In this document: in pieces, positions 1 through 64,000 of the stretch
How positions within the stretch are numbered: the stretch's first letter is position 1
Layout of the letters: every line of letters begins with the position of its first letter
Origin: a virus
Strand: one strand, 5' to 3'
Virus record (IMG/VR): IMGVR_UViG_3300048586_000179
Span: 5,146 to 69,145 of that record
DNA: 64,000 nt
Position numbers and translations under genes: made by a program
The notes under the pieces: generated by a model
Database searches by the model: none
Told to the model about the DNA's origin: nothing
What the model saw: the letters and a program-made list of their open reading frames with translations, nothing else

Positions 1-115
1 CTCGACCCGACGGGCGGCCTCGAGGGATTTCTCGAAAAGGTCACGATCGACCTTGAGCATGGCCGCGCCGATCTCGCGGGCCTCCTCGATGGTCATGCGC
101 AGACGATCCACCATG

Positions 116-319
116 TCAGAAGTCCTCCCTCAGGAACTCGGCCTTGGAAAAGGCTTGCCGAAAGGAGTGAACCTCGGAGGCGCTGATGGTCAGGTCGCCA
201 CACTTGGCCCAGGTCTCCTGTCCCGTGCGGCGCGAGAAGACCCGAAGGTGGACATGTCCACCAGCCTCCTTGTAGCGCACGCGGTACTCGTGATGCACTT
301 GTCCAAACAGGGCGCTCAT
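116..319 (-). CDS. hypothetical protein
   Basis: 67-aa ORF in leftward operon, 4-nt overlap with upstream gene. Confidence 0.6.
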   Translation of the reverse strand: MSALFGQVHHEYRVRYKEAGGHVHLRVFSRRTGQETWAKCGDLTISASEVHSFRQAFSKAEFLREDF

Positions 320-669
320 ACCATGATCTCCGGTGGGGTTGGGATCGCCACGTTCTGCGGCCGCCAGAGGTGGAGGCAGAAGGGGTGGCGACTGATGTGG
401 TCATTGACCGGGGCGTGCAGCTCCATCGCCCACTCGTCTTCGCGGAAGAAGGTCTGCTTGATCGCCTTCATCTCGTCGTAGAGTGGGCAGCGGTACGACA
501 GGCTGACGCTGACGTGATCCCACCCGAGACCGTTGGACGCAACCACCAGGATGTCGCCAAGCTGCGCGGCGATGACCCATGACCCCTCGACGTCGAGCGA
601 CGGCCCGGCCTCGTGGATGGTGGCGCCAGCCCTTTCCAGCTTGCCAAGGATTTCGATCATCGACCTCAT
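316..669 (-). CDS. conserved phage protein (WDHVSVS..RCP...EM..IK..FF family)
   Basis: Motif WDHVSVSLSYRCPLYDEMKAIKQTFF...HPFCLHLWRP; start chosen at ATGA overlap with helicase stop; related to 12577-13044. Confidence 0.7.
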   Translation of the reverse strand: MRSMIEILGKLERAGATIHEAGPSLDVEGSWVIAAQLGDILVVASNGLGWDHVSVSLSYRCPLYDEMKAIKQTFFREDEWAMELHAPVNDHISRHPFCLHLWRPQNVAIPTPPEIMV

Positions 670-2168
670 ACGATGAACTCCCGGATCCCGTCGATGTTGC
701 GACGGCTGATGTCTTCTTTCCGTGCCAGCGCCTGCATCACCTTCCCCTCGGCGGTGCCGGGCGTCACGAGGTCCCAGATGCGGACCTGCCGCGTCTGGCC
801 CATCCGGTCGGTGCGCTTGATCGACTGCCATCGCGCCTCAGCCGAGAAGGTGTTGGCCATGTAGATGTTGGCCGCGGCGTGCTGCAGGTTCAGCCCCACG
901 CCCATGCCCGACCCCTGGTTGCCGATCAGGATGCCGTTCGGCGTGGCCTCCCAGGCGGCCACGCTGTCCGAGCCGTTGTAGAGGAAGAACGGCCGGTCCC
1001 CGCCAGGCAGACCGCGCTCCGCGCGGTCGTTCAGCTCGATGAGCATGATCTGCTGCTGCGCCCGGAAGGGCGCCCAGACCAGCACCGGCTCATCCAGCTG
1101 ATCGAGAAGGTCCAGCGTGGCCTCGACCTTGTTCGAGCCCAGCGGCTGCCACGCCCCCTCCTCGTGGTTGGGATCCTCACGGTAGAGGAAGCCCGAGGCG
1201 ATCTGCATGAGCTTGCCCAACTGGACCAGCGCGTTCTGCGCGGTGATGACCCCACCATCGATCTGGGCGATGAGGGCGTTCTCCATGAGGTGGTACTGCG
1301 CCGCTTGCGAGGCGGTCATGGGCGTCGGCACCTCGATGATGTCCGGCTCCTCCATCACGGCGAACTCGCTGGACTTGATCCGGGTGACGTAAGGGGCGAC
1401 CCGTTCATGCAGGTGCGCCTCGTTCCGATAGCCCACGATGATCTTGGCGCGCGGGTTCGAGGGGAGTTCCCTGGTGATGCAGTAGTGGCTCTTGAAGCCC
1501 ATGAAGCCGTAGGTGTGGACCTTGTTCTTGCTGCCCATCCGGATCGGCTCATGGGGCCAACCCAGGCCGGGGATGCAGGTCTCGTACTGGCTCCACAGAT
1601 CCTCGAGGCCGCGCAGGAGAGGCGTGCCCGACAGGATACGACGGAAGCGGGCGCGCAGCGCCCAGCGCATCGTTTCCTTGGTCCGGTCCGCGGTCGGAGA
1701 CTTGATCTTGTGGCTCTCGTCGACCACCAGCAGGTAGCGCGGGTAGATCGCCACGAAAGCCTCCAGCATGGCTTCGCCATCCTTGGTGCGGAGCGCTTCG
1801 TAGTTGATGGCAAAGACGCCGAGCGGTTCGGCGAAGAGGAGCTTGCGTGGCTTGAGGAAGTCCCCCAGCTTGCGCTTGCCGGCGCGGTTGTGGTGACCCT
1901 TCCACCAGACCCCACACCACTCGGGGAACTGCTGGTCGATCCACTGCTCATGCACCCCGTTCGGCGCGATGACGATGACGCCGTCAATAAGACCTTCGGC
2001 GTACATCCGGCCCGCGTCCGCGATCGAGAGGAAGGTCTTGCCGCCGCCGGGATCCACGAAGTAGCAGTGCCCCTCGTGCCCCCAGGCCTCAGCCAGGGCG
2101 CGTACCTGGTGCGAGCGCGCCTTGCCCTTGACGGGGTACTTGTCGTCGGTCGTGAACTCTGGAACCAC
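666..2168 (-). CDS. SNF2-family (SF2) DNA helicase
   Basis: Walker A PGGGKT, DESH, SGTP, GVGLNL, QSIKRTDRMGQ; GTG start after GGAGA RBS. Confidence 0.9.
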   Translation of the reverse strand: MVPEFTTDDKYPVKGKARSHQVRALAEAWGHEGHCYFVDPGGGKTFLSIADAGRMYAEGLIDGVIVIAPNGVHEQWIDQQFPEWCGVWWKGHHNRAGKRKLGDFLKPRKLLFAEPLGVFAINYEALRTKDGEAMLEAFVAIYPRYLLVVDESHKIKSPTADRTKETMRWALRARFRRILSGTPLLRGLEDLWSQYETCIPGLGWPHEPIRMGSKNKVHTYGFMGFKSHYCITRELPSNPRAKIIVGYRNEAHLHERVAPYVTRIKSSEFAVMEEPDIIEVPTPMTASQAAQYHLMENALIAQIDGGVITAQNALVQLGKLMQIASGFLYREDPNHEEGAWQPLGSNKVEATLDLLDQLDEPVLVWAPFRAQQQIMLIELNDRAERGLPGGDRPFFLYNGSDSVAAWEATPNGILIGNQGSGMGVGLNLQHAAANIYMANTFSAEARWQSIKRTDRMGQTRQVRIWDLVTPGTAEGKVMQALARKEDISRRNIDGIREFIV

Positions 2169-2169
2169 G

Positions 2170-2427
2170 TCAGTCTCCGTTCTTGGTCGCGATGAAACCC
2201 ATCCGGTCCAGCCCCTCCGGCGTGAACCGGTAAAGATAGCCCCGCTTGCTGTCTTCGATCGGGCGAAGGTCGACCAGCTTGTGGCCACTCATCCGCATGA
2301 GTGCCTTGTGGATCAGTCGCGGGGACCCGTAGGCCCCCGCCTTGACCAGGTCAGGAATGGTTGCCCATTCCTTTCCGGTGGCCTTCCACGCCTGCACCAG
2401 GTTGATGCGACGGTGCGTGGTGTTCAC
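2170..2427 (-). CDS. putative winged-helix DNA-binding protein
   Basis: 85 aa, basic, YRFTPEG wing-like ending. Confidence 0.45.
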   Translation of the reverse strand: MNTTHRRINLVQAWKATGKEWATIPDLVKAGAYGSPRLIHKALMRMSGHKLVDLRPIEDSKRGYLYRFTPEGLDRMGFIATKNGD

Positions 2428-3236
2428 TTCTCAAGCCCGCTGTCATCAACCTTGGCCTTGCCGGTCTCGAGCGCGATCTTGAGCTCCTTCGCGTCCTTGA
2501 CCATGGCCAGGTAGATCGGATCCTCAAGGAGCGGGCTACCCTTCTCCGCGACACCGAGGTGGTGGATCACGAAGCCGAACCACTCGTTGTCGTTGCCGCT
2601 CTCAAGTCCGGTCTTGAGAAGGAACTGGTGATAGAACATCGCCGGGCGGAAGAAGGTGCCGGGACTGGTGGGGCTTTCGACCCGGGTCAGCTCGACCGTG
2701 GTGTTGATCTTTTTCGCCGACTTGACCTTCGTCGACGGCATCGAGATCGCCACCGGCATCGGCCCCCAGTTCTTGCCCTTGGCGATACCGACGTACTCGG
2801 GGGTCTGCGCCACTTCGACCCGGATCGGTTCCTCGTTGGGCGAGGGCTTCATCATGCCGATCCACGAGCCGATCCCTTCCTGCTGGAAGTTCTGTTCGAC
2901 CTCCTCCAGCGTCAGGTTCGGATCGACAAGGCCACCGCCCGACTTGCGCGGCCGCCACGCGATGTAGCGCACGGAGAACGCTGACGGCACGAACAGGATC
3001 TCGGTGTCCAGCTTCGAGTTCATCTCGTTGCAGATCAGGCCCGGGCGGGCACCCGGAATGTACTCGGCCTTCGTGTCCTTCACCTCGGGCGAGAGGTCCT
3101 GCAGGATCTTGATCCGGGGGATGGTCAGCATGTCCCGGTCGAAGACCTGGCGATGCTGTTCGGCATCCGCCTCCATGTCGCCCATCAGCGCGGGCAGCGG
3201 AGCCTCTTCAACCTTCGCTACGTCTTTCTTCGTCAT
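2424..3236 (-). CDS. phage ssDNA-binding/annealing-like replication protein
   Basis: IPRIKILQDLSPEV...YIPGARPG motif typical of phage SSB-like proteins; position in replication cluster. Confidence 0.55.
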   Translation of the reverse strand: MTKKDVAKVEEAPLPALMGDMEADAEQHRQVFDRDMLTIPRIKILQDLSPEVKDTKAEYIPGARPGLICNEMNSKLDTEILFVPSAFSVRYIAWRPRKSGGGLVDPNLTLEEVEQNFQQEGIGSWIGMMKPSPNEEPIRVEVAQTPEYVGIAKGKNWGPMPVAISMPSTKVKSAKKINTTVELTRVESPTSPGTFFRPAMFYHQFLLKTGLESGNDNEWFGFVIHHLGVAEKGSPLLEDPIYLAMVKDAKELKIALETGKAKVDDSGLEK

Positions 3237-3243
3237 GTCGTCC

Positions 3244-3828
3244 TCACTTTCTGGTGGTGAATTTGGCGCGCGGGAAGGCGATGGTGCCAACCTTGGCGAC
3301 GTCGAAGTTGGGGTCCTCGGCCAGCTTCTGCCGGACGAAGGCCATCAGCGTGGGCGGGGCCAGCCTGCGGATCATCACCGGGTGGCGACCCTCACGCTCG
3401 ATCCGTTCCAGCATCTCCTTGGCAAGCTCGCGCTCGTCCTCGGTGTAGTCGATCTCGATGACCGACTTGATCGTGCCCTTCATGCCTGCCGCCTCAAGAT
3501 ATTCGACGGCAGCTTCCATGTCGGGGGCGGCGTTGAGCGAGCCGAGGACCTTGACTTCCATCTTGATCCGGGGCCGGCGACCGTCGGGAAGCTCGAAGCC
3601 GAATTCGTCCACGCCCACCTGGGCCAGACGGTCAGGGATGGCGTAGCGCATGATGCGCTCCAGCTTCTTCTTCTCCTCAGCCAGCGCCTTCTCCTGCGCT
3701 TCGATGCCCTCCTCGATCGTCAGGGCCAGCATGCCAAGGTCCTTCAGCCCCTGGTCGGCAAACTCTGCCTTGGCGCGTAAGGCTTCGGCCTCCATCTCAT
3801 CGATGAGGGCATTCGGGTCAGTGCTCAT
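3244..3828 (-). CDS. conserved phage replication-cluster protein
   Basis: Coiled coil then IPD.L..VG....LPDG, C-terminal PPTLMAFVRQ; usually adjacent to SSB-like genes. Confidence 0.6.
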   Translation of the reverse strand: MSTDPNALIDEMEAEALRAKAEFADQGLKDLGMLALTIEEGIEAQEKALAEEKKKLERIMRYAIPDRLAQVGVDEFGFELPDGRRPRIKMEVKVLGSLNAAPDMEAAVEYLEAAGMKGTIKSVIEIDYTEDERELAKEMLERIEREGRHPVMIRRLAPPTLMAFVRQKLAEDPNFDVAKVGTIAFPRAKFTTRK

Positions 3829-3837
3829 GGGGTGCTC

Positions 3838-4065
3838 CTATGTAGTGCCCTCAATTTCGCTAGAGCGCGGGCGGTTGTCAAGATTATTCTCGCGGCGCTC
3901 TCTCATTGCGCGCGTTTCCAGTCCATGCTGGACCAGGTACTGGTGTACCGCTTGCTGGCTCTTGCCCAGCAGGCGTGCGATCTGGCCCGTGCTGAGGCCG
4001 CTCTTGACGTGATTTTCCATCGTGGCGTGCAGGCGCTTGCGCTCTGCGTTCGTCGGTCTCGGCAT
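3838..4065 (-). CDS. helix-turn-helix DNA-binding protein
   Basis: GLSTGQIARLLGKSQQAVHQYL HTH; AGGAGA RBS. Confidence 0.75.
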   Translation of the reverse strand: MPRPTNAERKRLHATMENHVKSGLSTGQIARLLGKSQQAVHQYLVQHGLETRAMRERRENNLDNRPRSSEIEGTT

Positions 4066-4122
4066 GTCGGTCTCCTTTCCCTCGCTATAGTGGTCAACTT
4101 GTCAAGAAAACGCAACCGCCGC

Positions 4123-4146
4123 AAAAAGCCACCCCCGAAGGGGTGG
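4123..4146 (-). terminator. intrinsic terminator closing the cassette array
   Basis: Minus strand CCACCCC-TTCG-GGGGTGG then CTTTTT directly after stop of 4153-4629. Confidence 0.8.
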
Positions 4147-4152
4147 TGAGGG

Positions 4153-4629
4153 TCAGCCGTGTGGCTGCGGCCAGGGGTCCTGACCGGCGAAGGTACGGCG
4201 AAGTGCGGCGGCTGCATCGCTCGCGGTGGCCTTGTAGCCGAGCGCGAAGTTGAAGAGCGGGTGGCCGCAGTGGTCTTCGCTGACCTTCTCAAGGCCCAGG
4301 AACTCCAGCGCGCCGTTGAGGATGAGGTCCCAGTCATATTCGACCGTGTCATCCTCATCGAGTGACCAGTCCGCACTGATGGCGGCCTGGTGCACGGTGC
4401 GCTTGCGCTTCTCCGGCTCGATGCTCTGCAGCCACATGGTGAAGGCAGCTCCGGCAATGCAGCCGGCGGTGCCGCAGGTGGTGGGGATTTCGGCTGAGTG
4501 GTAGACGTCAACCTTGAGCCCCGACCCCATGTCGAAGCGGTAGTGCGGCGCTCCCTGGTCGAAGAAGTCGATCAGCTTCTGCCGGTTGGCGGCAATCACG
4601 AGATCGAGCTGTTCGGGTTCTGTGGTCAT
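4153..4629 (-). CDS. hypothetical early protein (CGTAGCIAG motif)
   Basis: Cassette gene with RBS. Confidence 0.75.
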   Translation of the reverse strand: MTTEPEQLDLVIAANRQKLIDFFDQGAPHYRFDMGSGLKVDVYHSAEIPTTCGTAGCIAGAAFTMWLQSIEPEKRKRTVHQAAISADWSLDEDDTVEYDWDLILNGALEFLGLEKVSEDHCGHPLFNFALGYKATASDAAAALRRTFAGQDPWPQPHG

Positions 4630-4692
4630 GGAATGTCTCCTTGTTGATCCCGATGGGGACCCCGAAAAACCGCCCCTTGCGGGGCGGCGCCA

Positions 4693-5100
4693 TCAGATGA
4701 GGCCGAGCCTGAACTGCGTCTCCGAGAGGAAGACCGTGAGCTGCTTGGGCGTCACGTTCAGCTTCTTGGCGCGGGCCAGGAGGTGGTCGATGTCCGCGAT
4801 CAAGATCGTATCAAATCCGTCATCGCCACCGTAATAGGCCTGCTTGGCGTCCCACCAGCCGTCCGGATCCTTGTCCGGATTGCACTCCTCGGCGTAGACG
4901 ACGATGGAGTGGTCTGGTTCCGCGCCGGGCTTCTGCAGGTGCGGCTTGCCGTTCGACATCAGGTAGACGCCGCGATCTCCGACCAGCCAGAGGCCGGGCC
5001 CCTTGGCTGGGCCGGCGTAAGTCGCGCCCCATTCGGTGCAGGACTTGGCGTGGTCGATCAGGGGCATGACCTGTGCGAGGTCGAAGTGCAGTGTCGACAT
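4693..5100 (-). CDS. DUF3085-like protein
   Basis: LWLVGDRGVYLMSN...VVYAEECNP...W...GGDD signature. Confidence 0.75.
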   Translation of the reverse strand: MSTLHFDLAQVMPLIDHAKSCTEWGATYAGPAKGPGLWLVGDRGVYLMSNGKPHLQKPGAEPDHSIVVYAEECNPDKDPDGWWDAKQAYYGGDDGFDTILIADIDHLLARAKKLNVTPKQLTVFLSETQFRLGLI

Positions 5101-5168
5101 GGGTGTCTCCTTTGTTGGTTCCCGAAGGGGACCCCGGAAAAGCCGCCCCCTTGCGGGGGCGGGGGCGC

Positions 5169-5555
5169 TCAGTCGCAGCGGGCCACGACGAAGGTCTGGT
5201 CCTTCTGGATGATGCCGACGTATTCGCACTCGAAGAGCACGATCAGTTCGTCGCGCAGCTTGGCGCGGGCCAGCTCCTGCAGCGGCGGATCGGCGGGATC
5301 GCCGTCCTCGTCAGGTTGCCCCGTGCCATACTGGATGGCGTAGTGCCCCTTCTCGTTCTGCTGCAGGGTGAAGCCAGCCTGCGGGTTGTAGGTGCAGCCG
5401 GCAGTCCTGAGGTAGCCGGCGTTGGCCTGCTCCCGTGCGGGCCGCTCGTCATTGGCATAGAACCAGCCGGGCAACATGCCCAGGTGGTCCGGGCGGCTGT
5501 CAGGGTGCGTCAGCTCCCAGACCAGTCCGGCGCTGAAGACGGTAGCGTCGTTCAT
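5169..5555 (-). CDS. hypothetical early protein
   Basis: Cassette gene, ATG after AGGAGA. Confidence 0.75.
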   Translation of the reverse strand: MNDATVFSAGLVWELTHPDSRPDHLGMLPGWFYANDERPAREQANAGYLRTAGCTYNPQAGFTLQQNEKGHYAIQYGTGQPDEDGDPADPPLQELARAKLRDELIVLFECEYVGIIQKDQTFVVARCD

Positions 5556-5625
5556 GGGATATCTCCTCTGTTGGGTCCCAAGGGGGACCCCGCAAAAGCC
5601 CCGCCCCCGGAGGGGCGGGACGTGG

Positions 5626-6033
5626 TCAGGCGGCCTTGTCTGCGGAGCCGTGCCGCACGACATGGGCCACGCCTTCCCAGTTCTGGGCGATAGCGGCCTG
5701 GGCGATGGCATCGAGGTTGTTCTTGACGAACTTGGCCCATTGGATGCCGTGCGCGTCGTTGCGGCGCTTCTGCTCCTGCAAGAGCATGCGGCGCCCCCGG
5801 TCGTCGCCAACCGTGCGGGTGCAGGTGGTGACGCCGGAGCCGGACTTGTCCCGGGTGACGGGCCAGAAGCTGAGGTAGATGCCCCGCCTGGTCTCGCCGC
5901 CGGTCCAGTAGTTCGGGCCGCCGAGGGTGTAGTAGACCTCGATCTCCATCTCTTCGAGGCGGGCCTTGCCCGTGAGCTCGTCGGTTACCTCTTTCATGGG
6001 GACGTAGGTCTTCAGGTAGCGGTCGTTGGACAT
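5626..6033 (-). CDS. hypothetical early protein
   Basis: Cassette gene with RBS. Confidence 0.75.
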   Translation of the reverse strand: MSNDRYLKTYVPMKEVTDELTGKARLEEMEIEVYYTLGGPNYWTGGETRRGIYLSFWPVTRDKSGSGVTTCTRTVGDDRGRRMLLQEQKRRNDAHGIQWAKFVKNNLDAIAQAAIAQNWEGVAHVVRHGSADKAA

Positions 6034-6102
6034 GGGTTTTCCTTTCGGTTGCTTCCCGAAGGGGACCCCGGAAAAGCCCGCCCCCTCATGGGGCGGGGTC
6101 GT

Positions 6103-6267
6103 TCATGTGAATATCCAGAGCGCGGTCAGCACGATGATGGTCGTGCCACCCATGATGACGAACGGAACCCACCAGCCTTCAGGCAGGACGGGATCCGCGT
6201 CGCGGTGCTGGTCCATGTCCGGCCGGTAGCCGGACCACGGGTCGTGCGGGTCGTGTGGATCATGCAT
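6103..6267 (-). CDS. small membrane protein
   Basis: HDP repeats then C-terminal hydrophobic helix. Confidence 0.6.
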   Translation of the reverse strand: MHDPHDPHDPWSGYRPDMDQHRDADPVLPEGWWVPFVIMGGTTIIVLTALWIFT

Positions 6268-6331
6268 GGTGGTTCCTTTCATGTGTCCTGTGGGGACCCC
6301 GGAAAAGCCCACCCCTCATGGGGTGGGCTGG

Positions 6332-6511
6332 TCAGCGGGTGCCGACCAGGTTCTCCAGCGCCTCACGGATGAGGTCGCTGAGCGACACGTCCTTGCGTTC
6401 CGCCAGCATGTAGAGGCGGGCGTAGGTGACCGGATCGACGCGGGTCTGCACCATCTTGGGCAGGTTGCCCCTGGGCGCGTTGGCCCGAAGGGTGCGGCGC
6501 TTATCGGTCAT
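6332..6511 (-). CDS. ribbon-helix-helix (CopG-like) repressor
   Basis: MVQTRVDPVTYARLYMLAERKDVSLSDLIREAL RHH pattern. Confidence 0.75.
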   Translation of the reverse strand: MTDKRRTLRANAPRGNLPKMVQTRVDPVTYARLYMLAERKDVSLSDLIREALENLVGTR

Positions 6512-6752
6512 TGGTCTGCACCTCCTCGTACTTGGGGTTGACGGGATAGACGGTGGTCTGCCGCATGTACTGGACCGTGACGCGCATGCCGGTCTGCGTG
6601 CAGTAGGCGCGCGCCAGGTTTTCGTCATCGAGGTCCTGGTAGTTCTCGAGGATGTCCTCCTCGCGGATCTCGATGACGAGGCCGCCCGGCGTCCAGAGTT
6701 GCAGCTTGCGGGTATGGTCGCGGGTGGGCGGACTGATGGGTCGTTCGGCCAT
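6501..6752 (-). CDS. hypothetical early protein
   Basis: First gene of two-gene cassette, AGGAGA RBS. Confidence 0.7.
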   Translation of the reverse strand: MAERPISPPTRDHTRKLQLWTPGGLVIEIREEDILENYQDLDDENLARAYCTQTGMRVTVQYMRQTTVYPVNPKYEEVQTNDR

Positions 6753-6792
6753 GATGGGTCTCCTTTCATGTGTCCCGTGGGGACCACGGAGA

Positions 6793-6816
6793 AGCTTGCG
6801 TGATTAGTGTAAACTG
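6793..6816. promoter_or_regulatory. 24-bp operator-like element, copy 1
   Basis: AGCTTGCGTGATTAGTGTAAACTG identical to 21603-21626; imperfect dyad. Confidence 0.6.
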
Positions 6817-6845
6817 CGAAAAGCCACCCCCGAAGGGGTGGCGGA

Positions 6846-7076
6846 TCAGTCGTGGAGGTCTGGGTCATCCCAATAGGCCGTCTTGAGGTGGTCGATCTCG
6901 ACCTGCAGCTCGGCGAGCGTTGCGTCGGCTGGAAGTATCGTGCCACTGACCGGCCCTTGTTCGGGCGTGCGGCCAATGAGCGGCGTCTCCTTGCCTTCGT
7001 CGACGCGGATCAGCGTGACGCGCAGGGCGCGATCGACACCAGGCCAGACGTCAATCCTGTAGTGGGGGTAGGCCAT
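6846..7076 (-). CDS. hypothetical early protein
   Basis: Cassette gene with RBS. Confidence 0.7.
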   Translation of the reverse strand: MAYPHYRIDVWPGVDRALRVTLIRVDEGKETPLIGRTPEQGPVSGTILPADATLAELQVEIDHLKTAYWDDPDLHD

Positions 7077-7145
7077 TGTGGTCTCCTTCGTTTCCTATGG
7101 GGACCCCGGCAGATCAGCGAAAAACCACCCCCGAAGGGGTGGCCG

Positions 7146-7346
7146 TCACTTTCCGCGACGTTCCAGTTCGGCCTGGACGGCCTTGACGATGACGGCGGAC
7201 GCGAAGGCATTGAGGCCGGTATGGCACTCAAGGGTCGCCTTCAGGTGCGCGGTGTCGCGCCGCTCGAGGCCGAGGCCGCGGGCGGCAGACGCGATGTCAT
7301 CGTCGGTGATCGGCCGATAGTCGGCCGGTCTGCGTTGTTCGATCAT
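7146..7346 (-). CDS. hypothetical early protein
   Basis: ATG after AGGAGA downstream of motif at 7368. Confidence 0.7.
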   Translation of the reverse strand: MIEQRRPADYRPITDDDIASAARGLGLERRDTAHLKATLECHTGLNAFASAVIVKAVQAELERRGK

Positions 7347-8002
7347 GGCAGTGATCTCCTTTCCGGTGGGGACCCCGCAAGTGCACGCTCGACAGACCAC
7401 CCCCGGTCCAGCCGCGAGATGATTGTCTGGGCCCGGATGCCCGTGATCCTTGACCACTCAGCCACGCACAGATGTCGGCCCTGCCATGTGACGATCCTCG
7501 CCCTGCTGGAGTTGTGAGCCTGGACCCTACGCGTGGCCCAGCGGCAGTTGGACGGCTCATAGTTACCGTCGTTGTTGATCCGATCGACTGTCAGCTTAGG
7601 GTCGGGGCACGGCCCCAAGTCCTGAAGGAACCGGTCAAAGCCACCAGGGCCTGTCCATCTCTTGCAAACCCGGATCCCGCGCCCGCCATAGCGATGATAG
7701 CCGGCGTAGTTCTTGTCCTTGCAGCGCCGATGCATGTCCTTCCAGGCAAACCATTCCTTGGTATGGCTCATGCCGTGGGTCAGGGGGCGCGAGACCAGGG
7801 CTGCCCGCTGACAGCCGCAGCTCTTCACCCTGCCCCGCCAAACATGCGGCAGGTCGTATTCCTTCACCGTGCCACAAACGCACTGACATACAATCCGACG
7901 GCGAACCGTGCCCTTCCGCCCATCCGTGCCCCCGTAAATCTTGCGATCCGCCTCAGAGAGGCAGGTCAGGAAGTGAAAGGTCTTGCCAACTGGATCGAAC
8001 AT
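7343..8002 (-). mobile_element. free-standing HNH homing endonuclease gene
   Basis: CQCVCG...KSCGC, RGIRVCKRW, TVDRINNDGNYEPSNCRWAT; sits inside a cassette junction. Confidence 0.85.
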
Positions 8003-8038
8003 GCGTTAATAGTTAGCACGGTAGGTCTGGTCTTTCAA
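8003..8038 (-). promoter_or_regulatory. putative sigma70-type promoter of HNH gene (likely leaderless)
   Basis: TTGAAA-17 bp-TAACTA with extended TG, 7 nt before ATG, no RBS. Confidence 0.5.
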
Positions 8039-8075
8039 CGCAAAAAGACCGGCCCCCGAAGGGACCGGTCCGGTG

Positions 8076-8975
8076 TCAGGCAGCCAGGAGTTCGGCCATC
8101 TCGGTCGAACGCATGGTGCGCGCCACCCGGTCGTCGCGCCCGGTGCGGGACGTGACGGCGCCCGAGCCTTGCCGGATGTCTCCGTGCGTGGCCCAATGGG
8201 TCATGGCATTATACAAACCCCAGACGTTCTGGTCCTCGTTCTTGAAGCGACCGAGGATGTCCAGGACCAAAGGCTCAGAGTAGTTCTCGTCGCCGTTGGC
8301 CTTCAGGGGCAACTTGGCCAGGGTGGCCTTCAGGAAGTCTTCCGCCTTGTCGATGGTGAGACGGGTCTTGACGTAGAGGCCGAAGCGCTCGCTGTCGTTC
8401 TCCATCATGTCGGCGGCGGTCAGGATCGACCGCTTCAGGGCGTCGATCGAGAAGTTCGAGGTGTGCTTGCCATAGGTCGAAGCGCTGAACTTCTCGTTCA
8501 CCATGCCGTTCATGCAGACGAGCCGGAAGTATCCGGCCGACGACTTCACGGCATAGGTCCCGTCGTGGCTGTTGAGCGCGGTGAAGCGGCGCAACAGGAC
8601 GTCCGAGCCGAGGCCTTTGGGGGTGGTGAAGTCCCCGACCACGATGTCGGAGCGCATGATGGCTCCGTTGGCCTGCAGACCGGTGCTGATGAAGGCACCC
8701 CGCTGTCCCTTCAGGTCGTAGAAGTCGCGCTGAGAGGGGCTGCGGTTGGTCCGCTCCACGATCTCGTAGCCCTGCTCGTGCAGGGTCTGGAGCATCGGGT
8801 CGAGCACGTCCTGGTGCTGGACGGGCTTGAAGTTCTGGCCGCAGATGGCCAGCAGGCTGTCGTCGTCGGTCCGGTAGACACCGCGCCCGATGGTCGGGTC
8901 GATCTCCTTGCCGTTATGGTCGAAGATCGGCTTCACGACCGCCGACCATCCGGTAACAGGGCTGTCAAATGGCAT
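8076..8975 (-). CDS. DUF932/DUF945-like protein
   Basis: NSHDGT, FRLVCMNGM, NVWGLYNAMTHWATH motifs. Confidence 0.85.
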   Translation of the reverse strand: MPFDSPVTGWSAVVKPIFDHNGKEIDPTIGRGVYRTDDDSLLAICGQNFKPVQHQDVLDPMLQTLHEQGYEIVERTNRSPSQRDFYDLKGQRGAFISTGLQANGAIMRSDIVVGDFTTPKGLGSDVLLRRFTALNSHDGTYAVKSSAGYFRLVCMNGMVNEKFSASTYGKHTSNFSIDALKRSILTAADMMENDSERFGLYVKTRLTIDKAEDFLKATLAKLPLKANGDENYSEPLVLDILGRFKNEDQNVWGLYNAMTHWATHGDIRQGSGAVTSRTGRDDRVARTMRSTEMAELLAA

Positions 8976-9083
8976 GTGTTGTCTCCTTCATGCGCTTGGG
9001 TTCAGTCCCGAAGGGGACCCCGCAAAAGGATGCTCCACAATCTGAATGGGGAAAAGCACCACCCCCGGAGGGGCGGCGCGGTG

Positions 9084-9302
9084 TCAGGACTTGAGGACGG
9101 TGAAGCTGTCCGGTGGCGCGACAAGGCTGAGCGTGCGCCCGTTGTCCCAGCGCATCCCGATGTGCCATTCGGTCCGGTGCTTGCCGGATGGGTACTCGTT
9201 GATGGTCACGACCGTTCCTTCTTCCCCGATCGGGATCGGGCAGGGGTCGTTCTCCATCGACAGGAGGCGAATGCGGTCGCCCACCTTGCAGGGGGCGCTC
9301 AT
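9084..9302 (-). CDS. DUF4314-like protein
   Basis: GDRIRLLSMENDP...GEEGTV...WDNGRTLSL. Confidence 0.75.
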   Translation of the reverse strand: MSAPCKVGDRIRLLSMENDPCPIPIGEEGTVVTINEYPSGKHRTEWHIGMRWDNGRTLSLVAPPDSFTVLKS

Positions 9303-9625
9303 TGCACGTCCCTGGTGTAGCGCAGGCCGCCCATCGTCGAGGCGATGATCCTGAAGCTTTCCATGTCGGAGTTCTTCAGCACCTCCTCGTTCAGGAAATC
9401 GGCATGGTCTGCAGCGCTCTCAAAGCTGGTGTAGCGCGCCCAGCCCAAAGGGACTGGATGGTAGCCACGTTCGTTGGCTATAGCCACGCCCAGGGCTCCA
9501 TTGTAGCCTGGAGGGGCTTCGTGCGGCATCACCGCCACAAAGGCGATGGGGCCACGATCTTCGCCCGCTACAGCCTTGGCATAAGCCTCAGCGCGATGCT
9601 GGAGGAGCGGCACGGTTTCGGTCAT
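9299..9625 (-). CDS. hypothetical early protein
   Basis: Cassette gene with RBS. Confidence 0.7.
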   Translation of the reverse strand: MTETVPLLQHRAEAYAKAVAGEDRGPIAFVAVMPHEAPPGYNGALGVAIANERGYHPVPLGWARYTSFESAADHADFLNEEVLKNSDMESFRIIASTMGGLRYTRDVQ

Positions 9626-9709
9626 GTGGGTCTCCTTTCATTGGTCCCAGTAGGGACCCCGGCAAAACAGGCTTGGCAAAAGCGCCGCCCCCGAAGGGAC
9701 GGCGCGGTG

Positions 9710-10093
9710 TCAGGCCGCTTGCTGCGGCTCGGGCTCCGGTTCGTCCGGATACATGCCCTTCCAGGTCTTGAAGGCGTTCGGGCCCTTGCTGTCGGATGGC
9801 ACGCCGTTGTGCAGAACGTAGGCATACTCGTAGAGCAGCCGCTGGTTCTCGTCGTCGGCGCGGCCGGCGGCGTCAAAGAGATCGCCGCGGATGATGGCCT
9901 GCAGGAAGTCTCCCGGCACGATACCGAAGAGCACCCAGCGGACGAGGCCGCCGTGCATGCGGTACGGGATCATGCGGAAGTGTTCCGCCCAGCGCGGGTT
10001 TCCGCACAGGTCCGCGTAAGCGGTCATCATCCCATCATAGCCGTCCGAGAGTTGGGTGAAGCGGGCAACTGCTTCATGCCGTTTCATCGCCAA
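9710..10093 (-). CDS. conserved phage protein
   Basis: PGDFLQAII.GDLF.A.GRADDEN motif. Confidence 0.7.
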   Translation of the reverse strand: MAMKRHEAVARFTQLSDGYDGMMTAYADLCGNPRWAEHFRMIPYRMHGGLVRWVLFGIVPGDFLQAIIRGDLFDAAGRADDENQRLLYEYAYVLHNGVPSDSKGPNAFKTWKGMYPDEPEPEPQQAA

Positions 10094-10712
10094 CCTCCAT
10101 TTCTTCGACCAGGCGCATGTCGAGCTTCATGAACTCGTCCATGGTGCCGGTCCAGAGGACCGCGCAGCCGTAGTAGATGGGGCGGTCGCCATTGGGGTAG
10201 CGTTCAGCCTTGCCCTTCTGCTCCTTGATCTCGGCAGGGGACAGGCGGGCGTGCTGCCACTGGGTATCCTCGCGGGTGTTGAAGCCGCGCAGGATGAGGA
10301 CCTGCTTCGCATCGAAGTCGAAGATGTAGCCCCATTCGCAGAACAGGCTGTCCTTGACGAACCGGGTATCTTCGGTGGCGATGCCGGCGTTGAGCCGCAG
10401 CATCAGGCTCCCCTGCTGCCCACGCAGCTGGGAATACCAGTCGTCTCCGGTGGAGACGCTGTCGTTCAGGAACTCGGCATAGGTCTTGGCCTGTTCCCGT
10501 GTGGGTTTTCCACCCGCGTCGACGTAGGTCATCTTCGCGACGAGAGGGGTGAGGTGGTCGAAGATGTCGTTGGGCTCAAGGCCCTCCGAGGTGATCTCCC
10601 CCATCTCCTTCTGCAGATCTTCGCCCGTCGAGGTGGGATAGGCGTCGAACTGCTGGTAACTGGCGTGCAGCACCCCGTCTTTCAGGGTGCCGATCACTCC
10701 TCTGGTTCCCAT
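10074..10712 (-). CDS. conserved phage early protein
   Basis: MGTRG...YQQFDAYP...DSLFCEWGYIFDFD. Confidence 0.75.
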   Translation of the reverse strand: MGTRGVIGTLKDGVLHASYQQFDAYPTSTGEDLQKEMGEITSEGLEPNDIFDHLTPLVAKMTYVDAGGKPTREQAKTYAEFLNDSVSTGDDWYSQLRGQQGSLMLRLNAGIATEDTRFVKDSLFCEWGYIFDFDAKQVLILRGFNTREDTQWQHARLSPAEIKEQKGKAERYPNGDRPIYYGCAVLWTGTMDEFMKLDMRLVEEMEVGDETA

Positions 10713-10785
10713 GATGTTTCTCCTTCTTGGGTGTCCGGTGGGGACCCCGGAAAAGAGACCCACCCCGAGGGGTGGGCTGGATCAG

Positions 10786-10983
10786 TTAAACCTTCTCTCG
10801 CCGTTTGAGCTTCAGAAGGTGGAACCCTAGCAGTCCTCCGTCTGTCCGGCTGTGCCAGATGCCACCGCACAAGCCACCTTTCAGGTCCTGTCGGGCCTCT
10901 TCGAGTGTCTTGGCGATCTTGCGCCTGGCAGCACGTTCATTGGGTGCATCGAATTCCATTTCTAGCCGGTATTTGGCTTTCAT
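10786..10983 (-). CDS. hypothetical early protein
   Basis: Cassette gene with RBS. Confidence 0.65.
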   Translation of the reverse strand: MKAKYRLEMEFDAPNERAARRKIAKTLEEARQDLKGGLCGGIWHSRTDGGLLGFHLLKLKRREKV

Positions 10984-11035
10984 CGCGTTCTCCTTTTCCT
11001 ATGGGGACCACGCAAAAGACCGCCCCGAAGGGCGG

Positions 11036-11374
11036 TCAGAGGTCCAGGTCCATTCGGCAGACCATCTGCACTGATGATGGCAGGCTGGACCACTTGGCCT
11101 GGAACTTCCGGTTTCGTTTCCGGAACTCCCGGACGTCACCGATCAGCATCTCCCTGGGCGCCCCCGGGCCGTTGTCACGGTCCCAGGGATCCTCGCCGCA
11201 GGACCGGTAGGCATAGAACTTGTTCTGCCAGGTCGTGCCGTAGAGGGGGTTGCGGTAGAAGATGGTGAAGCGGTTGGGGGTCTCGCCCCCGTTGTCATAC
11301 ATGGCCAGGATCCCACTCGGGCAGCCTCCATCCCGGTAGAGCGGGTGGCAGGGCTTCAGGGCGGGGCCGGTCAT
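11036..11374 (-). CDS. hypothetical protein, paralogue of 11371-11718
   Basis: YDNGGETPNRFTIFY. Confidence 0.7.
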   Translation of the reverse strand: MTGPALKPCHPLYRDGGCPSGILAMYDNGGETPNRFTIFYRNPLYGTTWQNKFYAYRSCGEDPWDRDNGPGAPREMLIGDVREFRKRNRKFQAKWSSLPSSVQMVCRMDLDL

Positions 11375-11718
11375 GTGCTGGCTCCCTTCAGGTCCTGCAG
11401 GACGCAAGCCCTGACCCTTTCGGGCAGGTCTGTCCACTTGCAGGCCCGATGGCGCTGGCTGTAACGGAAGCTTGCTGCCTGGTGGGCAAGAAGCTCCCCG
11501 TAGATCCCAACCCCTTGGGGATGGAACGGGTTTTCCGACATGTTCCGGTAGCCCAGATACATGTCGGTGTAGGTCGTCCCGGCGACCGGGTCAGCATAGA
11601 AGACCGTGTAACGGTCCGCTGTCTGGCCGCGGTTGTCGTAGATGGCCAGGACGCCTTTCGGGCAGTCCCCATCCAGCCATCGGCTGGACTGGCGGCGCGG
11701 CTTGTAGAGCCGGCTCAT
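11371..11718 (-). CDS. hypothetical protein, paralogue of 11036-11374
   Basis: YDNRGQTADRYTVFY. Confidence 0.7.
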   Translation of the reverse strand: MSRLYKPRRQSSRWLDGDCPKGVLAIYDNRGQTADRYTVFYADPVAGTTYTDMYLGYRNMSENPFHPQGVGIYGELLAHQAASFRYSQRHRACKWTDLPERVRACVLQDLKGAST

Positions 11719-11975
11719 GTCCTGTTCGCCTTTCGGCTCAGGTCTTCGACCAGAGCGTCCATGCGCGTCAGCGCCAGCGTGAGGGGGATCATGCTGTCGA
11801 GGTCGACCGCGCGGTTGCGCGGGTCGGTGTGCTGATAGTTCCGCCCGTGAAGGACATGGCTGTGCATGGTCTTCATGGCGTCGGCAAGACGGTCCCGCGC
11901 GATCTGCATGGCCATGGCGGCCGTGCCGAAATCGCGCTTCTCGTTGCCGTTCAGCTGGGGTTCTGCGTAGAGCAT
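11715..11975 (-). CDS. hypothetical early protein
   Basis: First gene of three-gene cassette. Confidence 0.7.
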   Translation of the reverse strand: MLYAEPQLNGNEKRDFGTAAMAMQIARDRLADAMKTMHSHVLHGRNYQHTDPRNRAVDLDSMIPLTLALTRMDALVEDLSRKANRT

Positions 11976-12043
11976 GGGTGTCTCCTTCGGTTGTTCCCCA
12001 TGGGGACCCCGGCAAAAAGCCGCCCCCGTAGGGGCGGCGGTCG

Positions 12044-12499
12044 TCACCAGCTGCTGTTGTACCAGACGGTCCAGCCGCGGGCGATCTCCTCCTTGGCGCG
12101 CTTGATGAAGGCGAGCGTGCGGGGCACGTCGCTCTCGTCGCTCTGCCCGAAGAAGAAGCCGGTGGTGTGCGGCAGCTCGTCGGCGAGCGTCTTGCGCTCC
12201 AACTCCTCGATGTCCTCGAGGTCGAGCACCACGTTGCCGTGGAAGCTGTCCATGGCGAACTGCGTCCCGCCCTTGCGGCGATAGATCTCCTCGATCGCGC
12301 CGTGCAGGTTCGGGTGCTTGCGGAAGTAGGCCACGGCCTTGTGGCCTGGCTTGCAGACGAAGAGGCTCCCGAAGATCTCGTCCTGCGTGAAACAGTCCGG
12401 GTAAGACGCGTCAGTGACGACGGCGGCCTCTCCGTAGCTGAAGTCGACCTTGGTTTCCGGGGCTTTCTCCGAAGCCCAGACGTATTGGTCCAATCCCAT
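12044..12499 (-). CDS. conserved phage protein (MGLDQY..YFRKHPNLHG family)
   Basis: MGLDQY, YFRKHPNLHG, LPHTTGFFFG, YNSSW end. Confidence 0.75.
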   Translation of the reverse strand: MGLDQYVWASEKAPETKVDFSYGEAAVVTDASYPDCFTQDEIFGSLFVCKPGHKAVAYFRKHPNLHGAIEEIYRRKGGTQFAMDSFHGNVVLDLEDIEELERKTLADELPHTTGFFFGQSDESDVPRTLAFIKRAKEEIARGWTVWYNSSW

Positions 12500-12576
12500 C
12501 GGGTATCTCCTTTGTTGGGGTGTTCCCATGGGGACCCCGCACGCCAGGACGGGCAAAAGACCGCCCCGAAGGGCGG

Positions 12577-13044
12577 TCAGAAGGGGCGCTGTCCCGCGCC
12601 CGTGTTGCCCACCTTGTCGCTGACCGTGCGGCCGTGATCGAACCCCATCGGGATCCGCTCGCCGGCGGGCAGCACCCAGATGTGGTACTGGTTGGCGGTG
12701 TCCACCAGCCGGTCCTCGGCCGGGTAGATCTCGAAGCCCTCCCGGCTCGGCCCTGCCACATCGTTCTTGATGCGCTGCAGGTCCCGCCAGTCATGGATGG
12801 GCTTGCGCGAGCGGAGCTTGATCGAGAGGTGGAGCCAGCCCAGCGGGCCGTCTCCGAGGTAGGTGACCGAGCACTGATAGGTGCTGTTGGTCCAGACCTC
12901 ATCGTCCTCCATCTGGCGCCGCACCTCCTCGCGGGTGGTGATGATGCCGTGCTCCTTCAGGGCGTGCTCGACATGCGCGTCCAGCTGGGCGTCGGTGATC
13001 GGGGTATAGGTGGTGCGGTACATGGTCTCCCATGTCTTGGGCAT
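12577..13044 (-). CDS. conserved phage protein
   Basis: HLSIK...WRDLQRIKN...EIYPAEDRLVDTANQYHIW; related to 316-669. Confidence 0.75.
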   Translation of the reverse strand: MPKTWETMYRTTYTPITDAQLDAHVEHALKEHGIITTREEVRRQMEDDEVWTNSTYQCSVTYLGDGPLGWLHLSIKLRSRKPIHDWRDLQRIKNDVAGPSREGFEIYPAEDRLVDTANQYHIWVLPAGERIPMGFDHGRTVSDKVGNTGAGQRPF

Positions 13045-13108
13045 GATGGTCTCCGTTCATGTGTCCCATGGGGACCCCGCAGGCGAAAAGAGAGGGCGCT
13101 TGCGCGCC

Positions 13109-13735
13109 CTACTCCCGCAGCCATTCCTGCGTGCAGGTCTCGCCAAGGGTGTAGATGCCGATGCGGCTCTCACCGTCATCGACCAGGGCATAGGAAGCGC
13201 CCTGCTCCATCGCGGCCGCCACGAACTCGATGTCGTCGAGCTCGCTTTCATGGGCGACCTGGATCATCCGGCCTTTCTCAAGGTTGTGGTTGATCTCCTT
13301 CCAGTCGATCCAGATGCCCAGCTCGTAGGCTGCGTCATCGTTCGGATCGCTCGAGGCCCAATCGTAGGTCATGAAGATCGGGGTTTCCTTGTCGAGCTGG
13401 TTCAAGAGCTCCGAGACGTAGCGATAGATCGCCAGGTTCTCGGCGTCATACTCTCCGTCCAGGACGTTCATCTCCTCCTCATCGTTGACGGGGAAGCTCA
13501 TGTCCAGGTGGCTCGACGTCTTCACATAGGCAAGCATTGCATCCGCGACGAGCAGCCATTCGGCGATGCTGTCGTAGTCGAAGCCGCTTTCGATGGCCTT
13601 GTCGTGGACGAATTGCATGTCCATGCGAATGGCGTCGAGGATCGCGCTGGGCCGCCGCTCGCCGTTGCCATTGAGGCGCAGGCCGGGCGGCAGTGCATCG
13701 AGATCGTCGTAGTCGTACTGGGGTCCATCATACAT
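13109..13735 (-). CDS. highly acidic early protein
   Basis: About 46 D/E vs 13 K/R in 208 aa (manual count). Confidence 0.75.
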   Translation of the reverse strand: MYDGPQYDYDDLDALPPGLRLNGNGERRPSAILDAIRMDMQFVHDKAIESGFDYDSIAEWLLVADAMLAYVKTSSHLDMSFPVNDEEEMNVLDGEYDAENLAIYRYVSELLNQLDKETPIFMTYDWASSDPNDDAAYELGIWIDWKEINHNLEKGRMIQVAHESELDDIEFVAAAMEQGASYALVDDGESRIGIYTLGETCTQEWLRE

Positions 13736-13813
13736 GTTGGTCTCCCTTGCTGATGGTGGTTCCTATGGGGACCCCGGCAAACAGGGTTGGCAAAAGGCCG
13801 CCCCGAAGGGCGG

Positions 13814-14071
13814 TCAGATGGGCTTTCCTGTCTTGCCGTCGATGAGGATCAGCTCGATGTCGAGGGCCGCGAGGATCGCGAAGAGGGTCTCGCCGCGGGG
13901 CCATTTCGTGCGGTTCGACCGGATCGCGTAGATGCATGCGACGGACACGCCACAGACCTCGGCGAGGTCGGTAGGGTGCCAGTGATACATCTTCAATCTC
14001 AGGTCGTTCATCACGGCTTCGGGCAGGCGGTAGCCTTGCTTCGTCTTCCTCAGGGCGATCACATTGGTCAT
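13814..14071 (-). CDS. XRE-like HTH regulator
   Basis: DLAEVCGVSVACIYAI...PRGETLFAILAAL. Confidence 0.75.
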   Translation of the reverse strand: MTNVIALRKTKQGYRLPEAVMNDLRLKMYHWHPTDLAEVCGVSVACIYAIRSNRTKWPRGETLFAILAALDIELILIDGKTGKPI

Positions 14072-14161
14072 GTCAGTCGGTCCTTTCAGGTTGTCCTATG
14101 GGGACCCCGGCAAACGGGCGAAAAGCCCACCCCCGAAGGGGTGGTCAGTTGGGGCAGTGGC

Positions 14162-14449
14162 TTACCGTCGGTTGTTGTTCTGCTGGTTCGAGTTCTGTTG
14201 CTGGCCCTGCTGCGGCAGCTGCCGGACGTTGTCCGTCTGGCCATTCTGCGCCTGTCCGCGGCGTTGATAATCCTCGCGGTTGATGATCAGCTGGAGGCAG
14301 GCCATCGCAAGGTAGAAGTCTTCCTTCTTGCGGGCATGCAGCAGCGTGGTCATCGCCTGCTGGATCAGCTTCTCCGTGGACATGTGCTGAATGTCGTCCA
14401 TATGCGGCCGGCGGCGGCCGAACATGAGCCAGAAAATCAATCGAAACAT
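14162..14449 (-). CDS. hypothetical protein with Q/N-rich tail
   Basis: Cassette gene; DIQHMST motif shared with 16674-16862. Confidence 0.7.
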   Translation of the reverse strand: MFRLIFWLMFGRRRPHMDDIQHMSTEKLIQQAMTTLLHARKKEDFYLAMACLQLIINREDYQRRGQAQNGQTDNVRQLPQQGQQQNSNQQNNNRR

Positions 14450-14525
14450 GGTCGTCTCCTCTGGGGCGTCTTGCTCCTATGGGGACCACGGCAAAATGCC
14501 CCGCCCGAAGGCGAGGCGAGGTGGG

Positions 14526-14843
14526 TCAGACCGGATCTGCAGTCATCAGATGCTTGGCGACAGCCCGGCGCAGGGTGGCAATCAGGCTCACCAGGCCCCC
14601 GTTCCAATGCATGGCCTCCACAGGTTGCTCCGGCGCCTTGAACACGAGAACGGGCTCGGCTCCCTGGTCCATCAGCTCGCCCTGCGCGCGGTGCAGCGGG
14701 GTCGTCTGTTCGACAGGGAGCACGCGCTCCCATTCTCGGGCAGGCGGCAGTGCATTGTGGCGGGCGACATAGTCGTCGAGGTCTTGGTGAGGCAGGATCA
14801 GCACCAGCCGGCGCTCTTCGTGCCAGAAGAATTTCGTTGTCAT
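14526..14843 (-). CDS. hypothetical early protein
   Basis: ATG after AGGAGA. Confidence 0.7.
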   Translation of the reverse strand: MTTKFFWHEERRLVLILPHQDLDDYVARHNALPPAREWERVLPVEQTTPLHRAQGELMDQGAEPVLVFKAPEQPVEAMHWNGGLVSLIATLRRAVAKHLMTADPV

Positions 14844-14913
14844 GCGGGTCTCCTTCTGTTCCCTATGGGGACCACGGGAAACGCCCACCCCCGAAGGGAT
14901 GGGCCCAGAAAGC

Positions 14914-15111
14914 TCAGGCCGAACGAACCCGGAAGGCTTTGGCGAGAGTGGTGTTCTCCTGCCGAAGGTCGTTGAGTTCACGGTCTTTGTTCCTCAGCCG
15001 CTCCTGAAGGGTGGCTTCGGCTGCGACGGCTTTCTTGACGTCGCGGTAAAGCGCGTTTTCACGCGCTGTCCAAGGTTTCTCGCTCAAGGCGATCTCCTCG
15101 TGGGGCATCAT
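14914..15111 (-). CDS. small coiled-coil protein
   Basis: Cassette gene; true start may be TTG at 15087 after GAGGAG. Confidence 0.6.
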   Translation of the reverse strand: MMPHEEIALSEKPWTARENALYRDVKKAVAAEATLQERLRNKDRELNDLRQENTTLAKAFRVRSA

Positions 15112-15243
15112 GATGGCCCGGCGCAGCCCCTGGCTGCCGGGTCAGAAGGGCCGCAATGGCTCTCCGATGGGGACCACGAATGTTTCACGGCGAACATTGA
15201 GGGCACTTGGGAAAAGCCCCCGCCCAGGGGCGGGGGTCGGGTT

Positions 15244-15600
15244 TCAGAGGCAGAGCGCAATGATGCGCGCTTCCAGTTCCTCGCGCGCTGCCTTGGCGGG
15301 CAGGGCGGCGAGGCGGGGCTTGTTGGCCTCGAGCCAGAAGTTGATCTCGTAGGTGGCTCCGACATAGTCGTCGACCAGATCCCAGCCACCGAGCTGACGG
15401 ATCGCGGTCTCGTTCCGGCGTGACCGGATCTCGGTCTGGCGCTGGGTGAGCTGCATGTCCATCTTGGTGGCGGCCGGGTTGGCCGGGTGATGATGCACGG
15501 AGTGGTCCTCGAGGACCATCTCGCAGGCTGCGAAGTCGTATTGTCCCGCCTCGGCGGCCCCGGCAAGGGCAACGAGCGCGGCAATAAGCGTGGTCTTCAT
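15244..15600 (-). CDS. exported protein with signal peptide
   Basis: MKTTLIAALVALAGAAEA Sec-type signal. Confidence 0.7.
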   Translation of the reverse strand: MKTTLIAALVALAGAAEAGQYDFAACEMVLEDHSVHHHPANPAATKMDMQLTQRQTEIRSRRNETAIRQLGGWDLVDDYVGATYEINFWLEANKPRLAALPAKAAREELEARIIALCL

Positions 15601-15672
15601 GGGGGTCTCCTCTTGGTTGTTCCCTATGGGGACCCCGAAAAGGCCACCCCGTAGCGGCGGGGTGGCTCAATC

Positions 15673-16083
15673 CTAGTGTCCGTGCTTGGTGTCGGTACGC
15701 TGCACGACAGCCCAAAGGTTGACGGGGTCGATGATCGTCACCTCCCAGATGAAGGGGCTTGGCTCACTCGACAGGACCTTGGATCTGGGTTTGGCCTCAT
15801 CGGTCTTGCCCGCGACCACGATACTGTCCTGGTGCACCACGAAGACCTGGTCGCCGACACTGATGTGCTGGGCGATGGTGGACTTCTGCAGGTGCACGAG
15901 GGCGGACTTGCGGTCACGGGCAAGGCGATGATCCATGACGCTCAGGACCAAAACCTTGTGGTGAGACATGGCGTGCCATTGTCTCTGGGTAATGACGTCG
16001 ACGCCCAGCTCCCTGAAGGATGCTGCGCGACCGCGGTTGCGGTAGACGTTCGGATTGCTATCCGTATGGTGTTCATAGGGCAT
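15673..16083 (-). CDS. hypothetical early protein
   Basis: ATG after AAGGA. Confidence 0.65.
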   Translation of the reverse strand: MPYEHHTDSNPNVYRNRGRAASFRELGVDVITQRQWHAMSHHKVLVLSVMDHRLARDRKSALVHLQKSTIAQHISVGDQVFVVHQDSIVVAGKTDEAKPRSKVLSSEPSPFIWEVTIIDPVNLWAVVQRTDTKHGH

Positions 16084-16190
16084 TTGTGATCCTTTCTCGA
16101 TACGATGCCTGGAAGCCACACCATGCGGCTTCCCATGGGGACCACGCTAATCCCGGTAAGCGAAAAGACCGCCCCCGGAGGGGCGGTGGA

Positions 16191-16592
16191 TCAGCCCGGC
16201 TTGTAGAGGCCGGACTTCTCGAGCACGTCGCGCAGGACCGCGTTGGCCTCGTAGAAGTCGAGACGGTAGCAGCCGGCGGGTGCCCCGGGCTTGTCCGCCC
16301 AGAGGCGGCGCATCCCGTGCCTGTCGATCGACTTGGTGGCGAGGCGAAGGCGGATTTCGCGCTTCATCTTCTCGACCACCGCATTGTCGTCGGTGTCCAG
16401 GCGGAAGTGCATCGGCTTCTTCCACCCATCCTGGGGCAGAAGGTCGGCGTGCTCCTTGCACAGCCGCTCGATGCGGGCAGGGCCTTCCTTGCGGCCGCGG
16501 CAGAACTCGATGTAGGCGATCGGCTTGCGATCCCAGTATCGGGTCCCTTCCGCGACGCCGTCGTGAAAAGCCAGATATGCATAGTAGGTCAT
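16191..16592 (-). CDS. hypothetical early protein
   Basis: Cassette gene. Confidence 0.7.
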   Translation of the reverse strand: MTYYAYLAFHDGVAEGTRYWDRKPIAYIEFCRGRKEGPARIERLCKEHADLLPQDGWKKPMHFRLDTDDNAVVEKMKREIRLRLATKSIDRHGMRRLWADKPGAPAGCYRLDFYEANAVLRDVLEKSGLYKPG

Positions 16593-16673
16593 GATCTGGG
16601 GTCCTTTCGTGGTTGTTCCCTATGGGGACCACGGCAAAGGCAAATGGACCGGACCCGAAGGCCCGGCCAGGAG

Positions 16674-16862
16674 TTACCGATGCGGCGTGCGCGCTTTCTG
16701 CCGATGCCGGTCCTGGATCAACTCCAGGATCTCGGCTACCTCGTCGATGCCATCCAGGCCTCTTCCGGACCTGAGGATCGCAGCCGCCCGTTGTCGCAAG
16801 TCCGCAGTTGAGAGATGCTGAATATCCTGCATCTCAGGTTGGCGGATGTAGCTCGTGAGCAT
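16674..16862 (-). CDS. hypothetical early protein
   Basis: Cassette gene with AGGAGA. Confidence 0.65.
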   Translation of the reverse strand: MLTSYIRQPEMQDIQHLSTADLRQRAAAILRSGRGLDGIDEVAEILELIQDRHRQKARTPHR

Positions 16863-16911
16863 GTGCTCTCCTTCCTCGCGCTTGGGGTTACTCCCGATGG
16901 GGACCCCGCGG

Positions 16912-17099
16912 AAAAAAGAACCTTCTCACGCTCTCTCCCATCCGTGCGAACGGGTGGGGCTTCACGCTGACATTCCATCAACTGCGCGGCTTCCACCGAC
17001 CTTCTCCAGAGCCTGTCACGGCCCGATCTCTGTCGGCTTTCACTGCTTCCCTCGCATGCTTGACAGCGGGTGCAGTTGAGAACGGATGTCTCGTTCTCC
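16912..17099 (-). ncRNA. putative structured ncRNA (cassette without ORF)
   Basis: Between motif 17103 and U6 tract; stems GAGAACG/CGTTCTC, AACTGC/GCAGTT, CCGAC/GTCGG, CCGT-TCGC-ACGG; no RBS-linked ORF. Confidence 0.55.
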
Positions 17100-17168
17100 T
17101 ATGGGGACCACACAAGATTGCGAAAAGAGACCCACCCCTTTCAGGGCGGGTCGGGCGCTCTCGGCCGG

Positions 17169-17291
17169 TCACTCGGCGACGGCGGCGGTCCAGCTAGCCT
17201 GCAGGTAGGGCAGGGTGTCGCGCTGGAACCTCTCGCTTGTCACATGGAGGTATCCGGTGAAGAGAATGGCCGCGATGTATATCCATTTCAT
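17169..17291 (-). CDS. small membrane/secreted peptide
   Basis: 40 aa MKWIYIAAILFTGYL..., AGGAGA RBS. Confidence 0.65.
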   Translation of the reverse strand: MKWIYIAAILFTGYLHVTSERFQRDTLPYLQASWTAAVAE

Positions 17292-17328
17292 GGCAGGTCT
17301 CCTTTTCCCATGGGGACCACACGAGGCG

Positions 17329-17475
17329 AAAAAACGATGCCTTGCGGCATGTCCCCAGCCTGGATCCTCCATTCACCGTCGCCCTGGCGAACCAGGGATC
17401 AGGCGTCTTTCAGACCTGCCCCTTGCGGGGCTACCAAGCGATGCCTTTCAGCATGCTGGGCGAGGCCGTTATTCC
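17329..17475 (-). ncRNA. putative structured ncRNA with GNRA/UUCG tetraloops
   Basis: Outer stem CCCAGC/GCTGGG enclosing GAAA, GCAA and TTCG-capped hairpins, then terminator ATGCC-GCAA-GGCAT and U6. Confidence 0.7.
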
Positions 17476-17501
17476 TATGGGGACCACGGATTATCGGGGC
17501 G

Positions 17502-17775
17502 AAAAAATGCTGCCCTTGGGCGGCATCGACTGCTTTGTTGGTTTTACCGCACCGGTAGAGGCCGGCGCCGTCCAGCATCAGGACGATCGCAGTCTTGGCG
17601 TATCACCCCACGCCCGTGGGTCTCAATCCCCACCCTGACCATTCTTGAGTTCATGGTCGGGTGGGCCGTCTGGCAATCACTCTTCGGGAATGTCATTCGC
17701 GTCTTTTGCCAAACGGGAAACTTGCGTGAAGCAAGTCCCTCTGCGACTTTGTGCCGCCGCAGATTTCTGCATTCC
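17502..17775 (-). ncRNA. putative ~270-nt multi-hairpin ncRNA
   Basis: At least 6 stems followed by terminator; no RBS-linked ORF on the minus strand. Confidence 0.65.
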
Positions 17776-17990
17776 TATGGGGACCACGGATTATTCCGGC
17801 GGCCCGACTTCTCCCGGGCCAGGTCAATGATCCACTCGGACACCCACCCCTCGTCCAGCTGCATCTGCTCGTAGACCATCAAACCCACGATGTAGTCCTG
17901 CTGGAACTGCGTCAGCCCAAGGCCAGGCAGCGCCTGCCTGACCGTCTCCAACGCCTCCTCGAGCGTGGGGATCAGCGCATCACTCGCCAC
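17775..17990 (-). CDS. hypothetical protein
   Basis: GTG start overlapping upstream gene; TAG stop lies within the first array motif. Confidence 0.5.
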   Translation of the reverse strand: MASDALIPTLEEALETVRQALPGLGLTQFQQDYIVGLMVYEQMQLDEGWVSEWIIDLAREKSGRRNNPWSP

Positions 17991-18135
17991 GATCCGGTTC
18001 CCACAGGCGACCCGTGAAATCCCGGTCGCCCAGCTGCATGCGCGTCCCGTCCGCACCCAGCCCCATCTCCTCGAGGAATTCCTCCTCATCATCCTGGAAA
18101 TCGTCGTCCTCCAGGTCGTCATCCTTGGGTGGCAT
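17980..18135 (-). CDS. small very acidic protein
   Basis: MPPKDDDLEDDDFQDDEEEFLEE; GGAGA RBS. Confidence 0.6.
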   Translation of the reverse strand: MPPKDDDLEDDDFQDDEEEFLEEMGLGADGTRMQLGDRDFTGRLWEPDRGE

Positions 18136-18308
18136 GGTGGTTCTCCTTGACAAGGTTTCCGCTCGACCCCCTCGACAAGCGAAACGCGGCGAAGCATAGT
18201 GCCCTTGCGCCCTGTCGAGGGGGCGCAAGGGTAGTCTAGCAATCATGGAGAGTTGGATGCAAGGACCGGGAAGTCCCTTGACCAAGATGCTGTGCATGGC
18301 ACCAGATC

Positions 18309-19241
18309 ATGCCTCAAGATAGCGGCGCAGCATCACAGACGCAAGACACTATTGTCAATGTTGCCTTGCGATTGGCTGATAACGGGGTGCCTGTCTTCCC
18401 CGTCAGCACGAAGAAGACACCCGTCTGGGAGAAAGGCGAAAGCCCGAACGGAAGGGACGGGCTGCATGCGGCGACGACCGATCCCGACGAGGTCGAAGCC
18501 CTCTTTGCCCACCCCCGCACCGCAGGGATCGGCATGCCCACCGGCAAGATCAGTCGGGTCACCGTCATCGATGTGGACTGCGGACGTGGCAAGCCCCACC
18601 GGGATGCCGCGATGGAATGGCTCGATGGCGCGCGCAAGAGCGCGCTCTGGGGCGCGACCGTGGTCCGGACAGGGTCGGGTGGCCTCCATTACTACATGCG
18701 CTACAGGGAGGGCCTGAAGACCGGGGCCAATGTCTGGGCGATGGGGGTCGATTGCCGCAATGATGGGGGCTACGTGGTCGTGCCGCCCTTCATGGGGTAT
18801 CGGTACGAGCGCCAGACGGACCCCGATGACTGGCCCGCAGTGCCTGAGCCGCCGGCCTCCCGCGTCAAGCGCACGATCGTCGACCAGAAGGATGGCCGCT
18901 GCCCACCCGAGATCATGGCCATGCGCGACCTGATCGAGGGCAAGGTCACATGGCACGACCCGGTGCGGGACATCATCGCGCACCTGGTGGGGTCAGGGTG
19001 GTCGGATGCCGAGATCCTGCGCTTCACCTTCCAGTGGACCTGGCCGGGCTACAACCCGGCTGAGACCTTCGAGCAGATCTGCGTCATGCTGAATGGCGCG
19101 CGGGAGAAGTGGACCAAGAGCCAGAAGCCCGAAACCCTGACCGACCTGCGTCTCGACAGGTTCGTGATGCTCTGGGATCGGTGCAGCACCGCCGAAAAAT
19201 TGGAAATCATCAAGATGATCAAAGAGGTAGCACCCGAATGA
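18309..19241 (+). CDS. bifunctional primase/polymerase (Prim-Pol, AEP)
   Basis: VFPV..KKTP, VIDVD, VRTGSGGLHYY, DCRNDGGYVVVPP. Confidence 0.9.
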   Translation: MPQDSGAASQTQDTIVNVALRLADNGVPVFPVSTKKTPVWEKGESPNGRDGLHAATTDPDEVEALFAHPRTAGIGMPTGKISRVTVIDVDCGRGKPHRDAAMEWLDGARKSALWGATVVRTGSGGLHYYMRYREGLKTGANVWAMGVDCRNDGGYVVVPPFMGYRYERQTDPDDWPAVPEPPASRVKRTIVDQKDGRCPPEIMAMRDLIEGKVTWHDPVRDIIAHLVGSGWSDAEILRFTFQWTWPGYNPAETFEQICVMLNGAREKWTKSQKPETLTDLRLDRFVMLWDRCSTAEKLEIIKMIKEVAPE

Positions 19242-20815
19242 CGGACGAGATCACACCGCCCGCAACCCCCGTCCGTCGTCTTTCCCGCGTGATGATCCCC
19301 CCGGAAGAACAAGCCCGGCTCCTTGCCGAGCAGGCGGAGGACGCCGGGACCGATCCACTTCAGACCCGCATGGGGTGGAGCTTCGCGCAGAACTACCACG
19401 AGCGCTTTTGCTTCGATCATGGGCTTGAGCAATGGATGGTCTGGAACGGTAGTATCTGGACCGTCGACACCTCCGGCCTTCCCCTCTACGAGATGATGCA
19501 GTTCGGGGATCGGCTGATCCGTGTTCACCCCACAGCGCGACGGCAACTGAGCAGCGTGGGCTTCTGCCGTGGCGCTCTGGAAGCGGCAGCCCACGACAGA
19601 CGCATGGCGCGGGCGCATGACGAGTTCGACAATGCCCCGAGCATCATCGCCACTCCCAAGGGTTACATCGACCTGGAGACTGGTGAGGTGAGGCAGCCAG
19701 ATCGATCCCTGAATATCACCAGGTCGACAGCGATCAGTCCGGAGCCGGGGCCATGCCCGATGTGGATGAACTTCCTCGCAGCCGTCCATAAGGGGCAGGA
19801 AGAGATCATCGACTGGCTGCAGAAGCTCTGCGGCGAGGCCCTGCTCGGCCGGCAGACCGACCACCACTTCGTGTTCTTCTACGGCGATGGCGGCAATGGC
19901 AAGTCGCAGTTCCTCGAAACCCTGTCAGGCATCATGGGAGACTACGCCGCGCAGGCTCAGGCCGGCACGTTTACCCAGCCAGAGGGGCGTAGCTTCGGAG
20001 GGCAGCATGAGCACGTCCTGGCCATGCTGGAAGGCGCCCGGCTGGTGCTGGTGTCCGAGCCGGGGGATGGCGAACAGTGGAACATGGGGCGGGTGAAGCA
20101 ATGGACCGGCGGCGGCATGATCACCGCCGACCTCAAGTACAAGGCGGCCCAGACCTTCAGGCCCGCAGGACTGCTCGTGCTGGAGAGCAACAAGGCCCTC
20201 AAGGTCGAGGTGGTCAACAATGCGGTGGCAAGGCGGCTGCGCTACGTGGTCTGGCCGCACAAGTTTGCCGGCACCGGATACGAGCACCTGAAGATCGATG
20301 ACCTCGCCCTGAAGATGCTGGCCGAGGAAGGGCCGCAGATCTTCTCCTGGATGATCGAAGGTGCACAGAGGGTCTTGCGAGAGGGCCTGCGAACCACCCC
20401 CGAGATCGAAAGGACCAGCGCCAGCTACCTCAAGGAACAGGATGTCGATCAGCGCTTCATCGAGGATTGCCTCGAAGTCGATGAACACGTCCAGCCCGGC
20501 GTCGATCTGCAGGATGCTGTCACCGTCTACAACGAATGGGCACGGAACACGGAAGCCCCGGCGCGCAAGAACATCGGAACCCGGCTGGTCAGCAAGGGAC
20601 TGGAAGTCTCCAAGAGCCACCCCCGACGCTACATCCGCAAGCACAGCCTGTCAGCGAATGGCATGGCCTACATGAGCGCCGCCCTCATGCGGAGGATCAG
20701 GAGCAAGGAACTGACGAAGGCCGACGCTGAGCGTTGGCGCAAGACCCTGCTCGAATGGGACCTGAAGGGGGATGATGGAGCCTACGTGAATGATCTACTT
20801 GGGGTTGTTAGTTAA
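19238..20815 (+). CDS. D5/P4-family SF3 primase-associated helicase
   Basis: D5-N region, FFYGDGGNGKS Walker A, VKQWTGGG, ARRL. Confidence 0.9.
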   Translation: MTDEITPPATPVRRLSRVMIPPEEQARLLAEQAEDAGTDPLQTRMGWSFAQNYHERFCFDHGLEQWMVWNGSIWTVDTSGLPLYEMMQFGDRLIRVHPTARRQLSSVGFCRGALEAAAHDRRMARAHDEFDNAPSIIATPKGYIDLETGEVRQPDRSLNITRSTAISPEPGPCPMWMNFLAAVHKGQEEIIDWLQKLCGEALLGRQTDHHFVFFYGDGGNGKSQFLETLSGIMGDYAAQAQAGTFTQPEGRSFGGQHEHVLAMLEGARLVLVSEPGDGEQWNMGRVKQWTGGGMITADLKYKAAQTFRPAGLLVLESNKALKVEVVNNAVARRLRYVVWPHKFAGTGYEHLKIDDLALKMLAEEGPQIFSWMIEGAQRVLREGLRTTPEIERTSASYLKEQDVDQRFIEDCLEVDEHVQPGVDLQDAVTVYNEWARNTEAPARKNIGTRLVSKGLEVSKSHPRRYIRKHSLSANGMAYMSAALMRRIRSKELTKADAERWRKTLLEWDLKGDDGAYVNDLLGVVS

Positions 20816-20861
20816 GACGGTGAAGGGGTCAGTATCAACCGGTGGTTGCCTTTCAGAAGAA

Positions 20862-20967
20862 GAAGTCCCAAAATTTTGGGACTTCACCTATAAGTTCGCT
20901 CCACGCGCGCTTGCGCGCCCGCGCGGGATAGGGCAAAGTTATGTGGCAAGTCCCAAAATTTTGGGAC
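20862..20967. repeat. two perfect palindromes GTCCCAAAATTTTGGGAC (putative origin)
   Basis: 24-bp palindrome 20862-20885 and 18-bp copy 20950-20967 just after the helicase gene. Confidence 0.75.
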
Positions 20968-20983
20968 CCGAAAACGAGGGAGC

Positions 20984-21253
20984 ATGACCATGATGAAGCT
21001 GTTCAAGGACGACGCCGACATTGCCGACATCGACAAAGCCATCGAAACCATGAAGGAGGTCGAGCGGCTGCTGACCTCGATCATCGTGCGAGGTGATGAC
21101 TGGATGAAGGCCGTGCCCGTGCGAGCGTCTACCGCCGACAGGCTGAACGCGCACAAGAACCGCATCCTGAAGATGAGGATGGACATGCAGGAAGATGGCT
21201 TCCAGGTCCGGAGGGCGCGTCGCCTGCCACCTCCGCCGGACGGCTACAGCTGA
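20984..21253 (+). CDS. hypothetical protein
   Basis: 89 aa, GAGGGAG RBS. Confidence 0.65.
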   Translation: MTMMKLFKDDADIADIDKAIETMKEVERLLTSIIVRGDDWMKAVPVRASTADRLNAHKNRILKMRMDMQEDGFQVRRARRLPPPPDGYS

Positions 21254-21297
21254 CCGCGAAAAAAGGAGCGCCCGCATGATGCGGACGCCCTAGACCA

Positions 21298-21474
21298 TCA
21301 GTTCGTTTCGCGCTTATAGCGTTTGAACCAGTTCACCGAGGTCCGCTGCAGGGTCAGCTTCCTGCCCACATACATGGACAATCCAATGAGCCCCGCGAGT
21401 GCGGTGACGGTGATCACGGTCGGCGCGCTGATTGTCAGCGATGCGTTGGTGATGGCGGCAAGCGTGTGTTCCAT
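21298..21474 (-). CDS. small membrane protein (leftward cassette)
   Basis: 58 aa with TM helix; motif at 21517 upstream, hairpin+U-tract downstream. Confidence 0.65.
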   Translation of the reverse strand: MEHTLAAITNASLTISAPTVITVTALAGLIGLSMYVGRKLTLQRTSVNWFKRYKRETN

Positions 21475-21516
21475 AGGGAACGCTCCTCTTTTGTCGAAAG
21501 CAGGATTGCTTCCTAT

Positions 21517-21644
21517 GGGGACCACGCAACCCATTGAAAAAGCTAATGATTGGTAAAACATATTCGTGGCCGCAGCGCGGCGCAGCCGCGCGCCGCCTCA
21601 TCAGCTTGCGTGATTAGTGTAAACTGTCGCGGCATGTGGTCCCC
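21517..21644. promoter_or_regulatory. divergent pair of the cassette promoter motif with operator copy 2
   Basis: Leftward core 21517-21525, rightward GTGGTCCCC 21636-21644, 24-bp element 21603-21626 between. Confidence 0.8.
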
Positions 21645-21673
21645 ATAGGAAACAACACCTTAGGAGACTGAAC

Positions 21674-21802
21674 ATGAAAGACCTTCTGATCGAATGCATT
21701 TCCGACACGATGACCCTCGCGATCATCGGTGGCATCTACATCGCGTCCGCAGCCGGACCGTGTGGAACCATCGATCGGTGGCTGGGCTTCTGCGGGATCT
21801 GA
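21674..21802 (+). CDS. small membrane peptide (rightward cassette)
   Basis: 42 aa MKDLLIECISDTMTLAIIGGIYIA..., AGGAGA RBS; below ORF-track cutoff. Confidence 0.65.
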   Translation: MKDLLIECISDTMTLAIIGGIYIASAAGPCGTIDRWLGFCGI

Positions 21803-21840
21803 ACATCAGCACCTTCATCGAACCCTACCGTTCGACCAAG

Positions 21841-21870
21841 GCCACCGCCCGCAAGGGTGGTGGCTTTTTT
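21841..21870 (+). terminator. intrinsic terminator
   Basis: GCCACCGCCC-GCAA-GGGTGGTGGC-TTTTTT. Confidence 0.85.
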
Positions 21871-21939
21871 CGCAGGCCATTGCTATCGTGGCTGTGCACA
21901 GCTGAGAACGCACTCCACTGCGAACCGAAAGGAACTCCC

Positions 21940-22104
21940 ATGGCCAAGAGCACGTCCCGCATGCCCGGCAAGCCTGTCCAGGCGCTGAGCCGTTCGCGCC
22001 TGCCGAAGTCGGCGCCTTCGCTGCCGATGAAGGGCACGCTGCCGGCGAACAAGCCCAACCGCAACCTGAGCCCGGCCAAGCCCAAGGCCAACACGCCGAG
22101 ATGA
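21940..22104 (+). CDS. small basic protein
   Basis: 54 aa K/R/P-rich, AAGGA RBS. Confidence 0.6.
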   Translation: MAKSTSRMPGKPVQALSRSRLPKSAPSLPMKGTLPANKPNRNLSPAKPKANTPR

Positions 22105-22277
22105 GCGCGATTTCGCGTCCAGCTGCTGCCTTCGGCCTCCGCATGGGCGTGACGCCCAAGGTCGGCAAGCAAATGAAGGCTGGCAAGTCCAGCCATGCGG
22201 GGGCTGGTCGCACCGTGGTGAAGGCGGGGCCTGCGGGGGCGGGCCGCGACTGCGTCAAGCCGAAGGGTGGCAAGTGA
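22101..22277 (+). CDS. small basic protein
   Basis: 58 aa K/G-rich, ATGA and GTGA overlaps on both sides. Confidence 0.55.
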   Translation: MSAISRPAAAFGLRMGVTPKVGKQMKAGKSSHAGAGRTVVKAGPAGAGRDCVKPKGGK

Positions 22278-22678
22278 ACGAAGCGTTCTTCTGGGGTCTG
22301 ATCCGTCATCGCATGCCGCCTGGGTGGTTCACCCGGCGGATCGAGGACGCGAGCGGCAACCTCGGGACCTTCGACACGTTCCTCGCGCATCGCGACTGGG
22401 GTCAGGCATGGCTTGAGCTCAAGGTCGCGGGGCCCGATGCCAAGCCCGAGCTTCGGAAGGGGCAGCCCGCCTTTGGTCGCGGGCTTTACGATGCGGGTGT
22501 GCCGGCCGGATACCTGGTTGGCAGCCCGAACGGCAAGGTGAGGCTGCTCGGGCCGCTGACCCTCGGGGATGACTGGCGCGACCACCTGGTCGAGGACTGG
22601 CGCTACCTCGATGTGCCTGCAGTCTTGACCGCGCTCTTTCGCCCGAGGAATGTCGTTCCACTTCGCAAGCTGGGGTGA
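22274..22678 (+). CDS. VRR-NUC/Holliday-junction resolvase-like PD-(D/E)XK nuclease
   Basis: RIE...GTFD...WLELK. Confidence 0.7.
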   Translation: MNEAFFWGLIRHRMPPGWFTRRIEDASGNLGTFDTFLAHRDWGQAWLELKVAGPDAKPELRKGQPAFGRGLYDAGVPAGYLVGSPNGKVRLLGPLTLGDDWRDHLVEDWRYLDVPAVLTALFRPRNVVPLRKLG

Positions 22679-22683
22679 GACAG

Positions 22684-23250
22684 ATGGCCAATGCCAAGCC
22701 AGCGAAATCATGGAGTGGGCCGGACGGCCCCAACCCTCCACCCAAGAGCCCTGGTCGCCCGCGTGGTCGGACGGACGTACCGGGCAAGACGATGCGGGTG
22801 AACAAGAAGCTCGACGAGATGCTGGGCCAGGCGCACAAGAACGTGGCCAAGGCGCTGCAGAAGGGTGACGTGCCCACGAGCCGGTGGATCATCGAGCACC
22901 TGCGTGACGAGGATGGCAAGAGGATCCCGAAGGGCGTCCTGGCTCCGCTTGTCCAGGCTCTCGACACGCTCGAGGATGTGGCGCAGGTCTCCAAGCGCGT
23001 GCTGCTGTTGGCGATCGAGGGTGACATGACCTTCGACCAGCTGAAGTTCGTCCAGGAGGCGCTGGCCCGACACTCTGTGCTGGCTGGCGTGGTCGAGTTG
23101 CGCAAGCTGCGCGACGAGGTGGAGGCGATGGCGCGCGCTAACGACCTCAAGCCTTCGGTGCTTGGCCGCGATCACCTTCCGTCCTGGGGTCGGCTTGCCA
23201 AGGACGTGACGCCCACGCATGATGCGGCCCAGAAGCTCCCAGCGGAGTAG
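22684..23250 (+). CDS. putative terminase small subunit
   Basis: N-terminal PGRPRG then helical domain (ALQKGD). Confidence 0.55.
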   Translation: MANAKPAKSWSGPDGPNPPPKSPGRPRGRTDVPGKTMRVNKKLDEMLGQAHKNVAKALQKGDVPTSRWIIEHLRDEDGKRIPKGVLAPLVQALDTLEDVAQVSKRVLLLAIEGDMTFDQLKFVQEALARHSVLAGVVELRKLRDEVEAMARANDLKPSVLGRDHLPSWGRLAKDVTPTHDAAQKLPAE

Positions 23251-23255
23251 GTCGG

Positions 23256-24815
23256 ATGAAGATCGCTTGCCCGCCCGGGTATCGCACCGACATGCCACCG
23301 GTCGCGCCTGAGCCGTTCTGGTTCTACGGTGAGAATATCCGCTTCCGGATGGGTATTCCCGAGACCATCGGCCTGTTCACCAAGGCCTACAGCCTGCTAT
23401 CTGGCGAGATCATCGCCTTCCCCGGCATCGAGAGGACGGCAACGCTCTACGGCGACGCGAACTTCCTGGTGCTCGGTGCGAGTGACAGGCTTGAGGTCCT
23501 GCGCTGGGAGACGGGCGAGCGCGCCACGATCATGACCCCGGAGGTCGGCGACACGGGGCGCTGGTGGTTCGCCGCGACTGAGCAGGAGATCATCTGCGGT
23601 CGATCGAACCTCACAGGCAAGACCTATGCGGTCAAGCGCTCGGACCTCAGCACTGCTGTCCTGCCGAATGCGCCCACTGGCGGCATGGGTGGCGGGATCG
23701 TGGCCGGGATCCTGGTCAAGGCTGGCACCGTGGGCGTGGCGGGTGATGGTCCGCGCATGGTGGTGCGCTGGTCGGCGCGGCAGACGGACCCATCGTCGTC
23801 AGGCACGCCCGCTGGTCCGTTCGGCTTCGAGGACTGGACGCCCAGCGATGTGAACGCATCGGGTGAGTTCCTGCTCGACGAGGGCAGTGAGATCAGGGGT
23901 GGTGGGTCGACGCAGTTCGGCTTCATGGTGTGGACCGACACCCGGGCCATCCTCCTCGCGCCGCGCAACGACCTCTACGTCTTCACCAAGTCGACGATTT
24001 CCCTGCGCGGCCTCCTGACCTCGCACTCCTGGACCGAGAGCGATGGTCGGCTTTGGTGGTTCGATCAGACGCGGACGTTGAACTTCTTCGACGGCGGTGG
24101 TGCGCGTCAGGTTCTCAACCCGATGCGACATGTCTCGACCGAGATCATTCGCGACCAGGACATCAGCCTGTGCTTCATGTCCTCTGACGCGGAGAATGGG
24201 GAGGTCACCCTGCACTATCCGGACCGCAACGGCTTCTTCCGTGAGCTGGTCTACAACTACATGGAGGACGCCTGGTACGCCTTCGCGCTGAACCGCATCT
24301 CGATGACGGACGCGCATGGCGACCGTCCGACAGTCGGCATCGACGCCTCCGGGCAGGTCTACTTCTACGACATTCGTGAAGCACTGCTACCCCAGATCAC
24401 CGTGCCGATTGCGACCTTCTCATTGCCACCGCCTTCGTTGCCCGATCCACAGGCGGGCGGCCTTGGAGATCCAGAGCCCTTCTCGTTCTTCTTGATGACG
24501 AACTGGATCGCCCCACCCAACGCCGCCCTTGAGAGCCACCGGTCCCGCAACGTGGTGGTCTCGCACACCCTGTCCAACGTTCCCGATGTCCCGGCGACGG
24601 CTGACGAGCTGCAACTCACGGTGCAGAGCTATGGAAAGCTGGACCTCTACGAGACGCCCGAGGTCGACTTCGACAAGCGCCCGGTGGGCAAGATGCTGCG
24701 GGAGCTGAGGGCTGGCGGGAAGATGCTGCAGTTCATCCTGTCGGCCTCTAGCATTCGTACTCACCTGCGATTTGCACCCATGGATGTGGATGCTGACGGC
24801 TCCGGCAAGCGGTGA
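23256..24815 (+). CDS. tail tubular B/nozzle-like virion protein
   Basis: Beta-rich; VRWS...DWTP...SGEF.L..GSEI motif of podovirus tail proteins. Confidence 0.6.
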   Translation: MKIACPPGYRTDMPPVAPEPFWFYGENIRFRMGIPETIGLFTKAYSLLSGEIIAFPGIERTATLYGDANFLVLGASDRLEVLRWETGERATIMTPEVGDTGRWWFAATEQEIICGRSNLTGKTYAVKRSDLSTAVLPNAPTGGMGGGIVAGILVKAGTVGVAGDGPRMVVRWSARQTDPSSSGTPAGPFGFEDWTPSDVNASGEFLLDEGSEIRGGGSTQFGFMVWTDTRAILLAPRNDLYVFTKSTISLRGLLTSHSWTESDGRLWWFDQTRTLNFFDGGGARQVLNPMRHVSTEIIRDQDISLCFMSSDAENGEVTLHYPDRNGFFRELVYNYMEDAWYAFALNRISMTDAHGDRPTVGIDASGQVYFYDIREALLPQITVPIATFSLPPPSLPDPQAGGLGDPEPFSFFLMTNWIAPPNAALESHRSRNVVVSHTLSNVPDVPATADELQLTVQSYGKLDLYETPEVDFDKRPVGKMLRELRAGGKMLQFILSASSIRTHLRFAPMDVDADGSGKR

Positions 24816-24865
24816 TATGCTCGCCGCATCCCATGGCCAGACGGCCGAACCAAAAGGAGGGATAG

Positions 24866-25126
24866 ATGGCAACCAGAACGACGACCACGACCACGGCGCC
24901 CCCACCCGCCGAGACGCAAGAGGGGCTTCCGTCGACCGAGCCCACCACGACCGAAGGTGGTGATGCGCCAGTAGAGCCCGAGACCCCCGAGATCGAGCTT
25001 TCCGCCTACGACAAGGCGGTGGCATTCAAGCCTGATCCGTGGGATCAGCTGCCCGAGGATCCCGAGGTGAGAGCGATTTACCTGGGCATCAACGGCCACA
25101 TCAACTTCTTCAAGCGGAGGGCCTGA
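24866..25126 (+). CDS. hypothetical protein
   Basis: AGGAGG RBS, T/P/E-rich. Confidence 0.65.
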   Translation: MATRTTTTTTAPPPAETQEGLPSTEPTTTEGGDAPVEPETPEIELSAYDKAVAFKPDPWDQLPEDPEVRAIYLGINGHINFFKRRA

Positions 25127-25128
25127 TC

Positions 25129-25569
25129 ATGGCGCGCAACACTTTCCAAGGCCTGATGCGGACGACCTGCGGGCGTCCTGGCTCCGTCCCCGATGCGGCA
25201 GGCCTGCCGAAGAACATCGCTCGCATGACGCTGAAGGGCGTCATCCAGTGCCGGGCGGTCGACATCGGGGCCAATGACGTGGTGATCGGCATGCTGCCCG
25301 CACACTTCCTGGTCACCAACACCATCGGCATCATCGCCCCGTCGGGCGGCACGGTGGCGGTGGTGCTGCCCGCGTTCCGTGGCTTGCCCGAGGTCGTCCT
25401 TCAGGCTGCTGCTGCGGTTGTCCCGGGTGAGGTGACGGCCGTCACGCCTGCGGTCAGCTTCGGGCGTGACCGCCCGATCGCGCTGCGCGGTGTGGCCCTG
25501 ACCATGGGGCAAGCCAGTGTCGGCATCGAGGGCTTCCCGCTCGATGACGCTTCGGTCGCGGGGGACTGA
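25129..25569 (+). CDS. putative virion protein
   Basis: Beta-rich ORF in structural operon. Confidence 0.6.
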   Translation: MARNTFQGLMRTTCGRPGSVPDAAGLPKNIARMTLKGVIQCRAVDIGANDVVIGMLPAHFLVTNTIGIIAPSGGTVAVVLPAFRGLPEVVLQAAAAVVPGEVTAVTPAVSFGRDRPIALRGVALTMGQASVGIEGFPLDDASVAGD

Positions 25570-25985
25570 TGATCACCGTGGGGCAGGCAGCGGGGCTCAA
25601 CCGGGTGCAGGATATCCTGCAGTCACAGCCTGAGTACCTGCAGTGCCTGCCCGCGGACTATGAGCGCCGGGTGATCTATCCGGCGCTCATGACACGGAAG
25701 CTGCGCTTCCTGTGCGAGTTCAGGGCGTTCATGACCTGGTTCCGGCCGGCATATCCGCCTGATGGCATCCCTGATGGTCGCGAGTTCACCGAGGCTGGGC
25801 CGCTGGTCTGGATCCTCGATGTGGTCGCGATGCCCGGGGTTGATGCCATGCGGCTTGGCCGCGAGATCAGCGAGACGCTTTACCTGCATGCAGGGGTGGA
25901 GGATGGTGGCCGGGTGCTGTTCTGGCGCTGGCCGCGGGGCCGTGTCGGTCACATCTGCGCCCGCAAGCCACGGAGAATGTCATGA
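25569..25985 (+). CDS. HlyC-like (toxin-activating) lysine acyltransferase homologue
   Basis: VIYPALM, FMTW, AGPLVWILDVVAMPG resemble HlyC VLPAI/YCSW/SGDRKWFIDWIAPFG. Confidence 0.6.
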   Translation: MITVGQAAGLNRVQDILQSQPEYLQCLPADYERRVIYPALMTRKLRFLCEFRAFMTWFRPAYPPDGIPDGREFTEAGPLVWILDVVAMPGVDAMRLGREISETLYLHAGVEDGGRVLFWRWPRGRVGHICARKPRRMS

Positions 25986-27082
25986 GCAGCCTGTTCAAGC
26001 CGAAGCAGCAGACCACCACGCAGACGCAGAACCCCTATGCGGGCCTGCCTGACTGGGTGCTGAACTACTACAAGGACGACATGCAGACCGGGTCGGGGAT
26101 CCTCGACAGCTCGGCTGCGATTGCCGAGTGGCTATCGAAGAACCCTTCGCAGGTCGTCGGCATGTCCGATGATGAGAAGGCGGCGCTCGACGGCATCCTG
26201 GGGCAAACGAACAAGAGCCTCGGCTACCTCGATGATGCGCGGGCTGCGATCGGTGGCGATAGGTACATGTCCGGCTACACCGATGACGTGGTCAACACCA
26301 CGCTGGCCGGGATGGACCGCAACTTCGCCCGTGACGTCGCGGCGCGCGGCGCATCCGAGGCTGCGATTGGCGGGATCGGCGGGACGCGCGCTGCGGTGGC
26401 CGATGCCCTTGGGGGTCAGCTGCACGGCATGGACCGTGCCCAGATGGAGGCCAAGCTCAGGGATGATGCGTTTCGGTTCGGGTCGGAGATGGGGCTCAAC
26501 GAGGCAGCAGCGTTGGAGAGCCTGGCGGGGTCTGGCATGCAGACGGCAGGCCAGGCCGCGCAGTTCCAGAGCACCTTCGGCGCGATGGACCGCGACCTTC
26601 GTCAGAAGCAGCTCGAAGCGAACCGCGAGGCTGGTCGCGATGCGATGAGCTGGTACACGGACATCTTCAACTCGACCCGCCAGTTGCCGCAGACCGGCGG
26701 CGGCGTGACGACCGGCACGCAGCCGGGAAAATCCCTGTTCTCCAACATCCTCGGCGCCGCGTCAGCGGCGGCTGGCATCTGGTCTGCGGTCTCCGACGAG
26801 CGGGTGAAGGAGGACATCGAGGTCGAGGATCATGCGCTCGACAAGCTGCGTGATCTGGACGCCTACCGGTATCGGTACAAGGATGGCTACGGCAACACCC
26901 GCGAGGAGACGACTGGCCTGATGGCACAGGACCTCGAGCGCGCGGGGATCGTCGGCGCAGTGCGCGAGCGCGAGGATGGGGTGAAGGTGGTCGAGCCCTA
27001 TGCCGTGCTCGCCACTGTCGTCGCCGCGGTGCGTGAGCTGGATGATCGGACAAGGGTGAACGCTGGCCTCGAGGCCGCGTGA
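25982..27082 (+). CDS. internal virion/DNA-transfer protein with C-terminal S74 autocleaving chaperone domain
   Basis: Gly/Ala-rich body; SDERVKEDI...YRYRY...GLMAQDLE. Confidence 0.7.
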   Translation: MSSLFKPKQQTTTQTQNPYAGLPDWVLNYYKDDMQTGSGILDSSAAIAEWLSKNPSQVVGMSDDEKAALDGILGQTNKSLGYLDDARAAIGGDRYMSGYTDDVVNTTLAGMDRNFARDVAARGASEAAIGGIGGTRAAVADALGGQLHGMDRAQMEAKLRDDAFRFGSEMGLNEAAALESLAGSGMQTAGQAAQFQSTFGAMDRDLRQKQLEANREAGRDAMSWYTDIFNSTRQLPQTGGGVTTGTQPGKSLFSNILGAASAAAGIWSAVSDERVKEDIEVEDHALDKLRDLDAYRYRYKDGYGNTREETTGLMAQDLERAGIVGAVREREDGVKVVEPYAVLATVVAAVRELDDRTRVNAGLEAA

Positions 27083-27648
27083 TGGGGTACGACATCTGGC
27101 AGCACGCGACGGATGGGGCGACCCGCGCCGACGCGCAGAACATCGACCCCAGGTTCCTGGCGGCGATGCAGTCGGTCTACGCCGCTGCTCCAGAGGATAT
27201 CCGCCCTCACCTGGGGATGATCTCCGCGTATCGCTCGCCCGAGCGCCAGGCGCAGCTCTGGGAGGAGGCGCTGGCCAAGTACGGCAGCCCCGAGGCTGCG
27301 CGGAAGTGGGTCGCCCCTCCCGGTCGATCGAACCACAACCACGGCCTCGCGATCGACATGCGCTATGGCAACGATGCGGCGCGGGAGTGGTTCCATGCCA
27401 ATGCGCCGCAGTATGGTCTGGCCTTGCCGCTGAGCAACGAGCCGTGGCATGTCGAGCTTGCCGGGATCCGTGAGGGCTCTGCGCCCACGGCTTCAGGCTA
27501 TGCGGGCCTGCACGAGGGGGTCGGGACGCCTGGTGGATATTCGATGGGCGCTCCTGCGCCGGATCAGGGGTTGAACGAACCGCAGCCGGATGACCGGTGG
27601 GATCGTGCATCTCGACTGTTCGAGATGGCTTCGATGCTGATGGATTGA
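27079..27648 (+). CDS. virion-associated M15 (VanY-like) peptidoglycan peptidase
   Basis: SAYRS, APPGRSNHNHGLAID, EPWH. Confidence 0.85.
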   Translation: MMGYDIWQHATDGATRADAQNIDPRFLAAMQSVYAAAPEDIRPHLGMISAYRSPERQAQLWEEALAKYGSPEAARKWVAPPGRSNHNHGLAIDMRYGNDAAREWFHANAPQYGLALPLSNEPWHVELAGIREGSAPTASGYAGLHEGVGTPGGYSMGAPAPDQGLNEPQPDDRWDRASRLFEMASMLMD

Positions 27649-27658
27649 GGAGAGCGAG

Positions 27659-27979
27659 ATGCAGAACTTCACCGGATCCTGGGCGCGCGCAGCCAGTCAG
27701 CCGATGCCGCAGGCGGGCCTGACGCCGCCCACCGCTGGCGGGCCGCCGGTCATGGGTTCGAGCCTCAGGCCGCAACCCAACCCGCAGGCGGGGCTGAATG
27801 AGAAGCCCAAGACCTCACCGATGAATGGCATGCTGCAGTCGTTCATGTACCAGATGCTGGGGATGAAGCCCCCCAAGCCCAAGGCACAGGCGGCGGCCCC
27901 CGCTGCGCCTGCGGCGCGACAGGGGCAGATGGACCGCGCATCGCGGCTGTTCGAGATTGGCGCAGGACTGATGGACTAG
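27659..27979 (+). CDS. internal virion protein
   Basis: P/Q/A-rich; shares C-terminal DRASRLFE....LMD with upstream gene. Confidence 0.6.
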   Translation: MQNFTGSWARAASQPMPQAGLTPPTAGGPPVMGSSLRPQPNPQAGLNEKPKTSPMNGMLQSFMYQMLGMKPPKPKAQAAAPAAPAARQGQMDRASRLFEIGAGLMD

Positions 27980-27989
27980 GGAGGTCGGC

Positions 27990-30900
27990 ATGGCTGGCGG
28001 CAACACGGCATATGACTGGCGTGACTTCATGTTCGACACGCGCGGAACCGGTGCGCCTGGTGGGAGTGCTGGTCTTGGCGACGCGCCCGGCCCCTCTGTC
28101 AACCCGGACATGCCGAAGAGCAGGCTGAACCTCAGTTTTGCGCCGGAGGTTGTCGAGCTACCCCCCAGCTTCTCTGTGGCAAACCGGGACGTTCGCAAGA
28201 CCTTCGGGGTGGGTTTCCGCGATCAGCTGTTCAATACGCCCGAATGGCGGGCGGCGAAGTCTGGTGCTGCCAAGGCTGCTGCTGAGAAGAAGGCTGCCGA
28301 GGATTGGCTTGCCGACAAGCCGGCGGCCGAGCGCGACCTGGTTCGCAACCTTGATGACGAGATCAAGGCGGGCAAGGACCGGATCAAGAAAGCAACGGAC
28401 GCCGAGGACTGGCCGACCGTGAAGGCCGAGAGCGAGAGGGTCGCGACCCTGGAGGCCGAGGCCAGCAGGCGCGCGCTGGAGAACACCCGCAAGGCGTCTG
28501 ACCCCAATCGCCTCTACGCTGGGGCGAACGCCGAGCAGAAGAAGGCGGCCGACGAGATTGCCCGCTTCAAGAAGGAACGGGGCAAGGCCTGGGATGCCAA
28601 GAAGACCAACATGAAGAACATCGCCAAGGGCGGTGCCGCGACGGCGCTCCTTGGTGGTGCCGCCTACCTTGGTGGCCAGCTCATGTCGGATGCCGAGGAG
28701 AAACGCAGGTCTGACCCCACGAAGGTGGCGGTCGACGATGTCGTCATGCGGGTGCTGTCTGGTGAGGAGGTCTCGCCTGACGAAATCTACATGATGGAGC
28801 AGTTCTACGCTGACGATCCCGACAAGGTCGCGGCCATCCTGCGGACGGGCGAGGAGGTTCGTGGTGGTGCGGCGCCCGTCGAGCCGCCACCCGCCGCTGC
28901 GCCTGAGGCGCCGGCTTCGCCGCCGGTTGGCCCTCGCATCGAGAACCTTCCGCTGACCGATGTGGCTTACCGTGAGGGCGCGGAGAAGCCCGCGGTTGTC
29001 AGGCCGACCCCGACCTATGACCCCGAGGTCATGCGGGCCATCCTCGAGGATCCCGAGGGTGGGCCTGAGGTTGCCCAGTGGTACAAGGACAATGCCGAGG
29101 CCGAGGACCTTCGGCGCCGGAACAATGCCTTCCTTGACGCCTCGATCGAGAACACGGCCGCGGCGGCCGGGAGCCCTGACTGGTTCCTTGACTACCTGCG
29201 GGGGCAGGGCGAGCAGTCGCGCGCGGTGGACGCGGGTGGTGAGCTTCCCGTATCCGACAACTGGTGGAACAACTACGTGGTGCCGACTGTCAGGGCCTCG
29301 GATGAGGGCTGGCAGCGCCTCTATGGGCGGATCGACGAGGCGTTCCCCGATGATCCGGCGACCTTCTGGGAAAACCCCATCGGCTACACCCGCAACGCCA
29401 TGGTGCCGGAGAGCTGGCAGGACGCGATCGACGGTGCGCTTGAGGGCGTCACGCCGCAGGACATGCTCGGGATCAACTTCCTCCTGGGTCAGACGACCGA
29501 CGAGATGAAGAACCTGCCCTACAGCGCCGTGCGGGATGGCATTCTGTCCCCCACCTTCTATGCCGGCGTCCTTGAGGATCCCGCGCTGTCGGCTGCTTAT
29601 GGCGAGGCCATGCGTAGCATGGGTGGCGAGCCGCTGCGTGGGCCTGACCCGATCACCGCACCGATCACCCAAGGCGCTGCCCCGCCTGCCTTCTGGGATC
29701 CAGGCATTCCTCCCGAACTGAACGCGGGGGCTGATGCGGGTGTGGGCGTTGGTGCCTACGATACCGGGATGCCGTCGATGGAGGACCTGAAGCGCCTCGA
29801 GGAGATCGGTGCGCTGGGGGCGAACCCTGACGGCAGCAACATGACGGTGGCGCAGTACATCCAGCAGGGCAACCTGGCTGGTGCTGGCATGCAGGCTGGC
29901 CTCCCGATGTTCGCTGGTTCCCCGATGCCGGTGCAGCGCGGGACGGTGATCCCGGAGGACCCGCGTCTTGGCCTGATGCCGGTGCCGCAACTGCCGCAGT
30001 TGCCGATGGCGCCGAGTGATATGCCCATCGAGGCCCGGGTGCCCCAGGGTACGCCCGGGTCGTTCCTGGACGAGAACGCGGGGGACTTCCGTCGCGCGGA
30101 CAACGAGTGGAACAAGCTGGCCACCATGCTGGGCCTGACGCCGACCGGTGAGCCGGTGCGTGGTGGCGCGGGCCTATCGGCCCCTGTCGCCCCTCTACCT
30201 GCCGCACCTGCCGCACCGGTCACTCCTGGCGGGGCTGGTGACCAGTGGGCATTGAGCAATCCCTTCGGCTCTCCTGCCGTCGCGGGTGAGGTCGAGGATG
30301 CACGGGCGGCTGAGGAAATCGCGCGCTACAACGAAGAGGTGGCCAAGAAGGACGAGGCAGTTTCAGCCCTTGTCGACCAGGACGAGGTGCTGAACCCGCG
30401 CGGCCAGTCGTGGACGTCCGGCCCTTCGGGCCAGACCTGGGGTGCAGGCCTGTCCAGTGACGCAGGCGCACTGTCGATGGGGTCGCCGGCAGCTTCGGCC
30501 CCCGTGGTCGCCACTCCCATGACCCCCGGCGGCAACCCGGCCCCGGGCGCGAAGGGCGATTTCAACGTGTCGCGCGAGCGTGGCGCTGCGGGTCTTGCCG
30601 AGGATGCGGAGGCGGCTGAGGAAGAGCTGAACTGGATCAACCGGATGATGCGGGACAAGCTGGGCATGACGGATGCCTCGCAGCGCAACAAGGCGGCCGA
30701 GGCCCTGATCTCGTTCGGCTCGTCGGTCCTTGCGTCTCGGGGTGACGACTGGCAGGCGCTCGGTGAGGGGCTGCAGGCCGGCTACGGCACGGTCACCCAG
30801 ATCAACGACGAGGAGGCGGCCGCGCTCGCCGCCCAGCAGGAAGCGATCCTTGAGGAGAACCGGTGGCGTGCCGAGATGGCCCTGAAGGAGCTGGCTGCGC

Positions 30901-31094
30901 GCAAGGGGGCGGGTGTCGATGGGATGCCCGACAAGCTTGCAGCTGTCGAGGAGACGGCGGCATATCTGGCACTCATGTACCCGGCACTCTCGGAGCAGGA
31001 AATCCGGGCGATGGCTGAGCGCTATGTCGGCATCAAGAGCGAGGCGGCTTGGGCCAACGCTGATCCGTTCGCTTTCCTTGAGGGGGTGAGCTGA
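27990..31094 (+). CDS. large internal virion (ejection) protein
   Basis: 1034 aa, low-complexity A/G/P regions, position before giant protein. Confidence 0.6.
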   Translation: MAGGNTAYDWRDFMFDTRGTGAPGGSAGLGDAPGPSVNPDMPKSRLNLSFAPEVVELPPSFSVANRDVRKTFGVGFRDQLFNTPEWRAAKSGAAKAAAEKKAAEDWLADKPAAERDLVRNLDDEIKAGKDRIKKATDAEDWPTVKAESERVATLEAEASRRALENTRKASDPNRLYAGANAEQKKAADEIARFKKERGKAWDAKKTNMKNIAKGGAATALLGGAAYLGGQLMSDAEEKRRSDPTKVAVDDVVMRVLSGEEVSPDEIYMMEQFYADDPDKVAAILRTGEEVRGGAAPVEPPPAAAPEAPASPPVGPRIENLPLTDVAYREGAEKPAVVRPTPTYDPEVMRAILEDPEGGPEVAQWYKDNAEAEDLRRRNNAFLDASIENTAAAAGSPDWFLDYLRGQGEQSRAVDAGGELPVSDNWWNNYVVPTVRASDEGWQRLYGRIDEAFPDDPATFWENPIGYTRNAMVPESWQDAIDGALEGVTPQDMLGINFLLGQTTDEMKNLPYSAVRDGILSPTFYAGVLEDPALSAAYGEAMRSMGGEPLRGPDPITAPITQGAAPPAFWDPGIPPELNAGADAGVGVGAYDTGMPSMEDLKRLEEIGALGANPDGSNMTVAQYIQQGNLAGAGMQAGLPMFAGSPMPVQRGTVIPEDPRLGLMPVPQLPQLPMAPSDMPIEARVPQGTPGSFLDENAGDFRRADNEWNKLATMLGLTPTGEPVRGGAGLSAPVAPLPAAPAAPVTPGGAGDQWALSNPFGSPAVAGEVEDARAAEEIARYNEEVAKKDEAVSALVDQDEVLNPRGQSWTSGPSGQTWGAGLSSDAGALSMGSPAASAPVVATPMTPGGNPAPGAKGDFNVSRERGAAGLAEDAEAAEEELNWINRMMRDKLGMTDASQRNKAAEALISFGSSVLASRGDDWQALGEGLQAGYGTVTQINDEEAAALAAQQEAILEENRWRAEMALKELAARKGAGVDGMPDKLAAVEETAAYLALMYPALSEQEIRAMAERYVGIKSEAAWANADPFAFLEGVS

Positions 31095-34000
31095 TGGTCG
31101 ATCAGGCTGGGCTTTCGTTTGGCCCATCGACGTCTGCGGGTGTGGGTCTCAACGAACCAGCGCCACCTCTCACCATGCAGGATCGTGTTCGGGAGGTCAT
31201 GCGCCTGCGTCAGCAGGGGTATTCGCTTGACGAGGCCCGGCGTGCGGTTGGCGGGGCTGATGCCGTGACAGCGCCACCACCACCGTCGCAACCGACCCCT
31301 GACCCTGGTGGCATGTCCCGCCTGGGCCTGATGGTTCCGGGCGCGCTCTCCTACGCCTCGGATGTCGTTTCCGGGGCGGGCACCATCATCGAAAACCTTA
31401 CGGGGATCGACGGGATCGACGAGGGGAGCCGGGCGCTTGGTGATGCCATCGGGCCGAGCGAGATGCAGGAGGCCACGCGCGATGAGCGCTATGCCGAGCG
31501 CGCCCGCCGGGCAGAGGCTGGCGAGATCAGCGCCACGGAGCATTTCATCGGTGACGCGCTCGATGCCACGGCGGAGAGCGCGCCGGCCTTCGTTGGTGGT
31601 CTTGCGGGGGCCAAGGGCGGTCAGCTGGTCGGGCGCGCGGGCTACGCCGCGCTGTCGCCCGCGGCTCGGGCCATTGGCCTCGACAAGGTGGGCGCTGTCG
31701 CTGGAAAGGCGCTGACCGCTGTCGTTCCGGGCGCAAAGAAGCTGAAGGGCATGAAGCCGCTTTTGGAGAAAGGCTTCGCCACCCTGGGTGCCTTTGCTGT
31801 TCCGACTGCTGCCTATCTCGAGAGCGGCCGGGATCGCGCGATCAAGGAGGGGCTCGATGTGGCTGATCCGGAAGTCCAGGACCGGATTGCAACGCAGGCC
31901 GTCGCGCGGGGCGCGCTGGAAAGCCTTCCCATCCTGTCGATCTTTGGCCGGCTGACCAACCGGGCCGCCCAGGTGGAGGGGCGGGTTGCTGCGGCGTTCA
32001 AGGTGGGTGGGAAGTCTGCGCTCTTTGAGGGGACGCAGGAGGTCGCGGACCTGGCGCTGGAAGAGCTTTACCTCAACGACGAGTTGCGGAGCCGCCTGAA
32101 CCAGGATGACTGGGCCGAGATCATGCCGTTCCTGGTTGACCGCTTCGGTCGGGATGCCGCTCTTGCGATGGTTGCCGGTGGCGGTGTGGGTGCGGCGGTG
32201 GGTGTGCCATCGGGCTTTACCCAGCAGGCCGTCACGAACCAGCAGGCCGCGCAGGAAGTTCGTATGGCGGCCCAGGTCCTTGAGCCGATGGGGATGGGGA
32301 CGCAGGAGCTTGAGGAGCTGAGCCGGACACCTGAGGGTGCCGCCAAGTTGCGGGAGGCGGTCCAGCGCATCTCACTTGTTGAGCGTGCCCGGTCCACGCA
32401 GATGCGGGAGATTGACCGTCGCGCCGAGGAGGGCGCGGAGGAAGAGGTGGCCATGCTCCGTGAGCAGGTCAACAACCAGCTTGACGCCCGCATCGACAAG
32501 ATCGCGGCGTTCCTGGGCGCTCCGAAGTCGCTTGAGGATGTGCGCCGCGAGCGCAGCGCAATGGAGAAGGACCGGAAGCGCCGGGCGATGGACCGGATCG
32601 CCGAGCGTGGGTTCAAGCCACAAGCGGACCTGACGGCCGAGGTTGCCGAACAGGTTGCGAACCGCTTGGACACGGCTGAGGGCCAGGTCGACCGGCTCCG
32701 GAGCCGGGTCGAGGCGACGGCCAACCCGGAGCGCAAGGCGGAAGCCCAGCGTGAACTCGACGAGGCGCTGGCTGAGCGCCAGCAGGCCCGGATCGATGCG
32801 CGCATGAAGGTTGAGGGGCTGACCCCGGCGCAGGCCCTGAAGGCCGTCGAGGGCGAGGACAGGCAGACCGATGCTCAGCGCCGCCGGCAGGCGCAGAGCG
32901 CGGCGCGCGAGCGCGCCGTCGAGCGCCAGATGGAGATCGAGATGCCGGAGACGATGGCTCCGGCGCTGCGCGTCCAGCGCGCACAGGAGATCATTGCCGA
33001 GGCCGAGGCGGATGAACGCCCGGATGCAGGCCTCGACGGGAAGATCAAGCGCCTTGAGCGCCAGAGACGGGCCGCGACATCCCCTGAAGATGTTGATAGG
33101 CTCACAGACGAGATCGCCGATCTTGAGGCACGGCGCGGTCTGCCCACACCTGCGGTGGAAGCGGCGCGTCGTGTTCTGCAGGCTCAGGGTGTAGCGGTCC
33201 CGCCGAGCGGTGAGGCGTCAGGGCCCACAGCTCAATCCGCCGAAGCTGAGGGTTTGCAGCCTGAGGGGACGGCATCAGGGCCGGTGGGCGCGGCAGCGCC
33301 TGCCGGTCCGCGCAATGCGCTCGACACCCCCACGCTGGCCGCTCGTGAGGCAAAGGCCATTCGTGAAGCGTCGACACCAGAGGCGCAGCTCGCAGCATTC
33401 GATGCTGCACTGTCAGATCGTCGTGTGGTTGATCCGGTAAAGCTCGAGGAGGCAAGAACCACCTTCGAGGTGGAGAGTTTTGCTGGTGGTGATCCTGTGG
33501 CTGCAGCTGAGGCCGCTCTGGCCACCGTGGTCGCGACCGACCGCGAGGCGGGCCGCCGGGCAATGGCCGCGAAGACCTACAAGCGCGCGCCGCGCGCCGA
33601 GGGCTTCGACATCGAGGGCGGCAACCCGTTCCGGGATCTCTCTGGCGAGATCGAGACCGGCAAGGGGCTGGCCGCCCTGGAGGCGTCGATGTCAGAGTGG
33701 TCGGCCAAGTCTGGCTTCGAGGCCGCAGCCCATGTCGACGAGGCGACGGGCGAGGTCCTTGGCGTCGTGACGAACGACATGGTCAACGCCATCATGCCGC
33801 CGAAGGCTGGCCTCAACGACCGCAGGATCACCTTCACCCACACCCACACCGCCAACACGCCTTTTTCGTCCGCTGACGTGCGTGCGGCGCTGATGTCAGG
33901 ACAGCCCTTCCGGGCTGTCCTGCCTGATGGGTCGGTCATCGCCATGCGGCCGACGCGTCGCTACAATCCGGACGGCTTCTACAAGGTCTTCCGCGCCGTC

Positions 34001-37000
34001 AGGGAATATCTCGCCGACAAGCTGCCTTCGGACATGCCATTCGTGGATCGCGCCGTGATCCGCCAGGAGGCATTCCTGCAGGCCATGGAGATGGCTGGTG
34101 CCATCGAGTACCGGTCGCCCTTTCGTGGGCTGACCGATCAGCAGAAGGACTACGTCAATGCAGCAGTCGACGCCACGGCCGCCGTCAGTGCCACAGCCTT
34201 TGTACGAGATGGAGCTCCTGGACGAGCGGGAACTGCGGAAGCTGGCGGCCCAGGGGGACAGGCTGGCGAGCGAAGAGCTGTCGATGAGGCGGTTGGAGAG
34301 GAAGAGCCTGACGCCGACGACTTTGACGCCGAAGGTGTAGACTTCGAGCAGGGGGTCATCGGTTACCTCGATCCTCGGAGTTCACAGCGGCAGAAGCGGC
34401 CGTCCTATAACGAGGGTCGGGTCGCCGAGATCGCCGACAAGATCATCGCTGACGTCACCGCCCAGCGGGCGAAACGGACGATCGCCGCGGACATGATCCG
34501 TGAGGGCAGGGTCACGCGCGAGCAGCTGATTGCGGGTATCGGCGAATACCTCAAGAGCGACGGCCGCAAGCAGATGTACACGGTGACCGATGTGCGCCGT
34601 GCGATGTTCACGACCCCGATCACCTTTGACATGCTCTACCAGCGGGCCGAGGGGCGGACCAATCGCGCTACCAAGGCGGGCACGAAGCTTTGGAGCGTGA
34701 AGCCTGAGTACCTTCCGGAGTTCCAGCTGGCGCTGGACCTCGAGCGCCTGATCAATAATGCCGGCATGGGTGGTATCCGGCGGATCGAGAACAAGTTCGC
34801 GGCCGGTGGCGGCTTCGGTGAGGGCAAGACCTACTTCCTCGAAATCTCACCCGAGCTTCGCAGGTTCACCGAGCTGATCGGGCCGGAGGGCATGCGCTTC
34901 GACCCGCCCATGGCCGACCCCAACAACACGAGGCAGCTCAAGCGCAACCGGAACAGCAACCGGCTCTCGCGGGAGGGCCTGGATGTTGCCGCGCGCACGG
35001 CCCGCTACCTGCAGGCCAATCGCTACAAGATCGATCGGGACAAGCTCTACGCGATCGAGCCTGATGACCTGATCTCCGGCAAGTCGCTGGCGCGGGATGG
35101 GATAAAGCGGTCTGATATCGCGAAGTGGGACGCCATGCGTCCTGCGATTGCTGGCGTATCCTTGAAGACCATGCCGAAGGACCAGGCCTACTTCGTCAAG
35201 AACATCGGCTGGAAGATCGACGAGAAGCGGCGCGATGCGGCCAGCCGCATCCGGCAACTCCGAACGGCCTACGAGACCTTCGTGGCCGAGCATGGTGCCG
35301 ATGCGGATGTCGGCTTCATGTACCAGATCGACGACCGTGGCCGGATCTATGCCGATGGCTCTTTCCACCCGCAAGCGGACGGCGACATCAAGGCGCTCTT
35401 CTCGGTGGATGGGAAGAACATCGTTGACGACATGGTGACGGTCGACAACTCGGCGTCCGGCTGGCAGATCAACGCGCTGATGGCCTATGACCACGTCGCG
35501 GCGCCGCACCTGAACATGGGGCGGGGTCAGGCGACGCAGGAGGGTTACCGGAAGTCGGACCTCTATACCAACACGCTCGAAGCCATGCGGCAGCGGCTCT
35601 TGAGGGATGCGGAGGCCGAGATCCCCGCCGGGCTTGGCGTGCGGGAGCGGGCCAAGGCCGAGAAGCGCAAGCGCTGGGCGCGCTACTTTGTCGACACCAT
35701 CTTCCCCTCGGCAGACCCCAAGTCATGGAAGCTCGATCGGGATGGGATCAAGCCCGCCATCATCGCGATGAACTATGGCGGCCTGGACAAGAACTTCCGC
35801 AGGGTGCTGCAGAAGGTCCTGAAAAACGACATTCGCCTGCCTGACGGCGACAACGAGGGCGCCTGGTCGTACCTGACCGAGGCAGGGATGGAAGGTGTGG
35901 AGAAGACCGCTCCGCACGCCCTTGCCCTGCAGAAGTGGACCGTGGCGAATGTCGCCGCGCTGTCGCGCGCCCTCTACGCCAAGTACGGCGAGGCGACCCC
36001 GACGATCGATGTCACCATCGGCATCGATGGCAAGATCTCCGTGAAGCGGCAGAAGCGGGTCGAGACCGAGACCCGCATCAAGCAGCTGGCGAACGAGGTG
36101 ACCGTCAAGTTCAAGGTGAACAAGCCCGAGCCGGACCACGACAAGGTCGCCAAGGCGGTCTGGGCGAACCTGGTCCAGTCCTACGATGCGGCTGTCCTTC
36201 ACCGCACGGTCGAGCGGTACAAGCGCGCGACGGATGGTGCCTACATCACCACGAACCATGACAGCTTCACCGTGCCGCGTGAGCAGGAGGGCGCGATTTC
36301 CTCTGCGGTTCGCGAGAGCATGCGGACGATCATGGAGCAGGTCGATGTTCCCCAGTCTCTTTACGAGGAGCTGACCGCAATCGCCCGCCGGGAGGGGGTC
36401 GAGGTCGATATCCAGCCGTTCGACAACCTGGGCCGCTATAGCTACGACGACCTCATGACGTCGACGCCGGTATTCGGTGAGGACGTTCTCAAGGTGGACG
36501 AGCGGGGTAAGCCCTATGACTTCGTTCCTGAATACGCCGAATTGCCCGAGGCCGGTGCCGAGTTGCGCCGCGCCATAGACGACGAGGTTCCGGTGGGTGG
36601 TGGCAGCACACCAACTACCGGATCGCCCCCTGCCTCTGTCCCGGTTCAGGGGCAGGGGGCATCACGCATCGAGGATCTGGCGCCCGAGGTTCGGCGCGCG
36701 GTCGATGTGGCGGATTACATGGCCTCACTGCCGGAGAGCCGTTCGCTCCTGCAGAAGGTGCAGGAGATGGCCGCCTCACCCAAGGTGGCCAATCGCACCT
36801 TGATGCAGATCATGGAAGACACGTTCTTTAACGCCGCGGCCCCGATCCGCAGGCTTGAGATCGCGGTCAAGGGGGCATTGCCGCAGGGTGCCGAGAGCGC
36901 CTTCAAGGCAGTCGAGATGGCGGTCCAGGACAGTGGCCGTCAGGAGGCGCTGCTCTACTACGGCGCGGCCAGGTTTGGACAGTACGGCGAGTATTCTGTC

Positions 37001-39379
37001 GCCCCTGGCACGATGGGTCTTTACGACATCTTCAAGCTGGCCGGCGGCGAGGGGGCTGACCGTGGCCAGCGTCTGCAGGACTGGATGCAGTGGATGGTCG
37101 CCCGCCGGGCGCAGGACCTCGCGGCCCGCGGGATCAAGACGCCCCTTACGCCCCAGGACATCCAGCAGGCACTGGCCAAGGGCGCGAATATCCCGGAGTT
37201 CCAGCAGGCAGCGGATGCCTGGAAGAAGTTCAACGACGCCAACCTCGACTTCCTCGAGCAGTCGGGGCGGATCAACGCGGCCCAGAAGGCAGCGATGCAG
37301 GCTGATGACTTCTACGTCCCCTTCTACCGGGCAGACGAGCGCGTCGATGGCACCTCGCCGGAGCTGGAGCTGCCCGAGTATCGCGCGGGAACGGTGAAGA
37401 CGGGCGTCCTGTCGCGAGACCCGGGGATCATGAAGATCAAGGGTGGCGACAAGCTCAGGATCGACAACCTGATGCAGAACATGATCCGCAACAGCCAGGC
37501 CATGGTGGCCGCAGGCATGCGGAACAGGGCCGCCAACCAGACCTTCGACCTGATGAAGGTCGCGGGGATGGCCCGGGTCGAGCCGCTGACGACCAAGAAG
37601 CCTGATCCGAACGCGGTGCGTGTCTGGCAGAATGGCGTCGAGAGTTGGCTGGTTCCCGAGGGGCGTGAGGCTTATCCGGTGATGATGGCCTTGGCTGGCA
37701 TGCAGCCGGTCCAGCAGGGCCCGGCGATGCAGTTCATGACGGACCTTGCCAACATCTTCCGTCAGGGCATCACGCTCACCCCGCCCTTCATGATCCGCAA
37801 CGCCATTCGTGGTGCTGTCTCGTCGGGTATCATGACGACTGGGGCCAACCTCACCCTGACCAACAACACCATCACCGGCTTCCGGGATGCCTATAACAAC
37901 GGGCAGGCCACCCAGGCCTTCAAGGCGCAGTCCGGGATGGGCGATTATCGGTTCGGTGGCACCGACACCGGCTTCGGCAAGAACGACATCCTGATCGAGT
38001 TCGGCCTCTCGCCGAAGACGATGGGGTCGCGCTTCCGGAAGTTCATGGAGAAGATGGAGCATGTCGGCTCGGCCACCGAACTGGCCGACCGCATCGCGGC
38101 CCGTGAGACCATGATCGCCAACGGTATGCGGCCCGACGAGGCTTCTTACCAGGCCCTGACCATCATGAACTACAGCCGCAAGGGCAACAGCCAGGCGCTG
38201 CGCGCCTGGTTGCCGCTCGTGCCGTTCCTGAACGCGCGCCTGCAGGGCCTCTCGCGACTGGCCGAGGGCGCCGTGGGGCGGCGCGGGGCGCTCGGGCGCA
38301 GGCAGGCGCTGATGCAGATGGGGCTGAACGGCCTCATCTACTCGGCCTTCGGTGCTGCGGTCTGGCTCTGGAACGCCTCGGATGAGGAGCGGCGCGAGAA
38401 GTATGCACAGGAGCCGCTGTACCGGCGCCTGAACTTCCACATCGTCTACGTGGGCGACACCACCCTCTACATCCCGAAGGCCTTCGAGTTGGGGCACCTC
38501 TTTACCTCGATCCCCGAGCTCTTTGCTGACGCGATGGTTGGCGACATGAACGAGGGTGGCGCTGAAGGTCTCGCGATGGTCGGCTCCGGCATCTTCAAGA
38601 TCGCCTACGACACCGTCGCCATGAACCTGATCCCCGCGGCGGTCCTGCCGAGTATCGAGGCCATGACGAACTTCAGCTTCTTCCGTCAGGCCGAGATCGA
38701 AGGGCAGCGCGAGCAGGACATGCTGCCGGCGGACAGGACGGCCGGTGCCTCCATGCTGTCGCGCCTGGTCGGGCGGGACATGGGTATCTCAGATCTGACC
38801 GGTATCTCGCCCACGATGATCGAGCACTGGCTGTCGAGCCACGGCGGGATCTATTACACCATGCTCAGCACGGCAGTGGAGATCGCAGCGGGTGATATGG
38901 GGCTTGCCCCGGTCCGGCCGGGCGGAGCCTTTGGCGACGTGCCGGTGATCTCGCCTGCGTTGACGGCGGCCTTCGGGTCGATGGTCAGGGATACCAACGT
39001 GGCGTCGACGCGGTTCATCGAGGAATACTACCGGACGAAGAACTACGTCACCCAGATCTACCGTTCAGCCGCTAACGCCGCGCGCGGCGGGGATGTCGAG
39101 TACGCCCGCCGCCTGCTGTCGGAGTTTGGCGGTGCGCCGGCAGCCTACAAGCTGATGAACCGGGCCGGTACGGAGCTGACGGACATCAACACGGCACTCA
39201 GGATGCTGCGGGACAACAGGGAAATGAGCCGCGAGCGCAAGCGCGCCGAGGAGGAGAAGCTGATCGCCCGGCGCAACGCGATCACCCGTGAGGTCGTGAA
39301 CACGATCAGGGCTATCGAGGAGAAACAGGGCACCGACTTCCGCAGTGGTCAGGGGGTATTGGCCAGGATCCTGCCGTGA
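31094..39379 (+). CDS. giant virion polyvalent protein: JAB-like domain + T7-type RNA polymerase + LPD38-like C-terminus
   Basis: DDRGRIY, VDNSASGWQ (motif A), RDGIKPAIIAMNYG (motif B), ANLVQSYDA, NHDSF (motif C); THTH...FSSAD; YIPKAFELG. Confidence 0.85.
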   Translation: MVDQAGLSFGPSTSAGVGLNEPAPPLTMQDRVREVMRLRQQGYSLDEARRAVGGADAVTAPPPPSQPTPDPGGMSRLGLMVPGALSYASDVVSGAGTIIENLTGIDGIDEGSRALGDAIGPSEMQEATRDERYAERARRAEAGEISATEHFIGDALDATAESAPAFVGGLAGAKGGQLVGRAGYAALSPAARAIGLDKVGAVAGKALTAVVPGAKKLKGMKPLLEKGFATLGAFAVPTAAYLESGRDRAIKEGLDVADPEVQDRIATQAVARGALESLPILSIFGRLTNRAAQVEGRVAAAFKVGGKSALFEGTQEVADLALEELYLNDELRSRLNQDDWAEIMPFLVDRFGRDAALAMVAGGGVGAAVGVPSGFTQQAVTNQQAAQEVRMAAQVLEPMGMGTQELEELSRTPEGAAKLREAVQRISLVERARSTQMREIDRRAEEGAEEEVAMLREQVNNQLDARIDKIAAFLGAPKSLEDVRRERSAMEKDRKRRAMDRIAERGFKPQADLTAEVAEQVANRLDTAEGQVDRLRSRVEATANPERKAEAQRELDEALAERQQARIDARMKVEGLTPAQALKAVEGEDRQTDAQRRRQAQSAARERAVERQMEIEMPETMAPALRVQRAQEIIAEAEADERPDAGLDGKIKRLERQRRAATSPEDVDRLTDEIADLEARRGLPTPAVEAARRVLQAQGVAVPPSGEASGPTAQSAEAEGLQPEGTASGPVGAAAPAGPRNALDTPTLAAREAKAIREASTPEAQLAAFDAALSDRRVVDPVKLEEARTTFEVESFAGGDPVAAAEAALATVVATDREAGRRAMAAKTYKRAPRAEGFDIEGGNPFRDLSGEIETGKGLAALEASMSEWSAKSGFEAAAHVDEATGEVLGVVTNDMVNAIMPPKAGLNDRRITFTHTHTANTPFSSADVRAALMSGQPFRAVLPDGSVIAMRPTRRYNPDGFYKVFRAVREYLADKLPSDMPFVDRAVIRQEAFLQAMEMAGAIEYRSPFRGLTDQQKDYVNAAVDATAAVSATAFVRDGAPGRAGTAEAGGPGGQAGERRAVDEAVGEEEPDADDFDAEGVDFEQGVIGYLDPRSSQRQKRPSYNEGRVAEIADKIIADVTAQRAKRTIAADMIREGRVTREQLIAGIGEYLKSDGRKQMYTVTDVRRAMFTTPITFDMLYQRAEGRTNRATKAGTKLWSVKPEYLPEFQLALDLERLINNAGMGGIRRIENKFAAGGGFGEGKTYFLEISPELRRFTELIGPEGMRFDPPMADPNNTRQLKRNRNSNRLSREGLDVAARTARYLQANRYKIDRDKLYAIEPDDLISGKSLARDGIKRSDIAKWDAMRPAIAGVSLKTMPKDQAYFVKNIGWKIDEKRRDAASRIRQLRTAYETFVAEHGADADVGFMYQIDDRGRIYADGSFHPQADGDIKALFSVDGKNIVDDMVTVDNSASGWQINALMAYDHVAAPHLNMGRGQATQEGYRKSDLYTNTLEAMRQRLLRDAEAEIPAGLGVRERAKAEKRKRWARYFVDTIFPSADPKSWKLDRDGIKPAIIAMNYGGLDKNFRRVLQKVLKNDIRLPDGDNEGAWSYLTEAGMEGVEKTAPHALALQKWTVANVAALSRALYAKYGEATPTIDVTIGIDGKISVKRQKRVETETRIKQLANEVTVKFKVNKPEPDHDKVAKAVWANLVQSYDAAVLHRTVERYKRATDGAYITTNHDSFTVPREQEGAISSAVRESMRTIMEQVDVPQSLYEELTAIARREGVEVDIQPFDNLGRYSYDDLMTSTPVFGEDVLKVDERGKPYDFVPEYAELPEAGAELRRAIDDEVPVGGGSTPTTGSPPASVPVQGQGASRIEDLAPEVRRAVDVADYMASLPESRSLLQKVQEMAASPKVANRTLMQIMEDTFFNAAAPIRRLEIAVKGALPQGAESAFKAVEMAVQDSGRQEALLYYGAARFGQYGEYSVAPGTMGLYDIFKLAGGEGADRGQRLQDWMQWMVARRAQDLAARGIKTPLTPQDIQQALAKGANIPEFQQAADAWKKFNDANLDFLEQSGRINAAQKAAMQADDFYVPFYRADERVDGTSPELELPEYRAGTVKTGVLSRDPGIMKIKGGDKLRIDNLMQNMIRNSQAMVAAGMRNRAANQTFDLMKVAGMARVEPLTTKKPDPNAVRVWQNGVESWLVPEGREAYPVMMALAGMQPVQQGPAMQFMTDLANIFRQGITLTPPFMIRNAIRGAVSSGIMTTGANLTLTNNTITGFRDAYNNGQATQAFKAQSGMGDYRFGGTDTGFGKNDILIEFGLSPKTMGSRFRKFMEKMEHVGSATELADRIAARETMIANGMRPDEASYQALTIMNYSRKGNSQALRAWLPLVPFLNARLQGLSRLAEGAVGRRGALGRRQALMQMGLNGLIYSAFGAAVWLWNASDEERREKYAQEPLYRRLNFHIVYVGDTTLYIPKAFELGHLFTSIPELFADAMVGDMNEGGAEGLAMVGSGIFKIAYDTVAMNLIPAAVLPSIEAMTNFSFFRQAEIEGQREQDMLPADRTAGASMLSRLVGRDMGISDLTGISPTMIEHWLSSHGGIYYTMLSTAVEIAAGDMGLAPVRPGGAFGDVPVISPALTAAFGSMVRDTNVASTRFIEEYYRTKNYVTQIYRSAANAARGGDVEYARRLLSEFGGAPAAYKLMNRAGTELTDINTALRMLRDNREMSRERKRAEEEKLIARRNAITREVVNTIRAIEEKQGTDFRSGQGVLARILP

Positions 39380-40326
39380 GACCGATCCTCTCCGGTGAAA
39401 TTGCCGAGATCAGGCGGCTTATTGACAAGCAGCGGCTGGCGAACTTCGACATCCTCAGCCGGATCGAGCGCATCCCGGCACCGCTCGAATTCGGTGAGGC
39501 GGTCCTCGGCAACAGGTTTGACGCCTGGCAGCGCCGGTACATGGAGGAGTGCCGGGCGCGCGGCCGGATCGCGCTGGCTGCCTGCCGTCAGTCTGGCAAA
39601 TCGACCGTCACCGCCATGTTCGTGGCCTGGTGTCTTATCTTCATCCCGGGCTTCCAGTGCCTTGTAGCCTCTCGCTCCCTACGCCAGGCCTCTCACTACC
39701 TGAACAGCGTCCGCAACGCGGTTCTCTCGGTCATTCCCCGTGAGGCCATGCCGCAACTGAACCGACTGAGCATGGAGCTTCCGAACGGGAGCCAGATCAT
39801 CTCGATCCCCTGCGCCCAGCCGGACGCGGGCCGGGGCTTCTCGCCGCACCTGATCATCCTGGACGAGGCCGCGTTCGCGCCGGAGGCGCTCTTTCGGGCC
39901 ATTACGCCTTCGCTGGCGGCGACGGATGGTGCGCTGCACATGCTGTCCTCGCCGAACGGGCGGCAGGGGTACTTCTTCGAGGCCTTCGAGGGTGAGGCCA
40001 AGAGCGTCTTCCTGTCGATGAAGGTGCCTTACACGATGTGCCCCCGGATCTCCGAAGAGACCATCAGGAACGAAAAGATCGCGCTGGGCGACCTTTACTT
40101 CCGGCAGGAATACGGGGCCGAGTTCATCACGCCCTACGGGGCCTTCTTCGGCTTCTCGGCGATCCAGAACCTTGAGGAGGGCGAGGATCCCGATCTGACC
40201 GACCTCGAACTGCTGGACATGGACAAGATCCTCGAGAAGATCATGCCGATCCCGGAGCCACGGAAAGAGGACCTTGCCGTCGCGCTGGACCGGGCTGAGC
40301 GTGTGAAGCAGGTGCTTTATGAATGA
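39376..40326 (+). CDS. terminase large subunit, ATPase half
   Basis: ACRQSGKST Walker A, IILDEAAF Walker B, LSSPNG, FRQEYGAEF. Confidence 0.85.
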   Translation: MRPILSGEIAEIRRLIDKQRLANFDILSRIERIPAPLEFGEAVLGNRFDAWQRRYMEECRARGRIALAACRQSGKSTVTAMFVAWCLIFIPGFQCLVASRSLRQASHYLNSVRNAVLSVIPREAMPQLNRLSMELPNGSQIISIPCAQPDAGRGFSPHLIILDEAAFAPEALFRAITPSLAATDGALHMLSSPNGRQGYFFEAFEGEAKSVFLSMKVPYTMCPRISEETIRNEKIALGDLYFRQEYGAEFITPYGAFFGFSAIQNLEEGEDPDLTDLELLDMDKILEKIMPIPEPRKEDLAVALDRAERVKQVLYE

Positions 40327-41038
40327 GGTTCCGCAGTTCAACCGCATCCTCGACTGGAAGAAGCGCGGCTATCACCTGAGGACGCCGCCGCTGGTCCTTG
40401 TCGGTTACGACCCGGCCGGTGACGGCCGGGACCGCGACGCCCTGACGCTCACCGCGCGGGAGGAGCACCAGAAGGGTGAGCCGCACGATCCTGACTTCTC
40501 GGTGATGATGCTCTACCGCTGCCTCATGGCGCACCAGATGCCGCCCGATCTGGAGTTCCCTGACAAGCTGGCCATGCTCCTGCGCCTGCATCGGCAACTG
40601 AACCAGTGGCGGAAGGTCGGGCGCGCGGCCAACCACGTCTTCACAGTTGAGACGAACGGGGTTGGTTATGCGATGGGGTCGGCGCTCCGGTCGAATATCG
40701 GGCAGAACGTGGTCTGCTACACGACCGTCGGCAACGCCAGTGCCGATCCCTATACCGACAAGAAGCTGGCGATGCCGCGGCTGGCGGCCTTGGACAACCT
40801 GCGTGTTCTCGCGGAGACCCATTCCCTGAAACTGGCCAAGGACGCGCCGGGGCGCGACGAGCTGACCCGGCAGATGGCGTCTTTCGTCTGGCGCAGGCCG
40901 GGTCGGCCGGAGGCGATCGAGGGGCAGCACGACGACCTCGTTCTTTCGCTGGCCGGGGCCTGCTGGATCGGCTGCAAGGTCATTCCACCCCTCCTGAAGC
41001 AGGTTCCGGTGCGCGTGACCGGGATCCGGAGGCACTAA
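40319..41038 (+). CDS. terminase large subunit, RNase H-like nuclease half
   Basis: VGYDPAGDGRD, ETNGVG, HDDLVLSLA. Confidence 0.8.
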   Translation: MNEVPQFNRILDWKKRGYHLRTPPLVLVGYDPAGDGRDRDALTLTAREEHQKGEPHDPDFSVMMLYRCLMAHQMPPDLEFPDKLAMLLRLHRQLNQWRKVGRAANHVFTVETNGVGYAMGSALRSNIGQNVVCYTTVGNASADPYTDKKLAMPRLAALDNLRVLAETHSLKLAKDAPGRDELTRQMASFVWRRPGRPEAIEGQHDDLVLSLAGACWIGCKVIPPLLKQVPVRVTGIRRH

Positions 41039-41103
41039 AGTGCTGGGCCTAGCGAAAATCAGTGACTTCCGTATGATGGGGCAACCAGCGACAGGAGCGG
41101 CGC

Positions 41104-43527
41104 ATGGCTGATGGTGATCTGATCTTCACGCGGGACGAGGACGGAGTGACCTTCGGACCTCCGGCGCCGCCGCCCGCGCCCGAGGCCGTTCCGCACTCGG
41201 CCAACCTCGCAACCATGATCCAGCAGACCTCGCTCGATGCGATTGCCGAGACGTTGACCGAGACCGTGGCCTTCGACCAGGACGGCTTGTCGCCCTGGGA
41301 GGAGATCGCAACGGACGTCATGGATCACCTGGGTGTCGGCCCGGATGCCGAGCCGGATGATGGTTCTGACGAAACCTCCGACACGTCGAGCCACACGCTG
41401 ATGCTGACCGCGCTCCTGCGCTTCCAGGCCAAGGCGCTGTCGGTCATGCTGCCCTCCGATGACATGGCGATCCGCACCAAGCCCGCCTTCGACCTGACCC
41501 AGATCGAGGACGAGGCCCAGCGGGACGAGATGACCGAGAAGATCTCGGCGGCCGAGCGGCGGGTGCAGCAGTTCTACACCGATTACCTCTTCCACAAGCT
41601 TCCATCCTACGAGGAAGATACCGACCAGATCCTGCACGACATGGGGCTGATGGGTGTCGGCCTTCGCAAGATCGTGGTGGACCGATCGCGCACGGCGACG
41701 CCGGTCATGCCGGAGTATGTCGCGCTCGGGGACCTGATCGTTTCCTATTCCAGCCGCAACTTCCGGATGGGGCGCTATGCCCACAAGATGGACATGCCCA
41801 CGGGAGACCTGATCCGCCGGATCCAGACCGGGGTCTACCGACCGATCAAGCTGGTCGACCAGGACACGCCGGACAGCACGGCGCTCTCGGATGCGCGCGA
41901 CAAGGTCTATGGCCTCGTGCCTGCCAACCTGATGAACAGCGAGACGCACCGGATCTACGAGGTCTATACCCACCTCTACCTCGCGGCCGACCAGCACCCT
42001 CTGCTGCTCCCCCGCCCCTACATCGTGACGATCCACTCCGCGAGCCGGGAAATCCTTGCGATCCAACGCAACTGGGACGCCGCCGATCCCGACGAGACAC
42101 CACTGGAGCACTTCGTCGGCTACATCTACCACCCGGGCAAGAACGCGGTGACAGGTCTCGGCCTCGGCCAGATCCTCCTGCAGACCACCAAGGCGCTGCG
42201 GAAGGCCCAGCGCCGCACGCTCGAAGCGGGCTACCTGCAGAACCACCCCTCCGGGTTCAAGCTCTCGAACCTGTCGATCCGGAATGGCGACACGAAGGTG
42301 CGCCCGGGTGAATTCGTCGACGTGGACAGCCCGACCGGGGATATCCGCGCCGCGCTGATGATGCACCCGTTCCAGGGGCCATCGCAGGGACTGATGGCCC
42401 TGGCGCAGACGCTGGAAGCCAACGGGCGCGAGCTGGGCGGCATCGCCTCCATCGACTTCGCCAGCTTGATGAAGGCCGGCGTTGCCGCCGGCCCCGCCAT
42501 GGCCGCTTTCGAGGAGAGCACCGAGTTCCAGACCTCCGTTCACCGCCGCCTTTACAAGGCGCACCGCAAGGAACTGGAGATCATCCATGACCGGATGCGG
42601 TTGGTGGTGGGGAACAAGCCTGTCCTCTTCGGCACGGACCAGACCCTTCAGCCGGGCGACCTCACGGCTGTCGACATCCTGCCTTACATGCAGCCCGGGC
42701 AGGCCTCGCGGCAGAAGGTCATCATGGAGGCGCAGGCGATCTGGGATCTGGCCAAGGACAACCCGGACCTCCTGAACAAGCGCCGCGCCGCGGAGAACTT
42801 CATCCGCGCATTGGGATCGCCCGATGCGGATCGGCTTGTCATTCCCGACCCCGAGGAAGAGGAAGTCCTGCCAGCCGATCCGATCACCGAGTACACCATG
42901 ATCCTGGGCGGTCGCCCGGTGAAGGCTGGGCCGATGCAGAACCATCAGGCCCACATCGACGCCCATGGCGCGCAGATGCGGATGGTCCAGACCTCCTCAC
43001 TGCCGGTCGAGCAGGGTGAGGCGGTCATGGCGAGCCTGGCGGCCCACATCGCTGAGCACATGGGCTTGCAGCTCATGGTCGAGGCTGCGGGCATGATCGG
43101 CATCAGCCTGGACAAGATTGGCCCCGACATGGCGCCGGAGATCGAGGCGCAGCTCGCCCCCATGCTGGCGCAAGCCGTCATGCAGATCGAGGCCGCCCGG
43201 CGGCCGCCGGATCCGGAGGAGGCCCGCATCGAGACCGCCCGGGTGGTGGGGCAGAGCCGGATCGAGGCGACCCGCGTGGCGGCCGAAGGCCGCCTTGCGT
43301 TGGCCGACATGCAGGCTCGGCATCAGCAGGAACTGGAAGACCTCAAGGCCAAGCACGCCAAGGACCTTCAGGACATCAAGGACAGCGCAGCACTCGATCG
43401 CGAGATCGAGGACAACACGACCGCGCTCACCATCGCCAAGCTCAAAGGCTCAGGCAAGACCGCCGAGGCCCCGGCTGGCGCCGGGGCTGGCGCGGGCGCC
43501 AGGGCCAAGTCCGGAGCGAATGCCTGA
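41104..43527 (+). CDS. portal protein
   Basis: 807 aa after terminase; RFQA, GLGL, GFK, PGEFVDVD, HQAHI motifs. Confidence 0.8.
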   Translation: MADGDLIFTRDEDGVTFGPPAPPPAPEAVPHSANLATMIQQTSLDAIAETLTETVAFDQDGLSPWEEIATDVMDHLGVGPDAEPDDGSDETSDTSSHTLMLTALLRFQAKALSVMLPSDDMAIRTKPAFDLTQIEDEAQRDEMTEKISAAERRVQQFYTDYLFHKLPSYEEDTDQILHDMGLMGVGLRKIVVDRSRTATPVMPEYVALGDLIVSYSSRNFRMGRYAHKMDMPTGDLIRRIQTGVYRPIKLVDQDTPDSTALSDARDKVYGLVPANLMNSETHRIYEVYTHLYLAADQHPLLLPRPYIVTIHSASREILAIQRNWDAADPDETPLEHFVGYIYHPGKNAVTGLGLGQILLQTTKALRKAQRRTLEAGYLQNHPSGFKLSNLSIRNGDTKVRPGEFVDVDSPTGDIRAALMMHPFQGPSQGLMALAQTLEANGRELGGIASIDFASLMKAGVAAGPAMAAFEESTEFQTSVHRRLYKAHRKELEIIHDRMRLVVGNKPVLFGTDQTLQPGDLTAVDILPYMQPGQASRQKVIMEAQAIWDLAKDNPDLLNKRRAAENFIRALGSPDADRLVIPDPEEEEVLPADPITEYTMILGGRPVKAGPMQNHQAHIDAHGAQMRMVQTSSLPVEQGEAVMASLAAHIAEHMGLQLMVEAAGMIGISLDKIGPDMAPEIEAQLAPMLAQAVMQIEAARRPPDPEEARIETARVVGQSRIEATRVAAEGRLALADMQARHQQELEDLKAKHAKDLQDIKDSAALDREIEDNTTALTIAKLKGSGKTAEAPAGAGAGAGARAKSGANA

Positions 43528-43736
43528 TGGCCGGCCTTCTCAATCCAGCTGTCGAGGCCAGCGTCTGCCGTGAGATGATCCAGAAGATCTCGCAGCAGCT
43601 CGAGCAGGTCGAGCGGCAGCTGACCCACACCCCTCTCGACATGAATGCCTACCACACCACCTTCGGTCGCGCGGCGGCGCTGCGCGCCGCGCTGGCCGAT
43701 CTGACGACCATCTACAACCAGAACTTCAACGTCTAA
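43527..43736 (+). CDS. hypothetical head-module protein
   Basis: 69 aa between portal and GroES-like gene. Confidence 0.6.
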   Translation: MAGLLNPAVEASVCREMIQKISQQLEQVERQLTHTPLDMNAYHTTFGRAAALRAALADLTTIYNQNFNV

Positions 43737-43747
43737 CCGGAGCACCT

Positions 43748-44278
43748 ATGACCAACCTGATCCTTCCCAAGGCAACGGCGCAGGCCCTCAGGGCCGAACG
43801 CCATGTCGCCGACAGCATCCAGCGGAGCTCGATCAACCAGCTTACCTCCGACGATTTCGTCACCGAGAAAGAGGTCGAGCGGCAACTGGCCGAGCTGGCC
43901 GATTACATCGCCGACCGGCGCGCAGTCGAACCGAACTACTGCCTGCCGCACCCGGCTGGCTGGCGGGTTTCGGTCCTCATGCTCACGGTGCCGGAGGTGA
44001 CGGATGGTGGCGTCCACATCGTGGACGAGATGCGCGAGGCGCGCGGCATGGCTTCACCACAGGGGGTTGTGCTGGCCCTTGGCGCGTCGGCCTTCCAGGA
44101 CAGGAGCCGCTTCACCATCAACGGCGAGCTTGTTCCCTGGCTGAAGGTCGGGGATCGGGTGATCTGGAAGAAGTATGACGTGACGACCTTCCAGATCGCG
44201 AATGGCCAGCGCCTCGGGTTCATGAACGATACCCAGGCGGTGGCGACCATCGATAGCGGCTGGGCCATCCCAGCATAA
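43748..44278 (+). CDS. GroES-like co-chaperonin
   Basis: PAGWRV...TDGGVHI...GVVLALG...KVGDRVIWKKY. Confidence 0.75.
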   Translation: MTNLILPKATAQALRAERHVADSIQRSSINQLTSDDFVTEKEVERQLAELADYIADRRAVEPNYCLPHPAGWRVSVLMLTVPEVTDGGVHIVDEMREARGMASPQGVVLALGASAFQDRSRFTINGELVPWLKVGDRVIWKKYDVTTFQIANGQRLGFMNDTQAVATIDSGWAIPA

Positions 44279-44293
44279 CCAGGAGCGCTTCCA

Positions 44294-45148
44294 ATGGCAG
44301 ACGAAGACGATTTCCACGACATCGGCGATGGTGGGGGGGGCGGCGACCCGCAGCAGCCCGTCCAGCAGCCGGCTGTCGACCTGTCCCCCATCGAGGACCG
44401 GCTGAACCGCATCACGCAGGCCATCACTGGCCTGACCCGGGACCAGGAGACGCGTGAGGTCCAGAGCCGGATCAACACGGTCGAGACGCAGCTCCGGCAA
44501 CGCATGACGCAAGCCGAGACGGCGGTGACGCTGGCTGAGCGCAAGGTTGCCCAAGCCTATGACAGTGGCGACGGCACCCAGATTGCCCGGGCCAACCGTG
44601 AGCTGACGGAGACCATCGCGAACCGCGAAAGCATCAAGGCCGACATCCGTGAGTTCGACCGCTACAAGAAGGATGCTGACCGTCAGCGGCCTGCGCCGCA
44701 GACCCAGCAGCAGCCTCAGGCGGGCGAGGAAGGGGCCAAGGACACCCGCAATCTTAACGACTGGAAAACTCGCAATTCTTCGTGGTATGGTGTCGACGCG
44801 GACATGACCAAGGCCGCCCACGAAGTCGACAAGTCCATTCGTGAGGCAGGCGTCATCCCCGTCGGCTCCCAGGAATATTTCAAGGCGATCGACAGACAGA
44901 TGGCGCAGAAGTACCCCGACAGGTTCAGGTCCACGCCCAATACGGCAGGTGCCGGTGACGGGCGCCAGCCTGCCCCGCAGCGCCAGACGGGTCGCATTCC
45001 GCAGTCGGTTCTGGATAGCTGGAGCCGCATGGGGATCGACGTCAATGACAACAAGACCCTCGAGCGGATGGTCCGCAACCAGCAGGCGCTGGTTGCCAAG
45101 GGCATCCTGCCGCAAGAGCGTCAGTACGGCCCGGTGATGACCCGATGA
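44294..45148 (+). CDS. capsid scaffolding protein
   Basis: Coiled coil, W..RN.WYG, position upstream of capsid. Confidence 0.65.
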   Translation: MADEDDFHDIGDGGGGGDPQQPVQQPAVDLSPIEDRLNRITQAITGLTRDQETREVQSRINTVETQLRQRMTQAETAVTLAERKVAQAYDSGDGTQIARANRELTETIANRESIKADIREFDRYKKDADRQRPAPQTQQQPQAGEEGAKDTRNLNDWKTRNSSWYGVDADMTKAAHEVDKSIREAGVIPVGSQEYFKAIDRQMAQKYPDRFRSTPNTAGAGDGRQPAPQRQTGRIPQSVLDSWSRMGIDVNDNKTLERMVRNQQALVAKGILPQERQYGPVMTR

Positions 45149-45738
45149 ACAAGCGCAGCACCCCAGATACCGAGGCTGGAATAGACGAGGGCGCGTCGAC
45201 CTTCGACGCGCGCTGGGCTGAATTGGAGGAGCGCGAGGCGCGCGTCGCCGCGCGGGAGCGTGAGGTCGAACTCAGCACCCGCAGCCGGGCGCTCGATGAC
45301 ACCAGGCGCTACGAGCGCCCCTCGATGGACTACTACGCCCCGCCGAACCAGCTTCGGACGCCGGAGGATCCGGAATACCATTTCCGCTGGATCGCCGAGT
45401 ATGTGAATGGCCAGCACATGCCGCGCAACGTGCAGACCCGCCTGCAGGAGGGTTACGTTCGCGTCCGCATGGACGAGCTGCCGGAGGACTTCCTCGTTGA
45501 CGAAGACCTGAAAGGGGACGGCTACGCGCGCACTGGCGGGCTGATCCTGATGCGTCTCCCCGTCTCCCGGAAGATGCAGCGTGATGCCTACTACCGCAAA
45601 CGGTCTCAGGAACGGGCGAATTCCGTCGATGAGCTCCAAGGGGTGGCTGGCCGCAACGCTGTCAGAGAAGACCGTGGAACGCGTTCCCTGACCGGGGCGG
45701 AGGCGGGCCGCGCCATTGCCACCATGAGCCAATCGTAA
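45145..45738 (+). CDS. conserved head-module protein
   Basis: YHFRWI...RLQEGY...GGLILMRLP. Confidence 0.65.
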   Translation: MNKRSTPDTEAGIDEGASTFDARWAELEEREARVAAREREVELSTRSRALDDTRRYERPSMDYYAPPNQLRTPEDPEYHFRWIAEYVNGQHMPRNVQTRLQEGYVRVRMDELPEDFLVDEDLKGDGYARTGGLILMRLPVSRKMQRDAYYRKRSQERANSVDELQGVAGRNAVREDRGTRSLTGAEAGRAIATMSQS

Positions 45739-45748
45739 GGAGACAGAG

Positions 45749-46309
45749 ATGTCAGGTATGGGCTTCAGACTGGCCCGGTCGCAGGGGATGGAGGGGTCGA
45801 CTGGCAACCTCAACGAATTCCCGATTGCTCCGGGCAACACCAACAAGATCTTCAGGGGCGACCTCGTCACGCTGAACGCCGGCAAGGTCGAGAGCACCGA
45901 TGGTGGTGCTGGGGATAAGGTCCTCGGCATCTTCTGGGGGTGCAAATACGTCGCGCCGGACGGCTCGTTCGAGTTCCGTCCGATGTGGGACGGCGTCGCC
46001 GGCCGCAAGGACGTCCTGGCGATGGTCGCCGTGATGCCGGCAGGCGCGACCATGCTGGTTCGGGGTAAGCCCGGGGCCACCTATACCGATGCTGACGTGG
46101 GCACCCGCAAGGCTGCCGATGTCAGCGTGGCGGGTGACCCCCTGTCGGGCATGTCGCGGGCCACGCTCGGCGCTCCGGGGGCCACTGTGCCCACCGCCGC
46201 GCTGGTCGTCCTGCGCAAGGTCGACATCCCGGCGTCGCCGGCGGTGGAGGGTGACTGGTTCGAGGTCGCCGTCGCCGCTGACAGCGCCGTCATGAACATT
46301 GGCGCATAA
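45749..46309 (+). CDS. head decoration/minor capsid protein
   Basis: IFRGDLV, LGIFWGCKY; directly upstream of MCP. Confidence 0.6.
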   Translation: MSGMGFRLARSQGMEGSTGNLNEFPIAPGNTNKIFRGDLVTLNAGKVESTDGGAGDKVLGIFWGCKYVAPDGSFEFRPMWDGVAGRKDVLAMVAVMPAGATMLVRGKPGATYTDADVGTRKAADVSVAGDPLSGMSRATLGAPGATVPTAALVVLRKVDIPASPAVEGDWFEVAVAADSAVMNIGA

Positions 46310-46321
46310 GGGGGGCCAAAC

Positions 46322-47230
46322 ATGTCAGCTATCAACAGAGCAGCCCTCCGGGAACAGCTGTGGCCCGGAATTTTCGAGATCTTCGGTTCGACCTACTCGG
46401 ACTACGAGGATCAGTACGGCTATGTCTTCACCACCCGGAAGTCGACCAAGGCCTACGAAGAGTACGTGATGGAGAGCATGTTCGGCCTGGCCCCGCCCAA
46501 GGCTGAAGGCGCTCCGATCATCTTCGACGAGGCGGCTGAGGTCTGGAAGGGCCGGGTCGAGATGAACGCCTACGCGTTGGGCTTCATCGTCACCCGCGAA
46601 GCGGTGAACGACAACCAGTACTTCGACCTGGTGCCGCGCTACACCCGCGCCCTGAAACGGTCCATGAAGATCACCAAGGAAGTCCGCGCCGCGGCCTTCG
46701 TGGATGCGGTCTTCACCACCTCGACCACCGGTGACGGCAAGCCGATCTGCGCGGTGGATCACCCGCTCCGCAACGGTGAAGTCCTCGCCAACCGCCCGGC
46801 CGCCGCTGCCGACCTGAACGAGACCTCGCTCGAGGCCGCGATCATCCAGATCGGCGAATTCGTGGACGAGCGTGGCCTGCGGATTGCGGTGAACGCCCGC
46901 CGGATGGTGGTGCCGAACTCCCTGCAGTTCACCGCCGAGCGTCTGATGAAGACGACCGGCGCGCGGGTGGGCACGGCCGACAACGACGTCGCGGCGATCC
47001 ACACGCTGGGGATGGTCCCGGAGGGCTATCGGATCAACAACTACCTGTCCGACCCGGCGGCGTGGTTCCTGATGACGGACGTGGACGAGGGCATGACCCA
47101 CTGGGATCGTGAACCCCTCGACCTCGAAGAAGGGGACGGGTCGGAGACCCAAACGATGCGGGTCATGGCCTACGAGCGCTATGCCTTCTCGTGCATGGAC
47201 CCCCGCTCGATCTTCGGCGTGCCTGGCTGA
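46322..47230 (+). CDS. major capsid protein (HK97 fold)
   Basis: INRA...QLWPG, DGKPI...HPL, DERGL, GTADND, ERYAF...DPR. Confidence 0.9.
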   Translation: MSAINRAALREQLWPGIFEIFGSTYSDYEDQYGYVFTTRKSTKAYEEYVMESMFGLAPPKAEGAPIIFDEAAEVWKGRVEMNAYALGFIVTREAVNDNQYFDLVPRYTRALKRSMKITKEVRAAAFVDAVFTTSTTGDGKPICAVDHPLRNGEVLANRPAAAADLNETSLEAAIIQIGEFVDERGLRIAVNARRMVVPNSLQFTAERLMKTTGARVGTADNDVAAIHTLGMVPEGYRINNYLSDPAAWFLMTDVDEGMTHWDREPLDLEEGDGSETQTMRVMAYERYAFSCMDPRSIFGVPG

Positions 47231-47258
47231 TCGCGCTCCCTGGCGCGTGAGGAAGTTC

Positions 47259-47290
47259 CGGGGGTCGTCCGTCAGGGCGGCCCCCGTTGT
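47259..47290 (+). terminator. hairpin after major capsid gene
   Basis: CGGGGGTCGTCC-GTCA-GGGCGGCCCCCG then TTGT. Confidence 0.55.
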
Positions 47291-47306
47291 CAACTTGGAG
47301 GGCAGG

Positions 47307-47945
47307 ATGGAGACGGGCTTCACCTTTGCGGATGTCTATGACGATGTGGTCGCGCGGGCCGGTGGCGAGCAGTCAACAGCTGAGGACGTGATCCGGGTCC
47401 GGCGCGGTCTGAGGCTGCTCCTGGAGAGGTGGGAGGCCAAGGGCTTCAACACCTGGCGCATCCGGATGCTGCGTGTCGTCGCGGTCGGTGGCCAACCCTT
47501 CATTCGTCTCCCTGCCTGCGTCGACGACATCATCCATGTCGTCCATGTGCGCGGTGGTGAGCTGACCCGCATCCCGCCTGACAAGTACATGACCATCGGC
47601 CCCAAGGACCGGACCGGGTCGCCGGGCGAATACTGGCTGGCGCGGGAGGAGTGCCCCAAGCTCTACCTCAACCCGACCGGCAACGGTGACCAGCTTGAAG
47701 TCTGGTACGTCGAGCGGCCGGCGGATTTCACCGCGGCGGCGGCCAACATGTCCGACGTGCCGGGCCGGTGGCTCGAAGCCATGATCCTCGGGTTGGCACT
47801 GGACCTGGCGCGTAAGCGCCCGGGGGATGGCGGGCAGTACAATGAGGGGCTGATCCAGCGGCTTGCGGGCGAGGCCGCAGAGGCGGAGGATATCGCCATG
47901 CGTGCGGACCGCGACCGTTCGCGCTTTCGGTACAGGATCGCTTGA
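47307..47945 (+). CDS. head-tail adaptor/tail tubular A-like
   Basis: LLLERWEAKGFNTW, Y..I..K...G.P, DVPGRWLEAM..GLA. Confidence 0.65.
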   Translation: METGFTFADVYDDVVARAGGEQSTAEDVIRVRRGLRLLLERWEAKGFNTWRIRMLRVVAVGGQPFIRLPACVDDIIHVVHVRGGELTRIPPDKYMTIGPKDRTGSPGEYWLAREECPKLYLNPTGNGDQLEVWYVERPADFTAAAANMSDVPGRWLEAMILGLALDLARKRPGDGGQYNEGLIQRLAGEAAEAEDIAMRADRDRSRFRYRIA

Positions 47946-48271
47946 TGGCCACGTTCAGGTCCTTCCCATCCCACCTGAAGCCGATGCGAGGGCGCGGCCT
48001 GATCACCTGTGCCAGATCTGGCTTCCTGCGCTTCCCCGATGACATCGTGGAGGTGGACGGTATGCCCATGGCCAAGGACAAGGCCGACTTCTACGGTGCC
48101 TTCGGCACCGACCACCCGCAGGATCACGCTCAGCCGGAGATCGGGGGTGATCCGAAGCCGGTGCGCTTTGGTGGGCTTGATGAAGCGCGCTCGAAAAGTG
48201 ACCTGTCCATCAGTGACCAGGAAATCCTCGCCTCGATCCGCGAGAACCGTCCTCCAAGACCGGGGTTCTGA
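47942..48271 (+). CDS. hypothetical virion protein
   Basis: CARSGF...DHPQ...RP. Confidence 0.6.
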   Translation: MMATFRSFPSHLKPMRGRGLITCARSGFLRFPDDIVEVDGMPMAKDKADFYGAFGTDHPQDHAQPEIGGDPKPVRFGGLDEARSKSDLSISDQEILASIRENRPPRPGF

Positions 48272-48274
48272 TCC

Positions 48275-48925
48275 ATGACCTATGACCAGCTCATCGCCTA
48301 TGCCCCGCTCGCCCTGATCGCCAAGAACAGGGACACTGTGGCCGAGATGCCCAACATCGTGCGGCGGGCGCAGGGCTACCTGGTCGCCCGTCTCGACCAC
48401 GACCTTTTCCGGATGATGCAGCCTTCAGCCCCGATCGGGGCGAATGGTGTGATCGACACGTCGAGCTTCACCGGCGACATCCTCGAGATCAGGTCGGTGG
48501 CGGTCGAGGTCAGCCCCGGGTCCTGGCTGCCGCTTCTGCGGCGCAGCGAAGAGATGCTGATCGCGCTCCACTCTGATGCCCCGGTGGGCCAGCCGCGCTT
48601 CTATGCGGTCATGGCCTCCGGTGCGGTGCAGGTCTTCCCTGCGCCGGGCGTGACCGGCCTGGTGGCCCGGGTCACCGCGAACGTGTCGCCGCCAGTTCTT
48701 AGTGCGATTGTGCAGACCAACATCATCAGCGAGCAGTTCCCTGAGCTCTTCGAGTTCGCCGCGACGATGGAGGCTGCGATCTTCAACATCGACCCAGCAA
48801 CGACCGAACTCTACCGGGGGCGGGTGGCCGAGACGCTGCAGGTGGCCAACAGCCAGATCTCGCGCCGCACGCGCGACGAGAGCGCGCAGCGCACGGTCGA
48901 GACGCGCAACATCACGGGGGCATGA
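48275..48925 (+). CDS. adaptor/neck protein
   Basis: MTYDQL, GQPRFYA, FPAP, TN.ISEQFP. Confidence 0.65.
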   Translation: MTYDQLIAYAPLALIAKNRDTVAEMPNIVRRAQGYLVARLDHDLFRMMQPSAPIGANGVIDTSSFTGDILEIRSVAVEVSPGSWLPLLRRSEEMLIALHSDAPVGQPRFYAVMASGAVQVFPAPGVTGLVARVTANVSPPVLSAIVQTNIISEQFPELFEFAATMEAAIFNIDPATTELYRGRVAETLQVANSQISRRTRDESAQRTVETRNITGA

Positions 48926-49293
48926 GCATGAACTGTTCTCTGCGTCACGATATCAGCCTGGTCCGCGGCGACACCTTCACCCTCTTCGTCGGCTTGTCGG
49001 CGGGCTGGGAAGACATCTCGGCCAATCCTGCCCTCTGGGAGGGACGGCTGGTGTTCCGGCTTCGTCAGGACGATGCCCTACCCGAGATCGTGGCGGTGAC
49101 GGCCGTTCCTGAGCCGGTCGCGGACCCCGACCCACGCTTTGCTGGCATCGACTTCCTTCTCAACTTCTCCATGACGCCAGTGCAGACGGAGAGCCTTCCG
49201 GCCTGGCCGGTGGTATGCTTTGCGGAAATCAGGACGCTCGATGGCAGCCAGGTGCGGCGACTGTTCGAGGGGAATGTCAGGAAGAGGGATTGA
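48922..49293 (+). CDS. tail-associated protein (BppU-N-like)
   Basis: RGDTF...RLFEGNV pattern. Confidence 0.55.
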   Translation: MSMNCSLRHDISLVRGDTFTLFVGLSAGWEDISANPALWEGRLVFRLRQDDALPEIVAVTAVPEPVADPDPRFAGIDFLLNFSMTPVQTESLPAWPVVCFAEIRTLDGSQVRRLFEGNVRKRD

Positions 49294-49295
49294 GC

Positions 49296-50168
49296 ATGAA
49301 CGCCTCGGCCACCGTCATCGAGCAGAAGCCACAGCTCATCGTGGTTTTCGACGGCCCCCGGGGGCTACCTGGTGGCCCCGGCTCCCCTGGTGCCCCTGGC
49401 ACCCCGGGTCGCTCCATCATCGTGCGTGGTCCGTGGAACAACCAGATCGAGTATGGCCCCGGGGATGCCGTCACCTCCCGCTCGCTTGCCAGCCCGGGCC
49501 TCACATCCCTCTGGATCGTCAGGGATGGAGGGAACCCGACCATTGGCCGCGCGCCGCACGAGGAGCCGAGCGAGTGGTCCGAGGTCTCGGCCGGTGGCGA
49601 CAGCGCCGGCGGCGCGGTCTATCGTGTGGACCAGGTGGGCCATCCCTTCACGATGATCGGCGAGCCGGTGGCGAAGTCCGAGGCGACGGGGCGCTATGAG
49701 CTGGCCGACGCCCGTAGCAAGGACCTTCTCGCGATCGGTGTCGTCTGCGACATCCCGGGCCCGAACGAGTTCGCCATCCAGACCAGCGGCCGGGTGAAGC
49801 ACACGGGTGGCCTCCTGATCTTCGATCCGGTCCCGCCCGCCGGGCGAGCCTCGGCTGACTGGATCCCGGGGCGCGTCTATTACCTCTCGACCCGTCCGGG
49901 CATGTACGAAGCTGACCAGCCCAGCGCGCCGGGGGCTTACTTCCAGCCGGTCGTCGTTCCTGTCTCGCCCACCGAATTCGTGATCCTGAGCTGGGGTCCG
50001 GAGAACCTGGACACGCCAGTTGACATTCCTGCCGTCGAGACCGCGCTGGGCGTGGTGCCTGGGCGGGAGGGTCAGCTCTGGTATCGCAGGATCGATAACC
50101 CTGGCCTTTACGTCGCGCTCTGGGACGAGACCCGGACGCGCCTGATGTGGGTGCAGGCGAATGGCTGA
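49296..50168 (+). CDS. tail fibre-related protein with short collagen-like repeat
   Basis: GPRGLPGGPGSPGAPGTPG; GRVYYLS. Confidence 0.6.
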   Translation: MNASATVIEQKPQLIVVFDGPRGLPGGPGSPGAPGTPGRSIIVRGPWNNQIEYGPGDAVTSRSLASPGLTSLWIVRDGGNPTIGRAPHEEPSEWSEVSAGGDSAGGAVYRVDQVGHPFTMIGEPVAKSEATGRYELADARSKDLLAIGVVCDIPGPNEFAIQTSGRVKHTGGLLIFDPVPPAGRASADWIPGRVYYLSTRPGMYEADQPSAPGAYFQPVVVPVSPTEFVILSWGPENLDTPVDIPAVETALGVVPGREGQLWYRRIDNPGLYVALWDETRTRLMWVQANG

Positions 50169-50943
50169 CAAGCGCGGGCTGGTCGCAGCCTACCCCTTCG
50201 CTGCCCAGACGCCAGAGACTTACGAGCCGCGCAATGAGGAGCGCTTCCGGGCGCAGATGGCGCAGGCCAACGCCGAGATCAACGACCGGCTTGCCACCAT
50301 CGAGACCGAGGTGGATGCGGTCCAGGAGGGGCTTGCGGCGATCCCGCCGCCCCCGGTCGTGCCAGACTTCGCCACCGAGCCAGAGGCGATTGCCGGGACC
50401 GACCCCGACACCATCATTTCGCCCGCCACTCTTTCGGCGGTCCTGGCCACGCTTACCGAGCTACTTCTCCCGCCCGGGGCCATCATGTACTTCGCCGGGG
50501 ATGCGCCGGCCGGGTGGCTTAACTGCGATGGCACGGCGGTGACATCGACCTATCCGGCGCTGCGGGCCTACCTGATCGCCGCAGGCAGTCCCTACGGATC
50601 CTCGGGATCGGACCCGCGCCTGCCGGACCTGCGCGGCGAGTTCATCCGGGGTGCCGACCTCGGGCGTGGAGTGGATGCCGGTCGGGTCTTCGGCTCGGCG
50701 CAGCTCGACCAGATCCAGCGTATCACCGGCCAGCTGAACCAGATCCAGTTCATCGGCGGCGGGCAGGAAACCATTGGCGCCCTTCGTCGCGGCGCAGGGA
50801 CGGCTTCCGCGATCTGGCAGGGGGCCACCAGCGTGAACCGCAGCACGCAGATCAACTTCGACACTGACTTTGACGCCACGATCCGCGATGGTGAGGAAAC
50901 CCGGCCGCGCAACGTATCCTTGCGGGCGTGCATCAAGACTTGA
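50161..50943 (+). CDS. tail fibre protein with tail-collar domain
   Basis: PPGAIMYF...GWLNCDG...YPAL...LPDLRGEFIRG...ETRPRNV. Confidence 0.85.
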   Translation: MADKRGLVAAYPFAAQTPETYEPRNEERFRAQMAQANAEINDRLATIETEVDAVQEGLAAIPPPPVVPDFATEPEAIAGTDPDTIISPATLSAVLATLTELLLPPGAIMYFAGDAPAGWLNCDGTAVTSTYPALRAYLIAAGSPYGSSGSDPRLPDLRGEFIRGADLGRGVDAGRVFGSAQLDQIQRITGQLNQIQFIGGGQETIGALRRGAGTASAIWQGATSVNRSTQINFDTDFDATIRDGEETRPRNVSLRACIKT

Positions 50944-50953
50944 GGAGGGGCCG

Positions 50954-51214
50954 ATGAACAAGAAGGTGACGCCGGTCAAGCCGGGAGCCAAGAAGCCACC
51001 TTCCGGGCGGGTCTATTCGACCTACGACCAGGAGTACCAGAAGGACCCCGCATACATCAAAAAGCAGGTCATCCGGAACCGTGACCGCCGTAAGGCGCAG
51101 GAGGAAGGTCGGGTCAAGAAGGGCAGCGGCAAGGATGTGCACCACGTCAACGGGGCCGCCAACGGCGGCCCGACGCGGGTCATCTCGGCCTCGAAGAACA
51201 GGAGCATGAAATGA
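50954..51214 (+). CDS. small HNH-like protein
   Basis: KDVHH..G...G...NR. Confidence 0.6.
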   Translation: MNKKVTPVKPGAKKPPSGRVYSTYDQEYQKDPAYIKKQVIRNRDRRKAQEEGRVKKGSGKDVHHVNGAANGGPTRVISASKNRSMK

Positions 51215-54129
51215 GCCTGCAGTTCCCGATCCCGCAGTTCATCGGACAGGCTGTCCGCTACCAGGGGCAGACCTGGCTCTGGGATGGTGTGGGCTGGCAC
51301 ATCGACGACACGGCCAACCGCATCGATCTGGCGACGGTCCCGGCCTATCTTGGGCAGTTCGTCTACAAGCTGCCGAACAGCCTGCCCCTGCCGACCTTCA
51401 TCAGCCTGTCCGACCCGGACATCTATGGCGCGACCTTCGTCCTGTCGGCCGTCGCCCCCTTCGAGGGCGTCAAGGTCTACAAGAACGGCGAGCTGATGGT
51501 CATGGACGATGGCAGTGGCACGCTCGGCCAGTATGTCGTCAACCGGGCAGCCAACCGGATCGAGTTCCTGCCCCCGGGGCTGGTCGTCCAGGACGTCATC
51601 ACCGTCGGGATCCTCACGCCCTCGGACAGTCTTGCGCCCGGCCGGGTGAACATCGAGGAGATCAAGGATCTCGATACCGACTGGGTGACGAACCCGGGAA
51701 GCCCGACGACCGGAATGGTGAACGGCGTGCGCCGCACCTTCGATCTTCTGGTTGATGTGGCGGGGGTCGGCCAGCAGTTCGCCGTCATCGCAAAAGCCTC
51801 AGACCTCGCGGTCTTCGTCGGAGGCGTGCGGCAGCGTCCCGGCATCGATTACAGCGTGACCGGTTCGGAGCTGACGATGACCGTCGCGCCGGTGGCTGGC
51901 GTGCCCTTCTGGGCGCTCTGGTATCAGCCGGCGGGATCGGGTGGCGGCGCGGGCGTAAGCCCGCCGCAGCCCCCGCAGGACACGCGCCTGAGCCTCTACG
52001 GCTGGCGTCCGGGGTCTGGCCTGCAGTGGGAGGATGCCAGGGGCATTGCGCTCACGGTGGCCAACGCGGCCGCCCGCACGGCGCTGCGCGCCGATGTCGA
52101 CATCCTGCCGGGCTCACTTGTCCTGCAGGCGGACACGCAGGATCTCTGGCGCTGGAGTGGGGCGGCCTGGGTGCGCTACCTCGATGCCGGCACGATCGCC
52201 GCGCCGCTGGGTGGTCGGATGCAGCAGCTTCGCTCGTCCACCGCGCTGCAGCGCCCCGCGGCTGACAGCGGCCTGCCCGGCCAGATCTGGATCAACCTGG
52301 CTGACCGGACGCTGGGCTACTTCGATGATGGGAGTGATCCGGTCGATCTGATCGGCCTCGATGCGAACGGCCATGTTCTGGGGGCTTTCTTGAACCCCGC
52401 CCTTCGCACCTTCGGATTGCCGGGCACCGGGTCCCTGGTGATCTCCGACTGGAATGACGCGCACCTCGGCGGCACCGCGCCGGTCCGGGCCCCAGCCGGG
52501 TCAGCCAACCGCCCACCGGGGACCGACCTGGCTTATGCCGGCACCTACATCGCCATGGGCGACGCGAACACCGGCGTCCTGACGGCCATGTCCCCAGATG
52601 GAAACACGGTCTACGTCCGTCCGCGCTCGGGTGGGGTGTGGGGATCGTGGATCCAGGTCAACTCCCCCGGCCTCGACATCTCCTCGGCCATGCTCAGGGC
52701 CAACAACCTGAGCGACGTGAACTCGAAGCCCGCAGGGCGGAACAACCTCGAGGTGCTGTTCAACCCGCGCACGGTCTATGCGGGCGATCTGGATGCGCTC
52801 GACGAGACCGGCCTCTACCCCCTCGGGATCGGCGTCACGAATGGCTGGGTGAATGACGGCACCGGCGCCGGCGGCGAGGCCACGGTTGGGGATGCGGTCC
52901 TCCACATCGAGACTGGCGGGGCTCTGGCCTATCAGCTCGGCTTCAACGTGATCCCGACCGGCCCAGCGGCGAAGCCGCTGCGGCTGCGCTTCATGGTGGG
53001 GCCGACAACCTGGACGCCTTGGGCCAGCATCCTGACGGCGGACGAGGTGACCGCGGCCATCCAGGCGTTCGGCTACGCCCGGCAGATGGGTGACAAGGAT
53101 GCCGACGCGGCCGGTCTGGTGACTGAGTTCTTCCGAGCGACCGCCGGGGCGCCCGGGGGTGAGAGCTGGCACACGCTGATGATGTCCCGCGCACTCGATG
53201 CGGCGGGCGCGCAGATCGCCGTGCGTGACGGGGGAACCAACCGTGCCAGGCTGGCCTGGCGGCACCGCGGCGGTGCGGTATGGGCCACCTGGGCCGAGGG
53301 ACAGCCGATCCTGTCCGGCACCACGGCCCAGCGCCCCACAACCGGCCTGGTGCCAGGCCTCTGCTACTTCGACACCACCCTGCAGCGCCCGGTCTATGTG
53401 AACGCGGCCGGGGATGGCTGGATCGACCCGACGCCGGACATCCCGCCCGGCACGGTGATCAGCGACACCGCACCGCTCGCCCCCGAGCCCGGGCAGCTTT
53501 GGTTCAAGCCCTCCGCACCGGTCGGCCTCTATGTCTGGTACGATGACGGTGACAGCAGCCAGTGGGTGCAGGCTGGTGGCGGCGCGCTGCCGCCCTTTGC
53601 GTCAACCGCCGAGGCGCGAGCGGGCGCCATCACTGACAAGGTCATGTCTCCGGCGCTGGTGCAGGCGCGAGTGGGCCAGCAAGCCATAGATGCCGCAGGA
53701 AAACTAAACCTGACATTCGATGAGGTTCCAAACGAGGCGAACGAAATCAACCTTCTGCTCAATGGCGTGGCCGTCAGTGCTGGTAGCGTCATGTCCTTCG
53801 ACTTTTCTGGTGCGCCGACTGCCCGGGCTTTTTCGGGGCGCAACCTCATGGCGGGCGCCTATTCCCCGCCTGTAGGCGATGACGATAACGCCCTCTTCGT
53901 CCTCGATAGCAACACGACGAACGCGCAAGGCTATGCCGGGTGCGTGCGGCTTGTCCGCGACGCGCGCGGCGGGTCTTGGTATGTCAGCGGCAGCTTGCGC
54001 CGCGCCACGTCTTCGATGCTGGTCTACTCTGGCGTTTTCAACATGCGTGGAGAGCAAAATGCCCTGCTGCGCCTGAACAGCACCATCGCCTTCACGGGCG
54101 GCAGTGCAAGAGTGCGGTGGCGCATCTGA
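51211..54129 (+). CDS. long tail fibre protein
   Basis: 972 aa, fibre repeats (NNLSDV, GTTAQRP, GQLW). Confidence 0.75.
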   Translation: MSLQFPIPQFIGQAVRYQGQTWLWDGVGWHIDDTANRIDLATVPAYLGQFVYKLPNSLPLPTFISLSDPDIYGATFVLSAVAPFEGVKVYKNGELMVMDDGSGTLGQYVVNRAANRIEFLPPGLVVQDVITVGILTPSDSLAPGRVNIEEIKDLDTDWVTNPGSPTTGMVNGVRRTFDLLVDVAGVGQQFAVIAKASDLAVFVGGVRQRPGIDYSVTGSELTMTVAPVAGVPFWALWYQPAGSGGGAGVSPPQPPQDTRLSLYGWRPGSGLQWEDARGIALTVANAAARTALRADVDILPGSLVLQADTQDLWRWSGAAWVRYLDAGTIAAPLGGRMQQLRSSTALQRPAADSGLPGQIWINLADRTLGYFDDGSDPVDLIGLDANGHVLGAFLNPALRTFGLPGTGSLVISDWNDAHLGGTAPVRAPAGSANRPPGTDLAYAGTYIAMGDANTGVLTAMSPDGNTVYVRPRSGGVWGSWIQVNSPGLDISSAMLRANNLSDVNSKPAGRNNLEVLFNPRTVYAGDLDALDETGLYPLGIGVTNGWVNDGTGAGGEATVGDAVLHIETGGALAYQLGFNVIPTGPAAKPLRLRFMVGPTTWTPWASILTADEVTAAIQAFGYARQMGDKDADAAGLVTEFFRATAGAPGGESWHTLMMSRALDAAGAQIAVRDGGTNRARLAWRHRGGAVWATWAEGQPILSGTTAQRPTTGLVPGLCYFDTTLQRPVYVNAAGDGWIDPTPDIPPGTVISDTAPLAPEPGQLWFKPSAPVGLYVWYDDGDSSQWVQAGGGALPPFASTAEARAGAITDKVMSPALVQARVGQQAIDAAGKLNLTFDEVPNEANEINLLLNGVAVSAGSVMSFDFSGAPTARAFSGRNLMAGAYSPPVGDDDNALFVLDSNTTNAQGYAGCVRLVRDARGGSWYVSGSLRRATSSMLVYSGVFNMRGEQNALLRLNSTIAFTGGSARVRWRI

Positions 54130-54130
54130 C

Positions 54131-54679
54131 ATGGCCATAAACTTCCCCAGCGCGCCGGTCGTCGGCCAGGTCTACCAGGCGGAGGATGTCGACTTCGTTT
54201 GGAACGGCACGCTCTGGGTGGTTCTGGCCCCGTCCAATGCGACCTTTGCCAGCAAGGCCGAGGCTGAGGCTGGGGCTAGGGATGACGTCTTTCTCTCCCC
54301 CCTTCGGGCGGATGAGGCGATTGCGGCGCTCCGGCAGACCCCGGACTATGATCTGCCGGCAGCGATCTGTCGGGCTTGGGTGCGCTTCAATGGTGAGACC
54401 AGCACGATCATCGCCAGCTTCAACGTGGCGAGCCTGGTGAATGACGGTGGCGTGGGTCGGACCCGCGTCACCTTTCAGAACCCGATGCCGGATGCCAATT
54501 ACATCATCCTGCCCATGTCGCGCGGGATCACCAACCACAACCCCACCCAGATGGGCTTGTCCACGGCCGTGCAGAACGACCCAGCCTTCTGTCGCCTCAT
54601 CACGGGCACGACCGGGGGCGGGAACCGTGCGGGTTTCAATGCGAACTCTGCCCTCTGCCATGTGAGTTTCTGGCGATGA
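54131..54679 (+). CDS. tail fibre tip/adhesin paralogue 1
   Basis: INFPSAP..G...FVWNG..W; AWVRFNG...FNVASL. Confidence 0.65.
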   Translation: MAINFPSAPVVGQVYQAEDVDFVWNGTLWVVLAPSNATFASKAEAEAGARDDVFLSPLRADEAIAALRQTPDYDLPAAICRAWVRFNGETSTIIASFNVASLVNDGGVGRTRVTFQNPMPDANYIILPMSRGITNHNPTQMGLSTAVQNDPAFCRLITGTTGGGNRAGFNANSALCHVSFWR

Positions 54680-55224
54680 GCCTCAACTTCCCCTCCAGCC
54701 CGAGCCCGGGCGACAGCTTCACCGCCGAGGGTGCGACCTTCGTCTGGACCGGATCCGTCTGGGTCATGCCGCCGTCAGGGCTGATCATTGCCACGCAGGA
54801 CGAGGCGGAGGAAGGCCAGCGCCAGGATCGCGCCATGACCCCATTGCGTGGCAAGCAGGCCATCGATGCGCTGGCGACGCCTGCGGCGCCACAGCCGCCG
54901 CATGAGGCCCTTTGCCGTGCGTATTGCATCTTCCTGTCTGACGGGACCATCGTGCACGCGGTCAACGTCGCCTCAGTGGTCGTCCTGGGTGCGGGGACCT
55001 ACGAGGTCACCTTCGCCACGCCGCGACCCTCAGCCAACTATGTGGTCCTGGGAAGCTGTGAGGGGATCACCAACCACCCGGTGATGGCGGTGGCATCACC
55101 TCCCGACTTCCAGACGGCCGCCAAGTTCAGGGTGATCTTCGGGCTCACCGGGGGGAACGGCTCGACGGGTGGTTTCCTGGCCTCGCCGCCCCGCGCACAT
55201 GTGGGGGTCTTCGCATGGGACTGA
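54676..55224 (+). CDS. tail fibre tip/adhesin paralogue 2
   Basis: LNFPSSP..G...FVWTG..W; NVASV...GTYEVTF. Confidence 0.65.
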   Translation: MSLNFPSSPSPGDSFTAEGATFVWTGSVWVMPPSGLIIATQDEAEEGQRQDRAMTPLRGKQAIDALATPAAPQPPHEALCRAYCIFLSDGTIVHAVNVASVVVLGAGTYEVTFATPRPSANYVVLGSCEGITNHPVMAVASPPDFQTAAKFRVIFGLTGGNGSTGGFLASPPRAHVGVFAWD

Positions 55225-55760
55225 ACTTTCCCAATACGCCCGCGACCGGCGAACGCTTTACGGCCGAGGGGCGCACCTTCGTCTGGAATGGCTCTGTCTG
55301 GCTCATGGAGGCAGAGAATATTCCGTGGGCCTCACTGGAAGAGGCCCTGGCCGCAGTTGCGACGGACAGGTTCATGTCCCCCGCGGCCATGGCGGCCCTG
55401 ATCGATCGGCGGGATAATGACGGTGTCGACTTCGGCGCGCTTCAGGTGATTGCCTGGGGCCTGTTCAACGGGTCCACCGGCGCCCTCATCGCAGGCCGCA
55501 ACTTCGAGCCAGCCGTGCTGGTCGGGACCGGGTCATATCGCTTCATCTTCACGACACCACCCCCTGACGACAACTACCTGGTCCATTGCTCATCGCCCTT
55601 CAACACGTCAGGGGCTGCACCTTTGGCTTGCGGCTTCAACTCAGCGCAACCCCTGCCGGTGGCTGGGCAGTTCGATATCACCACGGGTGGCACGGGTGGG
55701 TCCAACAGCACGTCAGCTGTGTTCCGGGGGCCGCAGATCCAGGTGGCCGTCTTCCGCTGA
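55215..55760 (+). CDS. tail fibre tip/adhesin paralogue 3
   Basis: LNFPNTP..G...FVWNG..W; GTGSYRFIF...DDNY. Confidence 0.65.
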   Translation: MGLNFPNTPATGERFTAEGRTFVWNGSVWLMEAENIPWASLEEALAAVATDRFMSPAAMAALIDRRDNDGVDFGALQVIAWGLFNGSTGALIAGRNFEPAVLVGTGSYRFIFTTPPPDDNYLVHCSSPFNTSGAAPLACGFNSAQPLPVAGQFDITTGGTGGSNSTSAVFRGPQIQVAVFR

Positions 55761-55832
55761 TCGGTTGTGGAAAAATGCGCCCCTGCGCGCTATGGTGGGG
55801 CATCACGGGATCGCTTCATCAAGGACGTCGCC

Positions 55833-56159
55833 ATGGACCTCATCGTCAACACCGGCAAGCTTGACTATCGCCGCACCGTCACCTGGCCGCAGGCCTCTGC
55901 GGCCGACAACGCCACCCTCCCCCGCTACGCCCCGATCTGGTCGATGGTCTGCGCGACCATCCAGGTCGTCGGTTCGGGCAGCGCGGTCATCAAGGGCAGC
56001 AACGACGGGGTGAACTACGTCACCCTCAAGGACTTGGCCGGGAACGACCTCACGGTCGCCGCGGGCGAGCTGAAGGAGTTCTCCAGTGGCGTGGCTTTCG
56101 TCAAGCCGGAGATGACCGGAGGACCGGCTGACGTCATCATCACCCACTGGCAGGGCTGA
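55833..56159 (+). CDS. putative virion protein
   Basis: Beta-rich, GSNDGVNY. Confidence 0.6.
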   Translation: MDLIVNTGKLDYRRTVTWPQASAADNATLPRYAPIWSMVCATIQVVGSGSAVIKGSNDGVNYVTLKDLAGNDLTVAAGELKEFSSGVAFVKPEMTGGPADVIITHWQG

Positions 56160-56163
56160 CCCC

Positions 56164-57867
56164 ATGCAGAACCGCTACCTTCCCCTCGCGGCGCGCAAGC
56201 GCCGCCATGCTGGCGGCGGTGGCGGCGGCACCCCGCCGTCAGCCTTCTCCTTCAGAAAAGCGTTTATCCAGAACAACATCTTCAACAGCGGAGGTGGCTT
56301 CGTCGAGTTCAGGGGTGGGGTTGGACCCTATACCTGCGACACCACGATCGGGTCCGGCGTCACTGCTGGCGTTCCCCAGGCGGACCCGATTTTTTCCTGG
56401 GTAGGGCATGGTTCAGCTGCCACCCCGGTCATCACAGCGACATTCTCCGACAGCCTTGGGGCAAGCTTCGTCATTGTCATCGATTACACCCCGATCCTTG
56501 GCGCGAGTGACAGCCGGCCAGTATACCCCAATACACCGCCGGGGCCGCCGGTCGTCAGTGGCCCTGCCGTCCTGACGGTGAATGGTGACGCGATCGATTA
56601 TGACTGGGCCTTCTGGTCTGGCACGCATCCGTTGACCGTAACCCAGCGTCTCTTCGTGGATGGTGTGGATACGGACGGCTTCCGGCTGTCCTACCCCATG
56701 CAGGAAAGCTGGCGCGGCAAGCCCATCCAGATCCGCGAGACGGCGACCAATGCCGACGGCGGACCGGTGGAGGCCCTGTCGAACATCGTCACCGGCCCGG
56801 CCGCGCCGCTTGCGCCGCCCGTAAGCACGGCAAACCCCGACCTCGATCTTTCCCCGGACGAAAACACCCTGCTCTACACGCCGGGCACCTGGACCGGGAA
56901 CCCCACCCCCACGATCACCGCGCGCCTCTTTGTGCAGGGTGTCGATACCGCCGCCGCAGCGCCCTCTATGCCGGTTGATCCGGCGTGGCGCGGCAAGGAG
57001 TGTGGCATCCGCGAAGAGGCCAACAACGCCGCTGGCGGGCCTGTCTACGCCCTCTCCGCAGAGGTGCTGGTCCCTGACCTGCCTCCCGCCGACCCGGAAG
57101 CTGATCTGATCGCTTTCCTGAATGGGCGTGTTGCCTACGGGCTGGATGCGACTGACCGTTCGACCATGTTTCAGGACGACCTCGGCACGGTCCCGGTTAC
57201 TGCCGACGGTCAGGCTGTCGGGCGAATTGTCACGAAATTCAAGCCTGCCACGCCGGTTGTTCAGGATTTCGCCAATGGGACGCAGGCCAGTAAGCCCCTC
57301 GCTGGCCCCGGATATGTTGCTGGTGACGGTATCGATGATTTCCTGAACTACAACCAAGGTGGAACTGGGGTTTTCCCGATATTCCAGGGCCTCGATGGTT
57401 TTGTGGCGAGTATCTGCATCACGCCGATCGTGCCTCTAGGGACAGAGGCGTATTTCACGGCCGGTTTCGGCGGCACCCTTGCAAACTTCCGCCTACGTAT
57501 TCAAGGACTGGCCGATGGGCGCGCCCAGTTCTCATGCCAGGAGCAGCAAAACGGAGCTCCAGTAAGCGCCACCACGGCGGCTGCCGTCTTTGTTGCTGGA
57601 ACCCCTGTCGTTCTTACCATGGCGGTCGACCATGACGCCAAGGTGATGAAGGGGTATGCGAATGGGGTCGAGGTGGTCTCCCTGAATTTGCCGCTGACCA
57701 TTTCGCCGTTCAACTATGACATCAACCGACTGCGGTTGATGCAGCTCCACGGGAACACCGTCTCTGCGCCCTCAAATGCACAGATCCATCGAATGCTGTT
57801 CCTGCACGACAAGGCCGACCTGGCCGGTATTGCCAAGATCGAGGCTTGGGTTGGGGAGTTCGCATGA
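56164..57867 (+). CDS. receptor-binding-like protein (Ig-like repeats + LamG/ConA-like domain)
   Basis: Two W.G.P...ATN..G repeats; D.STMFQD..GT.PVTADGQ, DGIDD, C-terminal beta-sandwich. Confidence 0.65.
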   Translation: MQNRYLPLAARKRRHAGGGGGGTPPSAFSFRKAFIQNNIFNSGGGFVEFRGGVGPYTCDTTIGSGVTAGVPQADPIFSWVGHGSAATPVITATFSDSLGASFVIVIDYTPILGASDSRPVYPNTPPGPPVVSGPAVLTVNGDAIDYDWAFWSGTHPLTVTQRLFVDGVDTDGFRLSYPMQESWRGKPIQIRETATNADGGPVEALSNIVTGPAAPLAPPVSTANPDLDLSPDENTLLYTPGTWTGNPTPTITARLFVQGVDTAAAAPSMPVDPAWRGKECGIREEANNAAGGPVYALSAEVLVPDLPPADPEADLIAFLNGRVAYGLDATDRSTMFQDDLGTVPVTADGQAVGRIVTKFKPATPVVQDFANGTQASKPLAGPGYVAGDGIDDFLNYNQGGTGVFPIFQGLDGFVASICITPIVPLGTEAYFTAGFGGTLANFRLRIQGLADGRAQFSCQEQQNGAPVSATTAAAVFVAGTPVVLTMAVDHDAKVMKGYANGVEVVSLNLPLTISPFNYDINRLRLMQLHGNTVSAPSNAQIHRMLFLHDKADLAGIAKIEAWVGEFA

Positions 57868-58172
57868 TGGGGTTCTCGGCAATCATTCCGGCCGCCGAGG
57901 CTGAAGCGGCCAACGTCGCGCTGGAGGCTCAAGGCTTCGGTCCCTGGAACTTCTCCGTTCCTCTCTGGCGTGGAACGGCCCCCGATCCCGATAGCTACGG
58001 ACTGAACGTGGGTGGGGACCACGACGATTTTCGCGCGGCCATCGCTGCCCTCCCCAGCGTCTCGATCCAGGACGCGGCCCGGGGCATGGTTGGCTTCGAC
58101 GAGCATGTGGCGGCCGAGGGCCTATCCCGCGAGCCCTACGCCCAGCCGGAGCAGCATGATGGATCCACGTAG
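57864..58172 (+). CDS. hypothetical tail-associated protein
   Basis: Coupled to upstream gene. Confidence 0.55.
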   Translation: MMGFSAIIPAAEAEAANVALEAQGFGPWNFSVPLWRGTAPDPDSYGLNVGGDHDDFRAAIAALPSVSIQDAARGMVGFDEHVAAEGLSREPYAQPEQHDGST

Positions 58173-58479
58173 CGCCGCATGGTTCGTGATGGCGCTCCTG
58201 CTCCTGCTGAGCGTCCTGATGATGTTCCACCTGATGACGATCTGGGTTGGGGTCATCGTGTGCCGGGACTACGCCGAAGCCGTCATCGATCCGGCAGTCA
58301 CCGTGGCCGGAGCGGAAGGGATCGCCTCCACTTGCGGAAAGCTGGAAACGGACCTCTCTGAGGCTGTCGACAAGTACCTTTCGGTCATCCTCTCCCTGAT
58401 CGGTGGCGCTGCCGTCTCCGGTAGCTATGCAAGTGCCGTTGCCCCCATCCCACCCAACCGAAAGGATGAAGAACCATGA
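58156..58479 (+). CDS. putative holin/membrane lysis protein
   Basis: Two hydrophobic helices, directly upstream of endolysin. Confidence 0.55.
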   Translation: MMDPRSAAWFVMALLLLLSVLMMFHLMTIWVGVIVCRDYAEAVIDPAVTVAGAEGIASTCGKLETDLSEAVDKYLSVILSLIGGAAVSGSYASAVAPIPPNRKDEEP

Positions 58480-58973
58480 CGACCACGGGACATGACCTCC
58501 TCCTGAACCTCGCCGCCTGGGCCGAGACGCAGGGCTTCGATCCGGACAAGGACTATATCGCCCCCGAGGGCGAGGGTGACGAGCCGGAACCGGAGCCGAC
58601 CCCGCTGCCGCCGGAGCTGCCGCCCGGCTTCCTCTCGAAGAACTTCCGCGAGAGCGAATTCACCTGCCGCCACTGCGGCGGGATGCACCCAAATGGCATG
58701 GACCCCAAGCTGATCGACGCACTGCAGCGCATCCGCGACCACTACGGGGTGCCGGTCACCATCAACTCGGGCTATCGCTGCCCGACGCACAACGCGAATG
58801 TTGGTGGCGCGCGGAACTCCCAGCACCTGAACGGGACCGCCGCCGACTTCGTCGTCCGCGGCGTCAGCCCGGCGCAGGTCTACCGGGACCTTGACCCGCT
58901 CTGGCCGGGTGGCCTGGGGCGCTACAACAACTTCACCCACATCGACACCCGGCCCAACCGGGCGCGCTGGTAG
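58476..58973 (+). CDS. endolysin, peptidase M15A family
   Basis: NF...EF.C, INSGYRC..HN..VGG..NSQH..G.AAD, FTHIDTR. Confidence 0.9.
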   Translation: MTTTGHDLLLNLAAWAETQGFDPDKDYIAPEGEGDEPEPEPTPLPPELPPGFLSKNFRESEFTCRHCGGMHPNGMDPKLIDALQRIRDHYGVPVTINSGYRCPTHNANVGGARNSQHLNGTAADFVVRGVSPAQVYRDLDPLWPGGLGRYNNFTHIDTRPNRARW

Positions 58974-58983
58974 ACGCTCACCT

Positions 58984-59011
58984 GCTAACCACAACGCCCG
59001 TTGTGGTTAGC
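58984..59011. terminator. perfect 12-bp inverted repeat after endolysin
   Basis: GCTAACCACAAC-GCCC-GTTGTGGTTAGC. Confidence 0.5.
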
Positions 59012-59046
59012 GAAACCCTCTTTCGCGCACCACAAAGGAGACGCCC

Positions 59047-59211
59047 ATGTCCAAGAAGCCTGCTTCCGCCAACCAGAAGGCCCGGGCGCTCCGCGCCGAG
59101 GGCAAGTCCCCCGACAGCGCCCGCCGCATCGCCAACGCCCAGCGCAAGCCCGGTCAGCACTCCGTCCAGGCGGTGCGCCGGAACAGCTCGAAGCCGGACG
59201 CGATCAAGTAA
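59047..59211 (+). CDS. small basic protein
   Basis: 54 aa, AAGGAG RBS, ALRAEGKS..SARRIANA. Confidence 0.6.
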   Translation: MSKKPASANQKARALRAEGKSPDSARRIANAQRKPGQHSVQAVRRNSSKPDAIK

Positions 59212-59614
59212 GACCGCCGCTCTTGAAGATCCGCAGGAGCGCTTCGCGCTCCTTCAGGAACTGCGCGCGGGTCGTGATGATGAAGGCGTCGTCACCCTCG
59301 CCCAGCTGCCGGTAGATCGTGCCTTTGAGGATCCCGGCGATGACCTCCGGGGGCGCAGCCGGCGGCTTCGCCGCCGCAGGCGGCGCAGCGAGCGGCGCAG
59401 CGGGCCGGGCTTCCGGCTGACGCGCGACCGGCTCCGGGACCCGGTAGCCACAGGCCACCAGGAGGCCCCTGACCTCGTTCTGCGGCACCTGGTAGCGCAG
59501 CGCGATCGCGTTCAGGCTCTCGAGCGAGACGACCATGCCGGTGTCGAGCTGGCTCGCGTCCCGCATGATCAGCTTCCGCTTCGTGCTCGTAATCGACCGG
59601 TCAGCCACCTGCAT
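59204..59614 (-). CDS. hypothetical protein
   Basis: Last gene of leftward operon. Confidence 0.6.
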   Translation of the reverse strand: MQVADRSITSTKRKLIMRDASQLDTGMVVSLESLNAIALRYQVPQNEVRGLLVACGYRVPEPVARQPEARPAAPLAAPPAAAKPPAAPPEVIAGILKGTIYRQLGEGDDAFIITTRAQFLKEREALLRIFKSGGLT

Positions 59615-59846
59615 CCCGCGCCTCCCGCTCGATCTTGTCGGCGTGCCGGTCCAGCTCTCGACTGAGGTAGCGCAGCTCCTGGACCGACAGGTCTGCCGCG
59701 CGCAGCCCGTCCATGATGGTGAAGGCCGAGTGGGTCGGGCCGATGGCCTTGATCGCTTCAGGGATTGCCAGTTCCAGGTCGGCCGCAGCCATTGCCTGCC
59801 TGTGCGTCATAGGGACAAGCCGGTTGGGATGGGGCTCGCTATCCAT
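59601..59846 (-). CDS. hypothetical protein
   Basis: Overlapping operon gene. Confidence 0.55.
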   Translation of the reverse strand: MDSEPHPNRLVPMTHRQAMAAADLELAIPEAIKAIGPTHSAFTIMDGLRAADLSVQELRYLSRELDRHADKIEREARDAGG

Positions 59847-60220
59847 GCGGCGATCCTTTCATGGTGCTTTTCCTTTCTGTGCTTGTCGAACATGTGCATG
59901 ACGACCCCCCGCTCGCTCCCGCACTTCTTCAGGCAGATCGGGCAGCGCCAGGTGGCGGGCAACGGCTGCCCGGGGGTGAGGGGTTCGTGCGGTGCGGGTG
60001 TCGTGGCCCAGAGGTGGTAGAGGGTGGCGATGTCGAAGTTGGCGACGGAGGTCATCGGGAGGCCGTCTGCGTCGTATGGTATCCGACCTCCCTCGATCTT
60101 CGGCAGCACGGCACCGAACCCGCGATAAGTCAGGTCTCCACCCCAGTCGCCATAATCCATGATGACCTTCCAGAAGGGCTTGGTCAGGTCGGCCTGCGCC
60201 GCGAAGTCATGGACGGTCAT
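59807..60220 (-). CDS. protein with C2H2-type zinc finger
   Basis: CPIC...HMFDKH. Confidence 0.6.
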   Translation of the reverse strand: MTVHDFAAQADLTKPFWKVIMDYGDWGGDLTYRGFGAVLPKIEGGRIPYDADGLPMTSVANFDIATLYHLWATTPAPHEPLTPGQPLPATWRCPICLKKCGSERGVVMHMFDKHRKEKHHERIAAWIASPIPTGLSL

Positions 60221-60582
60221 TCCGCGCCCTCGATGTAGGACAGGACCATCGCGAAGTAGGCGTTGCGGCAGGCCAGCATGGCACCGGAGCAGGTCACCGT
60301 CTCCTTGGTGCCCTGGGGCCAGACAGCCTCCCAGCCACCCTTGTGGAGCCGCCGCACCTCGCAGGTGAAGCCGAGGCCTGTGCCGACATAGCGGTGCTCC
60401 GGGTCGATCTCACGCCAGGAGAGAGGCTTGACCTTCACGGGTCTGGCGTGAAGCTCCGCCAGGCGATTTGCGGCGCGCAGCATGTAGTCCTTGGCCTGCT
60501 CGGTGACAGGGGTGTCAGAGGAGCGGTCCATGCACCCCAGTTGCTTGAGGCCTGCGATCAGGTCCTCGTCGTCCTTGGTCAT
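60217..60582 (-). CDS. hypothetical protein
   Basis: ATGA overlaps; VKPLSW motif. Confidence 0.6.
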   Translation of the reverse strand: MTKDDEDLIAGLKQLGCMDRSSDTPVTEQAKDYMLRAANRLAELHARPVKVKPLSWREIDPEHRYVGTGLGFTCEVRRLHKGGWEAVWPQGTKETVTCSGAMLACRNAYFAMVLSYIEGAE

Positions 60583-60794
60583 GGTCTCAGTGCCTTCCGT
60601 AGTCCAATGGGGTCGATATCCAGCATCCGGCACATGGCGTTGAAGGCGTCCCTGCCGGTCTGCCCGCCGAAATATTCCTCCTCGGCCCAAGCCAGGAATG
60701 ACCCAGCCACCAGAAGGTCATCGGCGAAGGCCGACCGGTCATAGGCCGCCGTCCGACCGCTCTTGGTGATGTAGCGATCAGCGACCTGTGTCAT
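60579..60794 (-). CDS. hypothetical protein
   Basis: Operon gene. Confidence 0.55.
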   Translation of the reverse strand: MTQVADRYITKSGRTAAYDRSAFADDLLVAGSFLAWAEEEYFGGQTGRDAFNAMCRMLDIDPIGLRKALRP

Positions 60795-61026
60795 TCGGTG
60801 TCTCCCCCAGGACGAAGCGCGTCTCCTCCATCAAGAGGCCCGCATGGTAAGCCCCCATATCCACCGGGGTGTGGCCGCAAGACATCGGGTGTGAGTGCTC
60901 ATCCATGCTGTCCCCGCAGCAGCACACGCCGGCAGTGACGGAGCAATTCTCGATGACCCCTACCCAGCGGTTGAGCAAAGTTCGGAGCGTCTTGATCCTG
61001 GCCTCTGCTCGCTCAAGCTCTGTCAT
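60778..61026 (-). CDS. hypothetical Cys/His-cluster protein
   Basis: GVCCCGDSMDEH...GH. Confidence 0.6.
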   Translation of the reverse strand: MTELERAEARIKTLRTLLNRWVGVIENCSVTAGVCCCGDSMDEHSHPMSCGHTPVDMGAYHAGLLMEETRFVLGETPNDTGR

Positions 61027-61393
61027 GTCTTGACCCCCTCCACTCCGGTGTGCCGTTAGGGTGCTCGACCGTGCGGAGCCCCTGGACGACCTCGGAGATC
61101 CTGCCGCCATCGACGCCGTGCATCCGACCAATCTCCCGCTCATGCTTGGAGGGGTTGAGGAGCAGGGAGGCCTGAATGTCGCGGACAAGCTGGGAGGTCC
61201 AGGTCACGGACTTGGCTCGCGCTACGCGCTTTCGTTTCGACCGCCGCCAGAGGAGTTCCTTGACGATGTCCTCGATGTGCGCGGCGGGCTTCTCCATGCC
61301 GTTGTCCCGCAGGTAGCTGGCGATATCGAGGAGTTCATCGCGGGCCAGTGGAATGCGCTCCCCGCGATCTGGGTCATAGCGAAGGGCGGTCAT
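61013..61393 (-). CDS. HTH-containing protein
   Basis: REIGRMHGVDGGRISEVVQG. Confidence 0.6.
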   Translation of the reverse strand: MTALRYDPDRGERIPLARDELLDIASYLRDNGMEKPAAHIEDIVKELLWRRSKRKRVARAKSVTWTSQLVRDIQASLLLNPSKHEREIGRMHGVDGGRISEVVQGLRTVEHPNGTPEWRGSRHDRA

Positions 61394-61578
61394 TGGACTG
61401 GCCGCCCATATGTTCCGTCCAGCATCTGGCCGAGCATCGCGTGCACGTCTTCGGCCTCGCTCCGGTTCTGCATGATCCAGCGGCAGACATCAGCAAGACT
61501 GTGGTGTGGGCCGAAGGTGACCCACTCATTCCCATGCTTGTCGACCTTGATCTTTGGCGGTGTCAGCACTTCGCTCAT
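61390..61578 (-). CDS. hypothetical protein
   Basis: Operon gene. Confidence 0.55.
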   Translation of the reverse strand: MSEVLTPPKIKVDKHGNEWVTFGPHHSLADVCRWIMQNRSEAEDVHAMLGQMLDGTYGRPVQ

Positions 61579-61997
61579 GACCAGTTCACCTTCTTTAGGC
61601 GGCTATTGTAGGAGGGGATCGGCATCGCGTAGTCGATGCAGACGAGCTTGCCCCGCAGTATCCCGAAGTTCTCCCGCTTGAAGTCCGTCAGGAAGGACGG
61701 CATCCGCTCGGGCATCTCGTAGTCTGCCGGGACCGGATCGGTCCGCTCTTGCAGCAGGATGCGACCATCGGGAGAGAGATAGCGACAGGGTGCCAGCCAC
61801 TTCATCTCGCCGGTCGAGGCGTCGTTCCACATCTTCATCTCGTGGACGTTGGCGAAGTAGCGGAAGTTGGTGTTGTCCTCGACCTTGACCACCAGCTCGG
61901 GCCGAAGGCGGCAGGTGAATACCTTGCGGTGGATGCCCTCGCCGAGGAGGTCGCCGCAGAGCAGGTTGAAGGCATCCTTGAAGGTCTCGTCGTTCAT
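61575..61997 (-). CDS. minimal protein-kinase-like protein
   Basis: LGEGIHRKVF, VVKVE, N..E, DFKRENFG, IDYA. Confidence 0.65.
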   Translation of the reverse strand: MNDETFKDAFNLLCGDLLGEGIHRKVFTCRLRPELVVKVEDNTNFRYFANVHEMKMWNDASTGEMKWLAPCRYLSPDGRILLQERTDPVPADYEMPERMPSFLTDFKRENFGILRGKLVCIDYAMPIPSYNSRLKKVNWS

Positions 61998-62272
61998 TTT
62001 ACTTCCTCGTAGGTCGCTTGGAAGATATCGTCCTTGCAGGGGTAGAACTCACCCTTCACACCGCGAATGATCCAGTCACCCACCTCGCCTCGCATCACGC
62101 CCTCAAGCGTGTGGATTTCGACATGGCCGACCACCCTCTTGGGGTATCCTGTCGTCTCTAAGTGAAGAACGATCCGGTTCTCGTTGACGCCCTGCCAGAT
62201 TTCATCTGGCCAACCATCGTCCCCGATCCTGTGGGCAGTAATGGTGACGGGTTTCTTGCGATAAAGGGTCAT
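61994..62272 (-). CDS. conserved phage protein
   Basis: YRKKPV...IHTLEG...GDWII.GVKGEFYPCK.DIF.ATYE. Confidence 0.8.
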   Translation of the reverse strand: MTLYRKKPVTITAHRIGDDGWPDEIWQGVNENRIVLHLETTGYPKRVVGHVEIHTLEGVMRGEVGDWIIRGVKGEFYPCKDDIFQATYEEVK

Positions 62273-62544
62273 GTGATCTCCTCGACCATGTGATCAACGG
62301 ACGGTTCGTGCCAGCCGTTGAAGCTGTGATGGACACTTTTTGGGTCGATGATGACGATCAGGAACTTGGCGCTGCGGTCCCGCTCCCACCCGTCTCGGGC
62401 GTCGAAGTCGATCTCGCAGGCGCGCCGGGCTACATCCTCGGCGTTGAGGAACGGAGGCTGCCAGTCCCAGCGGCGCTTGACCTCCCAGGCATCATCGGCG
62501 GTCTCGCCATCTTCGGGGAAGAAGGCTCTCCATGTGTCGGTCAT
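62269..62544 (-). CDS. hypothetical protein
   Basis: Operon gene. Confidence 0.6.
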   Translation of the reverse strand: MTDTWRAFFPEDGETADDAWEVKRRWDWQPPFLNAEDVARRACEIDFDARDGWERDRSAKFLIVIIDPKSVHHSFNGWHEPSVDHMVEEIT

Positions 62545-62741
62545 TGCAGCGCCTCATTGATCCGGGCGACCAAGGCATCCTTGGTCTGGTAGGCAGATTT
62601 ACCGTAGTCCGACGGCACCCATATCGCGGTGCCGCCAGAGGACAGCAGGACGGAAAGCCCTCTCCGATCTTCGATGACCTCGATCTTAATGATCGCTGTC
62701 GGGGCAACCGAGATTTCGGGGGTCAGCATCACAAGCTTCAT
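62541..62741 (-). CDS. hypothetical protein
   Basis: Operon gene. Confidence 0.55.
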   Translation of the reverse strand: MKLVMLTPEISVAPTAIIKIEVIEDRRGLSVLLSSGGTAIWVPSDYGKSAYQTKDALVARINEALQ

Positions 62742-63096
62742 CGTCTCTCTCCGTCAGGGGCCTGCCGCCGCTGGCGCGGCGGCCGTAATGCGGCCGCTGC
62801 AGGTAGGCGGCGGCGTTCCAGAGGATGGCCGGATCACAGCCCCAGCCCTGTTCGAGGGCGTCGCCGCCCCGGACCAGGTCGGCGCGGACCGTCTTCTCGT
62901 CGATCATGACATCCCCCACCTCGACCAGGCGGTGCGATGATGGGCAGATGCGGCGGGTGATCCGGAGCCGCAGGTCGTCAAGCCTCGGTATGACGGTGCC
63001 CCTATCCATCCAGCGGATCAGCAGGTAGGTGGAAATCCCCATGCCAACAGCCCATCCGGCTAAGAACGCGAGGGCACCCTGAATATCCGTTTCCAT
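62686..63096 (-). CDS. membrane-anchored hypothetical protein
   Basis: N-terminal TM helix, GGAGG RBS. Confidence 0.55.
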   Translation of the reverse strand: METDIQGALAFLAGWAVGMGISTYLLIRWMDRGTVIPRLDDLRLRITRRICPSSHRLVEVGDVMIDEKTVRADLVRGGDALEQGWGCDPAILWNAAAYLQRPHYGRRASGGRPLTERDDEACDADPRNLGCPDSDH

Positions 63097-63143
63097 CAGT
63101 CCCTCCCTGGGTGCCTGCCGCCGCTGGCGCGGCGGCAGGGATG

Positions 63144-63305
63144 TCAGGCCTTGGCGCTCAGCCGTATGCCCAGGTAGACACAGCCGACGAGCATGAAGTC
63201 GAACACGACATCGAGCAGGCCGGGCAGGAGGACCTGGACGACCGCGAGCGAGATAGAAAAGACCATCAGGTACTCGCGGGCGTGGGCTTTGATGAACTCC
63301 GGCAT
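63144..63305 (-). CDS. small two-TM membrane protein
   Basis: 53 aa MPEFIKAHAREYLMVFSISLAVV..., coupled to TerB-like stop. Confidence 0.55.
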   Translation of the reverse strand: MPEFIKAHAREYLMVFSISLAVVQVLLPGLLDVVFDFMLVGCVYLGIRLSAKA

Positions 63306-63739
63306 CAGAGGTAGGACGACAGGCTGAACCCGAGGATCTTGCCCAGGGCATCCAGTTCCGCCTTCTCCTTGTCGCCGATGTCGCCGTCTGCCATGGCCAC
63401 GTCGATGACGATCATGTAGGCCATCTCCAGCTCGTCGGACGAGCCTTTGGCCTTCATCTCCTCGACCTCCTTGCGGAGCGCCAGACGGCCCGCCATGCCA
63501 CCCTGGGCGCGCTGGATCTGCTTGTTGACGCAGGTCTCGATCTGGCTGCCGGTGAAGGCCGCCGACAGAGCTTCGTGGTTCATCAGCGCGTTCAGCACCG
63601 CCTCCACCTCGCTCTCGTCGATCTTGCCATCCACCGAGGCCACGCGGGCCGCAGCGGCCGCAATGCCTTCGAGGAGGTCGGTCTTGCCGGACAGTTTCTT
63701 GGCACCACCGCCTAGCCGCTCTTTCAGTTTTCCGAACAT
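63305..63739 (-). CDS. TerB-family protein
   Basis: ASVDGKIDESE and AMADGDIGDKEK paired motifs. Confidence 0.8.
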   Translation of the reverse strand: MFGKLKERLGGGAKKLSGKTDLLEGIAAAAARVASVDGKIDESEVEAVLNALMNHEALSAAFTGSQIETCVNKQIQRAQGGMAGRLALRKEVEEMKAKGSSDELEMAYMIVIDVAMADGDIGDKEKAELDALGKILGFSLSSYL

Positions 63740-63782
63740 GTCAGTCTCCCGGTTCGTTCAGGCGGGAACCGCCGCCCACGGA

Positions 63783-63995
63783 TCAGTTGCTGGCTTGCGC
63801 CCCGATAAAGACGCCCACCAGCATGGACACGAAGCTGATCAGAAGGGTCAGGGCGGGCCAGTACTGATGTAGCCACGCCTTCTCCTCCACCCCTTTCAGG
63901 AAGCCCTGACGGTGGCCGCGCTGGTAGGCGTCGGTGAAGATCGCCTGCAGCGCGCTCTCGGCCTCCGCGCTCAGTTGCCCCACCGTCTTATCCAT
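63783..63995 (-). CDS. small membrane protein
   Basis: C-terminal TM helix. Confidence 0.55.
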   Translation of the reverse strand: MDKTVGQLSAEAESALQAIFTDAYQRGHRQGFLKGVEEKAWLHQYWPALTLLISFVSMLVGVFIGAQASN

Positions 63996-64000
63996 TGTCC

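Follow-up and report, generated by a model that had tools for sequence, protein, structure and literature searches.

What transcribes the early region of this phage, and how does the responsible enzyme enter the cell? The window (the whole stretch of DNA analysed, 64,000 nt) covers most of the length of a complete 69,145-bp record of an uncultured phage. The original prediction placed a packaged and injected T7-type RNA polymerase inside a giant virion protein, here called P0001, and had it transcribe each early cassette as a short unit of its own, without need of host RNAP. Our analysis supports this interpretation indirectly: each computationally testable part came out as proposed at the sequence level, and none was contradicted. 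We put the probability that P0001 is a virion-delivered T7-type polymerase reading about 30 early promoter-terminator units at roughly 60%.

The putative promoter was examined using the search pattern GKGGTCCCCATAGG, allowing up to 2 mismatches. This search revealed 29 matches compared with 1.17 expected, and none of 100 shuffles reached 29. The strict copies comprised 28 on the minus strand (4650 to 21525) and one on the plus strand (21636). The PWM derived from them gave each of the 29 sites at least 17.6 bits and only two other genome positions more than 8 bits, a bimodal distribution. One of these two extra positions (9658, minus strand, 13.7 bits) was a 30th copy, degenerate in sequence and equipped with a terminator, RBS and ORF of its own. 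The 30 orientation-specific copies that had been predicted were thus recovered; 29 of them were co-oriented on the minus strand between 4.6 and 21.5 kb, and every copy was oriented as the gene that it precedes. The consensus was TTTT-S-CGK-GGTCCCC-AT-N-GG-R-A. While the copy number stood, the fixed ATA of the original wording did not: it was exact in 14/29 strict copies, with the third base free (A14 C8 G6 T1). The GG after AT-N was invariant, and flanking positions widened the conserved block to a contiguous 19-23 nt or so. Position -11 (G/T) differed in 13/29 copies and the ATA triplet in 15/29, so the copies may differ in promoter strength or even in whether they are used. Judged by its sequence, the motif looks like a single-subunit-RNAP promoter, the block ending in ATN-GG much as T7 promoters end in TATA-GG, a likeness already drawn in the prediction. 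As had also been claimed, the structural region lacked intergenic copies; it contained only the bare 7-mer GGTCCCC, at 41734, 52524, 54999 and 58020, in all four cases antisense, within genes and not above 8 bits by PWM.

The core GGGGTCCCC formed a 9-bp palindrome in 16/29 copies, and HTH proteins are encoded by two genes in or next to the cassettes. These features, along with a domain-motif link that is correlative only, would suit a different arrangement in which host RNAP reads the motif with the help of a phage factor or an alternative sigma, or the motif is an operator for a small HTH protein, while the polymerase domain pulls in DNA or primes replication. We consider this quite unlikely, given that the palindrome was broken in the other 13/29 copies and the conserved block was asymmetric and strictly orientation-specific. 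No two-box spacing of the bipartite -35/-10 or -24/-12 type was found in the motif block, and a search for sigma-70 r2 or r4 domains found none and no sigma factor gene. Sigma70-like sites were not enriched in the motif region (2 found vs 3.4 expected). A repressor site that was not also a promoter would fail to explain why a terminator precedes and an RBS follows almost every copy, and the invariant GG, always at the same distance, is consistent with a start site.

The motif copies and the units that they head are as follows.

21634..21652, plus strand: sole plus-strand motif copy, then RBS and 42-aa hydrophobic ORF (21674-21802); terminator at about 21846-21872, ahead of the late genes
21509..21527, minus strand: motif copy, divergent partner of the plus copy; RBS, 58-aa membrane-like ORF (21298-21474), terminator 21290-21266
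17771..17789, minus strand: motif copy; 288-nt unit (17775 to 17488) in which no ORF of 30 aa or more follows an RBS
17471..17489, minus strand: motif copy; 155-nt non-coding unit (17475 to 17321) ending in a hairpin and T6
17304..17322, minus strand: motif copy; RBS, 40-aa ORF; terminator 18 nt upstream
17095..17113, minus strand: motif copy; 192-nt non-coding unit (17099 to 16908)
16891..16909, minus strand: motif copy; RBS, 62-aa ORF
16616..16634, minus strand: motif copy; RBS, 133-aa ORF; terminator 16 nt upstream
16129..16147, minus strand: motif copy; predicted transcript 5' hairpin, then 136-aa ORF; terminator 24 nt upstream
15620..15638, minus strand: motif copy; RBS, 118-aa ORF with signal-peptide-like N-terminus; terminator 8 nt upstream
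15161..15179, minus strand: motif copy; long leader, 57-65-aa ORF; terminator 41 nt upstream
14859..14877, minus strand: motif copy; RBS, 105-aa ORF; terminator 9 nt upstream
14473..14491, minus strand: motif copy; RBS, 95-aa ORF; terminator 11 nt upstream
14092..14110, minus strand: motif copy; RBS, 85-aa HTH_3 protein (Pfam E 6e-5); terminator 20 nt upstream
13759..13777, minus strand: motif copy; RBS, 208-aa ORF; terminator 24 nt upstream
13062..13080, minus strand: motif copy; RBS, 155-aa DUF7694 protein; terminator 16 nt upstream
12522..12540, minus strand: motif copy; RBS, 151-aa ORF; terminator 22 nt upstream
11994..12012, minus strand: motif copy; three-gene unit (86, 115, 123 aa); terminator 10 nt upstream
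10995..11013, minus strand: motif copy; RBS, 65-aa ORF; terminator 8 nt upstream
10732..10750, minus strand: motif copy; two-gene unit (212, 125 aa); terminator 11 nt upstream
9644..9662, minus strand: degenerate 30th copy, GGTCCC-TACT-GGGA; terminator directly upstream; RBS, ATG, 108-aa ORF
9005..9023, minus strand: motif copy; RBS, 299-aa DUF932 protein; terminator 36 nt upstream
7360..7378, minus strand: motif copy; RBS, 66-aa ORF; the hairpin scan found none upstream
7091..7109, minus strand: motif copy; RBS, 76-aa ORF; terminator 17 nt upstream
6771..6789, minus strand: motif copy; RBS, 83-aa ORF; terminator 37 nt upstream
6284..6302, minus strand: motif copy; RBS, 54-59-aa ORF; terminator 7 nt upstream
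6053..6071, minus strand: motif copy; RBS, 135-aa ORF; terminator 9 nt upstream
5575..5593, minus strand: motif copy; RBS, 128-aa ORF; terminator 8 nt upstream
5119..5137, minus strand: motif copy; RBS, 135-aa DUF3085 protein; terminator 9 nt upstream
4647..4665, minus strand: last motif copy; RBS, 158-aa ORF (4153-4629); terminator 7 nt upstream; final terminator 4146-4129

This layout agreed with the predicted modular early region, in which small genes are each bracketed by terminators. The claim that copies lie mostly just past the previous terminator held for 24/29 strict copies, where a GC hairpin and T-run ended 7-41 nt upstream (often just 7-11 nt before the next copy). The copies had further been placed ahead of an RBS or a structured RNA: 26/29 were followed by an RBS with an ORF of 30 aa or more, and the remaining 3/29 (17785, 17485 and 17109) headed units lacking such an ORF, of 288, 155 and 192 nt, respectively. 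In the relative G001 the 155-nt unit was about 90% identical with 2 compensatory pairs, and the 192-nt unit was kept with 3 compensatory pairs. The cassette genes were small early-type ORFans; replication and structural genes carried no motif copy.

A location 16-50 nt upstream of start codons is where a signal acting in RNA, for processing, stability or translation of long read-through early transcripts, might also be found, and in T7, RNase III cleaves early mRNAs at sites between the genes. We regard this reading as very improbable. No conserved or N4-type hairpin was found in the motif; the TCCCC/GGRA stem was only 3-4 bp in 25/29 copies, and the folding energy (-2.7) was close to that of shuffles (-1.9 +/- 1.4). 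The strong intrinsic terminators ahead of 24/29 copies mean that little read-through RNA is expected, and three copies head units without any ORF.

The giant protein and its neighbour comprise the following features.

27990..31094, plus strand: P0002, 1034-aa cysteine-free protein directly upstream of the giant gene, with a one-base overlap
31094..39379, plus strand: P0001, giant multidomain virion-type protein of 2761 aa; open frame with Pfam RNA_pol and LPD38 matches
33611..34318, plus strand: candidate JAMM-like domain with an HxH-x6/7-S-x1/2-D motif at aa 916, directly upstream of the polymerase
34331..36583, plus strand: T7-type single-subunit RNA polymerase domain, aa 1080-1830 (Pfam, hhalign, AF2/Foldseek)
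36686..39376, plus strand: C-terminal, mainly helical module of about 900 aa with LPD38, common to phage 'large polyvalent proteins'

Analysis of P0001 revealed a match to Pfam RNA_pol (PF00940) at aa 1448-1767 (E 5.7e-14, 52.2 bits, cut-off 22) and to PHROG 414 'RNA polymerase' (E 1.3e-25). When all 69,145 bp of the record were searched for PF00940, among them the 5,145 bases that the window does not cover, this was the single match, in line with the prediction that the phage has no stand-alone RNAP gene. The full T7-type catalytic core that had been proposed was also identified, with DxxGR at aa 1413-1419, motif A at 1450-1458, B at 1552-1563 and C (NHDSF) at 1721-1725. The catalytic motifs were invariant across 21 aligned proteins (D334, R338, D372, K474, Y482, H643 and D644 in piece numbering), and residues 574-601 of the polymerase piece formed a long beta-hairpin placed like the T7 specificity loop. 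The AF2 model of the domain (pLDDT 87.8, pTM 0.87) retrieved T7 and mitochondrial RNAPs as all of its top Foldseek matches, the best to T7 RNAP at E 5e-18 (TMq 0.56 to the promoter complex 1cez). Searched against the PDB, a 21-homologue profile matched T7 RNAP at E 6e-18 and gave no N4 mini-vRNAP match. Direct hhalign comparison gave a probability of 98% and E 7e-14 over 359 columns for T7 RNAP, compared with E 0.057 over 58 columns for N4 vRNAP. The best cultured-phage RNAPs were about 25% identical over 43% of the domain, and the L017-type polymerase domain was strongly divergent (41% identity). On the sequence and the predicted model, the polymerase core is complete, conserved and the sole RNAP of the complete genome.

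P0001 has a 'beads on a string' layout with linkers rich in Pro, Gly and Ser; an N-terminal region is followed by the JAMM-like domain, the polymerase and the LPD38 module. The LPD38 match lay at aa 2435-2596 (Pfam, E 1.9e-19), and the C-terminal module also matched PHROG 18222/9854. When P0001 was used in tblastn, matches were found in 18 phage records, all inside aa 1858-2742. The module gave 87 BFVD matches at E<=0.001, with protein names RelA/SpoT, methylase or LT_GEWL; in other phages it bears RelA/SpoT, methylase or lytic-transglycosylase domains. Its predicted model was only moderate (pLDDT 68), with no fold match in the PDB and no solved ejection protein matched. We infer that it is a packaging/ejection module. 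The HxH-x6/7-S-x1/2-D motif was present in 19/22 family members; the other 3 belong to the shorter sequences of the set (1269-2470 aa), in which this region may be missing. Atlas feature matches were to Phage_min_cap2 (0.90) and JAB families (0.76-0.81); Pfam and PDB sequence searches gave the domain no support. Based on this short motif, a processing peptidase or capsid-anchor domain is a lead only. P0002 likewise lacked cysteine (P about 3e-5) and had no family match in PHROG or Pfam; its gene also adjoins the giant gene in L002, L016 and L017, and it is a candidate companion ejection protein.

Ordinarily, T7-type RNAPs are newly made in the infected cell before they act. The motif could accordingly be the promoter of this polymerase while the giant protein, or a fragment of it, is made after infection under host RNAP, with the cassettes as middle or accessory genes comparable to those behind T7 class II/III promoters; a perfect TTGACA box marked candidate host-type promoters at 18146(+), 4106(-) and 3882(-). 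We judge this rather unlikely. The polymerase is encoded inside an 8.3-kb gene amid the structural/packaging block, between tail-fibre and terminase/portal genes, and no motif copy or obvious promoter was seen ahead of it. It is fused to a module typical of packaged polyvalent proteins. P0001 has no cysteine in 2761 aa, compared with 1.0% across 75 other proteins of this phage (P about 7e-13); 21/22 giant homologues also had none, whereas the stand-alone homologues (n=6, 518-828 aa) had 5-11 each. In addition, the motif is confined to small ORFan genes and does not precede structural genes, which is the reverse of how T7 uses its promoters.

The favoured reading, virion delivery, would proceed as follows. 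P0001 would be packed into the capsid via its conserved non-enzymatic modules and would leave it by way of the tail together with the DNA, the route proposed for polyvalent and ejection proteins. In the cell, the polymerase domain would recognise the double-stranded block of about 19-23 bp, TTTT-S-CGK-GGTCCCC-AT-N followed by GG-R-A, and start at the invariant GG. The C-terminal residues of T7 RNAP must be a free end; in P0001 the aligned ...PVF of the T7-like C-terminus is followed by about 950 more residues, so the domain needs cleavage or works differently. Since this 'foot' is tied into a longer chain, release or de-repression of the domain may come first. Each of the approximately 30 units would then be transcribed apart, a unit consisting of the promoter, a 16-50-nt leader with RBS, 1-3 small genes or a structured RNA of about 150-290 nt, and a hairpin and U-run terminator. 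Replication and structural genes, where no promoter copy is present, would be left to the host polymerase.

Comparison with N4 (Schitoviridae) revealed a similar overall plan. For N4, PMC13434306 describes an RNAP that is carried in the virion and ejected, early transcription that resists rifampicin, a protein built as beads on a string, and promoters that are extruded ssDNA hairpins. Like N4 gp50, P0001 is a giant multidomain protein whose gene lies among virion genes; its single-subunit RNAP domain falls within the middle third, between non-enzymatic N- and C-terminal flanks, and a set of early promoters is predicted to match its own enzyme. In contrast, the polymerase lineage is nearer T7, the HEXXH metallopeptidase was found in 0/22 family members, the motif is a linear block without a conserved hairpin, there are about 30 putative promoters rather than a handful, and there is no second RNAP. 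The closest cultured portal relatives were HTVC023P-type pelagiphages and CRP-901-type roseophages (26-28% identity over 91-93%), and schitoviruses were absent among the portal relatives. By sequence, this is a complete phage of about 69 kb whose structural genes tie it to the HTVC023P / CRP-901 / Caulobacter RW podophage group and not to N4. P0001 falls outside the N4 vRNAP family, so that 'N4-like delivery' serves as no more than an analogy.

T7 RNAP (Autographiviridae) shares the fold and catalytic motifs and is the closest sequence family. Annotated T7 promoters end in ...CACTATA-GG, similar to the contiguous block here, and T7 termination occurs at a hairpin and U-run, the form of the terminators identified in this phage. 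Unlike T7, the domain is embedded in 2761 aa, is encoded in the structural block and not as an early gene, belongs to a protein without cysteines, and has a motif that precedes only small early genes and not DNA-metabolism or structural genes.

The co-occurrence of motif and RNAP domain in relatives, which had been suggested as a check, was observed in G001, where the domain was 78% identical and 10 motif copies had the same layout. Among 2.9 million IMG/VR contigs scanned for the exact pattern, G001 was the sole contig with more than one copy; the co-occurrence count is two closely related genomes, G001 being the one relative whose early region was covered. The gene order tail fibre / 1034-aa protein / giant / TerL / portal was kept in 6 related loci.

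P0001 also resembles phage polyvalent proteins (P1 DarB-like, and the LPD38-bearing proteins of PTXU04, phiARM81mr and Pag-Yong1) in its homologous LPD38-containing C-terminal module of about 900 aa, its giant size, its position adjoining packaging genes and the variable 'effector' domains N-terminal to the conserved module. Unlike those described, its effector is a complete T7-type RNAP; where Iyer, Burroughs, Anand, de Souza and Aravind (2017) name RNAP modules, these are N4-like and from N4-like phages only. A T7-type polymerase in the giant protein of a non-N4 phage suggests that polymerase injection evolved a second time. The phage differs from the HTVC023P-type pelagiphages and CRP-901-type roseophages in having its RNAP inside a giant protein.

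Our analysis points to a packaged, ejected T7-type polymerase that would transcribe about 30 self-contained early units from its own promoters; we put the probability of this reading, the best supported by the sequence, at roughly 0.6. Pfam RNA_pol (PF00940) matched aa 1448-1767 of P0001, the giant 2761-aa product of ORF 31094-39379 (+), scoring 52.2 bits where the cut-off is 22 (E 5.7e-14) and 56.1 bits when the whole genome was searched, and PHROG 414 'RNA polymerase' also matched this protein. The profile search of the complete genome returned this domain as the sole PF00940 match in the whole record, in agreement with the original observation that the window has no stand-alone RNA polymerase gene. 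Catalytic motifs aligned to their T7 counterparts were identified at residues 1413 (DDRGRIY), 1450 (VDNSASGWQ), 1552 (IKPAIIAMNYGG) and 1721 (NHDSF). In an alignment of 21 homologues, no variation occurred at the residues of motif T/DxxGR, of motif A (Asp), of motif B (Lys, Tyr-Gly) or of motif C (His-Asp).

The profile built from these 21 homologues matched T7 RNAP (E 6e-18) and the N4 RNAPII subunit (3e-5) in the PDB; N4 mini-vRNAP was absent at E<=0.1. Alignment of the polymerase domain (aa 1080-1830) to T7 RNAP by hhalign (probability 98%, E 7e-14) covered 359 columns and extended up to the last residues of T7 RNAP. An AlphaFold model of the domain (pLDDT 87.8, pTM 0.87) was compared with known structures using Foldseek, and the best matches were full-length T7 RNAP chains (about 850-890 columns, E down to 5e-18, TMq 0.56 to the promoter complex 1cez); mitochondrial RNAPs came next. 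The model contained a long beta-hairpin before motif C, at residues 574-601 counted within the domain (E574-585/E588-601), where hhalign placed the T7 specificity-loop region, and two more hairpins within its N-terminal third. Because profile, alignment, hhalign, model and Foldseek evidence all support it, the 'T7-type catalytic core' described earlier was correct; the model in fact predicts the entire T7 fold, including the N-terminal promoter-binding domain and the specificity beta-hairpin. Among 50,697 cultured phage records, the best matches to the domain were RNAPs that T7-like phages encode as stand-alone proteins, with ~25% identity across 43% of its length (E 2e-7).

An exhaustive search with aa 1080-1830 against 1.84 billion representative proteins revealed 30 proteins at E<=0.001. 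The best 22 (E<1e-30) form a rare family of giant homologues of 1269-3859 aa, with the domain at about residues 1000-1950 in the full-length members; the other eight were short (112-828 aa) and weak (E 4e-13 to 8e-4). All 10 of the 22 family clusters checked for source came from metagenome assemblies or MAGs and none was informatively named, so the system is so far closed to experiment. No Cys was found in the 2761 residues of P0001 (P about 7e-13) or in the 1034-aa product of the adjoining gene (27990-31094, +; P about 3e-5), compared with a baseline of 1.0% across 75 other predicted proteins of this phage of 80 aa or more. Cys was likewise absent from 21/22 giant homologues, the remaining one having two; the six stand-alone homologues (518-828 aa) contained 5-11 each. 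Such absence is the expectation for proteins that cross the periplasm or travel unfolded, and hints indirectly at ejection. The StenR_269 paper (PMC10747016) cites N4 vRNAP as also being without Cys.

The remainder of P0001 resembles proteins that are probably delivered with phage DNA. Pfam identified LPD38 at aa 2435-2596 (E 1.9e-19), and tblastn of full P0001 against cultured phages matched 18 records, always inside aa 1858-2742, with names that include 'large polyvalent protein', 'putative virion structural protein', 'DarB-like antirestriction', 'RelA/SpoT' and methylases. Structure prediction for aa 1865-2761 gave a model of moderate quality (pLDDT 68.4) that had no fold match in the PDB at E<=0.001. 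The same model matched 87 BFVD models at that threshold (TMq up to 0.67), almost all of them final segments of proteins described as 'large polyvalent protein associated domain-containing'; RelA/SpoT, restriction methylase and LT_GEWL appear among their names. Across phages this C-terminal module is thus joined to differing effectors, annotated as RelA/SpoT, methylase, DarB-like and LT_GEWL. Large, multidomain, carrying an LPD-type domain and encoded with the TerL and portal genes, which lie immediately downstream, P0001 shares these attributes with phage-type polyvalent proteins. According to Iyer et al. 2017 (PMC5512222), polyvalent proteins are probably packaged and delivered with the DNA, and LPD38 is confined to the phage-type class. 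The Cys content and polyvalent build of P0001 favor ejection over a reading in which the same promoter-polymerase pair works without injection; together with one in which something else recognizes the promoter-like motif, this alternative accounts for most of the remaining probability.

T7 RNAP depends on a free C-terminal 'foot' at the end of its polypeptide. The P0001 residues that match the T7 C-terminus in the alignment (...TSTPVF) are near aa 1794 of 2761, and the ~950 residues that follow leave no free C-terminal foot. How a T7-type enzyme would work with ~950 residues where T7 needs a free end is the main mechanistic problem. A JAMM-like HxH-x6/7-S-x1/2-D motif was found 150-250 residues ahead of the polymerase in 19/22 family members; the three lacking it belong to the shorter entries, in which the region may be missing. 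The domain around it gave no sequence match in Pfam or the PDB, and its weak language-model look-alikes were Phage_min_cap2 (0.90) and JAB families (0.76-0.81). Since Pfam and the PDB gave nothing, we rank it as a lead, a candidate processing peptidase. Possible answers are therefore cleavage, perhaps by this domain, or CTD-mediated regulation by analogy with N4 vRNAP, for which a 2026 N4 paper (PMC13434306) reports inhibition of activity by the CTD.

Likeness to N4 would lie in the delivery logic, and likeness to T7 in the enzyme and promoter. No sequence homology of the P0001 domain to N4 mini-vRNAP was found, and hhalign against N4 gp50 residues 990-2110 gave a probability of about 1% (E 0.057, 58 columns). 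N4 vRNAP is fused to a zincin (HEXXH), whereas a motif-level check found HExxH in 0/22 family members; N4 early promoters are ssDNA hairpins, whereas the motif of this phage has no conserved hairpin; and schitoviruses encode a second, heterodimeric RNAP, whereas this genome has one PF00940 match only. The closest cultured relatives of the portal were pelagiphages HTVC023P/027P, roseophages CRP-901/902, Planktothrix/Synechococcus phages of the Pag-Yong1 type and Caulobacter phages RW/GB2A, with no schitovirus among the 15 listed of 18 matching records. On the single PF00940 match, the listed portal relatives and the hhalign result, a distant schitovirus was rejected. By sequence, the phage protein belongs to the T7-like RNAP family and the polyvalent-protein class and not to the N4 vRNAP family. 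According to the respective papers, CRP-901/902 have no RNA polymerase gene (PMC10149686), and the giant vRNAP is a hallmark 'unique to this family' of N4-like phages (PMC13434306), while RNAP modules of polyvalent proteins are of the N4 type, confined to N4-like phages and almost always fused to a zincin (PMC5512222). The 'possible vRNAP' of StenR_269 (PMC10747016) was guessed from its size and the absence of Cys, and it has no polymerase domain. Our literature search, which covered main texts, found no account of a T7-type RNAP in a non-N4 virion or polyvalent protein; the supplements of PMC5512222 may list more architectures.

The gene map, drawn from a crude GC3-based gene call and the ORF list, comprises three parts:
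~18.1 kb down to the window start, continuing round the record end, minus strand: leftward block (gene call)
18.3-20.8 kb, plus strand: primase / primase-helicase pair (PHROG 1156, E 4e-74)
about 21.9 to 59 kb, plus strand: structural block (gene call), with genes for a virion protein, tail fibre, VanY/M15 peptidase, the 1034-aa protein, the 2761-aa protein, TerL (two ORFs), portal, major head protein and tail-fibre/collar proteins

A pattern search for the promoter-like motif gave 29 matches compared with 1.17 expected, nearly all on the minus strand, with position counts reading T-T-T-T-S-C-G-K-G-G-T-C-C-C-C-A-T-N-G-G-R-A-A. Invariance of GGTCCCC and the following GG is by construction, because both were set in the pattern that gathered the sites; the G at position -2 was independently invariant (29/29), C was present at -3 in 26/29, and the A and T before the free base were present in 25/29. 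The T-run largely represents the end of the terminator before it. A PWM scan of the whole genome on both strands identified 29 sites of at least 17.6 bits and just two other positions above 8 bits. One of these two, at 9658, resembles a genuine 30th copy, complete with terminator, RBS and 108-aa ORF, which brings the number to the 30 originally counted. No site was found in the structural block, where no intergenic copy had originally been seen; the replication genes left of 4.1 kb and the 5 kb beyond the window were likewise free of sites.

The surroundings of the copies also agreed with the original description, which placed them mostly just downstream of the previous terminator and ahead of an RBS or structured RNA. 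A perfect GC-rich hairpin with a T-run ended 7-41 nt upstream of 24/29 copies (within 7-10 nt in 11 of the 24), and 26/29 had an RBS with an ORF of 30 aa or more 16-78 nt past the GG; the other three headed non-coding units. Most units held one gene, and two or three held two to four genes. Pfam matched only five of 20 cassette proteins (HTH_3, DUF7694, DUF932, DUF3085 and a weak HTH), as is typical of early accessory genes. The plus-strand copy (21638) and its divergent partner (21523) were each followed by a tiny membrane-like ORF and then a terminator, so there is no obvious sign that the plus-strand copy serves the late operon. Promoter-proximal copies (17785-14487) mostly read CGT-GGTCCCC-ATA and distal copies (12008-4661) mostly CGG-GGTCCCC with other triplets; these variants may represent strength or timing classes.

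The three non-coding units, each headed by the motif and ended by a terminator, were as follows:
17775-17488, minus strand: non-coding unit of 288 nt
17475-17321, minus strand: non-coding unit of 155 nt
17099-16908, minus strand: non-coding unit of 192 nt
An RBS-preceded ORF of 30 aa or more was absent from all three. For two of them, comparison with the counterparts in G001, a related genome (L020:8386-8545 and L020:8746-8935), showed about 90% identity; most changes kept the predicted pairs, with 2 and 3 compensatory pairs. Rfam at the gathering threshold returned 0 families and ARAGORN found 0 tRNAs in the whole record, so the units match no known family. They are candidate phage small RNAs that the phage polymerase would make first.

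The conserved block of the motif is contiguous and asymmetric, without two-box spacing, and ends in AT-N followed by the invariant GG. The annotated T7 promoters phi1.1A (...CACTATA|GAGGGA) and phi1.1B (...CACTATA|GGAGA) start at the G after the bar, which bears out the resemblance to T7 promoters claimed for the 3' end of the motif. These sequence features fit a contiguous double-stranded promoter of ~17-23 bp with a G start. The palindrome GGGGTCCCC, with a 4-bp GGGG/CCCC stem, was intact in 16/29 copies and extended in none, an alternative TCCCC/GGRA stem reached 3-4 bp in 25/29, and the DNA folding energy of the motif 20-mer (-2.7 kcal/mol) was within one standard deviation of shuffles (-1.9 +/- 1.4). 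The broken palindrome, short stem and shuffle-like energy argue against any convincing RNA helix, and an N4-type hairpin promoter was rejected on the same grounds. Sigma70-like sites were not enriched in the early region (2 compared with 3.4 expected), and no sigma-70 r2 or r4 domain was found in the genome. A sigma54 or sigma70 two-box promoter was rejected by the conservation shape and the lack of sigma genes, and a repressor palindrome by the asymmetry and orientation specificity of the motif. The T7-like start and the rejection of these candidates speak against recognition of the motif by something other than P0001, the second alternative to the ejected polymerase.

Relatives were sought in IMG/VR, JGI metagenomes and GTDB genomes, and eight related loci were recovered. 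Those from IMG/VR (L003, L004, L015/G004), metagenomes (L016-L018) and a MAG contig (L022) are fragments without the early region, G001 being the exception. The gene order tail fibre / 1034-aa protein / giant protein / TerL (two ORFs) / portal was kept wherever contigs reach. G001, with a polymerase domain 78% identical, contained 10 motif copies, located behind terminators and before RBSs or the same non-coding units, with a divergent pair at the same conserved AT-rich spot. The proposed co-occurrence of motif and RNAP domain thus held in the sole relative with an early region. When all IMG/VR contigs were scanned for the exact pattern, 26 stretches in 25 contigs matched, with more than one copy only in G001 (7, in two stretches). 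Scans for more relatives with P0033, P0020 and the primase-helicase returned nothing, those with TerL returned short contigs only, and megablast of 24 kb of this phage against 50,697 phage records gave 0 matches. An apparent repeated motif picked up in the distant relative G004 by a k-mer screen (L019 about 24030-25500) was a collagen-like GKGDKGD coding repeat in a tail-fibre gene.

The L017/L004 type was closely similar to this phage in TerL (95-96% identity), portal (89%), tail fibre (78%) and the C-terminal module of the giant protein (78-79%), but its polymerase domain (L017 10001-12247; L004 1436-3682) was only 41% identical to window 34331-36583. Divergence was greatest in the N-terminal promoter-binding third, with 20-27% identity in several 30-residue windows; identity was 37% around the hairpin and 60-73% at the catalytic motifs. 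With 41% identity inside far more similar phages, the polymerase domain looks like a fast-evolving or exchanged cassette. If the module is exchangeable between phages otherwise almost identical, as 41% against flanks of 79-96% would suggest, promoter specificity may be swapped with it.

Joined together, these findings would mean that virion-delivered transcription arose a second time, independently of N4, a reading that we consider slightly less probable than its negation. A T7-clade polymerase would have been captured as the 'effector' of a polyvalent ejection protein in non-schitovirus podophages, and would read double-stranded T7-style promoters to run ~30 insulated one-gene units, including the three small structured RNAs, as the first act of infection. 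Hairpin extrusion, gyrase and SSB would then be unneeded, because the promoters are ordinary double-stranded ones. Transcription from the 29 co-oriented promoters could in addition pull the genome in like a ratchet. If true, another, well-understood polymerase lineage, the T7 type, was recruited to the job of the N4 enzyme in an unrelated phage group. The system bears on the passage of very large folded enzymes through a phage tail, with the Cys-free, linker-rich build as a family-wide signature, on the function of a T7-type enzyme without a free C-terminus, and on the co-evolution of polymerase and promoter specificity when the polymerase is a swappable domain. It also bears on which early genes, each in its own promoter-terminator unit, are wanted before any use of host machinery. 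Together, the new T7-like polymerase, its compact 19-23-bp promoter and the tight terminators could serve as an orthogonal expression set for high-GC bacteria.

Several further features were recorded. The source record is 69,145 bp long, of which the window covers bases 5146-69145, and is classed as having direct terminal repeats, with an estimated completeness of 100% (IMG/VR record data); the exact terminal repeat is 42 bp and may merely reflect circular assembly. GC is ~64% all along the window. The replication genes of the record are the primase, the primase-helicase and a PHROG 62 helicase, and family-A DNA polymerase (PF00476) was not found in the whole record. Upstream of the plus-strand motif copy is an element of ~22 nt, GCTTGCGTGATTAGTGTAAACT (21598-21622, +); its reverse complement occurs upstream of the 6785 copy (6790-6812, -), and the element is also kept at the divergent promoter pair of G001. 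CTTGACAA, which contains a perfect TTGACA box, occurs at 18146(+), 4106(-) and 3882(-). All three sites are intergenic and flank the motif array, one preceding the primase genes and the others the first two leftward genes that have no motif, and CT(A/C)TAGCGA follows 9-10 nt later at two of the three; they are candidate host-RNAP or middle promoters that would mark the hand-over from the phage polymerase. The VanY/peptidase M15 (D-Ala-D-Ala carboxypeptidase) gene (27079-27648, +; 189 aa, E 6.8e-16) lies between the tail fibre and the candidate ejection proteins, and its product could be a virion-associated cell-wall hydrolase or an endolysin. TerL is encoded by two overlapping ORFs (39376-40326 and 40319-41038, +; 316 and 239 aa). 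The same split in L003, L015, L016, L017 and L018 shows that it is not an assembly error, and it could reflect a programmed frameshift or a true two-part TerL. Finally, the AT-centred palindrome GTCCCAAAATTTTGGGAC is present in two copies (20862-20885 and about 20948-20970) where the GC of the window is lowest (0.596), flanked by the primase-helicase gene and a small ORF, and could be an operator, an origin or a bidirectional terminator.

Follow-up and report, generated by a model that had tools for sequence, protein, structure and literature searches.

What, if anything, does a phage make from a ~147-nt interval that sits among its small genes and carries no credible protein-coding gene? The interval, here called unit B, occupies positions 17329-17475 of the window, by which we mean the whole 64,000-nt stretch of DNA that was analysed (bases 5146-69145 of the 69,145-bp IMG/VR virus record IMGVR_UViG_3300048586_000179). 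This record has direct terminal repeats and is rated complete. Phage genes are evident in its large open reading frames (ORFs), including those for a portal, tail-fibre-like and other virion proteins, a helicase and a primase-helicase. The two features that bear on transcription and priming are:

31094-39379: 2761-aa ORF among the structural genes, containing a T7-type RNA-polymerase domain (PF00940)
18309-19241: Prim-Pol gene, among the mid-size ORFs scanned

No second polymerase was found among the 9 large and 10 mid-size ORFs scanned for domains. Portals of Pelagibacter HTVC023P-type, Roseobacter CRP-901/902 and Caulobacter podophages match that of this phage at 24-28% identity, and the polymerase domain is ~25% identical to the polymerases of cultured T7-like phages. 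The phage is a member of an uncultured podophage lineage, and its cultured relatives are remote.

Unit B belongs to an array of short, leftward units separated by a repeated motif, GTGGTCCCCATRGGA, which occurs at 21 sites with up to two mismatches, against 0.38 expected; none of 100 shuffles reached 21. A regular expression for the same promoter-like motif finds 25 sites genome-wide, 24 on the minus strand spanning window positions 4663-21525 and a lone plus-strand site at 21636. Every minus-strand site is preceded by a GC hairpin and a T-run, and most are then followed by AAGGAGA and an ATG within 10-25 nt, the phage's own ribosome-binding site (RBS) consensus being AAGGAGAC. Because the motif lies after terminators and before an RBS and ATG, and because the only polymerase domain found is T7-like, we infer that it is a phage promoter of T7-like layout (consensus C-G-K-GGTCCCCA-Y-N-GG-R-A) with transcription starting at the GG. 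T7-type units have a short promoter ending in an A/T-rich tetramer and initiating G's, and a class I terminator made of a GC hairpin and a U-run. The units of this phage share that promoter and terminator layout, and the only polymerase domain found is likewise of the T7 type (PF00940), but here almost all small genes carry an individual promoter and terminator, some units lack an ORF altogether, and the polymerase domain, at its low identity, is embedded in a 2761-aa protein among virion genes. The units without an early RBS, given by position, are:

17787, minus strand: unit A
17487, minus strand: unit B
17111, minus strand: unit C
15177, minus strand: perhaps a fourth such unit

In the window the order is 155-aa ORF, A, B, 40-aa ORF, C. 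Unit B is second in the leftward array and closely follows the 155-aa ORF, which itself lacks a terminator. Its parts, numbered within the unit from i=1 at 17475 on the minus strand, are as follows:

17494-17473, minus strand: predicted promoter of B, with core GTGGTCCCCATAGGA at 17487-17473 and ATAATCC just before it
17475-17329, minus strand: predicted transcript (~147 nt), starting at the first G of GGAAT and including the whole U-run
17460-17455, minus strand: 5' strand of the closing helix, CCCAGC (i16-21)
17454-17441, minus strand: hairpin H1, AUGCU-GAAA-GGCAU (i22-35)
17431-17418, minus strand: hairpin H2, GCCCC-GCAA-GGGGC (i45-58)
17418-17400, minus strand: third element as first written, CAGGTCTGAAAGACGCCTG
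17417-17401, minus strand: hairpin H3, stem i59-62/i72-75 with the 9-nt loop CUGAAAGAC
17397-17382, minus strand: hairpin H4, CCCUGG-UUCG-CCAGGG (i79-94)
17381-17360, minus strand: purine-rich segment CGACGGUGAAUGGAGGAUCCAG (i95-116), containing the RBS-like GGAGGA
17359-17354, minus strand: 3' strand of the closing helix, GCUGGG (i117-122)
17351-17329, minus strand: intrinsic terminator CAUGCC-GCAA-GGCAUCG followed by U6 (17334-17329)
17320-17306, minus strand: promoter of the next unit, the downstream border of B
17291-17169, minus strand: 40-aa ORF of the next unit

The predicted start of the transcript, ~17475, is placed by analogy with T7-type promoters, and its 3' end at 17329 follows from the position of the terminator. 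A terminator scan independently called the terminator of B (stem 17350-17337, GCAA loop, tail CGTTTTTT), and the 24-nt string at 17494-17471 recurs exactly before unit A (~17794-17771). A first-pass annotation made from the letters alone had read the interval as a structured non-coding RNA, and every hairpin, tetraloop and terminator that it named was located on the minus strand. The picture of a separate RNA unit is strengthened by a predicted promoter and a terminator belonging to B itself. The tetraloops on which that annotation leaned, GAAA, GCAA and UUCG, are present, although they are not diagnostic alone, as GNRA- and UNCG-capped hairpins also form the ordinary terminators of this phage. 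All loops of B have 4 nt, with one exception of 9 nt, unlike the 7-nt anticodon and T loops of a tRNA cloverleaf. H1 is a 15/17 copy of the unit's own terminator hairpin, a likeness that fits birth by terminator duplication and does not discriminate between the readings discussed below.

Comparison with relatives carries most of what can be said about B. A scan of IMG/VR with the purine-segment pattern recovered one relative, L104 (a 23.2-kb fragment, genome G001), which carries the same promoter 8 times and has B at L104:2715-2862. There the order is a homologue of the 155-aa ORF, a ~80-nt unit without an ATG, B, a 186-nt unit and C. Aligned over 156 columns, the B RNAs of the window and L104 differ by 15 substitutions and one real 1-base indel (89% identity). 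By blastn, coding DNA is 67-82% identical between the two phages, compared with 86.6% for B and its promoters and 84% for C. The terminator of B is unchanged in L104 and the purine segment (17381-17360) is identical; zero changes in 23 nt have a probability of ~0.1 at 10% divergence, making this invariance a lead that is not significant alone.

Variants of B were also found in contigs from X3 and X4, runs that belong to a single freshwater study; the differences of these contigs from the window were read by hand. Those listed do not extend to H1, the closing helix or the terminator, and a further 272 substitution and 21 indel entries, probably close to the ends of the aligned piece, lie outside them. 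The alignment of X4 record 28, a contig of 1308 nt, is confined to 17329-17469 and contains 23 differing letters and 10 gaps. On its upstream side this contig continues at window position 17813, bypassing unit A at the 24-nt string that the two promoters share; its downstream sequence is unlike the window. In the purine segment, one change is listed for the X3 contig, and for X4 that same change plus a 1-base deletion. B keeps its place in L104 and in the X3 and X4 contigs while the adjacent units differ, and whole units are gained and lost at the promoter repeats.

A model of B (R1) found no paralogue in G000 or G001, giving one copy per genome, and over 95 other loci (973,687 bases) it returned only matches at E 0.17 and 0.51. 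Window positions 16500-18500 had no blastn match among 50,697 phage records. The primase as a single query against IMG/VR found nothing; searching with a primase alignment gave 35 IMG/VR and 60 metagenome loci, of which only two were close (L044, 99%; L045, 54%), and both stop short of unit B. Primase relatives at 50-62% identity (P0002-P0008) are present on JGI and Logan contigs of 61-68 kb. IMG/VR pattern scans with the promoter, purine segment, H1 and unit C core yielded L104 as the only relative: 26 other stretches from the purine-segment scan were chance matches with local alignment scores of 21 or below, 30 single-copy loci in other records from the promoter scan were taken as chance, and a second locus, L114, belongs to the record that contains L104. 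In a separate run labelled RNA-Seq and flagged as probably DNA (X2), a small share of the stretch was covered, with zero cover over B, which speaks neither for nor against transcription.

Could B encode a peptide? Within 17329-17475 no RBS-led ORF with high GC3 was found, and the short ATG frames lack an RBS at a workable distance. L104 has two non-synonymous substitutions in the 7-codon frame within H1 (L to P, K to Q); these correspond to U.G becoming C-G and GAAA becoming GCAA, which fits conservation of the pairs rather than of a peptide. A 19-codon frame starts inside the terminator and crosses the next promoter, and in L104 it has only 10 codons. Two listed frames of 59 and 67 aa run across terminators and promoters; one begins in unit A, which is absent from the relatives, and the ATG of the other, at 17372, is lost through a 1-base deletion in the X4 contig. 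The non-coding character proposed in the first-pass annotation agrees with this absence of an RBS and ORF, with the single-base indels among homologues and with substitutions that track pairs instead of codons.

The same annotation had suggested a ribozyme, and a compact multi-helix fold with stable tetraloops would suit one. Rfam 15 gave no matches at gathering scores over the whole window, and at E≤10 over 16850-17850 the lone match was a chance one outside B (a snoRNA model, E 2.9). No Rfam model of a ribozyme, hammerhead, twister, HDV-like, pistol and hatchet among them, or of a tracrRNA, CRISPR repeat, C4, pRNA or ToxI matches B at E≤10, and ARAGORN found no tRNA or tmRNA genes in the window. 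The earlier statement that no Rfam family could be assigned is borne out, and the ribozyme suggestion finds no support here. With no ribozyme family match on one side and short frames that lack a workable RBS and are altered or truncated in L104 on the other, a self-cleaving ribozyme or a micro-peptide gene seems scarcely credible to us.

The case for a folded RNA depends on where the substitutions fall. The structure drawn in the first-pass annotation was fixed before any relative had been seen and pairs 41% of columns, yet 11 of the 15 substitutions in L104 lie in its paired columns (binomial P 0.012). Conservation of its stems in a homologue was proposed there as a check, and 7 of the 8 pairs touched by substitution stay standard in L104, three pairs having changed on both sides. 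Its third hairpin needed revision: the sequence is present, but one G had been used twice, and the relatives favour the 4-bp stem i59-62/i72-75. Refining H3 in this way places 13 of the 15 substitutions in stems (P 0.0004) and leaves 9 of 10 touched pairs intact. When the 3' partners are shifted by 1-3 columns, pairing declines from 98% to 28-44%. A shuffle control with two rows was uninformative, as 63/500 and 126/500 shuffles reached the observed values, and with two full B sequences the comparison stands below R-scape-grade statistics.

Each hairpin contributes to this pattern. In L104, H1 has U.G replaced by C-G and its loop GAAA by GCAA, retaining the GNRA form, and it has become a 17/17 copy of the terminator hairpin; H2 has C-G replaced by U.G; H3 shows three one-sided changes with all pairs kept; and H4 reads CCUGGC-UUCG-GCCGGG, with 6/6 pairs kept, two of them by two-sided change. 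Among the differences listed for the freshwater contigs, H2 in X3 and X4 has gained one base in its 5' strand and two in its 3' strand, which fits an added U-A pair and a bulge, and the H3 pair A59-U75 is replaced by G.U in the X3 contig and by G-C in that of X4. In X4 the H4 pair U82-A91 is A-U, and the loop is no longer UUCG. Several of the kept pairs are G.U, which is possible only on the minus-strand transcript. A 3-bp mini-hairpin (GUC/GAC) was rejected because two of its three pairs break in the X4 contig. A GNRA-tetraloop receptor, sought by eye, was likewise set aside, as its candidate bases change in L104 and the GAAA loop does too.

Folding energy alone barely exceeds chance for B. 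The window copy (-67.6 kcal/mol) has a z-score of -2.34, with 4/200 shuffles equally good, and the homologue in L104 a z-score of -1.43, with 17/200 equally good; B stands above chance through the comparison with relatives, not through energy. The minimum free energy folds (-64.3 kcal/mol in the window, -63.7 in L104) lie below the comparative models (-43 to -51 in the window) and pair the purine segment with the H3/H4 region, differently in each phage. Since these folds pair it, the segment may not be free. One of their helices, i84-90/i99-105, was rejected because it loses 2/7 pairs in L104; another, i72-80/i109-118, breaks in the X4 contig at C75.A115.

How the hairpins are held together is ambiguous. 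Both strands of the CCCAGC/GCUGGG closing helix proposed in the first-pass annotation exist (17460-17455 and 17359-17354), but at least two long-range pairings, this helix among them, suit the data. The alternative joins i8-13 with i115-120 (GGCCU at i9-13 with AGGCU at i115-119) and lengthens H1. It scores -51.4 kcal/mol in the window and -48.3 in L104, against -42.6 and -38.8 for the original closing, and is better by ~9 kcal/mol. It keeps 100% of its pairs in L104, with one-sided changes only. In the original scheme A19-U119 becomes G-C in L104 and the terminal pair C16-G122 is lost; the two changes at A19 and U119 are also compatible with the alternative pairing. Both closing schemes suit L104 equally.

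These observations bear on the possibility that B is a functionless remnant, a gene unit emptied by recombination between repeated promoters and terminators. Several features invite that reading. The purine segment resembles the RBS consensus of the phage, an ATG follows it after 14 nt, inside the terminator, and H1 copies the terminator hairpin in a unit whose other hairpins resemble the ordinary terminators of the phage. In addition, units are evidently gained and lost at promoter repeats. A decaying unit would not be expected to be more conserved than the surrounding coding DNA, nor to concentrate its substitutions in stems and compensate them, nor to be kept in two full sequences and the X3 and X4 contigs while its neighbours are swapped. 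Furthermore, its structured leader measures 95 nt, against 10-25 nt in real genes of this phage. We consider an emptied unit improbable.

A second possibility is that B acts in cis on transcription, as a stack of hairpins that insulates, pauses or modifies the polymerase in an antitermination-like manner or stabilizes 3' ends. Its position as second unit of the array, after a 155-aa ORF without a terminator, would suit such a role, as would the retention of that position in L104 and the X3 and X4 contigs, the duplication of the terminator hairpin in H1 and the terminator style of its hairpins generally. Against this, B has its own promoter and another promoter follows directly, which makes the downstream genes independent of B, and the units adjoining it differ among relatives. 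We also know of no RNA-mediated antitermination in single-subunit polymerases, which counts further against a cis-acting element. On balance we regard it as unlikely.

The conserved object might instead be DNA, with the hairpins working in single strands as a priming or replication signal and the RNA being incidental. Unit B has the Prim-Pol gene ~0.9 kb away and the primase-helicase gene 1.8 kb away, and its strand-specific pairs, read as G.T, would fit single-stranded DNA of the same strand as well. Such a signal would not need the exact promoter-to-terminator borders of the conserved block, nor the U-run terminator that is part of it, and the stretch read around B showed neither repeats nor AT-rich features of the kind expected at an origin. 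This explanation strikes us as very remote.

What remains best accounted for is an RNA gene. As in a stand-alone small RNA, B has its own promoter motif, of predicted activity, its own terminator and no RBS-led ORF, and the compensatory changes that generally mark a structured RNA under selection are seen in its two full sequences. That B is a conserved promoter-to-terminator non-coding RNA gene of a new family is well supported by this comparative evidence. Going one step further, we hold with moderate confidence that B is a self-contained small RNA gene of ~147 nt, with four hairpins and a long-range helix, that most likely acts in trans. Trans action is favoured by the independence of B from its changing neighbours, by its own promoter and terminator and by a conserved segment set between hairpins conserved in structure; B is probably a trans-acting binder or decoy.

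We predict that transcription would begin at ~17475 from the phage-specific promoter of T7-like layout (17494-17473), for which the T7-like domain of the 2761-aa protein is the probable polymerase, and would stop at 17329 through the GCAA-capped hairpin and U6. A long-range helix joining the 5' part (i8-21) to i115-122 would tie H1-H4 together. The RNA may then act in trans either by pairing with a pyrimidine-rich partner, as a riboregulator or sponge, or as a decoy for a host protein, the purine segment, presumed single-stranded, being the putative contact site and the hairpins a stable scaffold. The timing given in the first-pass annotation, the start of infection, is only a surmise.

No complementary phage site of at least 13 nt was found outside other terminator hairpins, and complementary 11-12-mers occur at chance level. 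Duplex energies against a generic anti-Shine-Dalgarno tail do not single out the purine segment. A CsrA sponge of the CsrB/RsmZ type was considered and rejected: B has four GGA in 147 nt, none in a hairpin loop.

In a bolder version of the trans-acting reading, B and its conserved neighbour C would be host-takeover or anti-defence RNAs, made in bulk from a promoter read by a polymerase encoded among the virion genes. Their ultra-stable hairpins would display an RBS-like purine tract that traps the anti-Shine-Dalgarno end of the 30S subunit, an RNA-binding regulator or a guide-loading immune nuclease. We think this distinctly unlikely; were it true, it would represent an RNA-only counter-measure in a lineage that runs its own transcription system.

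A more specific form of decoy would copy a host immune RNA, in the manner of a viral sgRNA or tracrRNA-like RNA, a Racr or an antitoxin-RNA mimic, the last also among the earlier suggestions for this locus. In the available text of the defining preprint, viral sgRNAs (vsgRNAs) consist of a 14-nt guide, a lower stem, a tail and a terminator, in less than 120 nt, and vsgRNAs and Racrs are described as decoys for host immune proteins that occur as accessory units (bioRxiv 10.64898/2026.06.01.729453). Under the alternative closing, B has a free 5' end of ~14 nt, a bulged tetraloop-capped stem, hairpins and a terminator, a layout that recalls the architecture described there, and B too moves as a whole accessory unit. 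A vsgRNA would have a repeat:anti-repeat stem and tail homologous to those of a host type II system, and a Racr would be nearly identical to a CRISPR repeat of its host. The similarity to a host repeat or tracrRNA that the available text requires was not found for B: Rfam gave no tracrRNA, CRISPR direct repeat, ToxI or other match at E≤10, and exact-pattern scans of 185,579 species genomes returned 0 sites for the purine segment and 0 for the 20-nt pattern of H2 and its flank, the latter serving as a check for Racrs in a form that misses inexact repeats. At 147 nt, B also exceeds the 120-nt cut-off given in that text, and incidental inspection of the neighbouring genes recognized no anti-CRISPR protein. 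Mimicry of a host immune RNA we judge to be highly improbable.

A trans-acting B would join a known kind of molecule, the phage-encoded small RNA. The OOP RNA of lambda and the immunity RNAs C4 of P1 and CI of P4 are small and structured, have a dedicated promoter and an intrinsic terminator, and act by base pairing, being antisense to or pairing with neighbouring phage transcripts. Unlike these, B has no complementary phage site of 13 nt or more outside terminator hairpins and no C4 match in Rfam. The pRNA of phi29, a multi-helix non-coding RNA that the phage transcribes from an early promoter, comes from another group of phages, whose DNA is protein-primed, and its role in the packaging motor depends on intermolecular loop pairing. 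B is of similar size, but it lacks an Rfam match and intermolecular loop pairing is not evident.

The nearest described case is that of the putative small RNAs of the N4-like Pseudomonas phage LUZ7, a lytic podophage with a virion RNA polymerase. According to the available text of that report (PMC9163698), long-read RNA sequencing revealed three short (<250 nt) non-coding RNAs, sRNA1-3, late in infection and at one intergenic hotspot; they have a start site and terminators to themselves, and no role is known for them. By comparison with what is described there, B is predicted only, is placed within a promoter-terminator array and shares no sequence with the phage collection searched. What is new here, judged from the aligned sequences, is the B family, with two full members and contig-level variants.

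A role is known for few of the small RNAs of lytic phages, and most come from model phages. Some two dozen promoter-terminator units make up the compact early region of the present phage, and at least B and C among them are conserved, lack an ORF and evolve like folded RNAs. If expressed, B would define a new RNA family and offer a compact case in which to ask what a phage gains from an RNA over a protein. The exchange of whole units at repeated promoters provides a route by which such RNAs could spread between phages.

A phage-specific promoter-like motif with the consensus C-G-K-GGTCCCCA-Y-N-GG-R occurs at 25 sites in the window, all but one of them on the minus strand. Because the minus-strand sites come after hairpin/T-run terminators, nearly all of the small genes in the array constitute separate transcription units, and we predict from these signals that the motif acts as a promoter, providing almost every small gene with its own transcript. 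The array and the other loci considered here comprise the following (window coordinates):

4663-21650 (genome 9808-26795), 24 minus-strand sites and 1 divergent plus-strand site: promoter-like motif
14876-15177, minus: unit led by the promoter at 15177, possibly ORF-less
16908-17099 (L104:3075-3266), minus in the window: unit C, ORF-poor and kept in the relative represented by contig L104
17169-17291, minus: ORF of 40 aa, hydrophobic (MKWIYIAAILFTGYLH...) and preceded by a strong RBS, its own unit directly after unit B
17488-17775, minus: unit A, promoter-to-promoter span 300 nt
18309-19241, plus: Prim-Pol gene, within the minus-strand array (region 18243-20815)
19238-20815, plus: primase-helicase gene, within the same array
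31094-39379, plus: 2761-aa ORF among structural genes

The first hairpin of unit B, the predicted small structured RNA, and its terminator hairpin (17441-17455 and 17335-17351, both minus strand) are copies of each other, matching at 15/17 nt in the window and 17/17 in L104, with no further copies elsewhere in either genome. Unit C is a candidate for a second RNA gene: its first ~125 nt are ~93% identical between the window and L104, and the fold predicted by RNAalifold has a long-range CAACUGC/GCAGUUG helix as well as three pairs in which both sides have changed. The unit downstream of the 15177 promoter may be a fourth ORF-less one; its first 48 nt contain neither RBS nor ATG, and its sole ORF (14914-15111, 65 aa) shows borderline GC3 and is not preceded by an RBS.

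The content of the array differs among relatives. Unit A contains no RBS-led ORF, is flanked on both sides by an identical 24-nt string (ATAATCCGTGGTCCCCATAGGAAT), and is missing from contigs of further relatives in two sequencing runs (X3 and X4), which join 17469 to 17813. In its place L104 carries a different mini-unit of ~80 nt between two promoters (L104:2621-2702), devoid of any ATG and ending in a hairpin and a T7 run. The 40-aa ORF is not found at the corresponding place in L104 and may also be skipped in the X3/X4 contigs by a joint of 17085 to 17467, which is ambiguous owing to promoter repeats. Recombination at the promoter repeats seems to add units to the array and to remove them.

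The 66-bp divergent gap (18243-18308) between the Prim-Pol gene and the 155-aa ORF (18242-17775) preceding units A and B holds no copy of the motif. Two domains are recognized in the product of the 2761-aa ORF: a T7-type RNA polymerase domain at residues 1448-1767, and LPD38 at residues 2435-2596. This giant virion-polymerase-like protein is shorter than the virion polymerase of N4, a phage of a distant lineage; the virion polymerase of DEV is described as 3398 aa long.

Follow-up and report, generated by a model that had tools for sequence, protein, structure and literature searches.

To our knowledge, virion-delivered single-subunit RNA polymerases (RNAPs) have so far been known only from N4-like phages. 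The N4-like virion enzyme has diverged strongly, uses promoters that form hairpins and is confined to early genes. N4 has a further polymerase, RNAPII (gp15 and gp16), described as a minimal T7-like enzyme. The RNAP of T7 (Autographiviridae) is a free early-gene product, the activity of which depends on a free C-terminus. Its palm carries an insertion module, residues 450–527 (PMC5524818), in which Lys472 lies on a loop (residues 469–475) and is implicated by simulations in pyrophosphate release (PMC4658072). The N4 virion RNAP, as described in PMC13434306, keeps the palm insertion, docking its C-terminal domain, adds a plug module and is ejected nonetheless. It is also fused to a zincin-like metallopeptidase domain with an HExxH motif (Iyer et al. 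2017, PMC5512222). Polyvalent proteins bearing an LPD38 domain form another body of work; one of them, phi24B gp47, is found in virions by proteomics and has been proposed as an ejection protein (bioRxiv 10.64898/2026.04.10.717836).

Here we describe a compact T7-like RNAP that forms a single domain within a 2,761-residue polyvalent protein and is not a free enzyme. It comes from an uncultured, 69-kb phage, the genome of which has direct terminal repeats and a completeness rating of 100%; our window is a 64,000-nucleotide stretch of it (IMG/VR record IMGVR_UViG_3300048586_000179, positions 5,146 to 69,145). Among listed sequencing runs, the phage occurs in two DNA runs, making up a small share of one of them, and in no RNA run. 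We think it likely that this T7-type RNAP is delivered by the virion and serves T7-like promoters; its packaging and its activity are what we infer. If our reading is true, it would be a second, independent route after N4 by which a phage supplies the infected cell with a transcription enzyme of its own, and tail delivery of a polymerase would have arisen at least twice, on different scaffolds.

A polymerase domain within a giant protein

The giant protein runs from an N-terminal region through a JAB/JAMM-like peptidase and the RNAP to a C-terminal LPD38 module, and its gene has a GC3 of 0.81.

31094–39379, plus strand: giant ORF of 2,761 aa that holds the polymerase domain; its N-terminus agrees with the starts of the relatives P0003 and P0004
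33662–34123, plus strand: JAB/JAMM-like metallopeptidase domain (aa ~857–1010), with E876, H916, H918, S925 and D928
34340–36598, plus strand: single-subunit RNAP domain (aa 1083–1835), with low-complexity linkers on both sides
36659–39376, plus strand: C-terminal module of ~900 aa with LPD38 (aa 2435–2596), from Pfam LPD38, PHROGs and tblastn

The initial annotation had placed the polymerase at 34400–36500, which is aa 1103–1803 and falls within the domain. Its motifs were located by regular expression on the translated ORF (31094–39379), and the T7 reference positions (D421, D537, R627/K631/Y639, H784 and D812) were read from NC_001604 gene 1.

35330–35350, plus strand: DxRGRxY motif, DDRGRIY (aa 1413–1419), pairing with T7 D421–Y427; D and second R invariant
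35432–35467, plus strand: motif A, MVTVDNSASGWQ, VDNSASG, with catalytic D1451 (regular expression, alignments)
35738–35779, plus strand: motif B, RDGIKPAIIAMNYG, with R1549/K1553/Y1561 pairing with T7 R627/K631/Y639; K and Y invariant
36050–36133, plus strand: long beta-hairpin, counterpart of the T7 specificity loop (model strands 571–582 and 585–598; hhalign)
36164–36190, plus strand: pre-motif-C helix ANLVQSYDA (from aa 1691), with Q1695 at the T7 H784 position; Q and D invariant
36248–36271, plus strand: motif C, TTNHDSFT, with H1722 and catalytic D1723 (regular expression, alignments)

The positions first reported for these residues (1413, 1451, 1549/1553/1561 and 1723) were reproduced, and the motifs pair one to one with those of T7, both in phmmer against the PDB and in hhalign of the family profile against T7 (probability 99.1, E 1e-17). 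Eight residues, D1413, R1417, D1451, K1553, Y1561, Q1695, H1722 and D1723, are invariant in the 27 aligned sequences, the catalytic ones holding even as identity falls to 26%; R1549 varies (it is Lys in P0009). Pfam RNA_pol (PF00940) scores 52.2 bits against a cut-off of 22 over aa 1448–1767, and in a six-frame search of the genome it scores 56.1 bits as its sole match. The family profile finds T7 RNAP in the PDB at E 1.5e-16, and Foldseek matches the model to it at E 8.7e-19. By the Pfam and Foldseek scores, the T7-type match is far beyond chance.

The AlphaFold (AF2) model of aa 1083–1835 has a pLDDT of 88.7 and a pTM of 0.87. Through it the domain aligns with T7 RNAP at Z 25.6 (441 residues, 3.5 Å), with mitochondrial RNAPs at Z about 25 (25.3 for the yeast enzyme) and with N4 mini-vRNAP at Z 16.3 and 10% identity. 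The right-hand fold is there, along with the thumb and two hairpins known from T7, the specificity-loop-like hairpin and that of the N-terminal domain, which were recognized from the model's secondary structure and hhalign. By its predicted fold and its motifs, then, this is a right-hand single-subunit RNAP of the T7/mitochondrial type, with the DxRGR, A, B, pre-C and C motifs colinear and about 72 residues between motif C and the end of the aligned core (71 in T7), yet it shares just 14–19% identity with the T7 and mitochondrial enzymes. The specificity-loop-like hairpin pairs with T7 ~739–775 in hhalign. It is the domain's main indel hotspot, with tip insertions of 5–37 aa in 20 of 26 relatives, and its conservation is 0.31–0.39.

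Might the domain instead be a Pol I family DNA polymerase, or a catalytically dead structural relic? Pol I structures do match the model (Bst Pol I, Z 16.9), and Gln at the T7 H784 position is the Pol I state. That replacement, claimed in the initial annotation, is borne out by Q1695. Gln also occupies the site in P0037 and phiEcoM-GJ1, RNAPs that keep the palm insertion (motifs of the latter were located by pattern), and is thus no peculiarity of this clade. Against a Pol I or a relic stand the invariance of every catalytic residue across so wide a range of identity, the gap between Z about 25 for RNAPs and about 17 for Pol I, and two RNAP states, Tyr at the T7 Y639 position and a Gly past motif A (Gly1456, aligned with the T7 Gly five residues beyond D537). 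Nor is an exonuclease domain present; Pfam at E up to 1 finds nothing in the giant protein beyond RNA_pol and LPD38. We regard both versions of this alternative as most improbable.

The JAB/JAMM-like domain upstream is modelled confidently (AF2 pLDDT 93.5), and E876, H916, H918, S925 and D928 are invariant across 26 sequences. Its top folds are JAMM/MPN proteins, weakly matched: Z is 7.3 to 5ld9 (104 residues, 2.8 Å), the Foldseek E-value is 8.5e-3 and the Pfam search of the giant protein left this region without a match. The spacing of its zinc site is HxH-x6-S, where that of JAMM proteins is usually HxH-x7-S. As leads only, the ESM Atlas places the region near minor capsid protein clusters (0.90) and JAB-clan families (0.76–0.81).

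Downstream of the polymerase, LPD38 scores 70.9 bits against a cut-off of 27, PHROGs 18222 and 9854 match the module, and tblastn of the giant protein finds 18 phage records, each within the C-terminal module only. The ~900 aa are homologous to LPD38 polyvalent proteins such as phi24B gp47, PTXU04_00025 and that of Planktothrix phage Pag-Yong1 (23–27% identity, E down to 4e-55), which likewise lie among virion genes and are modular, with exchangeable enzymatic domains. The likeness stops at the polymerase part, matched by none of the 18 records; the named proteins carry, by annotation, methylase, RelA/SpoT or DarB-like domains.

In layout the giant protein recalls N4 gp50 (Schitoviridae): a giant protein of the virion locus with a central single-subunit RNAP between large N- and C-terminal flanks, and presumably the same logic of a polymerase brought in with the DNA. 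Unlike this layout, the sequences are not similar (best BLASTP E 6.2). Gp50 has four N4-specific Pfam domains (plug, helical domain and vRNAP_dom among them) that our protein does not have, and matches neither PF00940 nor LPD38. A pattern search of the giant protein found neither an HExxH peptidase motif, as in gp50, nor HxxEH. In hhalign of the family profile with N4 mini-vRNAP and gp15, only the DxxGR stretch pairs, at E about 0.07. N4 RNAPII also has a small T7-like core, and gp16 matches the family profile near motif A (E 3e-5; hhalign E 8e-5). RNAPII differs in having two subunits, the split falling precisely after DxxGR (at residue 236 of the 269 in gp15) and ahead of motif A (near residue 74 of gp16), in leaving some 107 residues between those motifs and in not being part of a virion protein.

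The missing palm insertion

The spacings given in the initial annotation hold when set against the T7 gene: DxRGR to motif A is 38 aa here and 116 in T7, while motif A to motif C is 272 against 275. Elsewhere the DxxGR-to-A distance is 115–122 in three canonical matches, 121 in phiEcoM-GJ1 and 139 in N4, where TxxGR-to-B distances fit a 139-aa gap holding the plug (Pfam vRNAP_plug). In both phmmer and hhalign, T7 ~452–533 faces a gap and has no counterpart in our domain, which has in its place a short connector.

35351–35431, plus strand: 27-residue connector where T7 has its 78-aa palm insertion and N4 its plug (hhalign gap, model)

The AF2 model gives the connector just one short helix and one short strand, and none of 26 relatives has an insertion there of at least 5 aa. 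The pattern could be scored in 29 giant relatives, and DxRGR to A measures 37–42 aa in every one. The palm insertion module really is absent from this RNAP, as was first proposed. T7 K472 therefore has no aligned counterpart, and the enzyme may have different kinetics, or some other residue may do the work of that lysine. If the enzyme works as we propose, the palm insertion and its Lys472-type residue would be dispensable for a T7-type polymerase.

The N-terminal region had been called short and divergent. Short it is, with ~310–330 aa before DxRGR against 420 in T7 (~90–110 fewer), yet it can still be aligned structurally with the T7 N-terminal domain (Z 20.6 over 604 residues of the T7–promoter complex 1cez). 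The compaction had also been read as an adaptation to unfolding through the tail. That idea finds no support: the N4 virion RNAP is ejected with both palm insertion and plug, so small size is not required for ejection.

At its other end, the segment that matches the T7 C-terminus is internal and continues into a conserved extension, so that no free C-terminus exists at the T7-equivalent position. Cleavage after a conserved PVFG could have yielded a T7-like end; we do not propose it, since the model shows a confident, structured continuation. The initial annotation had seen in this enzyme a possible new orthogonal expression tool. Such a tool is plausible, and if our reading is true there would be a ~700-residue T7-type core and a short candidate promoter to try, bearing in mind that the domain is internal and that its aligned end runs into the extension.

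Candidate promoters and the proposed transcription of two arms

It had further been held that the promoter was already in hand. A candidate exists: the oriented motif GGTCCCCWTNGG occurs in 24 exact copies where 0.15 would be expected. Of these, 23 are on the minus strand, which is also the strand that codes for the left-arm genes around them.

4650–21523, minus strand: promoter-like motif array with GGTCCCCWTNGG core, before minus-strand genes and mostly right after a hairpin and T-run; 28 copies if up to 2 mismatches are allowed
21638–21649, plus strand: single plus-strand motif copy at the head of the ~37-kb right arm, with 45 nt between it and the first gene there

The right arm headed by the plus-strand copy includes the polymerase gene. 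The consensus reads as a T-run, then sCGk, then GGTCCCCAT-a-GG-rAAC, with the GG invariant. Its core, CATA directly followed by GG, is similar to what the T7 promoters phi1.1A and phi1.1B show around their start, and the T-rich upstream edge is another likeness to T7. Initiation is probably at the invariant GG. These candidates differ from the promoters of N4 in lacking a hairpin and in taking in the entire genome, not just a handful of early genes. In the closest relative in the viral collection, the RNAP domain of which is 78% identical, there are 8 exact copies against 0 in a reversed control. It is the only one of five relatives' records in which the motif was seen, the other four being fragments from which early regions are missing or a 4-Mb bin with no more than background counts.

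The link between polymerase and motif is circumstantial, drawn from their co-occurrence. This leaves room for another interpretation, in which the motif is a site for host RNAP together with a phage-encoded factor that escaped recognition, or else an operator or an element of the RNA, and an ejected RNAP plays a narrower part, serving a few early genes, for example, or priming replication; polyvalent proteins often bear primases for incoming DNA, according to PMC5512222. The phage encodes its own primase/helicase, however, and no sigma factor came to light: a profile search of the genome found no Sigma70_r2, and one sub-threshold helix-turn-helix matched Sigma70_r4_2. The distance from motif to ribosome-binding site is variable, which argues against a translational element, and the invariant GG after CATA parallels T7 start sites. 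We judge this interpretation distinctly improbable. GGRAAC as an ECF-type −35 box was considered separately and rejected: it is poorly conserved, its −10 would fall on the ribosome-binding site, and no sigma factor was found to go with it.

A second alternative accepts an active RNAP and denies its delivery. The enzyme would be made during infection for middle and late genes, like T7 RNAP, with host RNA polymerase starting the cycle from unrecognized promoters. Packaging, after all, is something we infer. The plus-strand primase/helicase gene (19109–20815) has no exact motif upstream, so some transcription needs another signal and another class of promoter exists. Sigma-70-like sites show no excess (1 against 1.1 expected) in a simple scan for one promoter type over one 5.5-kb region (17000–22500), a result that weighs against host promoters there and whose reach is equally narrow. 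Against this alternative, too, the polymerase gene itself sits behind the motif, deep in the arm of virion genes, which would leave the cycle without an obvious start, and relatives of the fused module are virion or ejection proteins. We consider this alternative unlikely.

In our preferred reading of a virion-delivered enzyme, aa ~1083–1835 are predicted to be an active, promoter-specific RNAP of the T7/mitochondrial type that lost, or never had, the palm insertion and ~90–110 N-terminal residues. The whole giant protein would be made late, packed into the capsid via its C-terminal LPD38 module and ejected into the host along with the DNA. There the polymerase domain would bind its double-stranded promoters, probably recognizing T-run, sCGk and the GG-containing core through the hypervariable specificity-loop hairpin and the N-terminal-domain hairpin. 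The left arm would be transcribed as ~28 short promoter–terminator units, a single promoter would serve the ~37-kb right arm, and the phage would then be independent of host RNA polymerase.

Neighbourhood and relatives

The giant-protein gene sits among virion genes, in an order that is conserved in relatives: tail fibre, lysin, a 1,034-aa ORF, the giant ORF, a TerL-like gene and portal. In one relative the RNAP domain is 41% identical, as against 78% for the flanking C-terminal module and 95% for the TerL-like gene.

We would go further only tentatively. A podophage-like lineage with genomes of ~60–70 kb may have reinvented the N4 strategy independently, carrying a minimal T7/mitochondrial-type RNAP in an ejected LPD38 polyvalent protein as its sole transcriptase from early through late genes. 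The same protein would in relatives also carry counter-defence enzymes, and the polymerase domain, presumably with its promoters, would be an exchangeable cassette.

The family is rare, with only 30 proteins among 1.84 billion representatives reaching E 0.001, and its polymerase part has no match in any deposited phage genome. For this reason it is unlikely to have been the subject of earlier work. In the part of the literature covered, we met no description of an LPD38 or other polyvalent protein with a T7-type polymerase, nor of such a polymerase outside N4-like phages. A phylogeny had been suggested alongside the first description and was built on the motif A-to-C region, keeping 29 of 32 rows (P0037, P0038 and P0040, which the motif patterns did not cut, were left out). 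Its deep branches do not separate: T7, the canonical matches, N4 RNAPII and N4 vRNAP are each placed at the end of a very long branch, the program cautions that long branches meet, and we draw no conclusion from it on the polymerase's origin. In the tentative picture given above, the giant proteins of relatives carry further domains that would act in counter-defence, namely Acb1 (anti-CBASS), a kinase of Zeta-toxin type and the JAB-like domain.

A T7-type polymerase within a giant polyvalent protein

The polymerase carried by this virus is of the T7/mitochondrial type, not the N4 type. The initial annotation had read it as a compact T7-type RNAP; what it observed is confirmed, and its central interpretation stands. 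Of wider interest is where the enzyme sits: a T7/mitochondrial-type polymerase lacking the palm insertion lies within an LPD38 polyvalent protein, probably a virion component, in a phage outside the N4 group, the genes of which carry a T7-like candidate promoter. The parts of the giant protein are as follows.

31094-39379, plus strand: giant ORF, 2,761 aa, enclosing the polymerase
33662-34123, plus strand: JAB/JAMM-like domain (aa ~857-1010), upstream of the polymerase
34340-36598, plus strand: polymerase domain (~aa 1083-1835), with an acidic and a Pro/Gly-rich linker as its boundaries
aa ~1856-2761: C-terminal module, LPD38 (Pfam, 70.9 bits)

We modeled the polymerase domain with AlphaFold2 from a 27-sequence alignment (mean pLDDT 88.7, pTM 0.87). 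Its top Foldseek match in the PDB is T7 RNAP (E 8.7e-19), and structure comparison bears out the right-hand fold: VIA-align gave Z 25.6 for T7 RNAP (441 residues, 3.5 A), 25.3 for yeast mitochondrial RNAP, about 23 for human POLRMT and 16.9 for Bst DNA polymerase I, against 16.3 for N4 mini-vRNAP (598 residues, 6.4 A, 10% identity). The best-ranking predicted structures from viruses are free-standing RNA polymerases of ~730-880 aa, several from named podophages (E about 1e-17), with N4-like vRNAPs ranking behind (E 1e-9 to 1e-6). Sequence comparison agrees. Pfam family PF00940 is matched by both the present protein and T7 RNAP, whereas N4 gp50 matches four N4-specific families only; BLASTP of the present protein finds T7 at E 7e-5 but has no match to N4 gp50 (E 6.2). 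In a tree of the motif A-to-C region (29 sequences), T7, the canonical matches, N4 RNAPII and N4 vRNAP all fall on very long branches.

Catalytic motifs and spacings (T7 positions taken from NC_001604 gene 1)
Element; present protein; T7
DxRGRxY; DDRGRIY at aa 1413; D421
Motif A Asp; D1451; D537
Motif B; R1549/K1553/Y1561; R627/K631/Y639
Pre-motif C; Q1695 within ANLVQSYDA; H784
Motif C Asp; D1723; D812
DxRGR to motif A; 38 aa; 116 aa
Motif A to motif C; 272 aa; 275 aa

The motif positions and both spacings, originally read from the sequence, are all exact in the translated ORF. The motifs pair one to one with T7 in phmmer against the PDB and in hhalign of the family profile against T7 (probability 99.1, E 1e-17), and both methods place Q1695 opposite H784, as had been proposed. 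This Gln is invariant among the present protein and its aligned relatives. It also occurs in the RNAP P0037 and in phiEcoM-GJ1, both of which retain the palm insertion module, so the Gln and the absence of the module are independent features.

The N-terminal region is indeed short, with about 310-330 residues before DxRGR compared with 420 in T7, yet its structure can be aligned with that of the N-terminal domain and thumb in T7 (1cez; alignment over 604 residues). The alignment puts a beta-hairpin (model residues 146-169) in the region of the T7 intercalating hairpin and a long hairpin (571-598) at the specificity loop (T7 740-769). Nowhere in the core is conservation lower than in the latter, which is also an indel hotspot, its tip carrying 5-37 extra residues in 20 of 26 relatives; such variability is what would be expected of a promoter-reading element. 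After motif C the chain is colinear with T7 as far as the counterpart of T7's C-terminal end. Beyond lies a conserved, confidently modeled extension, which bears on the choice of boundary for an active fragment.

The missing palm insertion module

In T7 the palm insertion module comprises residues 450-527 (PMC5524818), and in the profile alignment T7 ~452-533 falls opposite a gap. The AlphaFold2 model has just 26 residues between the DxRGR and motif A strands, forming one short helix and one short strand, and no relative has an insertion of at least 5 aa at this site. The module is therefore absent, as first suggested by the 38-aa spacing.

The short connector is a clade marker, not an alignment artefact. 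By pattern count, DxxGR and motif A are 37-42 aa apart in all 29 scorable giant relatives (P0011, P0029 and P0032, also giant proteins, fell outside the patterns and were left out). Two small free-standing polymerases share it, P0034 (650 aa long) with a spacing of 39 aa and P0040 (518 aa long) with one of about 38 aa as judged from its sequence, so the compact core also exists outside giant proteins. The spacing is 115, 119 and 122 aa in three canonical matches of ~810-830 aa and 121 aa in phiEcoM-GJ1; since the latter is only 648 aa long and retains the module, small size alone is not the cause. In N4 gp50, TxxGR (1417) and the motif A Asp, which we take to be position 1556, are 139 aa apart, and a plug occupies the stretch between them. 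N4 RNAPII is split into two subunits exactly between DxxGR and motif A, with about 107 residues retained there.

One functional consequence can be named. Simulations tie T7 Lys472, on a loop (469-475) inside the module, to pyrophosphate release (PMC4658072); with the module absent, the present polymerase has no aligned counterpart of this residue. The idea that compaction suits the enzyme to unfolding through the tail found no support: N4's larger enzyme, with palm insertion and plug, is ejected, and its tail passage is explained in PMC13434306 by a beads-on-a-string architecture, not by small size.

Architecture and relatives of the giant protein

The domain ahead of the polymerase is tentatively JAB/JAMM-like, a putative metallopeptidase. 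Residues E876, H916, H918, S925 and D928 (an E...HxH...S..D motif) are invariant across 26 sequences, and its model (pLDDT 93.5) has JAMM/MPN proteins as top structural matches, with modest scores (Z 7.3; Foldseek E 8.5e-3). It might serve polyprotein processing or counter host defence by way of ubiquitin-like defence conjugates. Among deposited phage genomes, similarity is confined to the C-terminal module (18 records at 22-28% identity, large proteins throughout). Virion proteomics picked up one LPD38 protein, phi24B gp47, which has been proposed to act in ejection (bioRxiv 10.64898/2026.04.10.717836); efficient infection depends on another, PTXU04_00025.

Some relatives carry an Acb1 anti-CBASS phosphodiesterase domain between polymerase and C-terminal module, and one has a Zeta-toxin-like kinase domain before the polymerase (listed positions for accessory domains: P0016 aa 1861-2000, P0020 aa 1169-1305). 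The window's own protein has neither. These accessory domains fit the modularity known from polyvalent proteins. According to Iyer et al. 2017 (PMC5512222), the RNAP modules of such proteins are of the N4-like kind, do not occur outside N4-like phages and nearly always come joined to a zincin peptidase; none of the three applies here. In the literature, as far as our partial coverage extends, we found no description of a T7-type polymerase in a polyvalent protein.

The arrangement is rare. Against 1.84 billion representative proteins, the polymerase domain found 30 at E 0.001 or better, 22 of them at 1e-30 or better and all 22 spanning 1,269-3,859 aa; canonical T7-like enzymes appear only from about 1e-5. 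IMG/VR holds four related loci, which keep the gene order tail fibre, lysin, large ORF, polyvalent protein, TerL-like, portal. Between locus L004 (1436-7152) and window 34340-40326, identity is 41% in the polymerase domain, 78% in the C-terminal module and 95% in the TerL-like gene, a mosaic suggesting that the polymerase cassette has been exchanged or evolves fast.

Candidate promoters and the genome around them

The GC3-guided ORF map resolves two arms.

Up to ~19,000, minus strand: left arm, short genes; left-side PHROG matches to SNF2-type helicase, HNH endonuclease and primase/helicase
21,694 to ~59,200, plus strand: right arm, co-directional genes; PHROG matches to tail fibres, peptidase/lysin, TerL-like protein, portal and major head protein

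The initial annotation regarded the promoter as already identified, and a candidate does exist. The 12-mer pattern GGTCCCCWTNGG has 24 copies across the window, where 0.15 would be expected (shuffles never exceeded 2). All but one copy lie on the minus strand at 4,650-21,523, the strand of the left-arm genes, and the single plus-strand copy (21638-21649) is 45 nt ahead of the first right-arm gene. Allowing up to two mismatches gives 34 matches: 28 on the minus strand in the same interval, the plus-strand site and five others. Those five were set aside, 9643+ and 11993+ because they are true sites read from the other strand, the core being partly palindromic, and 10184+, 17996+ and 26045- because they look like chance matches.

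Most sites directly follow a G+C-rich hairpin and T-run, with a ribosome-binding site at variable distance. Across 4650-21650 the series of hairpin/T-run, core, ribosome-binding site and short gene repeats ~28 times on the minus strand. The copies at 21512-21523 (minus) and 21638-21649 (plus) form a divergent pair with a less G+C-rich spacer. A primase/helicase gene (19109-20815, plus strand) sits between the arms, with no exact motif upstream.

The consensus reads T-run, sCGk, GGTCCCCAT-a-GG-rAAC, both G's after CAT-a being invariant. In the T7 record, promoters phi1.1A and phi1.1B have their start at the G after ...CTATA; an analogous start here would fall on the first of the two invariant G's. 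The closest relative's contig, from the viral collection, has eight exact copies (none of a reversed control pattern), all outside virion genes and including a divergent pair. The genome has one PF00940 match and no Sigma70_r2, its sole sigma-like trace being one sub-threshold HTH match to Sigma70_r4_2; sigma-70-like sites are not in excess in the switch region.

Because the polymerase gene lies in a motif-headed arm, a cycle dependent on this enzyme can start only if it arrives with the DNA. Fold, catalytic residues, domain architecture, gene context and motif counts come from the computation itself; from them we infer packaging, polymerase activity, a link to the motif and the start site, in a cycle that would run as follows. 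The giant protein would be made late, packed through its C-terminal module and ejected along with the DNA; its T7-type domain would then bind the double-stranded motif, initiate at GG and transcribe ~28 short left-arm units, each bounded by hairpin terminators, and the long right arm.

The window covers bases 5146-69145 of a single virus record of 69,145 bp (G+C ~64%) with direct terminal repeats and a completeness rating of 100%. The portal is only 24-28% identical to its nearest deposited relatives (HTVC023P-type pelagiphages, roseophages CRP-901/902, Planktothrix phage Pag-Yong1 and Caulobacter phage RW), so the virus belongs, distantly, to a loosely knit group of phages of ~50-65 kb. The sole match in the genome collection is a contig within a metagenomic bin.

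At 39376-41038 the TerL-like ORF, just 316 aa long, overlaps the 239-aa ORF that comes after it; both are kept together in loci L005 and L006 and may represent a split or unusually short terminase. At 54104-55760 (plus strand) three paralogous ORFs of 181-191 aa lie in tandem and share a repeated 60-nt stretch (repeat family D14). Adjoining the giant gene upstream is a 1,034-aa ORF (27990-31094, plus strand) without PHROG or Pfam match. Its product is another ejection candidate, conserved in locus L003 at 50% identity over the C-terminal two thirds (aa 356-1031).
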